A DNA stretch of 64,000 nt from Ancylonema sp. (Eukaryota): contig JBFLGF010000024.1 in the NCBI GenBank assembly GCA_050230475.1, positions 1 through 64,000 of the forward strand, in the 5' to 3' direction. The notes under the pieces were generated by a model. That model was not told where the DNA came from. It ran no database searches and saw only the letters and a program-made list of their open reading frames with translations. The position numbers and the translations under genes are program-made. Positions 1 through 64,000 of this stretch are shown one piece after another. Position 1 is the first letter of the stretch. Every line of letters starts with the position of its first letter.

Positions 1-36
1 AGTCTTTAAATTACATTATGTCTCTTGGGTTCCCTT

Positions 37-2735
37 TCAGCCCATCATCTTGGCTCGAGCAAAGATCACCCCCGCACAGCACCCTGCCCACACCCCCCAC
101 CACCCCACCCCCCAACACACCTGTGAGACTCTCGAGAGCACACACATTGACCCAAACCACACACCTCACTTCCAAAAACATACCTCCCCCCCCCCCCGAC
201 AAAAAAACAATTTTTTTTTCATATATATTTTTATTTATTTATTAATTAAAAAAAAAAAAAAAAAAAAAAAAACTTCAGGACAGCCCGGGGAGGGGGGGGG
301 GGAGAGAAAATAGGAGACGCCGATACCCGACTCACCGAACAGAATGCTGCTCAGATTCGCGACACTGGTGGGCACTCGGAACAGCATGATCCCCGCGATG
401 GACAGCGGGATCTTGTTCAGTGACCCCACGAGGCTGTACGTCGTGGGGCTGGTCTGGTGCAGGAACCACATGGACGTGAAACTGACGGCCAGGCCCAGGA
501 GGCCGCTGGAGGTGCATGCGGTCCAGAACCATCCGTTTCGCAGCAGTGGTGAGTGGAGCACGTATGGGACTTCGTTGAAGAGGAGGAGGAGGAGGAGGGC
601 GAGTGGGATGGAGAGGGAGTTGTTGAGCAGCACCATGGAGAACTCGGAGAGGAAGCCGCTCTTGGAGGCGGATTTGGCTTTGTCCATGCAGGGGCGGAGG
701 AGGAGCTGGGAGAGAAGGGGGGGGAGTGGGATAGTGCTTTGAGTCTCAGTTTGTTTTTTTGTTTTTTTTTTTTTGTAGGGGAGGGGGGAGGATTTGGGGG
801 ATCCCCTCCCACCCTTCAAATTTTTGAAGGGGGGGTTTGGGGTGTGGGGGGGGGGGGGAGAGTGGGGGGGGATGGCGATATTTTCTCTTTATTTTATTGT
901 ATTTTATTTTATGTTTTTAGGGGGGAGGGGGGTGGGGGGGTTTCACTTACCCCCACATCCCCACCCCCCCCCCCAGGACTACAACAGGGCCTTGGTGGAT
1001 CTATGTCGGTAAGTTTGACACACAGTAGCTGCCAATATAAATACCCCTACTAATTTATCGGGTGGAGCCAAGACTTTGATGATGAATCATTCATTGTGGA
1101 GATTTTCTTCCCTAGCTGCATAATCGAATGTACAGAACTCGCAGGGGGGGCTTCTGTTCAGAGGAAATCGAAACTGATTGTCGCAAGGGACTTGGGGGGA
1201 AGGGGGGGAGGGGGTGTAATAATTTAGAAGGGGTGGAGGAAAGGGGTGGGGGGAGACGAAGAAAACATCCTCATGAATTGGTCAGGGAGTCATGATCGGC
1301 GGCAAGATGTACGAGATGAGGGGTTTAATGATACATGCATTAGTATATATTTCAAATAATAAATACAAAAAAATAAGTAATGATAAATAAAGAAAAAAAA
1401 CGGTTCTTGTTTCCTATAGAGGAAAGAAGAAGGGGAAGGAGAAGGGGAATAAGGAGGATGGGTGTTGGTGTCACATTCATGATCGATCAGATTCAGTTTA
1501 ATTTCATTATCAATATCATTACCATTATCAATTCGAGTGGAAGAGCAGGAGGGAGGAAGGAGTGGGATAGGTGGCAGATCCCTACCGAGTAGGCAGCAGT
1601 GTACAGGCAGTTGGCTCCCTGCCACAGATACCCCCTGGGGTGGAACGCGAGGTCCGTGACCCCCCCACAGAAGGCGGACACGATCATAAGGAACAGCGAC
1701 CCCCACACCCGCGCCGAGTGCCTCTTCTTGAACAGATACATCTCCCCCACTGCAGTGAGCAGGTTGGAGATGTTCTTCAGGATGGTGACCATGGCGACCT
1801 GCATGTAGCGCAGGCTGAAGAAGGAGGTGATGAGCATGCCGACGAAGATGACGTTCACGGGGGCCCACACGCGGACCAGCTGCCAGCTCAGCGGCTCCAC
1901 CTGGATCAGGCGCAGGCGCGCGAGGAGGAGGACCACGGAGACGGAGACCAGATTCTGTGAGGGGGGGGGGGCAGTCGGGAAGGTCCAGGTGGCATGTCAG
2001 GGATGATTGACTCGTACCCGACTCTCTGACAATTCGATGTTTAAGTAGGGCAGCAGACCACTTACAAAAAAAAAACTTTTTTTTTTTGTATTTTGTCCTG
2101 AGGCTCTCATTTGGGTACCGACGACCAAAGGCTAGATGTCAACCCCCCCCCCCCCCCCTCCTCTCCTTTTTTTCACCCCCCCCCCTTTAATAAATTCTGG
2201 GTTTCCTACGAGTGCGGCTCTGGAATCTATTTTCGTAAATGGTGCAGGAAGTACAGTAATGGCTTTCTTGTATTATTCTGCTGGCGCACTTTCGCTGAGC
2301 AGGAGTTTGCAGTCCCTTTTATGAACTGATTTCCCCTCCAACGCGGTGCAGGTTGCGGTTTTGAAATGCGGTGACACTGCACCGGCGATATCCCCTGTAT
2401 CCTTTCGGATTGCGTATTGCGTCCAAATTAAGCTCTTTCAGTTGCCGGCTTCTCTGCCAAAGCGAAGCCATCGTTGTACGCGAACTCCGCAGCTTTACCT
2501 GGTAGAGCATGAGGGTTATCTGCGCCTCCCAGCGGAAGCCCGAGAGCACGAGCTTGTTGAGCAGAATCATGGAGCAGGAGGATATGCAGTAGGCCACCCC
2601 AGATGCCAACGACTGGCTACCAACCACGAGGCCCTTCATCTTCCCCCCCCCATCGGTGTCCAAGTCGACATCATCCTTCCACTTAAAACGATTTAGAACT
2701 CTACGAAATGTGTGATGAAGGACCGGAAAATCCAT
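37..2735 (-). CDS. GONST1: Golgi GDP-mannose transporter (GONST1/VRG4-like nucleotide-sugar transporter), 4 exons: 2735-2499, 1954-1586, 705-336, 83-37
   Basis: Peptides SGVAYCISSCSMILLNKLVLS, VAMVTILKNISN, TTYSLVGSLNKIP (GxLNK GDP-sugar motif) and C-terminal IFARAKM. GT..AG borders keep frame. Start codon uncertain and could lie further upstream. Confidence 0.88.
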
Positions 2736-4970
2736 TCTGGTGACTGACGAGAGACATGTATCAAGGACAATGGTGGTCACTTCTCTTCATTTCAGCGTCG
2801 CTCCTAGCTTCGGAAATGTACTCTAGGGTCGTGCATCCGTCCTACGATCATGACGAACGCCATCTACAGAGCCCCACAAGTTCACGTGATGAACAATTAC
2901 TCACGTTCTCGGTGCCGGCATGGGATCTCACGGCCAAACATCTCTAGCTACCATTTCAGAAGTGGGAGGTCAAGTTCGCGGCCAGGGAACCTGGGTCATA
3001 AATGCAGGCAGAAGGTGAACTCTTTTGTCGTGTAGCGAGAAGGTACACAGCCGGCACCGACTCGCGGAACGCGTGTTTTAATATGGATTTTGTATTACGG
3101 GATTTGAGCCCTTGAGCCTGCATGTGGCTGCGGACGGGGCTTGGAAACCAACGGGCTCGTAATATACGGGCTCAAGCCAAGGGCTCATTCGGGCTCATAT
3201 TTTGAAAAAACAACCTGTATTTCCGGATCCGAAATAACGTGTGCAACGTCTTGCATTTCTTGAAGTTTTGGACGCCCTCACAAAGCAGGGTTTCGCCATT
3301 CCTGTTCCAAAATATGGGGTTTGCTTGTTTTTATTAGACTGGCGAGTTTCTTAGTGTAAGAGACACCAAGTGCCTTGGAGTTATTTTCATTTTGTTACTT
3401 TCAAGCACCACTTATTGGGTGTTGCAACAAAAATTGGATAAATTGGATAAATTGTTATAAACTGGAGTGATCGACTTAATCTTGATGTGTATGTAAGTGT
3501 GTTAGGTTATGCGTGCGTGTGTGCCGAAATGCATGTGCTCGGTACGAATCATGTGGCCATCTAGGCCATATAAAAGTACATCCATATAGAACACGCCACC
3601 TAAAGTAAACATGGGACTCGCATATTTAAATCGTTTTTTATGGCGTTGTTATGATGTGAGGAGCTTATTCAGATGCACCGAGTACGTGGTTTTTTTCTTT
3701 CTTTCTTTCTTTTTGTGGAAATTATGGGAATAAGGACGTTTAAGTATGACCCATATTTTTCCCCAATGAGTCCACCATGAGCGTGAGCCCGTTGTGTGCT
3801 CGTGATGAGCCCATTGAGGTTCACATATCAGAGGCGAAATTTCATTCGTCAACATCGGAATTCGCTTCATGTTGGAGTTGGAGTATTCTCAGGGATATCC
3901 ATCGACATGCTATCCACAAAACCTAGGCATTGTGGAATACAAGTGGAATTCGATACGTAAAAAACACAGGTCCCTTTGATTTTTTGTACACCATTCCACC
4001 TAGTCCAATTTTTCGCGGCTATCCACACTTCGGCCCCGTAGATTCGCAATTTTTGCATGAAAACAAACATTGATACCTAGCATCATTTGCATAATGGAAG
4101 TACGTCTTTTATACGCTTGTTAATACCTTGAGACCTTCACGAGCTTCGAGATGAATAGTCAATGACATGACGCAACTTGTTGGGGATTAAATATAAACGG
4201 TCACTTGATTTGTGATCGTTTGTCCCTTTTTTCCTTCTTAGCCCCATACATAGTAAATACAAAGTAGTGAGACATCAATCCCTCCCCTCCCCCCCTCCCA
4301 AATTAACAACCGAGGGTTTATTCCTAGTAGGTATGCGAGATGGGCGATTCATCAAGTTGATTCGTTATATCTTCAATTTCACAAACATGATTCGTTATCA
4401 TTCCATATTGAAAAAAAATCATCATAGCTATGAGACGGTCTCTACAATTTTCAAGAGTGACACAATACACAATATATGCATTCTTCAATCATATTTACAA
4501 AATTCAAGTGTCGACATGTACATTAAGAAGGAAACTATGACAATACTCTAAGCCACCCGAAAAAATAACCAATATATGCCAAAAGAGATGTTGATCATGG
4601 AGAGAAGTGTTGATGTCGACTTAACGTAGTCTATATAGTGTTTGCCATCCATTTATCTTGCGAGGTGAACGCCCATAGCATTTCAATATTTCATTAATGA
4701 TTGTACATTGTCCCGAAAAAAAAGAAAACTCAGAATGTTTTAAGAATTTTTTAAGACTCGGAGACCCGTGTTTAAGACTCGTTGAGTACAAAATAGTTGA
4801 GGGAATTCATACAACGTACCATGGCGTTCATGATTATTTATTCTTTTCGCGAAATCATGTGTGCTAAATTGGACGACCGGATATGAACTAAAATAACCTA
4901 AGACACACACTTAAGCAATGAAATATTACGTAATTCCACAGAGCTATCGACAATCAAATATAGATATTGT

Positions 4971-7900
4971 TTATGAAATAGTAGCTACGTCTTTTAACGT
5001 CAGCCAATACCATAGAGCAGTGTTGATAGCATCAGCAAACACACCAGCAACAATTGGGTCGCTGGAAATACCCTAGTCAACAAACTTGTTCCCCATGCCC
5101 CCTTCTTTTTTGGCCAAGTCGAACCACGCAATGAGCTTGATGAGGGGAAACGTCGACATGCTTGAACCTCCCACCCCTGCCCAAGGTCAATCGAACAACA
5201 CTAAATGCTTGATGGATTTATCAGATCGATGGGATCGGAAATTCGCATCGAGCATTTGCGGGACGGTTGACAATAAAAAGCTGACCATCGACACCTCGTA
5301 CGTGAATGTCTACGTGGATGTCTACGTGGATATCTACGTGAATGTCTACGTGGATGTCTACGTGGATGTCTACGTGGATGTCTACGTGGATGTCTACGTG
5401 AATGTCTACGTGGATGTCTACGTGAATTTCTACGTGGATCTTGACGTTTGCGATGTGAACGGTCGAACAACTGTCTAGCCTCGTCATGTCTAGTGCTTTG
5501 AGCAAACCAACGACAGATATGCAACACTTAGATTTCGGAACTGATATTAGACGACGCAGAAACACTAGAAGCAGCCTTCTTTGACATCTGTCGCAAAAAA
5601 TGTTCAAGGGGCATTAATATAATTCCATCATTGGAATTATATATTTCCTCTCACCATTGCTATTAAAGAGTTGCGAGATCCAGCTTGATTTTACTTCTGC
5701 GTTCGTGACCCCCACACCCTTCGGAAAAAAAGCGACTGAAGTCTCTAGTAACATCATCGGTTTGTTACGCGCAGCGGCGAACATGTTGTAGAAGTTTGTC
5801 ATAAGAGGGGAGGCTCCTGTGATCTGCACGACAATGGTTTATGAGACGCAAATTCACATCATTTTGAGAATCAGATTATCATGAGCCAGCACAGTATTAA
5901 AACAAAGTGAAGAAAAGACATCCATGAAATGCCATAATCACACGTACGACGACACTGCAAACTCAACATTTCAGGCAATGTTCGAGAATACTGCACCAAG
6001 ATTTCGACGATACTCCAGTCAAACTTATTTTCTATTGAAACCAGGGAACTGGGCGACTAACATTGCATTGCCAGCACTTTGGTTCAGTTTATACTGAAAT
6101 GAAAAGGTTCTGGAACATTTTAGAATGTGTTGCCATGATACTGAATGGTCCTCGCAAGACGACCATTCAAGCATCTGGATCACTTCAAGGTCTGAGAGTC
6201 CACACCGCACCGCGTAAACTTCTTCCAGCACCACATACTCACCTTGTTTGACAGCTCGTAGGGGTACGCGACTGAGTTTGTACCATTCTCTTGGCCGTAA
6301 TGGTATATGGAGAGTCCCACCCAGTCCACGTACGCGTCCCCAGGATAATAAGGGGAGTACATGTCATCTGACATATCGATGACGCCATCCTGATTCGTAT
6401 CCGACGCATTGAAATCCACAGTGCCAGCTTTTACCCGAAAGTGTGGAATTCAAACGAGCGGGGCTTCAAGTATTTTTCTGCCCAGAATCAGGTGTGCCCA
6501 CGCCCACGTGATTTTGAAAAGAAATTAAGTACTTGAAAAAATCAGAGCCCACACCAATCGTCCTGAATTTGCGACGAAACAACGACGAAATATTTAGGAA
6601 TCTCAGCCTGCTGTCAAATTGTGTAGAGCAAGTTTTAACAACAGCCGCTGGTAATACAAGGAGGAAGAAATGAGTTGAGGTGCCTGACATTTGTTTCTTT
6701 GAATCTATGTACAGCAATCTGACCTCCAGTTTAAGGGTACCCCTCGCCAATATTTGGCGTCCACGCCATCGCCACCTGCGGAAGCTGGCCTCTGATTGTG
6801 TTGGCTACGAGCTGGAAGGCCGCGATGTATCCGTTTGGTTGTTGACCCCAGGGATACCACGCGCCATTCATTTCATGAGCGACCCGTACGATGCACTTGA
6901 GTCCCTGGTCCCCCGTCAACAGGAGCACGTGCACAGGAGCATGTTAAAATACTGGAAATCTATGGTTTTTTCTTAGACGAGTAAAAGCAGACGGCCGGTA
7001 GTTTATAAACCGACAGCAAAACAATATTTCGATCTCGGTTGATACTCATAGGAACTTGGTGGCTTATATTTTTTTTCAGATCGATTTGGAAATTTTTGGT
7101 TCAGTCGATGTTACCCATGAATCTATCGAAAATAAAAAGTTTTGGGCCCAACAATTGTGCCTGATATTGTTGGGTATATACCAGCCAAGGAACGGATACC
7201 CCCGTCGAATCGGCGTGGAAATCGAATAATTCATAGGTATGTGGCGCGTTACAACGTACTTCGTATTTTGAGGACGTCGATGAAGGCTTGCACAGCGCCC
7301 TCGGTCACATTGGTGAGGCCGCCCCAAGGTTGTAACGTCACAACGGCAATCGCGCCCACTTTCGACACCTGCGTGGCGCAAATATAAAAATATCGTAGGT
7401 TTGTGAGGTGGTCCTCGTATTGAAATATAGAGGTAAAAATTATCAACGGGAAGTGACTGCCTGATCACGTCAAGGTAATGGAGGCACACCGAAAACAAAG
7501 CGCTTTGTGCCCCAGGAATTTTTAAAGTTACAAAAGCCTGATATTGATGTTTTTTATGAAAGCAACTCTGATCTCAGGATACACCAGAAGCTGAACGCAA
7601 AAAAAAAGATGTAAAGTCAAAGGATCTGATGCTTGGATTTCCTCAAACGGAATATATGCGATATCAATTCAATTAAAGCCAATTCAGTAAGTTACCCACC
7701 GGAGGCAGGAATTGGATGTTTGAAGAAGTGTATACGTGAATTGCTGATTATTACAAGCCTAACATACCCAGCATCGTCGATTGCTTTCGAAAACACCAAG
7801 AACTCCAACATGAGGAGCTGTTTAGCCAACCTGGTTAAGAAAGTTGTACAAGTAAGTCTCAGTTTCCCCCATTGGCAAATTGAAGAACTGGACATAAGCC

Positions 7901-8085
7901 GCCGGCGTAACTCCGAGACGGGAGGTCTCGTAACCGACAAAGTCGCCGCTGCTCACGGCGTCTTCCGAAGGGGTTACGCCGACAAAACAGCCATAGTAGG
8001 GCTCCAAATGATCGCCTGCCACCAGAATCGTCAAGTGAAACAGAATGACGAGGACCACGAACGCCGATAGATTTCGAGCTTCCAT
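4971..8085 (-). pseudogene. GH26 glycoside hydrolase (beta-mannanase-like) copy 1, probable pseudogene
   Basis: Signal-peptide-like N-terminus, RVAHEMNGAWYPW, YYPGDAYVDWVG, KPMMLLETS. Same exon series as copies 2 and 3, but with an in-frame TAG at 5073-5075 (W in paralogues) and an apparent 2-nt loss near 7266. Confidence 0.72.
5299..5440. repeat. 12-bp tandem minisatellite (TACGTGGATGTC) x ~12 in the last intron of GH26 copy 1
   Basis: Directly visible head-to-tail units with G/A variants. Confidence 0.95.
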
Positions 8086-10249
8086 GAGCCAAAGGAAGTA
8101 GAAAAAGGTGACGGCTTGACGTGAACAAGACCGGGATAAGGTAATCTGAATTCATTTTGATCGCTGACTTATGGACACTCTCCACAAACCTGAGGCGGTG
8201 GAGGTCGGGGCAAAAAGAATCACCTTTGAGAAGGTGAATAGTGACTAGGTCTAGAAGGCAGTAAAGAAGTCGAGAGTCCAGTCGAATATTAACACGTGTG
8301 GAAGGTTGAGCAGGAGGAGTACACGTGGCCTTGTCGTGAACAGCCTACAACCCCCCCACCAATAGAATCGAAGGTGAATGACGGAAGAGTGAGTCAGACC
8401 AGAGCGGCTCCATACGAAGGTGGCACCGACTCTGCTCCAGATTTGGCGTGCTAGAACTCGGACAGTAGGAGAGGTGTAATGGAAAGTAGCCATTTGTGCC
8501 TATGTGCCTACTTGCTGCTGTGGATTCGGATTGAATTGACACCCACAAAAAGACAAACTGGAAACCGACAGAAAGGTCATGTAGTGTACTTCTAACATCA
8601 CAAGATGATGATGATGAACATGATGAACATGATACGTAGTTTGCTGACCAGTCATGATAATTAATTCATGATGTCGGCGAGGTAAGTTTACGTGTGATAG
8701 ACCTGCCACCGAACCGTTATGTATCATAACATTTCGCCCCAACAGACAAATGCGACGACACAGATCTACGTATTCGGTCAACATACGACACCGCCACGTC
8801 ATGCTATAATCATAAAATGGATGTCTGGCTCAATATGATGCCACCACGTCATCCTACGACCAGACAAACCCCCTCGTGCCCCAGTCTCCCACGTGCGAGC
8901 TTTATGGTCGCGTCATACAAAATTGCCGCCAGGTCAATGAGCTCGCTCCGCCCTCCGCTCTCCGTCCTCTACCCTTGGCCCTCTGCCCTCCGTCTTCCAC
9001 CCTCTAGGCGTTGCGACTTATTCCAACTCGGACGCTATACGCGTTGTTGTGACAACGCAATATGCATGACTAAAAAGTCGACAGCGGTGACGAAATCGGC
9101 GGATTCTCAAACACTTTTTCGATGACAATTGAGCAATTTTGGAGCTAAATTTCATGTTGTCGGTACATGTCCATTACTTCGGACTCGTCGATAGGCAAAA
9201 TCCAACTAGAAATCTTTACTTGAAATCCACAAATATATTTGAAACACATTTCTTAGTTTCTAAGGCTCATATCCGTGCTACTACGAAAAAATTAAACATA
9301 GCAAAGAAATTGATAATACATGGAAAGTTATATTTACGGCCGTTGTTGGTCATTTGAAATGGATGCACTCAACCGACAAAAAATGATAATTGCTTTCAGG
9401 ATAGGCTCACGCAACGGTATGTCACCGTCCACGCTCGAAAGACACCAGCAATATCTTGAAAAGATAACCAAGCATAAGGAAGAAGCGCCACACAAGCAAG
9501 ATGCTTCACAACATTTATTTTTTTTGGTTCTCCATGTCGAACCATAATGGCAGCCACTCGAGCTAATGCCTAATAGGATACCGTACCACATCGTACAATG
9601 AAGTGAAAAGAAAGGGGCATTGTTCAATTAATCCAATTTGTTATACAGTTTGTAGACAGACTTGCTTCTATATTCTCACCTCTTTTTCTTCTTTACCCCG
9701 TCACCCTTCCCCCCCCCGTATTTTTGTACAAATTATATGGAAAACGTATTGATCTTCATGCTTATTTTGTACAAATGGCATACACGTTGGAGCAAGAAAA
9801 TCGGCGAGAAAAAAATTTCTTTATATTCCAAGTTTCGGTACAAGATTTTAGTTGCTCTTGAGGAGGCGGTAAGAGAATAGGAGCTTTGAGAAAGTACATT
9901 TTTTTGTCAACTACTACAAAAACATCTCACCTCCAACATTTGTATCGGCGTACAATTCGTGCGCGGAGATAATGAATTATCATGTATGTAGGTGTGCTCC
10001 ACTGGACAAGCCACTCATTGTACCACTCTATAAACTTATCCAAGGAGAGCTAACCCTAATCTTCAATATATTTTGGATTTTGGGGGAAATCGACGAAGAA
10101 AGTACGTAAAATATTGCACAAAAATCAAAATATTGCATAAGATTTATTGAAGGCTAACGGCACGTGAACTTGACCATACAGTTTGGGAGACGTTCACATG
10201 CCGAACGTGATTGGAAATTACCAATTTCAAGAATCATATTATTCAAGAG

Positions 10250-10501
10250 CATAGTCGCGTCTCGGACGGGAGGATCCCGGACGCGTCCCGCACTCGTCCG
10301 CCCCCGGACGCGTCCAGAGATCCCCGGACGGTCCGGGACACAACTAAGATGGGAAAAAAACCAAAAAAAAAAGAGTTCGTATTTAAGTTACAAATCTGGG
10401 GGTTCCAAAGATATGGATATCAAATTTTGGCTCTGGCGTCCGGGTCCGGGACGCGTCCCGGACGCGTCCGGAGATCCCCGACAATCCGCGACGCAACTAT
10501 G
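10250..10501. mobile_element. hAT-like MITE with palindromic GGACGCGTCC subterminal repeats
   Basis: TIRs CATAGTCGCGTCTCGGA / TCCGCGACGCAACTATG. Flanking 8-mers TTCAAGAG / TCCAAGAA match 6/8 (degenerate TSD). Confidence 0.6.
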
Positions 10502-10821
10502 TCCAAGAACATACAAGATTCATCCATTACCTTTCACCGCCATTGCAACTTAATTCGAGACATTCGTTGAATCGTTACGACAAGATGATTTAAAGGTGTT
10601 TCACTACGTCATTCCAGTGTAATCTTATAGTCTCGTTTCAAGAGATTGACCGAAAAAATACTCTAAAATTCTTAAATTATGTGTTCAAGGTCAGTAGTTA
10701 CACAAGTGACATCACCCTGGGTTAAGAGTAGTCGGTGGACACCAGAATCGTACGGCTGGGACCATAAGACAGGAGTCAAAGTTCCATTTGATGTTTGAAG
10801 AATGATTTGGTTTTGCACTCA

Positions 10822-11165
10822 CCATACCAACCAGAGATAACGCGCCAGAAAACAATTACCATTTTGCCTGGCGAACACGTTTTTGGCGCGTACTAAAATA
10901 ATTAGAAAACGCTGGCGCATACTCATACCGCAAATAAAATAATAAAATCGGTGATAATCTGCCGCAGTACCAAAATTTGATACTAAAAAAATCAAAACAC
11001 ATAAACTTCAATACAAATAAAACCACACAATTGAAATATATGAATTCAAAATTTGCCGCACACACTTTTGGCGCGTAAGTCAAAAATTGCTGGCGCAACT
11101 GGTTGGGACCTACTTCTGATGATTGATTTTCTGATTTTCTGGCGCAATATCTGTGGCTGGTACGG
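10822..11165. mobile_element. MITE with ~30-bp imperfect TIRs
   Basis: CCATACCAACCAGAGATAACGCGCCAGAAAA versus the reverse complement of TTTTCTGGCGCAATATCTGTGGCTGGTACGG. Internal TGGCG repeats. Confidence 0.5.
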
Positions 11166-11889
11166 TATGTGAAAAGTCTACTTGTGGATTGTTGTTGTGA
11201 TTGTTGTACCCATCAGATTTGCAAAGCTTGCATGTCTTCATCTCTCCACGATATCCATGCACTCACAATCGGTTTGTGCCAGATGATATTCAAGGAACTA
11301 CAACTAAAGACATGACGACCACGGCCACCATGCTGGGTAGGATATGTTGCGTATATCCTTGTCCGCATGTCATATGCACGCAGAATACAAACCAGTGAAT
11401 CCCCAACTACATGTTTTATTTTGAGGTATTTATCTGATCGTGGTAATGTTAGGATGGCGTCAGTTGGTGACACGGTATGATACAACATCACCAAGCGCAT
11501 CATTTGGAACACCCACCTCCGGAGGCCCCCTCATCTGATGTGCCTCTACACAGTTTGCATGCATCCCCTTCAGAACTCTTCTCCACGGTACACCAATAAT
11601 GACTTGGAAGATACACGAATGCGAATGCTCGGTTATGGCCATTGAGCCCATACAAACCTTCCACCATAAACCTTCTCCATAACTTATGTTTCTTGATCCG
11701 CCACAGTACAAACTCCACTTTCACCACCAAAAACAACGAGCTACGATGTCCCATACCAGAATCAATATTCCCCCTTTTACATAAGGCGTGCTAAATGCAA
11801 AGCCTGATAGTCATTCTCCGCTGGGCACAGACTGTCTGAGACCATTCATCAACAGAGGTTTGATAACGCTGTTTGACCTCTCACATCAC

Positions 11890-14197
11890 TTACTGCGGAT
11901 TGGCAACGTCCTCCAGCAATGCCCAGTACCTCTTTCCACCAGTGAAACCATAACCAGCACCCTCTCCAATGATGTAACTTGAGAACACAGCAGCAATGGC
12001 TGGGTCAGATGACACACTCCAGTCCACCAGTTTGTTGCCAAACGAAGCCTCTGGCTTGACAAGATCAAACCAAGCAACCAGCTTCAAATTGGGAAAGTTG
12101 GCAGATATGCTTGGTCCCACGCTGCTGTCCTCAGCTGGGTCAAAAAGGAGTTCGAAAAATGTCAGCTCTCATGAACCTCTCATTTGAAATTCAATCCTAT
12201 CCAGAAATGAGACGATAATATTTTTGCACCAGAGGTTGTGTCCAGATCACCTGCTGACACTAAAATTAATAAGCACTGTTCTACAGAATATTATGTGGCA
12301 CAGAACTGACTTTTGCATGCTTACTTCAAATTCCTCCAGGAAGACCAAATAGCACCAGAATGAGAAGGTTGACTCACGTGAAGCGTTGTAGAGCTGCTCA
12401 AACCAGCTCTGTTTCACTTGCATGTTTGTTGGAACCGAAGTGTCATTGCTTTCAACGTATGCTGCAGCAGATTCGGGTAGCATCATAGGTTTGTTACTAC
12501 CAGGACTTCGGCAAAACATGTCGTAAAAGTTCGGCACACCTGCGCCCGGGATTTCTGTTCCAGTGATCTGCAGCCAGCCAGACAGCCACAGACAGAGTTG
12601 CGCTGGCATTCAGATGACATATGCCATGATCGGCCTTCTTCTGGTGAATACGAGGTCTGCCATTTTCATGTATAATTTTCTCGGCTGAAGTATTGATTGG
12701 TCGACCTTAAGGAACAAGAAACAAAGAGATGCAACCAGAGCCACGTTGTCAAGTGCAGAACTCCACAGGCCCCTGCAAGTTTAGCCCACCTTGTTCGCAA
12801 GCTTGTACGAAGGCGCTACAGAGTTGCTTGACGAGGTCTGGCCACTGCCAAAGTTGTAGATGGACATACCCACCCAGTCCACATACTCATCACCAGGATA
12901 GTAAGGAGAGTACATGTTGTCCGCCATTGTCAGTTGACCATCCCCATTGGTGTCCATTGCCTGAAAGTCGGCTGTTCCTGGGGTGACACTGTACCTGCAT
13001 ATGGCATATGAGCACAAAACTAGGATCAGCAACGCATGGTAGCACTTTGACAGGGCTGGCATACGATCACCTACCTGCCAGTCAACACAACCTTACTCAA
13101 AGTAGCATTCAGCAGACGATCAGCTATACGTCCACCAAACAAAGACAGTTTCATGAAGACAGATTGCCTCAGATTGACTCACTGGCCGCCTGCAAATGGA
13201 TATCCAGCACCGTCATTAGGAGTCCAGGCCATGGCGGTGTTGCTCGTCTGGGTCTTGATGGCGGTTGCGACCAGTCGGAACGATGGAACGTATTCTACGG
13301 GCTGCTGTGCCCAGGGATACCAGGCGCCGTTCATCTCATGTGCATAGCGGACAATACATCTCAGGCCCTGACTCTGCAGGTAGCCACGGTTGTCAACAGA
13401 TCAGTATTTATGTGTGAACACTCAGGAGAACTTCGTCCAAACTGCACAGTGAGCGATAGGAACATGAAGTCATAGATCAAGTTCATATAACACTTAACAC
13501 CTTTGTACACAGCTCCGAGGCAACAAGGATGATAAAATGGATCACCACTTGGTCCATCGGCATCCCTTCTTCAGGATCCGTGTGTTGGTTTAACGCAACC
13601 TCGTTGGACTTCCAGCATCGATGCATACCTCATGCTTCGCGATGATGTCAACGAAAGGCTGGATGCTTGAGTTTGTGATACTGGATAGCCCGAAGTTTGG
13701 CTGCATCGTCACCAAGGCGATCCCTCCTGCCTTGGATACCTGAGACAACTTTTATGGTCATGAGAAAGGGTACTCTCGTGAAGATCTCATAGCACGCGTT
13801 TGCGATCATCTGTCGAATACCAGCCACAAAGATACAGCTCTGCAGTGTGCTCTTGCGAGAAATGTTGATGACTGCTACATCACACGCATGCATTTCTCTA
13901 CGAAGGAGATAACGAACCCGCAGTAAAGACAGGAAAAGGTAGCTGTACCTGTGTGAAGAAGTCATTTAAGCTATTCACACCTCCATCTCCCAGGGGCAGA
14001 TCGAAGAACTGCACAAAAACAGCTGGTGTGATACCGAGTTTTGCGGACTCATAGCCCACAAAATCTCCACTTTGGAAGGCAGCGTCCGAGGGAGTGATAC
14101 CAACGTACGCTCCCAAAGACGGTCCTACGGGACTAGATCCGAAGGCAGTGCGGAGGAGACCGGCCAACACATACGCGAAGGAGTGAAACCTTGCCAT
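11890..14197 (-). CDS. Secreted GH26 glycoside hydrolase copy 2; exons 14197-13949, 13739-13629, 13373-13183, 12994-12790, 12567-12378, 12134-11890 (~396 aa)
   Basis: RYAHEMNGAWYPW (acid/base Glu), DTNGDGQLTMAD, YYPGDEYVDWVG, KPMMLPES (nucleophile Glu). Exon sum is 1191 nt, in frame, all introns GT..AG. Confidence 0.85.
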
Positions 14198-14869
14198 GGC
14201 GACAAGGCGATGAAGCAAGGAGTTCAGGCCGTAGACAAGTCAGACATGGTTCAGTTCTGATGAATCGCAAGTTTGTATTTGAAATTACAAAAGAACTGAA
14301 CGTTTCCGAGGCAAAAGTGGATAGCCAACCGGAGAAGAGCTGCCATTGGCAACTCATGGACACCTGGAGTGGGCAAATATGGATAGACATTGTGCTGTAG
14401 CATGTCAATCGCTGGGCCATCTGCGTCAGCTCCGGGTCAGACTTGACCCGGGATGTTCACCGGTTTGTTTACCATTGTTATATGTTACCACCGCTACAAA
14501 TATGAATCTATTGGCGTTCATGGAGAGTCGTTCTGCGGTTCCTCAGTTCAGACCCTAGATTTGGTCGGATCGTACATGAAAAAGGCGCCAACGTAACAGG
14601 TTTTCGTGAAACGAACTTACCCAAGCTGCAAGTTCCATCAGCCTTGCCGGCAGCCGAGGTCAACTTGACGCAAACTTGTAACAGGACCAGACGACCAACA
14701 TTTGTTTCGCCGTCGAATGGCGTGCCTCGGCAGCATGCTTGACGGACTGGATGCTGTTGGTCGGAGCGCAACGGATGGCTGATCAACCACATGAATCGGA
14801 CATGCAAATACGGATCGGTACGCCGACTCGGCGGACCGGCCGGACACGCTGACTTTACGCGTGTGGGCA

Positions 14870-14912
14870 TCTAGGAGACTTGTCTCCAGGTCCTGGAGAC
14901 AAGTCTCCTAGA
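14870..14912. repeat. Perfect 43-bp hairpin palindrome (21-bp arms, 1-nt loop)
   Basis: TCTAGGAGACTTGTCTCCAGG-T-CCTGGAGACAAGTCTCCTAGA. Confidence 0.92.
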
Positions 14913-14937
14913 GTCCTGGAGTCCAGGAATCCGGGTT

Positions 14938-15057
14938 CAGTAAAACCTGTCTTAATTTATATTGTCTTAATTAATAACCTGTCTTAATTGATAAAAAATC
15001 TCCGGTCCCGACCTAGGGCGAGTATAATTATTAATAAACCTCTCAAACGTGATAACA
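14938..15057 (+). mobile_element. Truncated pogo/Tc1-like MITE end
   Basis: Starts CAGTAAAACCTGTCTTAATT with repeated TGTCTTAATT. Similar to 53729-53898. Confidence 0.45.
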
Positions 15058-15058
15058 T

Positions 15059-17040
15059 TTGAGAGGTGCGGTACTCAGTCAGGTTGATAACGCAGGAGAA
15101 GAATATGCAGTCGCATTTGCCAGCTGCAGCTGCAACAATGCGGAGAAAAACTATAGCAGCTTCCATGGCGAGTGTCTTGCAGTCATTTGGGCAGCACAAC
15201 ACTTCAGACAATTCTTGTTTGGAAAACCATTTACATTGATCACTGACCATGCTCCACTCAAATGGATTATGACTACTACAAAACTTACGGGCGAATTGGC
15301 ACGCTGGGCACTCCTACTCCAAGAATACGAATTCCAAGTTATTCACCGCCCCGACATTGCAAACTGTAACGCGGATAGATGCAGCCGATGTCCACTACCT
15401 GAAACCACCACAGACAACCATGAGAATGAGACACTGGGAGAGAAAACACCATGTTATTACTTCCAGACATCCCCAACTCTTCAAGTATCACCATCATACT
15501 ACCTCAGTTACCACCAGGATACACCACAACTTGAAGACCTCAAAGTTGACATTTGGGATGATAATGCTACCATGACATTACTCAAAACCCACCAATACAT
15601 ACCAACTCTGAACCAACAACAAAAAGCTCGAGCATACCACCGAGCACTCAAATATCGCTGGATGGGGAGATATGTACACAAAATACCACACATTGGACAT
15701 TTGAAAATCGTACCTCCACCACCAGAAAGATTACCATTGATCAATACCATGCACACTCGTTATGGTCATTTTGGTGTGAAACGAGTACTTCATGCACTTC
15801 AACAAGACTATTGGTGGCATTGAATGGGTGACAAAGTCATTCAGTGTATCAAAGACTGCGTCAACTGCTCTCGCTCGAAAGGCACATTTGCAGAAGGAAG
15901 AACACAACTACAACCTCTGCCTATACGTGGACATTTTACCGTTGGGGAGTCGACTTTGCAGGACCATTACACTCATATCCGCCAATGGCAATATCTATGT
16001 CATGATTTGTGGAACATTTCACTAAATGGGTGGAACTCATCCCACTCAAGGATAAATCTGCCAAATCCGCAGCCAACGCACTATTATACAACGTTCTTTC
16101 CAGATTTGGTGCACCAGGAGAAATCCTCACCGATCAAGGAGCAGAATTTGAAGGTTCCTTCACCAGTTTACTAGCTTAACACAACAGTACACACCACACC
16201 GCAGCCAGAGAACATCTACAAACGGATGGATTAGTTGAACGCATGGTACAAACCATGAAACTTTCCCTACGTAAAATACTACTCAAAGAACACCGCACAG
16301 ACAGGGATCTGTACCTACCATACGTAGCCATGGGTTACCGCATGACCAAACAAGCCTCTACCGGTTACTCACCATACTATTTACTATATGGAAGACACCC
16401 CATCTTTCAAGCTCAAATCCAACAAGCTGAAAATAACCCTTTACCGGACGCACTAAGTGACTTACCACAATTCATTCACGAACGCACCAAACTATTTGAG
16501 GAAGTCATGCCTCTCGCTATGCGCAACCTCGCCATAGCACAACAAAGAGATCGACATCAATACTTCCGAGTTCATAGTGGCAACTGGGCCAAAGCAAAAC
16601 CACGCTTTCACCGCAGACAGTTTGTTTATGTCAAACGCCAGACCAAAGGGACTCTCGATGTAAAGACTCACCCACAAATACTCAGGGTCACTCAAATCCG
16701 TCCCTCCGGATACATTCAACTTCAAGGCAAAGATGGACGAAGAATATGGGAGCAAATGGCCAACATATCACCATGTAGCCTCAGCATTCAGGATGATGAA
16801 CTTGACGTGAGCCGCTTCAACAGCGCAGACCCTACATTCTGTCGCCAATGCGGATCTCGCAAAGATGAACGCAATATCATTCTTTGTGATAACTGCAACG
16901 ACGATTACCACATCTACTGCCTTCGTCCTCCATTACCTACCATTCCTGCTGGACAATGGCTCTGTCCTCACCCCCACGATGACGCTGCTCCAAATACCCA
17001 GCTCTTCCACAAGAATTCCCCAGCTGGGGGGGGGGAGTGA
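15059..17040 (+). pseudogene. Gypsy pol 3' part: RNase H, DDE integrase, C-terminal PHD finger (stops/frameshifts)
   Basis: ORFs 15059-15823, 15824-16174 and 16243-17040. [47 protein letters not shown]. Confidence 0.9.
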
Positions 17041-18539
17041 GAGCAGCAGAGTCAAACTACGTCTACTATCGACATCGACACCAAGACCAGTAAAGAGCTA
17101 CATCAATAAAGCAGACCACCAAGACCAGACCCTGATAACCATGTAACTCAGATATATCCCAACAACCTCATTATAAGCAACCGACTCCAAACCGCACGTC
17201 AGCTGCATGACGCTAGAGATCGTTAAGGGTAAAACCCCTTTATAACAATATCCAGACCTCTCTAGTAACCAGACCTCTCTAGTAAAATCCCTTGTTAGAA
17301 GCAATCAGATTCGATATAAAGATTTCATGATTTTGTGTGAAGTTTGAATCAGTACTCCGCAAAATCCAATCGAAAATAACGCGTGGCGTATTTTCCGAGT
17401 ATAATATCCAGCAGTCGTACAATTTAGACTGCGTGTCGATTTTTCAGCGCTTAGCGCAACTTTGTTATTGACGATGATATTTCTGACTTGTCGATACTAT
17501 CCCGGCGATAAAATCCAGCCGTAGAATACTTGACGTCTGAATTTGTAGCGCCAAGATTAAATAGAACTTTCTAGAGTACAGGTCGATTAACCATGTCGAT
17601 TAGTTAGAACTAGTTAGTTTGTACGATTAGACGATCGTAGCATAAAGACATTTTCAATTTACAGATCTGCCAGCTTCCACTATCGGATTGCGCCGTCAAG
17701 AAACTTTCGAAATATCTTCTCTTCAAAATCCTGTCTATTGTATGAATTTTGCAACTCCTGGCTGACGCGAGTTCTTGCCATCATCTCCGTATCTTGTCTA
17801 CGATTACTCGTGCGACTACCGTCGACGAGTTCTGTAAGTTGACCGAAGTGACCTTCGCAACTTCCTGTCATTATTTGTGTATTCAGCTGACGCTCTTAGT
17901 GAGCCAGCCTGTAAACTTTATTGTTTACCATCACGTCTTAGTACTGACGCTCTTACTGAGCGAGTTCTAACCAACTACTACATTGCTGACGTTCTTACTG
18001 AGCCAGAACTACTTTGTCGATTTGCATCGATCTGTCACCGCTCGCACCGAGCCAATACGATAACGACGCGCAACCACTTGTTGACGTTCTAACTGAACCA
18101 ACAAACCACATCCATCAATCAACCTCTGTCAACGCTCCGTTTGACAACCGAACTTTCTACTCGAAAGTTTACCTTTCGGCTGTCGACCTTAATATTTTGC
18201 ACCAGGGTATTCTGTTTACCATCAATAATCCTTTCCCAGACTTTCTATTGTTGATAGTAATTGTCGACTCGCCCTCGGCGTCAAGTAGTGTTTCACACAT
18301 TCACGCCGAGAAAGTGTGATAGAATTAGCGTAGCACCTAGTTCTCAGCAGAGACTCAATCTGCAACCAAACTTAGTGAGAGCAGCAGAGTCAGACTACGT
18401 CTACTATCGATATCGACACCAAGACCAGTAAAGAGCTACATCATCAAAGCAGACCACCAAGACCAGACCTTGATAACCATGTAACTCAGATATACCCCAA
18501 CAACCTCAGTATAAGCAACCGACTCCAAACCGCAAGTCA
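17038..18539 (+). repeat. Split terminal repeat: A (17038-17201) - gc - B (17204-18375) - A (18376-18539)
   Basis: Two near-identical 164-bp blocks TGAGAGCAGC...CCGCA(C/A)GTCA flank the ~1.17-kb B block, which is shared with other copies. Confidence 0.9.
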
Positions 18540-21091
18540 TCGATGCACCTTACGATACTATCGAAAAGGAACTCCGATGTTAATGTTGTGGACAAATAGG
18601 ACACACTATGAGAAATTTCCCTCAACAACGCAATTTGTTACTCGATTCACCTCAAGGAGAGGTAGCACTACCACATTACTACCCTCGTCAAGCACAAATG
18701 CCAAAACCACCTATGTCACTTTCTATTTTGGGACCACAAAATACCAAACCACGTGCGGTTCGTTGCAACGCCTGGCTCACAACCAACTGGAACATATCAA
18801 CAACAAACAACAATCAATTTGTGCTTACTACTGGTGGAGAAACACTTTCACTACCAATCTTTGATTTTGGTGCTAAGAACGTCACCATCGGTACCAAGTT
18901 CGCCAAACAACTCAAGCTCACCTCACATAACCTTGACCCTGGTGAAGAATACATTACTTCATATGGCTGATACCAACACTTTTTGGGAACCACCAAGAAG
19001 GCATATACCATCACAAAAAACCAACCCACGGACATGGCAAGAACCAAACCTCGGTAAAAGCCAAGCTCCACCTTACACCATCCGACAAATATGATGTATT
19101 AGTGGGAAGCATTTTCTTGGGACCAATTGGCGGGATTAGTGATCTCTGGAGTCAACATTTCCACTACACAGTGGACTAGGAGAAACAAGGCACACACCGT
19201 GGATCGATACCAGTCAAATATACACTACCTCATGCACCAACAATCCATTGTCAATACATGGAAGAAGGTATATACCACGAACCACAAAATTATCATGACG
19301 CACCTATTGCAAATGAGTACTAAACTCACCTTCAAGACTGGGAAACCAACACAATGGTTTACTTAGCAACAACCAAACTTACCGACATTCAACAAGCTCA
19401 TCGACCACCACTCAATGATGCAGCCATAACTATGGCACAAGCCAAAAAGAAATATGATGTTAACCGACTCACCACTCTACGCATCAACGATGCACAATAT
19501 TGCCGTAAAGCCATTGGCCGAATGCAAAACAAGTCATTACCAATAGAGTGCATGGCAAGGTGCACCATTTTTTGTCCAGCACATGAGGACGAACGCTACT
19601 CCTCAAACCTAGTTCCTCCACATCTGTTTCGCAACTGGGGGGGGGAGTGAGAGCAGCACAGTACCAGTATGTGACATCAAGAGATTGTACCAAAATCAAA
19701 CAACAAGAGAACAACATATTCAAAAGTAGTTTAAAAAGAAACAAGTGACACCAAACCAGTTGAGAAGAAAGTACAAAGTCAAGAACAACGTATTAGGCGG
19801 CCGACTTCAAACTGTACCTTCAGCTGTCATAACGCTAGAGATCGCTAGGGCGAAACCCCTCTGAATTGATCTGAAACCCCTCTCGATTAATACTCCTCTA
19901 TAACAAGAGTGTTTGATACAACGACATCTAGACTTAGTTTTTTTTATAGAAAAGTGTGAAGTACGATTTGTTGTACGACTTCAAAATAACGTGTGGCGTA
20001 TTTTCATGAGTATAGAATCCAGTAGTTCAACAAATAGTTGCGTGTCGATATTTTGGAAATCGACAATGTCACTTTCGCCATTTCGATAATCCCAGCGAAA
20101 ATATCCAATCGTATAATTACAGATGAAATCTCGCGCCTCTCATCGTAGCGTCGTAATGACTTTGAAAGTTCTAGAAGCCAGCTTGTCGAAATGTTCGATA
20201 AACTAACTCTCGTTAACTCTGTCGGTTAGCACCGCGCAACAACTTTGTGATAAAAAACAATTGTATTTTCAGATGTGCTACCTTCCGCTGTTAGATCGCG
20301 CTGTTAAGAAATTTCCTTCAACAATTCTTTGTGTACTCTGAATCCTTGCAATTTTGTATTATTGCATCTCTTCGCTTACGCGATTTCGCATCGTGCTCGT
20401 TTTTGTCTCACCCTGACATCCGCTAGCCAGAGTAGAAGTTGACCAAATTATAATTTGCAACTTGTGTGTGTGTTTGTTATCCGAATCTCTTGCTGACGCT
20501 CTTTCTGAGCGAGCTTTGAAATCGAGTGTAATATCTTGCATCGATTCGCTGACGCTCTTTTTGAGCCAACAATTAAAGTGTTCAATTGTGTTGTTCGTTG
20601 GTCCTCGCACCGAGCCAACAATTGTTGTTTACACTTGTCTGGTGACGCTCTTACTGAGCCAACATCTTTCATCGATACGCCATCCATCCATTACCATCAT
20701 TTTTTTGCCTTCCCACCGAAAGTAACTCTTATGGTTGTTGACCCTAATAGTCTGCACAACACTATTCCCTTTGTGCTATAATATTTTCCACGACTTTAGT
20801 ATTGCACCTATTTCATCTATTAGCTTGCCTTCTGCGTAGTGATTACTAAGTAGTGATTTACACCACATTGTTGAGATGTGTGATAAATATCTTAGATATC
20901 TGAGCAAAGAATCAATTTGTAATACTACTTAGTGAGAGCAGCATTGTACCAGATTGTGACATCAAGAGATTGTACCAACATCAAACAACAAGAAAATAAC
21001 ATCTTCCAAAGTGGTTTAGAAAACGACAAATGACACCAAACCATTTGAGAAGAAAGTACCAAGTCAATAACAATCTATAAACCGCACGTCA
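18540..21091 (+). mobile_element. Internally deleted member of the same Gypsy family (zinc knuckle + protease fused to PHD tail), ending PPT-A(19648-19822)-gc-B(19825-20932)-A(20933-21091)
   Basis: 18575-19550 is homologous to 39220-38150 (PIFDFGAKNVTIG protease). It then jumps to ...FCPAH..., the PPT and an A-B-A end. Confidence 0.85.
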
Positions 21092-21459
21092 TGTATTTGT
21101 AGCATCTATATTGACTCTCCCAACCACCATGTCAACCACCAAAAAATGTAAATGTTACTATTCCAAATCAGATCATTTCAGCACTGTAAGTCGAGACCTA
21201 ACACAACGGCCTTGATACATGAATTAGACTACCCCGGTATGGGCATATGCCACTATACCGCCTCGTATACTACGGCGGAACTTTTTTAAGCAATCTCAAC
21301 GCTAAGGCTACGATACTAACAACAACCTGCTATAGGGCGGGCTACATTTCGGGAATTCTCAAATCCATATATAAAACTCAAAGTTTCCCATCGGTTCTAT
21401 TAAAGTGTGTGCATTTTTAAAAAAAAATTGAGTTGAAGCAAAACTTTGAAGTGAAATTC

Positions 21460-22604
21460 AAAATGAAATTTGGCCTAGCTGACAAGGAGCTACATGACGT
21501 TGTCCTGGATTGGGGCAAATCCCCGGAGCAAGCGAAACATGGCGTGCTTCCACCAATCACGCAGGACGAGCTCGATGCTCTGGAGGTTGCGGACGTCGCT
21601 CGTACGGTCACGACACGCACCCAACTCATCGGTCGATAGACTCTCGTTCGAGAGGATTGGTCGAAGAAGAACATCGCTGCGATGGCCTACATCGTTAAAC
21701 ACCTCTAGACGGGGGAGCTGACACATGTGAGGAATAGCGAGAGTGCAACAAAGTTGTAGGACGCCCTGAAGACCTTCTGCGACCTTCACAGAGCCATCGA
21801 GATCGCCAACGCTGAAGCAGAGCTCACGGCGATCATTATGGGAGAGGGGGAGGACCTGAGCGACTACGTGAAGCGATTGCAGGAGCTGCATGATCGTTTG
21901 GGGCATGTGGGGGAGCTAGTCAAGCCCGCGAAGCAGACCATCAACTTCATCAACTCGCTCAACACTCGCTACGGCGCCCGTGTGGAGAGCGTGATGTCGT
22001 AGGTAGTCTCTGCACCGACACTCTTCACGATCCCTCAGGTCGTCAGCACTCTCGCTGCTACTGATCGTCGGGAGGTCTCCAACGACGACGGCGAGGGCTG
22101 CTGCCAGGTGCTGGCCAGCGGGCGAACTTCGTTGGTGGGGTTGGCTACACGGGCAAACCTGGATCTGGCCCAAGTCGACCTGGTGGGAGTGGCGGACCCG
22201 GAAGTCGCGACCTGGCGAGCGTTCAGTGCTACAGATGTCAACAATTCGGCCACCTGAAGGCGAATTGCACGGCACCAAGAGTGGGTGGAGGACAGATTGG
22301 AGGGCTGGAGAATGTGAGGTACTACAAATGTGGGGATTTTGGCCACAAGGTGGCGCAATGCAGAGAAGTGGCGCTGCAGCAGGGCCACGGATACGGCCGA
22401 GGGAGTGGGGAAGTGCAAGAACAGTGCACGTATTGCGGTCACGGGGGGCATGAAATGGAGGGGTGCCAGTCAAAGGCATGGGATGTGGGGGCTCAAGCGC
22501 GGCTGGCGGCGTGCACACATGTATCATCTGATGCAGCTGTGCGCAGTGCATACGGTGCATCTTCTGGAGGGGAGGTGGTTAGTCAAGAGGGGAGTCTATT
22601 CTTA
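21460..22604 (+). pseudogene. Ty1/Copia gag fragment with CCHC knuckles
   Basis: Homologous to 45311-46300 and 23891-24850. Contains CYRCQQFGHLKANC. Several stops. Confidence 0.8.
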
Positions 22605-23558
22605 AAACCTTTCTCCGCACCCCCATTTCAGTACTCCCTCCTCTATCTGGCAGCAGATTGTCTGCCCAGAATACCCCTGTTCAGCAAAACTAACACACTT
22701 GACTCAATACCTGGCCAAAATTTCCTAAAAAACTTGCTACACTTAGCTAACTCTACCAGCTACAATACTAGTTTTATAAATAAAAAAACAAACAGACACT
22801 TTGCAGCATGCATCAATTTTTCTGGGTTGCTGTTGCCAGACTTCTACTGAATACCCTGCTGGACCCTATACAACCAGCTTTTCAGCTCACTTATCCAAAT
22901 GACTTCAAACTAAGTACACCTCTATTTATCCCTAGCAGCCACCTGACTAGTTTTACAAATCAACAAACGACCAAATACTCAGCCCAATGTAAACTATTTT
23001 CTGGAGTACTGGCGGCAGACTGTGCAGACTCCAGAACTGCACTTTTTCACTCTCTCTCTATCCGCCACACAAGAGACTTGGGCAGGCAGGACCCCTACCA
23101 TAACTAACATGACTTAAAACTGTCCCACATCCCCTGGCATCAGCTAGTACACCCCCATGACCACTACACTAGACCGCGCACACATCAGCCGTCAAGTCAG
23201 GCGGGGCGTAGGGTTGGGAAGTTAGTAGGTGTGGACTGTTTGCTTTGACACCTGTCCTGATCCTGGACCTATCCCTCACTAACACCTGCCCTCTGGCACC
23301 CTCATACTTCTTGCTATCACCTAGTAACTCCTCTAGGATCTCATATCCTGTCTTCCTCCCGAAACCATCCAGAATTGACTTCAAGTTAATGGACTTGGGG
23401 GTTTCAATGATGGTGGAAGGTAGGGGTAGAGGCTCAAGAGCTTCAACTTCTTTGATTTGGGGGGACGGTAAGGGTTGAGTTTTCAAGGGTTGAGGCATGC
23501 ATTGAATCAGATTCACTTGCATCCTGCTGGGCTGAAGAATGGACCCTTGTAACAAAAG

Positions 23559-25766
23559 CTATCCATTTTTCCCCCTTTTCACATCACACCACGTCTTGCC
23601 TCCCCTAGTCAAACTAGACATACCTCCCACCTTTAAATGGAACTCCACATCCCCCCTCTCGTTCAGCCGCGTCAAGCTGACCAGCTGTTGGTGAATACTG
23701 GGCACATGGAGTGCGATCAGCCGGCGATGCACCACTTGCGAGCCACACTGCACGGCAAGTGTCACGATGCCGCTTCCCTTCACCTCGTGGGCTTTGTTGT
23801 CAAGCGTGTAGACGTAGTCTGGGCTGGCCAAGGGACTGTACTCGGTCATGTAGTCTGAGGTCGGAAAGACGTGGTCTGATGCACCCGAGTCTAAGAATAG
23901 ACTCCCCTCGTGACTAACCGCCCCTCCTCTAGACGATGCACCGTATGCAGTGTGGACAGCTGCATCTGATGGTACATGTATGCACGCCGCCAGCCGCGCT
24001 TGAGCCCCCACATCCATGCCTTTGCCTGGCACCCCTCCGTTTCATGCCGCCCGTTACCGCAATATGTGCACCATAGTTGCACTCCCTCACTTCCTCGGCC
24101 GTATCCGTGGCCGTGCTGCAGCGCCACTTCTCTGCACTGCGCCACCTTCTGGCCGAAATCCCCACATTTGTAGCACCTCACATTCTCCAGCCCTCCAATC
24201 TGTCCTCCACCCACTCTTGGTGCCGTGCAATTCGCCTTCAGGTGGCCGAATTGTTGACATCTGTAGCACTGAACGCTCGCCAGGTCGCGACTTCCGGGTC
24301 CGCCACTCCCACCAGGTCGACTTGGGCCAGATCCAGATCTGCCTGTGTAGCCACCCCCACCAACGAAGTTCGCCTGCTGGCCAACACCCGGCAGCAGCCC
24401 TCGCTTTCGGTCGTTGCACACCTCCCGTCGATCACCAGCAACGACAGTGCTGACGAACTGAGGGATGGTGAAGAGTGCTGGCGCCGACACTGCCCATGAC
24501 ATCACGCTCTCCACCTTTGAGCTGTAACGAGTATTGAGGGAGTTCAAGAAATTTATCGTCCCCTTCGGTGGCTTCACTTGCTCGTCCAGATGTCCTAGCC
24601 GATCGTGCAGGTCTTGAATCCGCTTCACGAAGTCGTTCAGATCTTCCCTCTCGTCCATAAGAATCGCTGACAGCTTCGCTTCAGCGTTCACGACCTCTAT
24701 GGCTCCTTGAATATCGTAGAAGGACTTCAGGGCCTCCCACATCTCTGCAGCAGTCGTGCAGTTCCTCACATGTGTCAGCTCCCCAGAGTAGAGGTGCTTG
24801 ACGATGTAGGCCATCGCAACTAAATTGCGTCTCGACCACGCCTCCAACACTGAGTCTGTCGCGCGATGAGGTTGGTGCGTGAGATGATGGCTCGATTGAC
24901 GTCATCACCGTTGGCCCTCAATGCTTCTTCTTCCGCCTGTGTGAGTGGCTCAGACACAACAGGTCGGGATTGCTTGGAAATTCCATCCCAGTCCATGACA
25001 ACGTCATGCAATTCTTTGTCCGCTTTAAACGACCAGCCCTTGTTTGCTCCTGTGAATACCGGAATCAACGACTTCTCCGACATTGTAGGCACCAAATTGT
25101 TGAGGGTTATCAGCAGCTCTCTCTCTCTCAGCGTGTTTTGTGTAGCGCAGCTCACAACTCAGTCACTGGCAGCGCAATTCGAACGATTACGTGCAGCACT
25201 TAATAATCCCATTCTCAAAGTCTCTTCGCAGCGAATCGCGTGGAAGCCTGTAGTTATTAACACTGCGTCTTTAATTAGACCGCCAGTGGGCCCATAACCT
25301 TTTGGCGTCGGTACGTGATTGGTGTGCGAGATTTCGTGATGTTCTTTCCGTACAAGGTACTACGTCTCTCAGAGCTGATCAATGACAAGTATTATGTTGG
25401 AAGAATGATCGTGTTAATTATCGAAAAGTGACGGCATCGGGTTAATAATACCTCGATGCCTCATACAATCGCAACGTCAATTATTGCCGACGGTCGGAAC
25501 TATTGACCGTCGGCCTCTCACAACTCGACACCTAAGTAGACATGTCAACGACTCATGCCGGACAGTCTGAGATGACATAACGTCTAGATCCGGAACCATC
25601 TAGACCACATGTGCCACAAACGGCACACTCGAAACGTTATGTTCGGGTGCCCGGACACAAGTCCGGCCCCTCAATACAAGCACACCCTAGGAATTCGACC
25701 GGTTACACTAAGCGGTAGCCCGGACTAGCACACTAGCAAGCATGGCTATCCGATATAATTCCTACA
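23559..25766 (-). mobile_element. 3'-truncated Ty1/Copia element: 5' LTR 25766-25300, PBS 25299-25287, gag, protease
   Basis: PBS GGTTATGGGCCCA (half-tRNAi-Met type), gag with three knuckles, protease FLDSGASDH. LTR is homologous to 46578-47042. Confidence 0.88.
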
Positions 25767-26554
25767 GAGCACATGCAGTTTATGTTGAGATATTTGTTTT
25801 TTAACCGTAATTCTAATTTCGAATATTTTAGGGTAGAACTCGAAAACCCAAACGCCTCAAAATCTCTACAAACTCAAGCCCTCGATAAAAATCATTTCGT
25901 TATCGGAAGCTCTTCGCTGTAAGAATATAATTGGCGCCTTTTTGTAGTTTCAACACTCAAAATGCGGTTTTTATTAGAAACATTCGCTAAAAACTACATT
26001 TCCCCCCGAATTTTCTAGGTTTCTTGAATCGGGGTTTGAGTTGTATATTAGCCACCCGGGCGGGGCTTTCTTACCCATCTCCCGAGCCGAGCGTTAACGG
26101 TTTCAAACCAGTACGCGTCAACGCGACGAGCTAGAATGAAAACGAAGGCAAGTTCGTTTTCAATGGCTTGGCGCCAATGGCGGAATGTACCAAATCTGCG
26201 GACGTAGGCAGAGATCCTGAATAATGCGCAATAGTTTCTGTGTGTACGCTTATTCGTCCCCATGTTTGTAGCGGCGGCTCTGTTTCTACCAAAGAACAGA
26301 AACTGTAGCCCCCCCGGGTCAAGTCAGACCTGACGTGACGCAGATGATCCAGATGGTGACATGCTACAGCCCAATGGTTATCCATAACTGCCTAGTCCAG
26401 ATTTACATAAGATGCCGAATGCTTTTCGGCTGTGCGATGTTTCATCTATTTTTCGATCCTTGCGAAACTTTCAGTGCAAGGTCTTTCAAGGCTGGACGCA
26501 GCTCAGCAAAGGCTACTGTGCCGCAAGGAATCCTCGTTTCGTCACTTGGCCGCC

Positions 26555-28866
26555 ATGCCTCGCTTCTACTCCACCCTATTAGCGATCGTCAGTCTCATTG
26601 GTAGGGTCCAGACTGCCTTTGCGTCTGTTCCTGTCGGGCCGTCTCAAGGAGCGTATGTTGGTATCACGCCCTCGGACGCTGCCTTCCAATGTGGAGATTT
26701 TGTGGGCTATGAGTCCGCAAAACTCGGTATCACACCAGCTGTTTTTGTGCAGTTCTTCGATCTGCCCCTGGGAGATGGAGGTGTGAATAGCTTAAACGAC
26801 TTCTTCATGCAGGTAAACTTAATTTACACTTCCCGTTTGCAATCATATATGCATAAAAGTGTGCGATCAGCCATAATTGTTTGCCAGCCAGTAGTGTCTC
26901 CTCGTTACTGCGGCTGATGTTTTATGAGTGGTTCCGATCGCACGACATGAATAATGTATCCTTGGACGACCAGCCTCCTGACACGTCCGACTATGGGAGT
27001 TGCTTCAGGTATCTAGGGCCGGAGCGATCGCCTTGGTGACGATGCAGCCGAACACCGGACTATCCAGTATCACAAACTCAAGCATCCAGCCTTTCGTTGA
27101 CATCATCGTGAAGTACGAGGTGCGCTCAAAGTTGAAGCTCCTGGCAAATGAGGCTGCCTGAGCTGCCTGAGTCAAAGCACTGATAATGAAAAATAGAGAC
27201 GCTGTTGCCGCAAGTACTGATCTGATGGTCCGAGTTGACTCACAGTGTGTGTAATAGTTTGCGGGTTGTTGAGATTATTTTTCAAAATCGTATAATATAT
27301 TCTGGGACAGAGTTATGCTGTCAGTTCACACATTGATACTTCCTCGTTTATGATCATGGCTCCTTGCAGAGTCAGGGCCTGAAGTGTATCGTCCGCTATG
27401 CACATGAAATGAACGGTGTCTGGTATCCCTGGGCTCAAAAGCCTCTGGATTATGTTCCATCATATAGGCTGGTTTCGACTGCAGTCAAGACCCAGACGAA
27501 AAATACCGCCATGGCATGGACTCCTAATGATGCTGCTGGTTATCCGTTTGCTGGTGGCCAGTAAGTCGACCTGCCTTCATGATACTCTCCTGTTGATCCT
27601 GGAACTAAAGCTGGTCTTCATCAAAGCACTACCTGCTGCCAGTTTTCCGAATCAGATCACGTGCATGGTGGCAGATGCCTACGATATCATATGACTCTTG
27701 CCCTGCCAAAGATCATCAACGGGAAGTGCTGATGCTAGTTCTATATTCGGTTGCCGTATACAGGTACAGCGTCACCCCAGGAACAGCCGACTTTCACGCA
27801 CTGGATACCAATGGGGATGGGCAACTGACTATGGCGGACAACATGTACTCTCCTTACTATCCTGGCGATGAGTATGTCGATTGGGTGGGTCTGTCCATCT
27901 ACAACTTTGGCACTGGACAGACTACGTCAAGCAACTCTGTAGCGCCTGCATACAACCTCGCCCACAAGGTGAGTCAGTTTTTCAGGCGCCTGAAGTATAC
28001 TAAAAAGGCTCTGCACTTGACAATCTGGCATGGTTACCCTCTTTGTCACCTTTGCTTTAATGCTATTCTCACTCGTCGGAGACGAGTTAACCTGATTTTC
28101 GCCGTTACTCGGACATTGTGTTCACCCCCAGACATTCCTGGTTTGGTAAGCAACTGTAAAAGCTCAGATTGTTCTTTGTCCGTTTCTTTCTGCAGATTAT
28201 GGGAACTGAAATTCCTGGCGCAGGTGTGCCTAACTTCTACGATATTTTCTGTCTGCCTTCCGGGGGTAACAAAAAGATGATGCTACCCGAATCCTCTGCA
28301 GCATTCGTTGTTAGCAATGAAGTTGCTGGTCCAACTAATTTGCAGGTGAAGCAGAGCTGGTTTGAGCAACTCTACAACGGTTCACGTGAGTCACCGTCCT
28401 TTCGGTTACTTAGTTTACAGCTACAACTGATGCACATTGAAGTTCGTACTCTACCAAGGTGTTTTGTGCCCCATGCCCTTCAGATCTTTCGTACGCAGCA
28501 GGTTAGAGTGAGGACATGTTTTCTGGACCCGTCGTTTGTAGCTGACAAGTCAGTATCTGGAAACCGAGAGCCACTTGGGGGGAGACTTTGCCATAAGGTT
28601 CTGTTACTGACGAAAATCTGCTAATGATTTGCTTTGCAGCTGACAACAATGGCGTGGGAGTCAGCCTTTCCGCCAACTTTCCAAACCTGAAGCTTGTGGC
28701 TTGGTTTGATGTTATTAAGCCCGAGGCTTCGTTCAACAACAGAGTTGTGGACTGGAGCGTGTCCACCGATGCAACCATTGCTGCTGCTTTTGCAAGGTAC
28801 ATCACTGGAGGAACTGGCGGCCAGAATTACTGGAAACTGCTGAAGGATGTCGCAAATCCGCAGTAG
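26555..28866 (+). CDS. Secreted GH26 glycoside hydrolase copy 3; exons 26555-26812, 27009-27119, 27370-27560, 27764-27968, 28196-28385, 28640-28866 (~393 aa)
   Basis: RYAHEMNGVWYPW, YYPGDEYVDWVG, KKMMLPES. Exon sum is 1182 nt, in frame. Internal exon sizes are identical to copy 2. Confidence 0.86.
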
Positions 28867-31030
28867 GTGCTGTGGGAAAAGAATGATGTTAGCAAACCTT
28901 GTCGACTGGACATGGTCCACGATCGCCTTGGGATGCAGTATGCCTCTTTGGAGTCAAGCTTCTACCGTTCAAATACAAATAAATTATTGGCTTAGAGACA
29001 ATAAAGGGCTGCTGTCATCAGCCCAACTTATCTCTGAGAGTTAGGTCCGGAGTGCCTTGTGGTAGTTTCTCCATGGTTTAAGTGCATGGTAAAAACAGAA
29101 ACTCCTTGTGACCAAGGAATCAAGGATACTTAAAGTTATGGAGGGGGTTTAAAATTAGGTTTGGTATACTTTTGTTGATGGGATAGTTGTGCACTTGGAA
29201 TTTAAATTAGTGTATCTCCAAGATTGCTGAGTGTGTCGTTAAGTAGCCATATGGCTACTTAACAGCTTCAGGAGGTATATGCTAGCTGCACAGTCTACAA
29301 GTTGACTAGGTTTTTCTTGAGTGATGCATATCGAATTATTTTGGAGTATATCCCGAGCAATGAATGTCTCATCTGTCTTGAGAGGAATGTTTCATATCTG
29401 GTTATTACTAGGCTTCATTCACCATATTACACGGCATCAATAATACATGTACCAAATCACGATGCTCTTGGTTGACTTCATTTTGAACATATTCAATCTC
29501 ACATGACGGTTGTAAGTTTATGTAAGTAGGCTTTGTTTTTTGGGCATGCCAAATGGTGGAGATTTTGTAAGGGAGATTTCATATCTCAGTCGTGGAGAAA
29601 AAACAATCGTTGAGGTTTGTGGTGATATTGAAGGACTAGGACCTTTTATCATGTTTATGAGCACTTTTTCATGTGTGCAGCGTCATTCATGTCAGAAATA
29701 GACGGATTGTTGGTACATTTTTGCACGCCATGTACTTTGTCAAAACACCAACACTTGAGTGGAATGCCACCTGACACACTTCTATCAGATTAGAGCACAC
29801 GGGAGAAAGCACTGCAAAAGCCTTCTTAAATCCGCTACTCGAGAACGTCAACACCTAGAGGGTAATCAACGTAATACTTAGCGAAGGCGATTGACTTGAA
29901 AACTTAACACATTACATTATCTTCGCCCCCCACGTACTGAATTTTTGTTCTTGCAACTGCATACATGTATGAAGCCTCTCGGCTAGAGTAGGACTAGCTA
30001 GTGGCCTTGTGCACACCATAGCGGTTCCCAACCCCCCCGAACCCCAATTCGGGTGGCCGCCGGATAGGAGGTACGTAGATCGGATCGAGCCCATTGGTGG
30101 GTCCCGGACGGCCTTGGGACCGCACCCAATATTGTATCGGGCATTTATCGTCCCGGACACGTCCGAAGATTCCCTCTACGGTCCAATGACCAACTACGAT
30201 CAAGCGTGAACAATAAACAAATATTGTCGTGTTCCGAAGTCCAACACAAGTGGACATGGCTAGGTAGAGTGTGTTGAAGTCCGCTTCCTATGTCCTTATG
30301 TAAGTCCCATGTCGATAGAGTTAACGCGTCCATGCACGTAAGTGTCCAATTGCAGTGTTTGATAGACGATAGCCGCCCTCATTTGGAATTAAGGAGCCAT
30401 TGCATTCCTCCTAAAACATAAATAACAAATAAATACATTACGAATTTTGGAAGGATACATCGTTTGGGCACCTCTGATTTGAAAACAATTTAAACAGGCG
30501 AAACATGTCGTTATGTCAAGGGGAGTCGTAACATTGACGGTCGTTATATTTTAGGGAAGACTTCAAAGTAAACCCTTTATATAGTCATTTTTATAGCCAT
30601 TCCTTTGCCATACCTTAGAAAGCTGCAAACAAGGTTGCACGACTTGCCAAACGTGTCCGACATGTTGCTCAGTGGGCGATTTCGACTCGAAAAGACCACA
30701 CTCGCATTTGCTCGGGGAACTCTGGCCACTCATATAACGGGATTCTCGCGTCATCGAAGTTGATTTGGCTCGGGGTCGCCCAATTCGCCGAACGAGTCCA
30801 ACTCGGGCCGAGTGCGCCTCGACTAAGATTCTTATGACGTGCGGTTTGGAGTCGGCCGAACGGAATGATGTTCTCAATACTTTGTCACGATAGTTCTCGA
30901 ATGTTCTCAGAATGATGCATGTGGTAATGCTCGTGGTGGTGTAGCGATGATGTCGACTGAGTTGGTATCGATGATGTTCGTAGGTGGTAGAAGTGTCTGT
31001 GATGGACTTGGTGGTCCGGCTGTTCTCACT

Positions 31031-32425
31031 TCATCGATATCAACTCAGTCGACATCATCGCTACACCACCACGAGCATTGCCACATGCATCATTCTGAGA
31101 ACATTCGAGAACTATCGTGACAAAGTATTGAGAACATCATTCCGTTCGGCCGACTCCAAACCGCACGTCAGCTGTCATGACGCTAGAGATCGCTAAGGCG
31201 AAAACCCCTCTAGATTGATCATAAACTCCTCTAGATTAATACTCCTCTATAACGAGAGTATTCGATATAACGGTTTTTACAATTAGTACTTTACAAGAAA
31301 AATAGTGAAGTACGAAATTTGTACGACTCGAGAATAACGCGTGGCGTATTTTCCGAAGTCTAGAATCCAGCAGTTCAACAAATAGCTACGTGTCGATTTT
31401 TGTTAAAATCACAAGTCACTTTCGACTTGTCGATAATCCCGGCGATTAAATATAGTTGTAGAACTAGAGTAATATCTAGCGCCGTTTCATCGTAGCGCCG
31501 GGATTAATTGTAATGTTATAGAAGCCAGCCTGTCGTTACCTTCGATAGCTTAACTCAGGTTAATTATGTCGGTTAGCACCGCGCAACAACTTTGGAGATA
31601 AAAGTCAATTGTACTTTCACATATGCCAGCTTCCGCTGTCAGATTGCGCTGCTAAGATATCCCTTCCAACCATCTCCGGTGTTATCTGAATCCTTGCAAT
31701 TGTGTGAATATTGCATCCTTTCACTTACGCGACTTCGCAACGTGCTCGTCTATCGTCTCAGCCTGACATCCGTTAGCCAGACGGTAAGTTATGCAAATCA
31801 TTCTTTGCAATCTGCGTGTGTGTATTAGCTGGCAGATCTGAAAGTACAATTGACTTTTATCTCAAAATTTGTTGTGCGGTGCTAACCGGCATAGTTAACT
31901 AGAGTTAAGCTATCGAAGGTAACGACAGGCTGGCTTCTATAACATTACAATTAATCTCGGCGCTACGATGAAACGGTGCGAGATATTACTCTAGTTCTAC
32001 GACTGGATTTAATCGCCGGGATTATCGACAAGTCGAAATTGACTTGTGATTTTTAAAAAAATCGACACGTAGCTATTTGTTGAACTGCTGGATTCTAGAC
32101 TTCGGAAAATACGCCACGCGTTATTTTCGAGTCGTACAAATTTCGTACTTCACTATTTTTCTTGTAAAGTACTAATTGTAAAAACTGTTATATCGAATAC
32201 TCTCGTTATAGAGGAGTATTAATCTAGAGGAGTTTCTGATCAATCCAGAGGGGTTTCCGCCTTAGCGATCTCTAGCGTCATGACAACTCACGTGCGTTTT
32301 GGAGTCGGCCGAGCGGAATGATGTTCTCAATACTTTGTCACGATAGTTCTCGAATGTTCTCAGAATAATGCATGTGGTAATGCTCGTGGTGGTGTAGCGA
32401 TGATGTCGGCTGAGTTGATATGGAT
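31031..32425. repeat. Large inverted repeat of partial A + gc + 5' half of B (arms ~31031-31630 and ~31827-32425)
   Basis: Plus-strand CCGCACGTCA-GC-TGTCATGACGCTAGAG at 31161-31188 mirrors the minus-strand copy at ~32270-32297. The arms match over ~600 bp. Confidence 0.88.
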
Positions 32426-34069
32426 AATGTTCGTAGGTGGTAGAAGGGTCTGTGGTGGACTTGGTGGTCCGGCTGCTCTCACTCCCCCCCCCCACCGATG
32501 GAACGCTTGTGAAGGAGCTGGGAAACAGTAGCAGACGAGTTGGTGTAAGGACATGAGAAAAGTACGCCGTGGTTGAGGGGTAGTACTGTGAGTTGAGGGT
32601 AAGACTGACGTGTTGTTTGGAGACGGCCGCCTAAAATGATAGTCTTCATACTTTGTCACCTTTCTTGAACGGAAGTTCTCTCTTTTGATGTCCTCATAAC
32701 TTCTTCTTCTCTAAGTTCTGAATGTTGATCATTTCATATAGTCACAATCTCGTATCGATGAATGTTGGTAATATCTCATAAAGTCACAATGTGGTATTGT
32801 GTTGCTCTCACTAAGTAGTATTGCAGATAGAGTCTCTGCTGAGATACCAATATTATATATATCACACGTCTCAGCGGTCTGGTGAAATTCACTACTTAAC
32901 GCTGAGGGCAAGCTAACAAATGGTTTATAGTACAAAAGTCTGTGAAAATACTATAAAGCAAACAAGATAGTCTAGTGCAGACTATCAAGGTTAGCAGCCG
33001 GCAGACTATCAAGGTTAGCAGCCGTAAGAGTTACTTTGCGCGTCGATAAAAGATGCTAGTTCAGAAAGAGCGTCAGCAGACAAATGTAAACAACAAATGT
33101 TGGCTCGGAGCGAGCGACAACAAACGCACACACACAAATGAAATTGCCGGTTCGGAGCGAACGCATGCAACTCGACAGATGCTTTTCACACACACACACG
33201 CTTGCTGGCTCAGAGAGAGCGTCATCGAATCGATGTAAGAAATTGTAGTCGATATCACAGCTGGCTCAGAAATAGCGTCTGCAACAAATTCAGATGAATC
33301 ACGAATACACACACACACAGATTGCAAAGAATGATTTGCAAACTTACTGCCTGGCTGACAGATGTCACGTTGAGACGAAAGACGAGCACGTTGCGAAGTC
33401 GCGTAAGCGAAGGGATGCAATACTCACAGATTTGCAAGGATTCAGATAACACATAATATTTTTTGGAATAGATTTCTTAACAGCGCAATCTGACAACGGA
33501 AGCTGGCAGATCTGAAAGTACAAATTGTCTTTTATCACAAAGTTGTTGCACGGTGCTAACCGGCAGAGTTAACTAGAGTTAAATTGTCGAAGATAGCGAG
33601 AGACTCGCTTCTAGAACATTACAATTAATCTCGGCGCTCCGATGAAAATGGCGCGAGATATCACTCTAGTTCTACGGCTGGATTTAATCGCCGAGATTAT
33701 TGACAAGTCGAAAGGGACTTGTGATTTTAACAAAATCGACACGCAGCTATTTGTTGAAGACTGCTGGATTCTAGACTTCGGAAAATACGCCACGCGTTAT
33801 TTTCTCGAGTCGTACAAATTTCGTACTTCACTATTTTTTCTCTAGCAAAGTACTAATTCTAGAAAATCGTTATATTAGCAAAGTATTAATCGTCATACTT
33901 TGTCACCTTTCTTGAATTGAAGTTCTCTCTTTTGATGTCCTCATAACTTCTTCTTCTCTAAGTTTTGAATGTTGATCATCTCATATAGTCACAATCTCGT
34001 ATCGATAAATGTTGGTAATATCTCATAAAGTCACAATGTGGTATTGTGTTGCTCACACTCCCCCCCCCC

Positions 34070-35170
34070 AGTTGCGAAATGGTAGTGTAAGAACTGGGTA
34101 TCACGAGCACCGTTCGCCTCTGTGGTCAGGACATAACCATGCATCTTCGGGTATTGTTTTGAGCCGGGGTGTGAGACAATAGATGTGGTAGCCATCGTTA
34201 GAGTCGTCACACAAAATGAGATGTTTCTCATCGTTGCGTGAACCGCATTGTCTGCAAAATGTAGGGTCAGAGTTGTTGAAGAGACTTGTGTCAATCTTAT
34301 AATCTTTGATGGAGAGAGTGCAGGGTGAAATGTTTTTCATTTGTTCCCAGATGCGGCGTCCATCTTTGCCCTGTAACTGCACATTTCCAGAGGGTCGGAT
34401 TTGTCTAATCCGGAGGATTTGTGGATGTGTTTTGATGTCAAGTGTGCCTTTGGTTTGGCGTTTCACATATTGATGGGCGAGGTCGTGCCCATGCACCACT
34501 GTGTACCCGGAAGTATTGATGCCTGTCTCGTTGTCATGTAATGGCAAGGTTGCGCGTTGCGAGAGGCATGACTTCCTCCAAAAGTTTACTACGTTCCAGA
34601 ATGAATTTTGGTAATTCTTTGAGTGCCTCAAGTAAGGGGTCATGTTCAGCTGCCTGTATTTGTGCCTGGAAGATAGGGTGTCCTCCATACAGCAAATAGT
34701 ATGGTGAATACCCGGTAGAGGCCTGTTTTGTCATGCGGTACCCCATGGCGACATAAGGTAGGTAAATGTCCCAATCCGTGCCCGTGCGATGTTATTTTAG
34801 GAGGATTTTCTTTAAAGATAGTTTCATCGTTTGAACCATGCGTTCTGCTAACCCATCAGATTGTTCTCGGGCTGCAGTACGATGTGTAATTCGAAGTCCG
34901 ACAAGTAAGTCAGTGAATGCCCCTTCAAATTCCGCGCCTTGGTCGGTGATGATTTCACCAGGGGCTCCAAAACGAGACAGGACATGAGTGAGTAAATCAT
35001 GTTAGGTTGGTTTGGAAGATTTGTCAGGTAAAGCGATAAGTTCGTTCCATTTGGTGAAATGTTCAATGAAGATCATCACGTATTGGTTTTTACATGTACT
35101 TTCTGGCATAGGTCCAGCGAAATCAACTCCCTATCGATAGAAGAGTCCCCGAATTGGTAATGGTTGTAGT
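34070..35170 (-). pseudogene. Integrase core + PHD finger (disrupted)
   Basis: [65 protein letters not shown]. Confidence 0.88.
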
Positions 35171-35419
35171 TGGCAAACGTCCATCAACAAAGTTTGTTTT
35201 AACATCTTCTGGTTGTGGTGTACCTTGGTGAAAACTTAGAAAGTATGATCGTGCACTTAGACCCGTAGGTGAAGTATGCATGTAGTAGCAAGGTGTTTTC
35301 TCCCCTAATGTTTCAATCTCATGGTTGTCAGTGGCTGTCTCTGGTGATGGACAGCGACTGCACCCGTCGGCATTGGAGTTTGCAACACCATGGAGATGAA
35401 TCACCTCAAATTCATACTC

Positions 35420-36720
35420 CTAAAGTAAGAGTGCCCAACGCGCAAGTTTGCCGGTGAGTTTGGTGGTTGTCATGATCCATTTGAGGGGTGCATGATCGGT
35501 AATGAGGGTGAATGGTTTACCAAACAAAAACTGACGAAAATGTTGCACCGCCCAAATGACAGCAAGACACTCTCTGTGGAAGCTACTGTAGTTCCGTTCC
35601 GCATTGTTACAACTGCGACTAGCAAATGCGACTGCATATTCGGTACCATCATCATCTGTTTGACTCAACACAGCACCTAAACCATGTGCACTCCAGTCGG
35701 TTGCTAACAGGTATGGTTTATTTGTATCTGGTCGGCGGAGTACAAGTTCTAAACATAGTGCCTGCTTAAGTTCGATAAAGGCTGTCTCTTGAGTCTCGTC
35801 CCAGTGCCATTTGACATCCCCTTTTAGAAGCCCGTTGAGTTGGGAAGCAATCGTGGAGAAGTGTGGAACGAACTTGCGGTAATACGAAAACAACCCTAGA
35901 GCAGCACGAAGTTGATGAATATCCTTAGGTGTCGGCATATCCTTAATAGCTCTGGTTTTCTACTCTTGTGGTGCAATACCTTTCCCAGATATCTTATGGC
36001 CTAAAAAATCCATTTCATCCGCAAAGAATAAGCACTTACGTGGATGACATTTCAACTTGAATTGCCGAAGGCGATGAAAGACTTGTCGAAGGTGTTGAAG
36101 GTGGTCCTCGAAAGTATTGCTCCAGTTGCTGATGTCATCAATGTAGCATCGCGAGTTGCGAAGTCTTGCCAAAATCCGATTCATGGTACGTTGGAAGAAT
36201 AGTGGTGCATTCTTGAGTCCATATGGTACGATATTCCATTCATAAAGTTGACGGTCAGCTCCCCAAAATGCAGTTTTGTATTCGTCCGTTTCAGAGATAG
36301 GGATCTGGTGGTATCCTTGTCTTAAATCCAATTTGGTAATTTTTTTCGCATCTTTCATGTCTTGAAAGATGTCCTCAAATCTTGGAAGCTGATACTTGTT
36401 GGGCGTGGTTGTTGATAGGTCGATAATCACCACACTGGCGAAAGTCTGTTAGTTGTCCATTCTCGTCCTTCTTTCGTACTACGACGGTTACCGAGGCGTA
36501 ATTATTACTGTCACTTGTGCGAATCATGCCTACATCTAGGAGTTTTTGATAGTTTTCGCGAACAAAACTCCATTCGGTGTCGGAAATACGATGGGAGTTT
36601 TGAAAGATTGGTTGAGTTGTTTGCAACGGAATTTCCACCGGAGTATTGTTGGATGGAAGTAGCTCTTCTAGAGAAAATGCAAAGACATCGCGGTTTTCCT
36701 CCAAAAGGTCAATAACTTGG
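35420..36720 (-). pseudogene. Ty3/Gypsy reverse transcriptase + RNase H (disrupted)
   Basis: FRQCGDYRPIN, KLDLRQGYHQI, VPYGLKNAP, CYIDDI, FLGHKIS, ALGLFSYYRKFV, LATDWS, ITDHAPL. Confidence 0.93.
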
Positions 36721-37049
36721 AGTTTTTGTTCCTCCGTAAGATTGTTGCCATTTTTCCATGTAATGGGTTTCACCTCAGTTTTTGGTAATGAATCTGGGTT
36801 GGATGGAATCATGTTGTCATCGGTGACATTTGTTGATTGGTAATCGGTTTTACTCAATAGTGCTTGAGTGATAGGAATTGCATCCCGAGCAAGTTGACGT
36901 TGCTCAGTTGAAGTATGATGCTGGTGATTCCTATTGTTATAAAACTCATTGGTTGCCGAATCGTAATGAGTTGTGTGGTATAATGGAGCAATAGAGTAGT
37001 TGCCCCCCCCCCTGTCCTTGGTTGGCAAGGTGGGATGTGTACCCTATGC

Positions 37050-38070
37050 AAGGCTGTAAGATGGGAGTGCATGGATAGCCATGAGAATGCCTCCCAACCA
37101 TTTAGCCATGTTGCGATCCATTGTGCGTCCCAGCATTGCTTTCCGAGTATTCTCCGAAATGCTTGGTGCACATGTATCTCCATTGTCAAAACCCATGAGT
37201 CGCTCACGTTTTCCCAAACATTCGCTTCCTCCCAGTCATGTCTTTCCGTGTTGTAATGCATTCTAGGGCCTGGTTGATTGTACCTTTGAAACTTAACTTG
37301 GTAACTGCATGGGTACGAGACAAGTGTCGGTAGTGCACGACGTAGTTCGCCAGTTTTGTTAACTGGAGTGAATGGTGGTTCATCATCTTTAAGTACCTTG
37401 TTAGGTCGATGATGTGTCAAGAATGGTTGACAACGGTGGTAATTTCGGGGTGTCAGGAATAGCCAGTTCCAATACATCTCGTGATATCCAGTTTGTCCAG
37501 ATGCATCGAACATGGTGGGCTGTGCTACCGAAACTGCATGCGTCGGCAACTGCTAGAAAGCCCAAAAATGACTTGATGAGTGTAGTTGTATCTAGAATTT
37601 CCTTGACCAGATCTCCAAATGGATATGTGTTTTCCAAAATAAATACTGGTGGGTATTTTTGGACTCTAATGAGATGGTTGATGGCTCGAATAAGGTCAAA
37701 AAAATATGGAAATCGTCGATCATAGTAGCCTTTGCCTTGTCTAGATTTGCTGACCATCTGACATTCCCATCCCGCGAAGATGAAGTAAATAGGTCCTCGT
37801 TGTAAGATCAGTTCATCCAGATCGTCGTTTGATATTTTGGAAATATCATGAGAAAGTCGAGTGTCGAAACCTTTAATTGCAGTGGTTGGCAATCGTCCTA
37901 GGTATCGAACTTGAAGTTTGGGTAATGTTGCACGAGTGATGTCACGTGCGTCTTGGTCAATGTCACTGTGGGTATATGTACCAATGTTGTTTCCAGCTTC
38001 AAGGTGCATGATAGCGCCAACTGCAACTCATGCCACCAAAAGGTTCCAAATGTGTAAACCATATTGCAGC
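37050..38070 (-). pseudogene. C5 cytosine DNA methyltransferase domain within Gypsy pol (frameshifted)
   Basis: Motifs in canonical order: I HIWNL(F)GGM (across a 1-nt slip), II SDID, III HDISKI, IV FAGWECQ, VI FILENT, VII ADACSFG, VIII HHVRCIWTN, IX RERLMGF, X LGRTMD. Confidence 0.82.
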
Positions 38071-38639
38071 GCCTTAGGTTGTAACCGTGCTGTATAAGAT
38101 GGGTCAATTGGTACAGCATCGCGAATCGGTATACCTTTCCATGTGTTCCATTGTGGTAATGACTGGTTTTGTATTTTGTCGATGGCCTTGCGCAAATACT
38201 GTGCGCTGTTGATACGCAAAGTTGTAAGTTTGTTGACTGCATGGTGCTCATTTACTTGTGCCATTGTTATGGCTACCGCATTAAGTTGTGGTCGATGCGC
38301 TTGACGAATGTCTGTATGTTTGGTTGTAGCAAGGTAAACCATGGTATTGGTTTCCCATTCCTGCATCTTGAGGTTGGTACTCATTGTCGATGGGTCCATC
38401 TGGAAAATGTTGTGGTTCGTGGTACACACCTTCTTCCACGATACGAAACTCAAAATCTGTCAAAATGTCGGCTTCTTCTGTTGAATGTAACAAATCCTCG
38501 TGCGGAATTTGCATGAACGTGTCACCAGAAGTGTAAATAACACCTTCATCCATGTATTGACAATGCACCGATGCCGCGTGTGTCAAGGTGTATTTGAATG
38601 GAATTGAGGCACGGTGTGTACCCTATTTCTACCACTCGA

Positions 38640-39850
38640 CTCGGTAATGAAAGTGTTGACTCCATGGATTTGTAATACCTCCTATTGGTCCTAGGAAAGT
38701 ACTGCCCAACAAAACATCGTATTTGTCGGAAGGTGTCAAATGAAGTTTGGCGTTAACCAAAGTTTGGTTTTTACCATGTCCAATGGTGATGGTATATGCT
38801 TTCTCGGTTGTGCCTAAAGATTGTTGGTATTTGCCATCTGAAGTTACGTATTCTTCTTCAAGATCAAGGTCTTGTGGTGTGAGCTTGAGTTGTTTGGCAA
38901 ATTAGGTACCGATTGTAACATTCTCCGCACCTGAATCAAATATTGGTAGTGAAGGTGTTTCTCCACCAATAGTGAGTATGGATTGACTGTTGTCAGCGGT
39001 TGGTATATGCCAGTTGGTTGTCAATCTGGCATTGCAAGGAATCACCGGTGGTTTGGTGTTTTGTGGTCCCATCACAAAGAGTGCCATTGGTGGTTGCGGC
39101 ATCTCTGCTTGTCGAGGACAATCATGCGGTGGTGGTATGTCACCCTGAGGTGAGTCAAGTAACAAATTCCGTCGTCGTGGACAGTTTGTCATTGTATGTC
39201 CTGTTTGTCCACAGAAATAACATCGTAATTCTTTTTAAATGACATCGTATGGTTCTTCAAATTCAGGTATGTTTGGTGCCTGATGTGGTGCAGACTCGAG
39301 TGGTGTCGAGGTACATGAAGGTGAAAGGTCTGGGTAGTTATATGGAATACCCCAGGTTATGTTCAACCTTCGTGACTATTATAGTCGTTCGAAGCTTTGT
39401 CATGAGCTTTTATAGCACCCGTTCAAGTTGTTCATCAGAAATGTGAACAGATCCTGCAGAAATGTCCAACTGAGGTGCCATAACTGTGTAAGCTAGTGGA
39501 TCAACTTCTTCAATCTTTGGCTGCGCGTATCGTGTTAAAGCCAATGTAGCTTTCCATACCTCCTCTGCTTGAAGCAATTGAATGGTGAGATGGCGAGGGA
39601 TGTGCTCCTGCCCCTCCTGCTTCCTGTATGTTTGCAACATTTGGACGTATGCCAATGTTTGTTCTCGCATATGAGGTGGTAATAGGTGTACCATTTGGTT
39701 TTGTTCCTCAATCTGACTCTGAATGAGTCCTAGTTTGTAAAATCGAAAATCTTGTCCCAGATCTGTTGTTATGGAAAACATAGATTTCTCTGATGTTAAT
39801 TTGTTCAACATGTATTCAATTTTTTGATGCTCTTTCGACCCAATGTCCAT
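38640..39850 (-). pseudogene. ORF1 (unassigned 146 aa) + CCHC knuckle + aspartic protease of the inner element
   Basis: RCYFCGQTGHTMTNCP at ~39225-39180, PIFDSGAENVTIG, YDVLLGS. Confidence 0.72.
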
Positions 39851-40507
39851 GATTGTAAACGTCTATCATTGAATTGTATATGAAAAGTGTATTTCGTCAA
39901 TAAAGTAGAAGTCAAGAAAGACAAAAGATGTTCAAGAAAAAAAATTCTGGTCCCAATGTTTGTTCCAAACTTTTAGTTATCGAAATCAAGGTCTTCCGCG
40001 GTCGGATTGAAGTAGTATTGCAGATTGAGTCTCTGCTAAGATATCAATATTATATCTATCACACGTCTCAGCGGTCTGGTGAAATTCACTACTTAACGCT
40101 GAGAGCACGCTAGCAAATAGTTTCTAGTACAAAAGTGTGTGAAAATATTGTAAAGCAAACAAGATAGTCTAGTGCAGACTATCAAGGTTAACAACCGTAA
40201 GAGTTACTTTCGGTGCGAAAGCAAAGTATCGACGGCGCGTCGATAGAAGATGATGGCTCAGAAAGAGCGTCAGCGGACAGATGTAAACAACAAATGCTGG
40301 CTTGGAGCGAGCGACGGCAAACACACACACACAAATGAAATTGCCGGTTCGGAGCGAACGAAGGCAAATCGACAGATGCTTTTCACACACACACACGTTT
40401 GCTGGCTAAGAGAGAGCGTCAGCGAATCGATGTAAGAAATTAAAGTCGATATCACAGCTGGCTCACAAAGAGCGTCAGCAACAGATTCAGATGAATCAGA
40501 TTATACA

Positions 40508-43500
40508 TTTTAGGGATGTTACGTGATCGGGGTGCGAGGCAGTGTGATTCTTTCCGTACAAGGAACTTACGTCTCTCAGAAGTGTTCAATGACTAAGTGT
40601 TGAGTTGGAAGAATAATCTTGAATGGTCGGCATCGTGTAGGTATACCACGATGCCTCGTCCACAACGTGTATCTACAAAGCGTGCCGACGGTCGTGTCTG
40701 CGAACCGTCGGCCTATCATAACTCAACAACAGTCAGATCCTGTCAACGGCACACGCCGGACAGGCTGACAAAACATAACGTCTAGATTCGGAACCATCTA
40801 GACCGCACGTGCTACAAACGGCACAATCGAAACGTCATATTCGGGTGCCCGGACATAAGTCCGGCCCCTCATTATAAGCACACCCTAGGAACCCTACCGG
40901 TTACACTAACCGGCAGTCCGGACTAGCACGCTAGCAAACATGGCTATCCGATATAATTCCTACACCCCCCCTCGGATGCCATGCCAAGATTGGCATTAAG
41001 TCAGCACCAAAGGACCACCCTCACAACCGCTAAGTCATGGCAAGACCAGTGCATAGCCCATGGAATAGTAGGGTCTTCTCTAGCATATCAATGTGCTAGA
41101 GGCATTTATCAAAAATCACAGCCGATCAAGACGATCGGAAGACAATCGATCGGAAGACGATCGGAAGCCGTTCGGAAGCCGATCGGAACTCCAGAAGACG
41201 ATCGCTCCAGATCCTTAGTCGTTTTTCGGGCCGGAGCCTTGAACATACAAACAAATACCACAAGTTAGGGGGCAATACAAAATGACAAAGTCAATCTTCT
41301 GTAGTTTTGAATAACTTGAAAATATGCAAAACTTCACAACTTTCTCAGAACTTCACCATTTTCTTATTCATAACTTTCTCAATACTTCACCAAATCAAAC
41401 GATATTTTGACACAACATTTTATGAATGGCAACACACCAGAATTCATGAACAACTGACAACTTTAGATGCAAGCAGATCTGCAACTTTTCAGGTGTCCTC
41501 GAGTGTTTTCAGGGCAGAAAAAGGAGTAGGGGACTTATCTGGATAGACGAGCGTTAAGAGCCCTCCACAAGTGCATTCTGCAAGAAGAATAACAGAACAT
41601 ACACCCCCTGCCAAACACAGCATGGCAGCCGAAAATCCCCGAGAACCTATGTGCACCCCCATTTCAGTTAACTCTCCCAAAACCTAGAGACTTTCCGTGT
41701 CTGTCAAGTAAGACCTGTGGAAGAGCCTTAGTGAACATATCGGCTGGTTGATTGGCCCCTGCCAGATACATATACTTCAGCCTACCAGTTCTGTGGCACT
41801 CTCTCACCCAGTGGTATACCACATTGAAGTGCTTCTTGGTGGCCTTCTGGCGCTGGACTGGGTTCTGGATCATTGATGAGAGTGCAGCAGTTGAGTCGTC
41901 ACTGTAAACTACTGTAATTTCATTAGGGAGTTTGAGCTCATGCAGGAGCGACTTCAGGTAAAAGCATTCCTTAAACACACTACAGGCAGCAATATACTCA
42001 GCCTCTGCTATACTCTGTGCGACTGTAGACTGTTTTTGTGACTTCCAGCTTAAAGCAGTTCCCCCAACAGTAGTGACCCATCCTCTGACCGACTTCCCAG
42101 TCATACTGCAGTGTTCCAACTAGCATCACAGTACCCCCTTATCTCTTAACTTCCTCTGCCTCACGTAGCATATTCCGTGATCCACTGTACCCTTTAAATA
42201 TCTGAACAGTTGGTGTAAGGATTTGATGTGAGCAGTCCCAGGATTCCCCATGTGTTTTGCCAGTACCCCCAGTGCAGCGCAATATCCGGTCTGGTGTGTT
42301 TCATTGCATAAATGAGTGACCCAATTTTTCCCCGGAATTCAGTTATCTGTTCAGGTGTAGGGGGAGTTAGAGGTTCATCGTCTTGGTGAAATGTCAGTCC
42401 AGGTGGTAAGGGTAGTTTTGTAGGATTACAGTTTGCCATGCCAAAACGTTCCAGAACCTGTTTTATGAACCCTCCCTGATGCAACGTCAGCACCCCCTGT
42501 TGTCTGTCCCTTTTCACTTCCACCCCCAGGATTATGGGTCAGGGCCCCAAGATCCTTCATTTTGAATTTCCCAGAAGTTCCTGTTTGAATGCCTTAATGA
42601 CCATGGTGTTAGGACCAACTATCACGTGATCATCTACGTGTATTCCCACTATGATTCGTGACTATCCTGTTCCCCTGGCGTATATGCATGTGTCCATAAC
42701 ACACTGTTTGAACCCTATACTGAGCATGAAGGTTGTGAACATTTCACCCCAGACCTTGCTACTGTTTCAGTCCGTACAGTGCCCCCCTCATTCTCAGAAC
42801 CTTTCCCTCAGCCCCTCCCTCAATCTCCTTTCCATGTATACTTCCTCTGTCTACTTCTTCCGTCAGTCTTCCGTGCAAGAAAGCAGTGACCACATCCATC
42901 TGTTCAATTTCCCAACCCTCCTGATTCCGCAATAGCTAGTAGAAGAGAGATAGAGGTACTATCTACTACTACAGGTGCGAATATTTCATTATAGTCAACT
43001 CCTTCTTGTTGTAGAAAACCTTGGGGGGCGACCAGTCCGACTTTATATCTTTCGTTCAAGGGTTCCCGTGGGTGTGTATTTTGTTTTGAATACATTTTTG
43101 CACCCCACAGCCCTTTTACCTCGTGGAAGTTCACACACCTCGAAGGTGTTGAATTCCCCCAAGCTCTTCAGCTCCTCCTGGATAGCAGCTAACCACTGGT
43201 CCCAGTCTGGCCTCGTCATGGCCTGGTTCAGCGTCGGAGGGTCGGAGGAGTCAGCAGACGTGGCAATCAATCCAGGGTCAGAGGGGCCGTTGAAGCCCTG
43301 TGAAGAAGCATGTCCGCCTCCCACTCCTCGTCCTGAATGGCTGCTGCCAGCGCCTGGTCGTCGAACTCCTCCCCATCGTTTCAGAGGACATCCCCAAAGT
43401 GGGCGAAGTTTGCCCTCCCTTCTCCCCATCACCCTCTCAGCTATGCTCACAACATTTACCCCTCCTTGCCCCTCCCCTTCACCCCCTCCTTGAACCTCCT

Positions 43501-46500
43501 CCTCCTCGCCTGCCCCTCCTGCGTTGTTGATCCCTGACTGGCTGTCAGACAGCTCAACCAAGATAGGGACCTCAGCAGCTGGTGGTGGCGGAAGAATCTG
43601 TAATAATGGGATCTGGGCTCCTGGGTCGTTGTGTGCTGCTGCTGCTGCTGCTGGTACTGGTGCTGGAGCTGCTGCTGGAGCTGCTGCTGCTTCTGCTTCT
43701 GCTGCTGGCGTTGCAGCGTTTACTGCTGCTTGTCCTGATACCCCTCCAGCCTTAGGCTCATCATCGGGGAGCTGGAGAAAGTGTCCATCTGCTGTCGCCT
43801 CGACCTGGGGAGCTCTCCCCCCCATGAGTCTCGGGTACCCCGGCACTTCCTCGAAGAAACGGACGTCTCGCACCATCACGCCGGCTCTGAGCGGGTCGAA
43901 GATGTTGTACCCAGCCTGATCTGCTGCCAGCCCCAATATATACCCCAAAAGCAGTCTTGGCAGCATACTTGTCCCCTTGTTTATTTTTATCATGCCCAAC
44001 TAGCAAATATTGAACCAGACAGCCCCGAATGTGTGACTTCTGTCCATTTTTATCTTTCGTCCAGTCCACTCCTCAATAGGTATCCCCCCTGTCAATGAAC
44101 TAGTGGGGGTACTGTTCCTTAACCAGTTTGCGTGCATCAGTGCAACATCCCAATATGATTTAGGCAATTTCTACAACATCAGCAAACATCTCATCTTTTC
44201 CATCAATGTTCTGTTCAACCTTTCACACATTCCATTCTGTTGAGGGCTGTGAGCAGTCAGTTCATGTCTGATGCCTTTATCCTCACAATAGCCTCTCCAC
44301 TCTTTACTTGTGTATTCACCCCCCCCATCTGTCCGGATAGACTTCAACGCCAGTCCTGATTCAACTTCAAGTTTCTGTACAGTGATGCGCGTTTGACTGT
44401 GAGCATCGCTCTTGTGCCTAAGAAGAGATACTGTTGATAGTCTAGTGTTGACCTCTATCCCTGTCTGTGCGTAGTCAAACCCTCCGTGCATTGATTTAAC
44501 ACCAAAAGGACCTATCAGATCTAGATGCAACCTCCCCATTTTCGGCATAGTGGCCACATCCTCGCTAGCAATAGCATGCCCCTTCTGTCCCATTTTCCCC
44601 ATACAACAGATCTACAATTCCTGACCTCAGTCAATTCCTCCTGATTCAGTCTCGGTATACACCACGTCTGGCCATGTCTGACATGGCTGGTATACCAGGG
44701 TGACCCAGTTTGCCATGCCAGAGCATGCGATGGACAATTAGCTTGCAGACCAGAAGAACCCGGCATGATGATAGATGCATGCAGCAATGACAGACCATTC
44801 CTCTGCCTGCTGACATCAGCCCATTTCAGTCCATTCTTAGTCAGTTTGGGGCCATGTGGGTCTGGGCAAAGCTCAGCCCACCTCTCTGGACGAGGCAGTC
44901 GGTGGACACCAGGGTCGCAGCGAATGTAGGGACGTGCAGAGCACGAGAGGGACGACGAAAAGAGGAGTCGTCGTTCTTCACTTTCACGTGCACGAAGCCT
45001 GTCCCCTCGACCTTGTGAAGCGTGCCATCAGCCGTGTGGATGAAAGAATACTGCATTGGGACGTTGGTGTCGTACTCGACGAAGTGGTCTCGGTTTACGA
45101 AGACGTGATCGATCGAGCCTGAATCAAGCCACAGATGCGAACAATCAGTTATAACTGCCATCGCAATCCGTGCGTCAGATGAGAATGCTGCATAAGCTAA
45201 GGATTTAGAGGCATCGAAAGGTGTGTCTGGTCTTGCAGCAAGTCTAGCCTGAGAGCTTGATTACGGAGATTTCGAATCAGGTGCAGACAATGCCAGATCA
45301 GATTTACGCTTTAAACATTCTGCCAATGTGTGTCCAAGCTGCTTATCACAGTATCTGGCACTTTGGTTTCGGACTGCCAACTTACCTGGCCAGCCGATCT
45401 TCCACCTCCACCTTGCCGTTGCTGGCCGCATTGCGACAGCCTGTGGCCGGTCTGGTTGCAGCCATGGCACCTCATTGGCGGACGCACGGGGCAATCCGAC
45501 TTCAAGTGGCCATATTGGTTGCAGCCGTAGCACTGAGTTCTCGTCAGGTCGCGACTTCCGGGAACGCCGATCCCACCTGGTCGACTTGGGCCAGCTCCGG
45601 AGCTGCCCGAGTACCCTCCCCTTCCTACGAAATCGGCCTGCTGCCCTCCCGGCAGCGCCCCTCTCTTCCGGTCGTTGCAGACCTCCCGTCGATCGCCAGC
45701 TGACAGAGTGTTGACGGCCTGAGGGATCGTGAAGAGTGATGGTGCAGAAACTGCCCAGGACATCACGCTCTCCACTCGTGCGCTGTAGCGAGTGTTCAAG
45801 GAATTCAGGAAGTTAATCGTCTGCTTTGCCGGCACTGGCTCCCCCAGATGCCCCAACCGCCGATCGTGCAGCTCCTGAAGTCGCTTGACGTAATCGCTCA
45901 GCTCCTCCGCCTCTCCCATGATAATTGCCGTGAGCTCAGCTTCAGCGTTGGCAATTTCGATGGCTCCCTGAATGTCGTAGAAAGACTTCAGGGCCTCCCC
46001 CATCTCTGCAGCAGTCGTGCAGTTCCTCACATGCGTCAGCTCCCCCGTCTGGAGGTGTTTGACGATGTAGGCCATCGCAGCGATATTCTTCTTCGACCAG
46101 ACCTCTCGAAGGAGAGTCTGTCGACCGATGAGCGTGCCGACCGTTCTAGCGACGTCCGCAGCATCCAGCGTATCGAGCTCATCCTGCGTGACTGGTGGAG
46201 TGTGTGGTAGAAACACGGCAGGCTCTTCTTGCCTCGGCGATTTTCCCTAATCCATAACTATGTCGTGCAGCTCCTTGTCTGCCAGACCAAACTTGATCAT
46301 AAATGCCCACCCTTTGTAGTCTGCTCTTGTGAAGACCGGAATGTATGATTTTTCCGTCATGTTAGTCAACAGCTAAAATTCTTGGTGCTCAGCTCCCAGC
46401 TGCTTTCTTGAGCGTGTTTCGTGGCTACTCACACATCAGTCACTGGCAGCGCAATCGAAGGATTACGTGCAGTACTTAATAACCTCTACCTCAGAGTGCC

Positions 46501-47042
46501 TTTAGCAGCGAATCGCGTGGAATGCCTGTAGTTGTTGACACAACGTCTTTAACTAGACCGCGTGTGGGCCCATAACCTTTTAGGGATGTTACGTGATTGG
46601 TGTGCGAGGCAGTGTGATTCTTTCCGTACAAGGGAACTTACGTCTCTCAGAAATGATCAATGACAAAGTGTTGAGTTGGAAGAATAATCTTGAATGGTCG
46701 GCATCGTGTAGGTATACCACGATGCCTCGTCCACAACCTGAATCTACAAAGCGCCGACGGTCGTGTCTGCGAACCGTCGGCCTATCATAACTCAACAACA
46801 GTCAGATCCTGTCAACGGCACACGCCGGACAGTCTGACAAAACATAACGTCTAGATTCCGGAACCATCTAGACCGCACGTGCTACAAACGGCACAATCGA
46901 AACGTCATATATTCGGGGGTGCCCGGACATAAGTCCGGCCCCCCTCAATTTATAAGCACATCCTAGGAACACTACCGGTTACACTAACCGGCAGTCCGGA
47001 CTAGCACGCTAGCAAACATGGCTATCCGATATAATTCCAACA
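40508..47042 (-). mobile_element. Full-length (frameshifted) Ty1/Copia element inserted in the 5' B block; LTRs 47042-46578 and 40964-40508, PBS 46577-46565, PPT 40973-40965, TSD ATACA
   Basis: Order gag(CCHC)-PR(WLDSGS)-INT(LHLDLIGP, IRTDGGGEY, QQNGMCERLNRTL)-RT(GVDYNEIFAPV)-RH(SWKSQKQ, ADMFTKAL). ATACA at 40503-40507 and 47043-47047. Confidence 0.95.
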
Positions 47043-48494
47043 ATACACACGCACAAATTGCAAAGAATGATTTGCAAACTTACCGTCTGGGTGCCGGATG
47101 TCAGGCTGAGACGAAAAACGAGAATGTTGCGAAGTCGCGTAAGCGAAGGGATGCAATATTCACACAATTGCAAGGATTCAGATAACACATAAGATTTTTT
47201 GGAAGGGATTTCTTAATAGCGCAATCTGACAGCGGAAGCTGGCAGATCTGAAAGTACAAATTGTATTTTTATCACAAAGTTGTTGCACGGTGCTAACCGG
47301 CAGAGTCAACTAGAGTTAAACTGTCGAAGATGGCGACAGGCTGGCTTCTAGAACATTCCAATTAATCTCGGCGCTCCGATGAAAATGGCGCGAGATATTA
47401 CTCTAGTTATACGGCTGGATTTAATCGCCGGGATTATCGACAAGTCGAAAGGGACTTGTGATTTAAACAAAATCGACACGCGACACGCACCTATTTGTTA
47501 AAGACTACTGAATTCTAGACTTCGGAAAATACGCCACGCGTTATTTTCGAGTCGTAAAAATTTCGTACTTCACTATTTTTATTGTAAAGTACTAGTTCTA
47601 GAAAATCGTCATATCGAATACTCTCGTTATAGCAGAGTATTAATCTAGATAGGTTTCTAAACAATCTAGAGGGGTTCCGCCTTAGCGATCTTGAAGACAG
47701 GGTCACTAGTAGTGTGGAACCTTGTATTTAATAATGCGAACAATGCGTCAGGGTGAGGTGCTGATCCCTGATTTTTTTGTAGGAATAGTATAGTCATCCA
47801 AATAGGTATAAATAATATGTTCATAATATGGGGAAGATGGTACTTCCACTAATTTTGGCAAACTATCGGGTAAACTGAGAGTATCCGAGAGTGTGGATAT
47901 TGAGGTAGAACATGGTGATAAAGAGAAATGTAGTTGTATTGGTGGTACTGGAGGTGGTTCAGAAGGTTGGTATTTGAAAGTGTGATTGAGAAAAGCGAAA
48001 TCTTCATGCGGTTTTTTATGGTGTTTCCTCGTGTGGTAAGAGGCAGCATGAGATGTAGTATGAGATTGTCTCCGTGGTTGATTCGATATCCAGGTTATGT
48101 TCGTGGTTGCTGGAATGGTTGTAGACTGATCCCGGTTATTATTTTGTTGACTACTTAAAAGTCGTAGACCAGAATGTCGTGGACGAGGAAGATCAAGTTT
48201 GACCGTTGGGTTTTTAGGCCTTGATTTGGTTTTCGAAACTGGTTTGGTTGAATTTGAGGACCGTGGTCGTGGAACTGGTTTCGATGCCTTGTTAGGTCAT
48301 AAATTGCTTGGTTGATGTTTGACCGCAACCGGTGGGCCCGTATGTCGGGTTTGACTGTTGACTTTGGATTTGGATTTGTTCCGTCCGTGTGGGTTTGCAG
48401 GATTGGTAGAAATGTGATGACCAGAGGATCCAATGTCCCTCCCCCCTAGAGTTGAGGTTGGTAAATACTTTTGTTCCGAGGTGAGGGGTGATCC

Positions 48495-49281
48495 CTATGG
48501 TTTGGTGCCCTGAAGGATCTCCGCCATGAACATGATGAGTCGTCTATCCATCATGTGGCCCAGGTGGGATGCGCGCATAGGGTCGGTGATGCGTATGTGC
48601 TGTGTAGCCCACAGGTCGTCCAAGAGCTCGCTCGATCTCGAATGGGGAAGGTGGAACGTACTGCTGAGATGGTGCAACGAACAACATACCAATACCGGGT
48701 CGCCCATCCGATCGGAGCGTGTAGTTGAAGGTCCAAGGGTAAGGACTCAGAGTGGGGAAAACGGCGAGGCGGTTGCCCATGCGGTTGAGCTGGTGATTCA
48801 CCAGGTCGGGAAGAGTCATGATTTGGGCAGTGTGCCGAGGTTGCATGAGATTTTGCAAGGGCTCCCGGGTCTGCTTGTGGGGTTGCGCAAGTTCTAGCTC
48901 GCGTGGGGTAATGCAGCTCGTCCACACCTGGGTTGGGCGATAAACGTGACCTTGGAAGCGGAGTGGTTGGAGCTCTGCGACGTTGCCAAGGAATGCGCGT
49001 GCCACGTGATATAGATCGTTCACCCAAGGAGAATACTCTGGTGTTCCAATGTGGGTGTAGAAAATGTGCACCGGGTATAATTGTGCGAGCCGAGCGCTGT
49101 AATAAATCCATTTGATGACAGCGAGGAGGGGAGCGAGGCGATGGTCGTGACCGCCACGCAGGGGGCTGTAGGTGCGCTCCACCTCCGTGTGATAGTTACC
49201 ACCGACCACATCGAAGGGGCCTTTCTGACGGAAGAGGGCATCCATTTGCTCCGTGGTCGTGTCGGTGACGCTGGTAGACAA
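48495..49281 (-). pseudogene. Degenerate DNMT-like domain of the outer element, catalytic motifs lost
   Basis: QKGPFDVVGGNYH aligns to QRGPIYFIFAGWECQ. Also RPTQVWTS (VIII), EIERALGRPVGYT (IX) and HLGHMMDR (X, shifted frame). Confidence 0.6.
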
Positions 49282-49931
49282 TATTTCATCTCAGTGTTCG
49301 ATTGCCGAGTTCGGCACCTACTTTTTGGGTGTTTTTTTTGGGTGAGGGAAGGTTGGATTGGTTGGTAGTCATGTTCCATCTTGAGGTGGGCATCCCGAAG
49401 ATGGGCTTGGCCGTTTCGTTGGATGGTCGTGTAGTGAGCGTCTCCGTAATAGCCACCAATGGGCCCTAGGATTTCATTGCCCAGTAAGTCATCAAATTCC
49501 CTGGATGGTGACATATGCAGTTCCATATAGATGGTGGTTGGGTTGGGTGTGCCCCTGCCAATGGTAATTGTTTTTTTTTCCTTGGTTGATCCGAGGCTGA
49601 TTTTCTGAGCACGAGAAGCAGTGATGTATGGTGTTCCAGGTTTCAACATGTTGGGTGTGATTCCAAGCTTGGATGCCATGATTCTGCCAATCATGGTTTT
49701 GATGGCACCATTGTCTACTACCACCTTGTTTGGTTTCTCATTCATGATTGTTAACACCCCACGGTTGTTGCGAAGGAGTGCAATACCATATTTGGTTTCC
49801 TGAGAAGTAGTGGTGAAATCCTCGCTGGTGGTATATTGGGCTCCAGGTTCTTGCATGGAGTTGACAAGTGCAGCCGCGTTGTCACGTGCCTTCTCTGCGA
49901 TCTGCAGTTGTGCACGCATTAACATGGCCAT
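49282..49931 (-). CDS. Retropepsin-like aspartic protease region of the outer element (ORF 49020-49931)
   Basis: VVVDNGAIKTMIG ... FDDLLGNEILGPIGG, homologous to PIFDSGAENVTIG ... YDVLLGSTFLGPIGG. Confidence 0.65.
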
Positions 49932-50451
49932 ATATCATATCATGAAGAGCTTGTGCCTGCGGTAAGGGCATGGGTGGAGGTGCAAGAATATCATGGAATT
50001 GGTTCATGTTGGTAGTACCAACTTCCAAAATGTTAGGAAAATCAGGTACAAATGAGATTGGCATCTTTGTACTGTATCCCTGTCTGCGACCGTAATCCTC
50101 CCCTTCCCTAGTCCTTTGTTCTAACAATGTTTTTGGATGAGGCTCCGGATATGGAGTGGTTGAACTACTTGGTTCAGGATCAGATTGATAATGAACTGGT
50201 AGAGCGTCAGGCAAAAGTGGTATTTGCGTATCATCCATAGGTGTATCAACAGGTGGAGTGTGATAATCTGTGGTGAATTCAGATGGTGAGAGTGTGTCAG
50301 AGTTGAGAGTGACCACACGAACATGAAATTGAGTCTGTTTCTGAATAGCCGCTTGTTTCTTCTTCTCTTTCGCAGCCACCCGTGGTGAACGTCTGGTGGA
50401 CATTAGTTACTGACAAGGGATGGTATGGTCAATTACCTCAGAGTCCGCTGT

Positions 50452-51930
50452 CTAGTGCGACATGTTTTCGAATTCGCGTTGGCGTGCCAAGTCGTCTACT
50501 TGCATGGCCAGGTAACTTGTTTGCATCTCAGGAGTCTTCCATCCTATTTGTTTGGGTTGAGAATTTGCAGTGGGTGGTGTACTGAGAGTTAGTAAGTTTT
50601 GTGCCTTGGCAAGTTTCTGACATTGGTCTCGGGTGTGGTGTTTTCCTTTGCAATATTCACAAAATGCATTAGCTGTGTATTGCTTTGCATCGAACTGGCG
50701 AGGTCGTGGTTTGAAGGGTTGTCTGTTTTCAGTACCGTACGCACCTCCCTTGAACTGTGATCCTGAGGTTTGGTTGGTTTTGGAAGTTTTATCGGACTGG
50801 TAATCTGATGACTGGAAGTTGTTTTGTGTCCTTGGTGCAGGACAGTCACGCGAAAGGTGTCCGGTCTGATGACATTGGTAGCATTCCATGTTGCTCACCT
50901 GTCTCGGTGTCAATGCGCCTGTTGGTTTAGGAGCAGTGTAAGGAGTAAATGGAGTGTATGTAGGTAGTTTAGGAGATCTAGTGATCACAGCTGCGCGGTT
51001 CTCAGCGTCTTGCTTCATACGTAGTAATTCAGCCTTGTTGGCTTTCTCCATAGTCTCCTTCCGGGTGATAGGAGGATCTGGTGGAGTTTTGTAGTATCTT
51101 TCCTCAGACTCACGAAAATGCCACTTGTCTATATAAGGCTGTAGTGGTAGAGGACTATGTGGTAGATGCCTCCTAGCCAATTGTTCTTTTGTCATGGCTC
51201 TTGCCTCTTGAACAATAGTTGTTGGTTCGTTAAAGCGTGCAAATGTGGTTGCGACGCTGTCATTGTGTCGTGCTGAAAATGTGAGTAACAAATTCTGTAG
51301 CTGAATTGCGAAAACGATTTTTGATGATGGTGATGAACAATTCCAATTCAGTTGGTTCTGCTGCCGATGCTGTGGGTTTGATCAATGCATTTGTCCATCC
51401 AGTCTACCTTGCAGACGATAATATGCGACGTTGGAATTATGTTCACGGTACATATCACGAATATCTTCCGTAGCAGTAGTACCACGGTTGTCGCGTACAA
51501 ACTATTGCCATTCTCTATGAGCTTGTGCCTTCATATACTGACCAACTACAAGTACTCAGTCCCACTCTACATGCCCCATACGCTGTGTGCGGTGTTGGGT
51601 TCGGTCTAACTGTCTCAAATTATCGTGGAACTTGTCTTGTTTGACACCAGTGTCTCGAGTATATGTCGTTAGTGGCGTTGGGTTGGCCATGGTAGTGTCT
51701 GTCCCACCTTTTATCTTGTGTCGATTAATGGATGTTGTTGCAGCGCTTGGTGGCGTTGCAGCGGGAACACTCGTTGATGGTCCAGCCACAGGTGCTGTGG
51801 TATCGACGATGTGGTCCTCTATGTCAATAATCAAAACAAGTTTCATGTTAATGGCGCTTGTAGGTAGGCGTTCCAAAGACTGTTCCGGTTCTGATGTAGA
51901 TCGTGTCAATTTGTTGGGTTCAAATTTCAC
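50452..51930 (-). pseudogene. Gag of the outer element (capsid-like region + two zinc knuckles), frameshifted
   Basis: RHNDSVATTFARF resembles the Gag major homology region. Knuckles CYQCHQTGHLSRDC and CEYCKGKHHTRDQC. Confidence 0.7.
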
Positions 51931-52334
51931 TTATACTCGGGTTGCAGAATCGGTATCGAGACGAGTAGTTGGCAAATGGAATGCAGAGATATCAACAGCC
52001 TGTGGAGCTGAATTGTCAATATCAGTATGAATAATACTATTAAGAGTTGGTGCGACTAGTGATTCGATAGTAACTATATCGATGTCCGGTGATCGCGGAC
52101 AGTTATTATCGACAGCTGGTTCAGCTGACGGATCGACAATTTCAACAGGTTAGTTTCCTCCAGTTTGGTTAACCTCCCTCTACTATCTCGTGACTACCGC
52201 ATGCACTACTCTTGCGAGCACATTGAATACCAGATAGTAGAAGAAAGTTGTCTTAAAAAAAAATTCGAGGTTATTTACCTTTTCCGACATTTAAAAAAAA
52301 AATAAAAAAAAATCAAGGTCTTCCGCGGTTGGAT

Positions 52335-53491
52335 TGAAGTAGTATTGCAAATTGAGTCTCCGCTGATATATCAATATTTTATCTATCACACGTCTCAGCG
52401 GTCTAGTGAAATTCACTACTTAACGCTGAGGGCAAGCTTACAGATGGTTTACAGTATAAAAGGCAGGGAAAATACTATAAAGCAAACAAGATAGTTTGGT
52501 GCAGACTATCAAGGTTAACAACCGTAAGAGTTACCTTCGGTGCGAAAGTAAAGTATGGACGGCGCGTCGATAAAAGATGCTGGCTCAGAAAGAGCATTAG
52601 CAAACAGGTGTAAACAATAGATGCTGGCTCGGAGCGAGCGACAGCAAAACACACACACACACACACACAATTGAAAAGTGCCGGTTCGGAGCGAACGCAG
52701 GCAAATCGACAAATGTTTCACACACACACACACGCTTGCTGGGTCAGAGAGAGCGTCATCGAATCGATGTAAGAAATCAGAGTCGATAGCAAGGCTGGCT
52801 CAGAAAGAGCGTCAGCAACACATTCAGATGAATCACAAACATACACACACAGATTGCAAAGAATGATTTGCATAACTTATCGTCTTGCTGACGGATGTCA
52901 GGTTGAGACGAAAGACGAGCACGTTGCGAAGTCGCGTAAGCGAAGGGATGCAATATTCACACAATTGCAAGGATTCAGATAACACACGAGATGGTTGGAA
53001 GGGATTTCTTAACAGCGCAATCTGACAGCGGAAGCTGGCAGATCTGAAAGTACAATTGACTTTCATCTCAAAAGTTATTGCGCAGTGCTAACGGGCATAG
53101 TTGACTAGAGTTAAGCTATCGAAGATAAGTACAGGCTGGCTTCTAGAACATTACAATTAATCTCGGCGCTACGATGAAACGGCGCGAGATATTACTCTAG
53201 TTCTACGGCTGGATTTAATCGCCGGGATTATTGACAAGTCGAAAGTGACTTGTGATTTTAACAAAAATTGACACGTAGCTATTTGCCGAACTGATGGATT
53301 CTAGACTTCGGAAAACACGCCACGCGTTATTTTCGAGTCGTACAAATTTCGTACTTCACTATTTTTCTTGTAAAGTACTTATTCTGAAAATCGTTATATC
53401 GAATACTCTCGTTATAGAGGAGTATTAATCTAGAGGAGTTTCTAATCAATCTAGAGGGGTTTAGCCTTAGCGATCTCTAGCGTCAATGACA
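52335..53491 (-). repeat. Intact 5' B block (TG...CA, 1157 bp) with no A block upstream
   Basis: Minus strand TGTCATTGACGCTAGAGATCG...CAATACTACTTCA. Homologous to all other B copies. Confidence 0.9.
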
Positions 53492-53547
53492 CTTATGAAG
53501 TCGTATGAAGTTGTTTGATTGTGCCTAGCGCGTGTGTTTTTGGCCGA

Positions 53548-54038
53548 CAGTGGAGTCTTGATATAGTGACACACTCTACAGTGACAATCTCTATATAGTG
53601 ACAATTGTTTGCCCTTTTTCTAATCCTATATGAAAACCTACTATTATATGGTGACAATCGCTATAGTGACACACGTTACAATGACCAAAAAAACCAGAAT
53701 TATAATATCGCGATGTCACTACAGTATACGGTGAAGCCTGTCTAAATTTATACCGTTTGAATTAATAACGTGTCTAATTTAATAGAAAATATTCCGCCCG
53801 ATTTGGTTTTCACCCAAAATCTGTCGTGTAAATTAATAACGAGTCTAATTTCTTTATATTTTGGGTTTTAACATTGATAATGTAGAGAGGTTTTATAGTA
53901 GCACGATGATATTATAACAACCGCCGTTCAGATGAGCAACTTCTCTTTAAAATATCGACCTAAATTTCACTTTCTCTCGATATAGTGACATTTGCATGTT
54001 GTCGCCCTATCAAATGTCACTATATAGTGTATTGTGAC
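53548..54038. mobile_element. Nested pogo/Tc1-like MITE remnants (ATAGTGACA-repeat MITE with a TA-flanked insert at ~53729-53898)
   Basis: CAGTGGAGTCTTGATATAGTGAC start, many (T)AGTGACA repeats, inner CGGTGAAGCCTGTCTA...TAGAGAGGTTTTATAG. Confidence 0.45.
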
Positions 54039-56129
54039 TAGCATTGTGAATGTTGCGTTAACATCTTACACTTACACTCGTACGTAAAGTGTAACGTAAC
54101 GTAAAACGTAAAAATATATTTATTTATTACGTTTTACGCATAATTGGTAAAATACACGTCACATAGCCAAAATTCCCTAAAACGTAATATCCGGTAAAGT
54201 TTAGTCGTGTAAATTAGTAAAATATCAATTTATACAATAGATGTTTATATAAAAAAGAAAAAATGGTCGTTATCCCTTTTTACCATGTACATTGGCATAT
54301 TTTTTTCTCAAGTTTACACTTGAACATCACCATTAAATCATCGAATTCTTACATATCAATGACTTAATGTCATAATGAAAACATGACCATCTTTTTTAAT
54401 TGCAAGGCTTGCAAGTCGTGGTAGTTCATGGGAAACTGTTTCCCTTTTATAAGAATGGGTTTTTGGGGACTTGGACCAAAACTACGAAATAAGTGAACCT
54501 CTCATTGAGTAGGAGGTAAAAAAAATACTCGGAATATCAAGTTAACGCGGTACCCAGTCATAGTGTATAGGCTCGTGTCCTTGTAGTGCGTGCCAGGCAC
54601 CGTTATAGAGGACCGGGAGGGTATATTCGGTCTAGCGGACCTTGTGTCGTTGTAACGGGGTTGAGTGTTCCAAACGCCCCAGTAGAAATAAGGTGACTTA
54701 GAAGCTTCTTCGGATCTTGTCCAATCATTGAGTTAGGGGTTCTCTCAGCCGTTGAGTGAACGATCGGGATTGCTCTGCCACTAGTCAATCGCCGTTAGTT
54801 ATATTTTTTGCCCAGCCGCCACTCTTCGAGAGGGTTGGTGCTCCACTTTTATACGTCTAGGCTTGAATTCTTGTATTCACTTTCCGACAATATTTCCCGG
54901 ACGACTACATTCATTTTCTTGTGTACGTGCAATTCGTGATTCTCTGCGCAATATGTTATTACGTCGTAGTTGGAACGCCTCTAAGCCTGCTTGTGTGCTA
55001 GTTACGCTTCGCACTTTCGGCACCCACAACTAACCTTGCTTTGGATAATAGGTAAAACATTCAAGCACTTGTTGTGTCTGGGGAGATACTTGGGATATAC
55101 TTGGGGTTTACTTGTTTTAGGTGTGATAGTATGATCGATGGGGTGGTGTGTATTACACTTGGGGACAACTTGGGAGTATGATTCGAATATTATGACTTGT
55201 AGTTGTGTACAATGCGAGGGCATTGAGTGTGCTCTGTGTGTATATGCTAGACGATGCGTTGCTATACGTCAACCCATTGATGCGGTTGTTTTTTTTTATA
55301 CCATTCTTTTATCGTCTTGTCCCATAGACCAATTGTTATGTCTAAATGGCTCAATCGTACCGAAAAACAAACCTTCCTCATGCAAATCGGGTAGCTCGTG
55401 ATTGCGGCTTCCCATATTTTTTTTATATGCTTGTATTTTTGTACGTGATAATGCGTATTGCTTATTTTTTACAAATATTTTTTTGAATACCTTCACTTAG
55501 GAAATGATGAAAAGTCAAACTTTATACACCTACACTTGAGAAGGGGGGGGGGTGATATGTGTTGGTCATCAAAAATAATTCATTAGGAGTGAAGTTCCCA
55601 TTTTTTTGTCCTCAATACAACATCTCTATGACAAGCAAAATGATCATGTGGGTCCTACACCGAGAAAAAAACAAAAAATAATAAACATTGCATAGTGAGG
55701 ACGCAAGTACTATGTATCCACTTCTCTAATATTATTCGTCCTCTAAAAGTTCTTCGACTACTTCGAATTCATCGACTGCCAAGATCGGGTAACTTGTTGT
55801 CAAACACCTAGTCAATACTACTGTAGAGTGTATGGATCAATGGAACTCGAAACTCATCGAATGCGACGGTTGGCGAAACGTCATTCGTCAATTTTAGGTC
55901 GATGTAATCCTCGCAATCGTCATTTACGGTAGATTCGTGCTTAAATATCTTACCCGTAATTACCATTCACCATGGAAAGTAACTATATTACCGGTAAGTG
56001 TAATTTACACATGTCTTACACTCTACGTTTCGCCTGTCTCTAATTTACCCAAAAAAAAGCGGTAATCTTACATTACGCGTAAGAAAACTGTAATTACAAA
56101 CCCAAAAACACCGTAATTTTACAACGCTA
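54039..56129. mobile_element. Putative non-autonomous hAT element
   Basis: TIRs TAGCATTGTGAA / TTACAACGCTA. Flanks ATTGTGAC / ATAGTGGC match 6/8. CGTAA/TTAC subterminal repeats at both ends. Confidence 0.45.
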
Positions 56130-56593
56130 ATAGTGGCAGGCTGTCACTTGGGCCCCATGGCTGTCAGCGACAGCCTGTCACGGACAGTCCTAGCATTCGA
56201 TGTAGTGACATTAAATCCCCATGTCTAAAAATTTGTCACTACATCAAGACTGCACTGTCCCAACGAGTCGAAGAGTCGCCGAGTTCCGACTCGCCGAGTT
56301 TGGGAGTTTGGGTGTCCTTGGCGGCGCAATTGGAGGTCCGATTCAAATGCGCCGGATGTCCGGGCATTCTTCCCGAATTCGGTCCCTTCCCGCTCTTGGC
56401 GAACTGTCATCTAAATCTGTGGGCGAGGTTCCGTAATCCCCTTCACTCCCCATCGCTTTTTGTCCTCTCATTTCTTCGAGTGAGAGACACGACCAGAGAG
56501 CCCGAATGGTTAGCGCGTCGAAGGCTACCGCCGCAGTTATGAATCACGAAATGCGCACTCTGGTTACGTCTCCGTTCCCCCCTAACTGAGCGA

Positions 56594-59500
56594 ATGCTTG
56601 GAAAAAGTACCGTAATGTCCCGTGGCGAGGAACGTCCGTGGATGCGGTGGCGCTTCGAACCCTCTTTGGAATGGAGTCCGGACGTTCGGGGCTACTTTGA
56701 CCAAGTCTTTGGAGAAGAAAGATTCGGGGAGATATCTCGCGCTCTATGGTCAGCTCCCAGAAATATTTCTCGCACGCTGAAATGTCCGGAAGCGTATATC
56801 AGAACGTTTGAGATCACGTAACAGTGTGCATTCTGTAGGAACAGTGACATAGATACGGAAACATTGCGCGGCAATTTAGAGAATGCCTATTTTTCAACAC
56901 ATGTAAGGTACTCAATGCACTGTAGCGACCAGCTCATCGAGCCAATTATTCTCCCAATTCTGGCCAATTATTGCTCTCGTATTTTGAACCAATTCACATA
57001 AATACCCCTACCTTGCCGCCCCCAATTAACTGAGTTCCCATCCATTGATTTTATATTTATCTTCATGCAAAAGTGTTGTCAAGCCTCTAATCCACCTGGT
57101 AACAGAGGTGCTTCGTGTTATAGTCCACGAGGATAAAATCCACGTGTCCCCATCACGTAACCCCATCAGGTTACCCACGTAACCCGTATCTCGGAACCCT
57201 ACCCTCCGCTCCTCACAGTCGTCCCCCGTTGACTTCCTGCATCCGAGTCAACACTCTGCAAGCAGATGTGCCAGCTGTCATCTCGTCACTGCGTGCCACC
57301 TTCGCCGACCAGCCACAGGACGCCACATCGGACTCGTCTCTCCTCAGTGGCTCCACCCTCCCTGGCAGCATCCGAGAGCACCCTGAGCTGCCAGGGGTCA
57401 TCGAGATCCAAGGGTCGGGCCCTCACCAGGTGGATTACAGCCCTCGATCTCCATTTGTCACTCCAGCTTTGAAGACCAACAGGGCGGCCACGGGAGAAGA
57501 GTTTGCGGAATTGGAGGAGGGGGATGGGGGGGGGGGGGGGGATGGGGAGGGGGCTGGTTTTGAGATGGGGCAGGGGAGGAGGGTGGGGGAAGTCGGGGGA
57601 GTGGGGGGAGAGTTGAAAGAGGTTTTGGTGAGCAGGAAGTGCGCGGAGGCGGTGCTAAGGGGAGCTCAGGTGAGACCAACAGATTCGGCATTGTTCATTT
57701 CATATCCCAAGTTACATAGTTCATATTTATACTTCATATTTTATATTTCATATTCCATATTTCTTACGTCATACTTGATACTTCAAATTTCATATTCCAT
57801 ATTCCATTTTCCATATTCCATATTCCATATACCAGATTCCATATTTCATATTTCGTAATTTATAATTCATAGTTCATACTTAATGTTCCATAGTTCCATA
57901 TTCGATATCTCATCTCTCATATCTCATATCTCATTTCCAATTAAAGTTTCCCCTCCGCCCAGACACCGCCCCCCTCCTAAGTGCCGGTCTGTTCGATCTC
58001 ACCCAGACCCTCTCTGCATCCCACCCCAACTTCGAACCCCCCCCCCCCCCCTGCCCCCCCCAGGTTTTCATCCCCGGCGTGTTGGCCTGCAGCTCCAGCC
58101 TGGAGGCGGGCGATTGGGTTGGGGTCTCCGTGGCCGTGGAGCGGTGGGAGGAGGGGGAGGAGAGGTGGAAGGCGGGCTGCACGCGGGGGGCGGTGTTGGG
58201 ATCGGATCATGCAAACGAACGTGAGGCAGCGGTTGGCCAATTGATCACTCTCCTGTCCTCTCTGTTGTAATTGTGGTTGTGGGTGCTGTCGTCGGTAACG
58301 TCTTATGTTGTGTGGCGCTACGCCGTAAGTCGTACGGTTTCATGTCCGGTTTGAGGTGTGAACACAGTTCTGTTTTATTATGTAGCCCACGCAGCGGCTC
58401 AGCTGTGGGTTTGTTTTGTGTCACGGGGATCTGAGTGCGTAGTGGAGGGGAGTTGATTCTGTTGTAGTGAACGTAACCCCGTGCTACATTCAACCTCGGT
58501 ATACCAATGCCGATGAACACGACACAGTCACTGACACCAGATTCCCTCGCCACTCCTCGCAAAAAACATCAGAGCACCACCTCCTCCCTCCCCCCCCCTC
58601 CACAGAGCTCGGATCCTCGGACGATCGCAGCCGTTGGTTCCTCGGTGGTGGTCATTCCATGGTATCCCGCGCCGCGATGTTCCGGAATCGAACGGGGGTC
58701 GCTGTGAGGATGAGGGAGAGGGTGTTCCGCCTCCCCCCATGTAACGGTAGGGGGGGAGGGATGAGGAATTATAATGGGAGACGGCAATATGTTGACTGGC
58801 GTAGTTTGGGATGGTTTGGGGGGGGTTACGATGGTGGGGGGGGGGGGGATGTGGTTGGGCTCTCGAGGAAGGTGGGTGGAAACTTCCACTCGGTTCTTTT
58901 CTTCATATTCTCTACTTCCTCTTCCTCATTCAGGTGTGCATTTGCTTTCCTGTCTGAATGCCACCTGGCTCGACGAACACCAATGATGATGACCCCTCCC
59001 CCCCCCCCCCCCTCCAGGTGTCCTTTTGGGGCAGACCTTTGTTCAAAACCTTCCAAGCATAGTGGCTGCACGAGTACTCGGTAACGATCTCATCCACTCA
59101 CGGCCTCATGGACTCACGGCCTCATGGGCTCACGGCCTCATGCCATAGGGCCAGGTCCTGGTCTCTCCACTGCATCTGACAGGTGGCGTCCTCTGATTGG
59201 ATGGGGCAGGGCAGATCCCCGCGAAGGCGAGCGCATCCTGGATATGTGCGCAGCACCAGGTGGCAAGACTACGGCCATGGCCATCCTGATGGAGGACTGT
59301 GGGGAGGTGGTGGCGCTAGACAGGAGCCACAATAAAGTGAGGGAGATGAATACATTTGTGTGTTTACCCCCCCCCCTCCGCTCAATCTTGTACACTATCT
59401 GGTACCTGTCTAAAGGAAGAACCTGTAATGGAATAGAAAGTTCGGGTCCCAAACCCAGATTTGTTAGGAACCGTCTCTGTTGAAGTGAATAACCTGTCTA

Positions 59501-62048
59501 AAGGAATATCATTTTCCGGTCCGGACAGTATTCCTGTAGACATGATATACTGTATTCTTTTGGAAAGGAGAGATTCGATGTTGTTTTTGCTTCTTTTTCT
59601 TTTTCTTTTTTTTGGTGGGGGGGGGAGCGGGGGCGCGAGTGCGAGCTGCCTGACAGGTGGCAGCGTGTGGTTGACTGGTTCAGGTGCGTGCCATTGCTGA
59701 TCTGGCACGGGAGATGGGGCTGGCCTGCGTGCGACCACTCAAGATGAACGCACTCAATGCGGTGGCGACAGGTGGCAGGCAGGCAGAGATAGAGGAAGGC
59801 CCCGCCCCCGCCCCCGCCCCCCTTATAGAATCGGGAGAGGAAGGTGATCCAGACCCCCGTCCCAAAGACGAGAATGGTCGCTACGTGAGTAGGGCGGGGG
59901 AGAGGAAGGAGAGGAGGAGGAGGCAGAACGGGGAGAGGGAGGGGCAGGGGGGGGGGCGGGGCGGGTTCCTTCCTGGAAGCGTCCATCGTGTGCTGTTGGA
60001 CGCTCCCGGCTCGGCCCGGGGGTTGAGGCCGAGGCTGTTTGCGGGGGAGGTGAGGGCTGGGGGAGGGAGATTCCGAAGATCTCGTTTTTTTTTCGTGGTT
60101 GCGGTTTGTGGTTCAGAACCGTCCTGGACCACTCTACTGTGGCTTGGGGAATGTGGAGAGGGAAGGCTTCGGAATGTTTCCACCAGTCTTTTTTTTTATG
60201 CGCTGGTGAAGGCAACCCCTGAGATGACGACCCTCGATGTACCGACCCCCTCGATGTAACAATGTTTTTTTGTGCGTTAAAAAGAAGAACAACAAAAAAA
60301 AAAAAATCCAAACCCAGAAAAAAAAAAAAAAAAAAAAAAAAACACAGCTTTGCTCTGCATTCTGAGGCACACCAACGGCCCCACCACGGCCATACAATGA
60401 CATTTTCCTCTATTTCTTGAATGTTGTTATATCGAGGTTTGACTGTATCTGAAGACCGGGCACATGGCTGGATGAAAAGGAGTGTCTGAGTATGCGGTTC
60501 TGGGTTCAGACGAGTCTTGAGGCCCTTCGTCAGCACGCGGTGTATCAGAAGCGGTTGATGGACCAGGCAGTGCGTCTGGTGGCGCCAGGTGGCGTACTCG
60601 TCTACTCCACGTGAGGAAAAGAAAGAAAACGAAAAAGAGAGAGAGGGGAATAAAGGGGGGGGGGGGAGACACGCGAAAAGTAAATGACGTCCAAGAGGTT
60701 GTGCTTCTTTCTGCACTGCTGAATGCTGCATTTGTGCTCCAATAGCTGGGGGGGGTCATCCTGAGTCCGTGGGGGGAGATGAGCATGATGGTTGAATGGC
60801 ATAATGGGGACGGATCGCCAGCTGTATTTGAGTTGGACGTGTAGTGCGGTGGAAAAAACAGAAACTCGAAGGGCCCCTGGTGTTGGAGCATACCTGCAAT
60901 GGGGTAGAAAAGAAAAGCTGGTCCGAGGGTTTGTAGATAGGTGACAGGTGTCAGCTTCCCGTTGGTGTCCCCCACTCCTATCGTCCGCAGATAACGGCGG
61001 TGGATAGCTGTGGGGTTGGTTGTGTTTGCATGGCATCCCTTCCTAAAACCTCATGACGGCTGACGGCTGACAGGTGTCAGTATCTGTTTGGCCGCAGTTG
61101 CACCATGAATCCGGGGGAGAACGAGGGCGTGGTGCGGTACGCGCTGGATAAATATCAAGCTCGTGCCCCAGGTGAGTACTCGTTGTGCTCCAGTAGCCGT
61201 GTGTTGTCTCTCCTCTTTTGTGGGCAACCAACAGTCTGTTTCCAGAATGGACTTGTAGGGAGTGGGAGTGGGGGGGAGGGCGATAGGAGAGGGTGTGTAG
61301 ACTGTGGGGTAGGATGCGCCACCTGGCACCATTCAGCATTCAGCATTCAGCATTCAGCATTCAGCATTCCTTTTGCGAGCATTCAGCATTCCTTTTGCGG
61401 ATGTTGCTGTGGCACACCCTATACGTTCCTAAAGCACACATTAGCTCACAGTTGCAGGGGGGGGGGGGGGTGAGGAAGTTTGAGTACCGATGTGGTTTTG
61501 ACCCACGCGGTTGACTGCTCCCTGCCCTGAGAGACTGACAGCTGGCAGTCAGTGACACGATGGGTGGGCCAGGTGCCACTCTTAGGGGGTCCTGGGCTAG
61601 TAGGCGGAGCTGACGTGTTTGATGGCGGAGGGTACAGGTGGGGGGGTTGGGGGGGTGTTTCGTGCTCTGTTTTAGAACCGCCGATGTGGTTGCTTAAGTA
61701 GCTCTTGTCGTTTTTTTTTTTTCTTCTTCCCCCCCCCCACTTTCTCTCTTTCGATTTTCTTTGCGTCTGACCACACGACCAGTCTTGATAGATGCAATAG
61801 ATTTAGTCTCCCTTGCCCCGTGTGATTTAGTCTCTCTTTATCCCCCTTGCCTAGCCCCGTGTGGTCGGACTGCATGCTGCGTGGAACGCTGACGTCACCC
61901 TTTGGTGTATAACGTCACCCTGTTGGGATTCAGGGAGTGGCTGAGACCCGGCGAGGAGCGGTTGGTGCAGCGGTTCGATCCGTGTGGGGCGAGAGACACC
62001 ATCGGATTCTTTATAGCGAAGTTTGAGGTGGCGACGAACAGTTGTTAG
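56594..62048 (+). CDS. NSUN6: NSUN6-like RNA (tRNA C72) cytosine-5 methyltransferase with PUA domain, ~11 exons (56594-56748, 57219-57669, 58064-58220, 58606-58746, 59018-59080, 59215-59336, 59684-60049, 60510-60610, 61098-61171, one uncertain, 61935-62048)
   Basis: CIRVNTL, VSRKCAEAVLRGAQVFIPGVLACS (PUA), FVQNLPS, ILDMCAAPGGKTT, VLLDAP(G)S, YSTCTMNPGENE, DTIGFFIAKF. Confidence 0.88.
60204..60445. mobile_element. Tigger/pogo-like MITE in an NSUN6 intron
   Basis: Right end GTTATATCGAGGTTTGACTG-TA. Left side has CCTCGATGTA repeats. Confidence 0.45.
61330..61395. repeat. 7-bp tandem repeat (CATTCAG)n, intronic
   Basis: Five or more direct units visible. Confidence 0.9.
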
Positions 62049-63088
62049 GGCAGAGTGGGAAACTAGTCGAAGACGAGACGATGATTGCAATATGGCGAGG
62101 CGGAAGAAAGGATAGTAGGGCAGGGTAGTAGGGCAGTCATAGGTTGGTGTGAGAGAGTTTGTCATGAGAGGAACGTAGCTTTGTGAGGAGCAACCATTTG
62201 GGGTTTATGTTCATTTTACCACCAATCCAACTCAATTCAAGCACATGTAACGAGAAACGGATAAATAAACCAATAAAATGTATTCATCGTGGGTTTTCTA
62301 CGGGATGTGCTTGGAACGTGTGTGACACGTGTTTAACTTGTGTGACACGTTTAACGGGACACCCCAAGAAGTCGTCAAGATTGCTTGATTGGCTGATCGG
62401 AAGTCAAGGTGCTAAACAACTCTGACAAAGCATAACAAATGGAGTAGGGTCGTGTTCCCACAACGCAAGAAGGAGTAACGGCAGGTGACCAGGACCAAGC
62501 CACGGTTGCGGCCTTTCCCTACCCGTACTTGAGTACAACTAAATTTGTCTCATGCAATACAGTCTAAGGGAGTATGTTGACTGAACAAATATAAATTCCT
62601 CCCTCAAGTTGGGTGATTATTCCAAACTCGTCACGGACTTTTTTTAAACAGTCTCGGAGAACGTGGAAGACATTGAGTAATTCGTGTATATTCGTATAGA
62701 TCCGTGCATGTTGGTACACGTCCGTATCATGTGTGTGTATTTGTTTGATCGGTAGGAAGATCCGGAAAAAATGGGAAGAATAATACTTGGCCACCCTTCT
62801 CAGGTTGAGTCAGCAAGATGCATCACTTAATCTTAAGCTAAAATAAGTGATAATGAGTACAATTACCCCGGTCCGAGAAGCACGGATTCGGCCAAAATAT
62901 GAACAACAATTTCCGCAGGTGAGATTGGCGCTTGGGGTTGCTCAAATTTTCAATCAAACGCCTAACATTGACATCTCCGCTGATTTTGAACTTTCGAGAA
63001 TTGCGCCTCGGAAAATTCGAAATCTAGGCTACGTTAGATAGAGAGAAAGAATTATAAATGAAAAGGATGATGGATAAAGGAGCAAAGA

Positions 63089-63340
63089 GTGAAGGAGCAA
63101 TCGGTGTTGGTGGATTGCACTCAGCGTGCTGAGCACTTGAATGGGTGGTCGGCGCAAAACTCTAGTTTGCTAGTTACTTGGTTTCGGCACCGAGTGCTTG
63201 TTGCGTTACAACGATCGCTAGCTCATGCAATCCATCCTAGAGTGTTGCGGCTAGAGCAGGGTAGGGCTTTGTTACCCCCCTCCCCTCCACAAGTGATGTT
63301 GTCGTCAACGAACTTACGTATTGTTGCTCGGGTATTTTAG
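63089..63340 (+). mobile_element. Possible 3' remnant of an RLE-type (CRE-like) non-LTR retrotransposon
   Basis: FRHRVLVALQRSLAHAI resembles the RxRxSxALQRxNA C-terminus of such elements. No other domains seen. Confidence 0.35.
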
Positions 63341-64000
63341 GGTATGCTTCATTCGTTATGTTCCTTTAGGGTGATCAACTATTGGCGTTCTTGTAGGTTT
63401 CAATCGTGCTTGAAGAAAATTCATCTCTCTCATGAAGGATGATTCCCTTTCTTTTTGTACAAGTTTGTAGTATCGAAATGTGTTCGATATTACGAGTCAT
63501 AGAACTCGGCGTTCTCCCGAATCGACGATCACGCGTAGATTTTGCCACGTCGGGACGAATCGACGAGTCGCCGAGTCCGACTCCTCGAGTCGGAACGAGG
63601 GATGCCGAGCCGTGGAAGTTGCACGACTTCCCGGTGCTTGCCTGCTCCTTCTGATAATCCTCTCAGAAGATATTAGGAGTGCGAGGAACCTGACAGCCGT
63701 CTGGAGCTTCTAGCAAACTAACCTGCGGGAAATACAGCGGTGGGACGCTTCTGCAGGCAACTGCAGAACCGTGATGGTTTCCGTCATGTTTTCACGTCGC
63801 ACTGCTCTCTGATCGTCTGGCTGAATATTTTCGAGCATTTCCCAGCATTCTCAAGGTATGTCACGAAATGTGACAGCCCGGGTAATAAATACGTCATGCA
63901 ATTCACCAGTGTCGGCGCCAGAGACCAGCCGGCATCACTCTCGGTCTCCTTCTGCAACTCCTGGGGAAGGAGGAGACTGTCTCATATGCTGGGTAAGCAA

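Follow-up and report, generated by a model that had tools for sequence, protein, structure and literature searches.

How a retrotransposon with a DDE integrase comes to carry split terminal repeats is the question raised by a Gypsy family in the window, by which we mean the whole 64-kb stretch of DNA that was analysed. To our knowledge, every well-studied LTR element of the integrase type inserts its linear cDNA via the ends, and circle-junction integration is thought to be marginal in retroviruses. The original prediction was of a Gypsy family of the integrase type that has split repeats resembling those of PAT/Ngaro, target-site duplications (TSDs) and no recombinase, and hence with a non-standard integration route; this was supported by the results below, including those from an intact relative that also had no recombinase ORF.

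Repeat order and elements in the window

The end order of the family in the 64-kb window was B-[genes]-PPT-A-B-A, with PPT-A-B-A at 4/4 3' ends and B alone at 2/2 5' ends. Two identical direct LTRs, one per end, were not found (B at the 5' end, A-B-A at the 3' end), and the order was that of the split direct repeats of PAT/Ngaro-type elements, A1-B1-A2-B2. The four 3' ends were where they had been predicted (17038-18539 and 19648-21091, + strand; 34057-32606 and 32481-30835, - strand) and read more fully as PPT-AG-A-..-B-AG-A. Both predicted defects were also seen, namely an A|B junction deletion in the 34057-32606 end and a rearranged B in the 32481-30835 end, the latter being an inverted duplication of A57-B654. 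The two 5' ends had B only, as expected, with limits adjusted to 53491-52337 and 47694-47043 + 40502-40010. The features of the outer element were as follows.

30835..53491, - strand: outer element, B-PBS-gag-PR-DNMT-like remnant-[inner element]-PPT-A-B(rearranged)-A; non-autonomous
53492..53495, - strand: outer TSD, 5' copy, TAAG
52337..53491, - strand: outer 5' B repeat, TG start, end ...TACTACTT
53018..53034, - strand: predicted self-primer in the outer 5' B (B458-474), ~34 nt downstream of a TATA-like motif
52320..52336, - strand: outer primer-binding site (PBS), 14/17 complementary to B458-474
32482..32493, - strand: outer PPT (G10) and AG
32288..32481, - strand: outer A1
31827..32285, - strand: outer 3' B, positions 1-459; junction with A1 GA-GT-TG
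31033..31826, + strand: inverted duplication of A57-194, CA-GC-TG and B1-654, in place of the remaining outer 3' B
30835..31030, - strand: AG and outer A2, CA at the end
30831..30834, - strand: outer TSD, 3' copy, TAAG

The predicted TG/CA ends with CTTA/CTTA repeats held for this element, with TG at 53491, CA at 30835 and flanks TAAG/TAAG (CTTA on the + strand); the direct repeat could be extended to 7 nt, TCATAAG, if the terminal CA was included. A single-copy short-read contig spanned the 3' flank (30831..30834) together with the final 30 nt of A. The outer element gave no RT, RNase H (RH) or integrase match, only gag-PR-DNMT-like remnants. Inserted within it was a second element of the family, itself interrupted by a Copia element.

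32606..47694, - strand: inner element, B-PBS-gag-zfCCHC-PR-DNMT-RT-RH-INT-PHD-PPT-A-B-A
47695..47698, - strand: inner TSD, 5' copy, GTCT (GTCTT with 47694 counted)
40010..47694, - strand: inner 5' B, damaged start, split by Copia (47694-47043 + 40502-40010)
40508..47042, - strand: nested Ty1/Copia element, 5-bp TSD TGTAT, LTRs differing at 12/458 sites; outside the Gypsy family
39993..40009, - strand: inner primer-binding site, 15/17 complementary to B
37404..38027, - strand: C5 DNA methyltransferase remnant, Pfam E 4e-4, below cut-off
35345..36448, - strand: RT and RNase H
34477..35172, - strand: DDE integrase core, D2-E spacing 33
34119..34260, - strand: PHD finger, integrase C-terminus
32606..34069, - strand: inner 3' end, with PPT 34069-34060, A1 34057-33885, junction deleted, B 33875-32813, AG, A2 32810-32606
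32602..32605, - strand: inner TSD, 3' copy, GTCT, then T

The inner element was decayed by stops, frameshifts and deletion of the integrase zinc-finger region. Of its predicted TG...CA termini, the CA was present and the TG was not, the first ~15 nt of B being missing or altered. Its predicted AAGAC/AAGAC duplication was found as a repeat, and its 5-bp length holds only loosely, since it can be read as GTCTT or as a 4-bp GTCT plus the first T of the element; a single 4-bp TSD length is compatible with both the outer and the inner element. Thus TG...CA termini, PPT and TSD were complete in the outer element, and the inner element had CA, PPT and TSD with a damaged TG (n=2 TSDs). TSDs were readable at only 2/4 elements because the 5' ends of the following two lie outside the window.

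15056..18539, + strand: 5'-truncated copy, RH-INT-PHD-PPT-A1(17038-17201)-GC-B(17204-18373)-AG-A2(18376-18539)
18547..21091, + strand: non-autonomous copy, gag-PR remnant-PPT-A1(19648-19822)-GC-B(19825-20930)-AG-A2(20933-21091)

A2 was 95, 87, 96 and 95% identical to its own A1 at the four 3' ends, and A repeats of unlike subfamilies had common sequence at their ends alone. Across 550 columns, 22 diagnostic sites grouped each 5' B with its own 3' B, 2 supported the crossed pairing and 0 separated 5' from 3' copies, indicating that the pairings did not arise by chance. Unlike flanks preceded the B start in 41 short-read contigs (agreement 0.38). Given that the end survey covered 24 of 1847 loose-end rows, AB-ended copies may exist beside the B...A-B-A copies. 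The summed contig depth of the coding part was several hundred times that of unique flank, which is a rough sign of abundance and not a copy number.

Proteins and relatives

The protein order of the family was PR-DNMT-RT-RH-DDE integrase-PHD, which contains the Ty3/Gypsy order PR-RT-RH-INT with a Ty3-like RT. Within the window, RH and integrase were carried only by the inner and 17038 elements, and RT only by the inner one. The integrase of the 17038 copy had the D(35)E spacing and a match to the H2C2 (HHCC) finger, vs a spacing of 33 and a deleted finger in the inner copy. A PHD finger, and no chromodomain of the Tf1/Tcn1 type, was found at the integrase C-terminus. The C5 DNMT upstream of RT was weak in the window and clear in the closest relative, P0007 (1e-11), and in L062 (7e-12); the inner remnant sits inside a 670-aa, 32% match to P0007, in which the DNMT was above the cut-off. 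The best solved match of P0007 was Ty3-G Gag-Pol (E 1e-93). The same end architecture was found in a relative whose RT is 53% identical and whose repeat sequences are unrelated, and A2 was identical to A1 (106/106) in L063.

A tyrosine recombinase search, which the original prediction had proposed, found no member of that family in 171 window ORF fragments (frames of at least 55 aa) or in 26 ORFs of the intact relative (at least 80 aa), in which the DDE integrase is open. The description of the family as having a DDE integrase, protease, PPT and TSDs without a recombinase was correct for the family, but not for the outer element, which lacks RT and integrase. The combination that marks DIRS elements, a tyrosine recombinase without a DDE integrase, was absent. 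The repeat order is nevertheless the A1-coding-B1-A2-B2 of PAT/TOC1/Kangaroo and Ngaro/VIPER as described in PMC4157794, and would fit PAT/Ngaro-like replication in which a circle is inserted by a recombinase that DIRS elements of the host provide in trans. We consider this very improbable, since the window family, unlike those elements, has a protease, a PPT, TG...CA ends and TSDs that bear no relation to the junction sequence, the intact relative has an open DDE integrase and no recombinase ORF, and the closest relative best matches Ty3 Gag-Pol. The methyltransferase of the window family is also a cytosine and not an adenine enzyme.

Further searches for relatives were largely negative. The B-start motif occurred 0 times in viral contigs and 61 times in metagenome contigs, where 0/61 were window-like beyond the motif; P0001 searched against genome contigs and P0006 against viral contigs gave no relatives. 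When viral contigs were scanned by alignment, 66 loci with identity of at most 45% were obtained, four of which (L064-L067) showed only assembly-overlap repeats when compared with themselves. No match was obtained in 400 further cyanobacterial genomes or with the DNMT fragment, and Rfam gave 0 families. Among the minority of protein hits that bore a name, none was from Klebsormidium. A quick RT tree comprised 71 of 129 rows, with no Phygy reference among them; one of four window 3' flanks (TCGA) fits NCGN, the target preference given for Phygy in PMC6317226.

Junctions and priming

The A|B junction was the palindrome CA-GC-TG in 5/6 junctions read (3/4 readable in the window and 2/2 in relative contigs, the A and B of which had no match to window A and B), against a background of 28 CAGCTG occurrences in 64 kb. 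The deviating window junctions were one GAGTTG and one deletion. At the B|A junction, the base before the primer site was joined to the base after the PPT: in 3/3 intact window junctions the last base of the 3' B was the one at which the 5' B adjoins the primer site, and A2 began with the AG that also follows the PPT, the AG being retained in the rearranged fourth. This joint (places 32483/40010) was present in 17, 9, 4 and 2 short-read contigs of four runs from three studies. In L063, seen without its own 5' end, the B|A junction was CTC|CTTGAG, which does not repeat the CACT that follows the PPT there.

These registers bear on whether A-B-A is a mis-assembly or a tandem insertion of solo LTRs, either of which the original prediction had named as fatal to its reading. 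In favour of an artefact, repeats are very frequent in this region and one end is a fold-back rearrangement, but the registers were identical in four diverged copies, the junction recurred in short-read contigs of three studies, the 106-nt A of L063 is shorter than the 127-nt overlap on its sister contig, and the internal junctions of A-B-A had no TSD. We give such artefacts almost no credence; the split-repeat architecture is genuine.

The primer site was complementary to B itself at 14/17, 15/17 and 15/17 positions, which was equalled by 3, 0 and 0 of 2000 shuffles, and internal 17-mers reached at most 13. It had no tRNA-type TGG start. Both window primer sites retained the same two mismatches to B, and primer sequences were entirely different between the window family and the relative family. 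When the predicted 5' RNA was folded freely, 13/13 primer bases paired with the PBS in L062 and 7–10/17 in the window copies, and thus folding supports the primer/PBS duplex in part only. The complementarity of the PBS to the element's own 5' RNA points to a predicted Tf1-like self-priming from B. As described for the chromoviruses Tf1/Tj1/Tcn1 (PMC4600332, PMC6317226), the PBS lacks a TGG start and can pair with a part of the 5' repeat that follows a TATA-like motif; unlike those elements, which have ordinary twin LTRs and a chromodomain, the window family combines split repeats with a PHD finger and a DNMT.

The DNMT and PHD domains, the CAGCTG junction and the self-priming site are all additions to the original prediction.

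A predicted integration route and its relation to known systems

From these junctions we infer a route from transcription to integration in which, as seems reasonably likely, an ordinary AB...AB cDNA is end-joined and is then predicted to be opened by integrase at CA-GC-TG between A and B. Transcription would start near B458, and the first ~17 nt of the transcript would anneal to the site that follows B and serve as the minus-strand primer in a Tf1-like manner. Normal strand transfers would then yield a linear cDNA with LTR = A+B, the right end of which would be ...CTT (no terminal CA) and the left end AG-TG. Joining of the two ends would give CTT|AGTG, either in a 2-LTR circle formed by host ligation or because the RT jumps from one end to the other. 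Integrase would cut after CA on both strands of the palindrome, producing two CA-3' ends with 2-nt overhangs, followed by insertion with a 4-bp TSD. In vitro, HIV-1 integrase is described as cutting each strand of the palindromic 2-LTR junction after CA (PMC1905944).

The two A|B sites of a plain 2-LTR circle are equivalent, and B-A-B...A would thus be expected as often as B...A-B-A, yet the former was found at none of five 3' ends (1/32 if unbiased). A bias toward one A|B site must therefore be added: the left and not the right junction would be used, probably because it becomes double-stranded first and is only 100–200 bp away from the joined ends; this is the least supported step. The exclusive B...A-B-A form (5/5) would be accounted for by an extra template switch during reverse transcription, if this gave a linear cDNA that starts with B and ends with A and from which integrase trims only the 2-nt GC, without an internal cut. 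A 7-nt repeat, CACTTGA, at both the B|PBS and PPT|A boundaries of the relative could guide such a switch, but no such microhomology was present at these boundaries in the window family, the left end must still begin at B, and the A end has no purine tract for priming. The fixed internal CA-GC-TG is also more readily understood as an attachment site that has been joined, and we regard the template switch as possible but rather unlikely.

B1/B2 pairs were more divergent (138/1701) than A1/A2 pairs (17/360; Fisher p=0.027), which counts against the route set out above, as simultaneous copying does not predict such a difference. Local conversion would be expected to have this effect if A-B-A were a block fixed by one ancient rearrangement and passed on by a read-through transcript, with A2 matched to A1 by gene conversion. 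However, minus-strand priming after B would leave no path for copying A2 from RNA, A2 matched A1 in every subfamily though A was wholly unlike between subfamilies, and the junction registers coincide exactly with cDNA ends; a fixed block is improbable.

End-joining followed by an internal cut, the reading we prefer, resembles the cleavage of 2-LTR junctions described for HIV-1 and foamy virus (PMC1905944, PMC1180852, PMC4372172) in its predicted symmetric cut after CA in a palindrome. The retroviral cut site is the U5-U3 circle junction, on a side route that restores a normal provirus, whereas the predicted site here is inside the LTR and its use would be obligatory. The chances seem even that this is an old, streptophyte-wide Gypsy lineage in which the integrase attachment sites are no longer at the cDNA ends but have moved to a pre-joined palindrome within the LTR, such that end-joining and internal cutting are obligatory in every cycle, circle-junction cleavage is the normal pathway and DIRS-like split repeats arise without a recombinase. 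If so, a natural family dependent on an internal palindrome cut would make circle-junction integration testable, and would provide a route to split direct repeats without a recombinase.

The architecture had been thought undescribed, but the Fig. 4c legend of de Mendoza et al. 2018 (PMC5890265) presents KnitGypsy-Dnmt3 of Klebsormidium nitens as having a DIRS-like repeat structure and Gypsy domains. Compared by description only, it shares with the window family the Gypsy domains, a C5 DNMT and DIRS-type repeats (A-coding-B-A-B); the text of that account that bears on the element does not mention junctions, TSD, priming, mechanism or PHD. A literature search, with subscription journals, Repbase, theses and bioRxiv supplements outside its reach, found no paper on the mechanism of split-repeat Gypsy elements. 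The split-repeat architecture was already in print, and the CA-GC-TG A|B junction, the B|A register and the self-priming site are new detail. Gypsy-7a_cRei of Chlamydomonas (PMC9940879) and reportedly REM1 likewise combine Gypsy domains with a PHD finger, and the legend for the former refers to 'LTR subparts'; in Gypsy-7a_cRei the PHD is placed before INT, unlike in the window family. LTR finders require twin LTRs (PMC6317226), and would therefore miss or mis-cut a split-repeat Gypsy lineage, which in this family also bears a chromatin-reading PHD finger as well as a DNA methyltransferase.

Split terminal repeats and their boundaries

The window consisted of decayed transposons nested in one another. 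Self-comparison and direct reading bore out the four 3' ends originally predicted to read PPT-A-B-A (A and B, the split terminal repeats; PPT, polypurine tract), all of which took the form PPT-AG-A-(spacer)-B-AG-A, as well as the two 5' ends predicted to carry B alone. B was ~1.15 kb long and A 160–205 nt, subfamilies being unlike in A apart from its ends; the second A copy (A2) at these 3' ends was 95, 87, 96 and 95% identical to its own first copy (A1). Over 550 columns, 22 diagnostic sites linked a 5' B to the 3' B of the same element, cf. 2 and 0 for the alternative pairings. Divergence was larger in B pairs (8.1%) than in A pairs (4.7%; p = 0.027).

Copies of the family in the window
15056..18539, + strand: copy named 17038 after the start of its A1; no 5' end in the window
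18547..21091, + strand: copy named 19648 likewise; no 5' end in the window
30835..53491, − strand: outer element; TG at 53491, CA at 30835, a TAAG copy on each side
32606..47694, − strand: inner element, nested in the outer; 3' terminus CA at 32606, then GTCTT; 5' terminus GTCT-T-CAAGATCG, ~15 nt of B absent or changed

Target-site duplications (TSDs) were thus read for two elements. The predicted CTTA/CTTA repeat of the outer element stood, as did TG at the start of its B; at the inner element that TG was not intact and, because of the state of its 5' end, the TSD could have a length of either 4 or 5 bp, so that the predicted 5-bp AAGAC is only one option and 4 bp would suit both elements.

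Contigs from four public runs (three studies) were aligned over 30300–41500. The joint 40010/32483, from the end of B to the AG of A, was present in 17, 9, 4 and 2 contigs across the runs, which contradicts mis-assembly, one of the refutations foreseen for A-B-A, and rules out an assembly artefact as its source. One single-copy contig spanned the outer 3' flank into the final 30 nt of A. Among the loose-end rows listed (24 of 1847, leaving room for copies with other ends), the B start was represented by 41 contigs with dissimilar upstream flanks (agreement 0.38). The B...A-B-A feature is real. Summed contig depth on B (32918–33665) was several times that of coding regions (34788–38153), pointing to an abundance of solo B-A units or of non-autonomous copies.

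Encoded proteins and an independent lineage

By its proteins the family is Ty3/Gypsy, and Ty3 Gag-Pol was the top solved match of P0007, a close relative. The inner element encoded zf-CCHC, protease, a C5 DNA methyltransferase remnant, RT, RNase H, an integrase core (spacing 33, HHCC finger lost) and a C-terminal PHD finger; the 17038 copy retained the HHCC finger and D(35)E integrase spacing. The outer element is non-autonomous, since it matched only protease, DNMT region and zinc knuckle. As anticipated, tyrosine recombinase families had no match among 44 + 127 window fragments, which places the family outside the DIRS order; nor do its ends form twin LTRs.

Although the architecture had been thought undescribed, it is briefly in print: the Fig. 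4c legend on KnitGypsy-Dnmt3 gives a DIRS-element repeat structure with Gypsy domains (de Mendoza et al. 2018, PMC5890265), and the section and supplements searched of that paper do not mention its junctions or mechanism. No paper on the integration route of such an element was found in the accessible literature (Repbase, figures and much literature being outside reach).

Named RT relatives came from Calypogeia, Marchantia, Coleochaete and Closterium, which makes a non-vascular streptophyte the probable host. A further related protein, P0134 (53% identity to the window element over RT-RH), led to contigs L062 and L063. L063 read PPT-A(106 nt)-GC-B-A-CA followed by 21 nt of flank without B; its second A was identical at 106/106 positions, and its repeats had no significant match to those of the window. 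L062, which the assembler had collapsed to a circle, was an intact copy: its gag-PR-DNMT and RT-RH-INT-PHD frames were open, and a scan of 26 ORFs showed no recombinase. A single in-frame stop (3489–3491) separated these frames, suggesting either read-through or independent initiation of pol. A quick tree covering 71 of 129 rows placed the window element and P0134 in separate sub-branches of one 50-row group (SH-aLRT 98) that contained every named streptophyte row; the architecture, demonstrated in two lineages only, may therefore be old. The source genome of L062 and L063, filed as cyanobacterial, held several eukaryote-type retrotransposon contigs (also L134–L141), probably contamination.

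Junctions, predicted self-priming and a proposed integration route

From the end of A across the spacer to the start of B, the sequence was CA-GC-TG at three of four readable window junctions and GA-GT-TG at the fourth, a fifth being deleted. CA-GC-TG recurred in both relative contigs, within a longer palindrome, GACAGCTGTC. The 3' B terminated in ACTT, at the very base at which 5' B meets the primer site (PBS), and was followed by the same AG-TG as the PPT; in L063 the B|A junction did not reproduce the PPT|A boundary exactly. The 17 nt following 5' B in the window were complementary to B458–474 at 14/17 and 15/17 positions, reached in 3 and 0 of 2000 shuffles (internal control ≤13), and both sites shared two retained mismatches. 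The relative showed comparable pairing of different sequence (15/17; 0 of 2000 shuffles), and both families had a TATA-like motif ~30–35 nt upstream of the primer stretch. Pairing and motif match the signature described for Tf1-type self-priming (PMC4600332), and the family is predicted to work as a self-primed Gypsy does. CACTTGA was common to the B|PBS and PPT|A boundaries of L062 (7414–7420 and 6947–6953). In both families CA spanned B|PBS and A began TG(A/T)G, perhaps relics of ancestral LTR ends.

We infer all steps from RNA to integration as follows. The minus strand would start, self-primed, at the T preceding CAATC and the plus strand, PPT-primed, at AG, giving a linear cDNA, AG-A-B...A-B-CTT, whose right end would lack the CA required by integrase. 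Joining of both ends would yield B|AG-A, and opening at the left CA-GC-TG, cut after CA on each strand, would produce B-internal-A-B-A, in which both 3' ends are CA. In vitro, HIV-1 integrase reportedly cuts the 2-LTR palindrome symmetrically in this way (PMC1905944). Conservation of the internal palindrome, together with the exact joining of the two ends, makes the proposed integration route unusual, specific and open to test.

Asymmetry is its weak point: a closed circle offers two equal sites, but all 3' ends (5/5) were of A-B-A form. Timing is our best guess: if the left LTR became double-stranded first, with its junction near the ends, integrase could nick that junction, and RT completing the plus strand could jump to the left end and copy A as far as the nick, a speculative sub-step. 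Also counted against the mechanism are the greater divergence of B pairs, the two TSDs only, the two primer-site mismatches and the inexact L063 junction.

Other features of the window

The outer 3' B contained a fold-back (31826–31827 and 31033) with a break at B459, ≤2 nt from the predicted RNA start at B458. Its duplicate differed from the forward copy at 23/459 sites, a divergence like that between A1 and A2; the fold-back may therefore have formed when the element inserted, preserving an error of reverse transcription.

Further elements
11879–14149 and 26612–28877: inverted pair, host-like, ~70% alike; weak glycosyl hydrolase family 26 and EF-hand matches
21463–25777: second Copia relative; partial inverted duplication (21614–22604 vs 24881–23892, 85%)
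40508–47042: Copia element; 5-bp TSD, LTRs 97% alike, primer site GGTTATGGGCCCA

We take the primer site of the 40508–47042 element to be of half-tRNA-Met type. Such sites are used by Osser, Bryco and Gymco-II (PMC6317226). This Copia element is younger than its host element.
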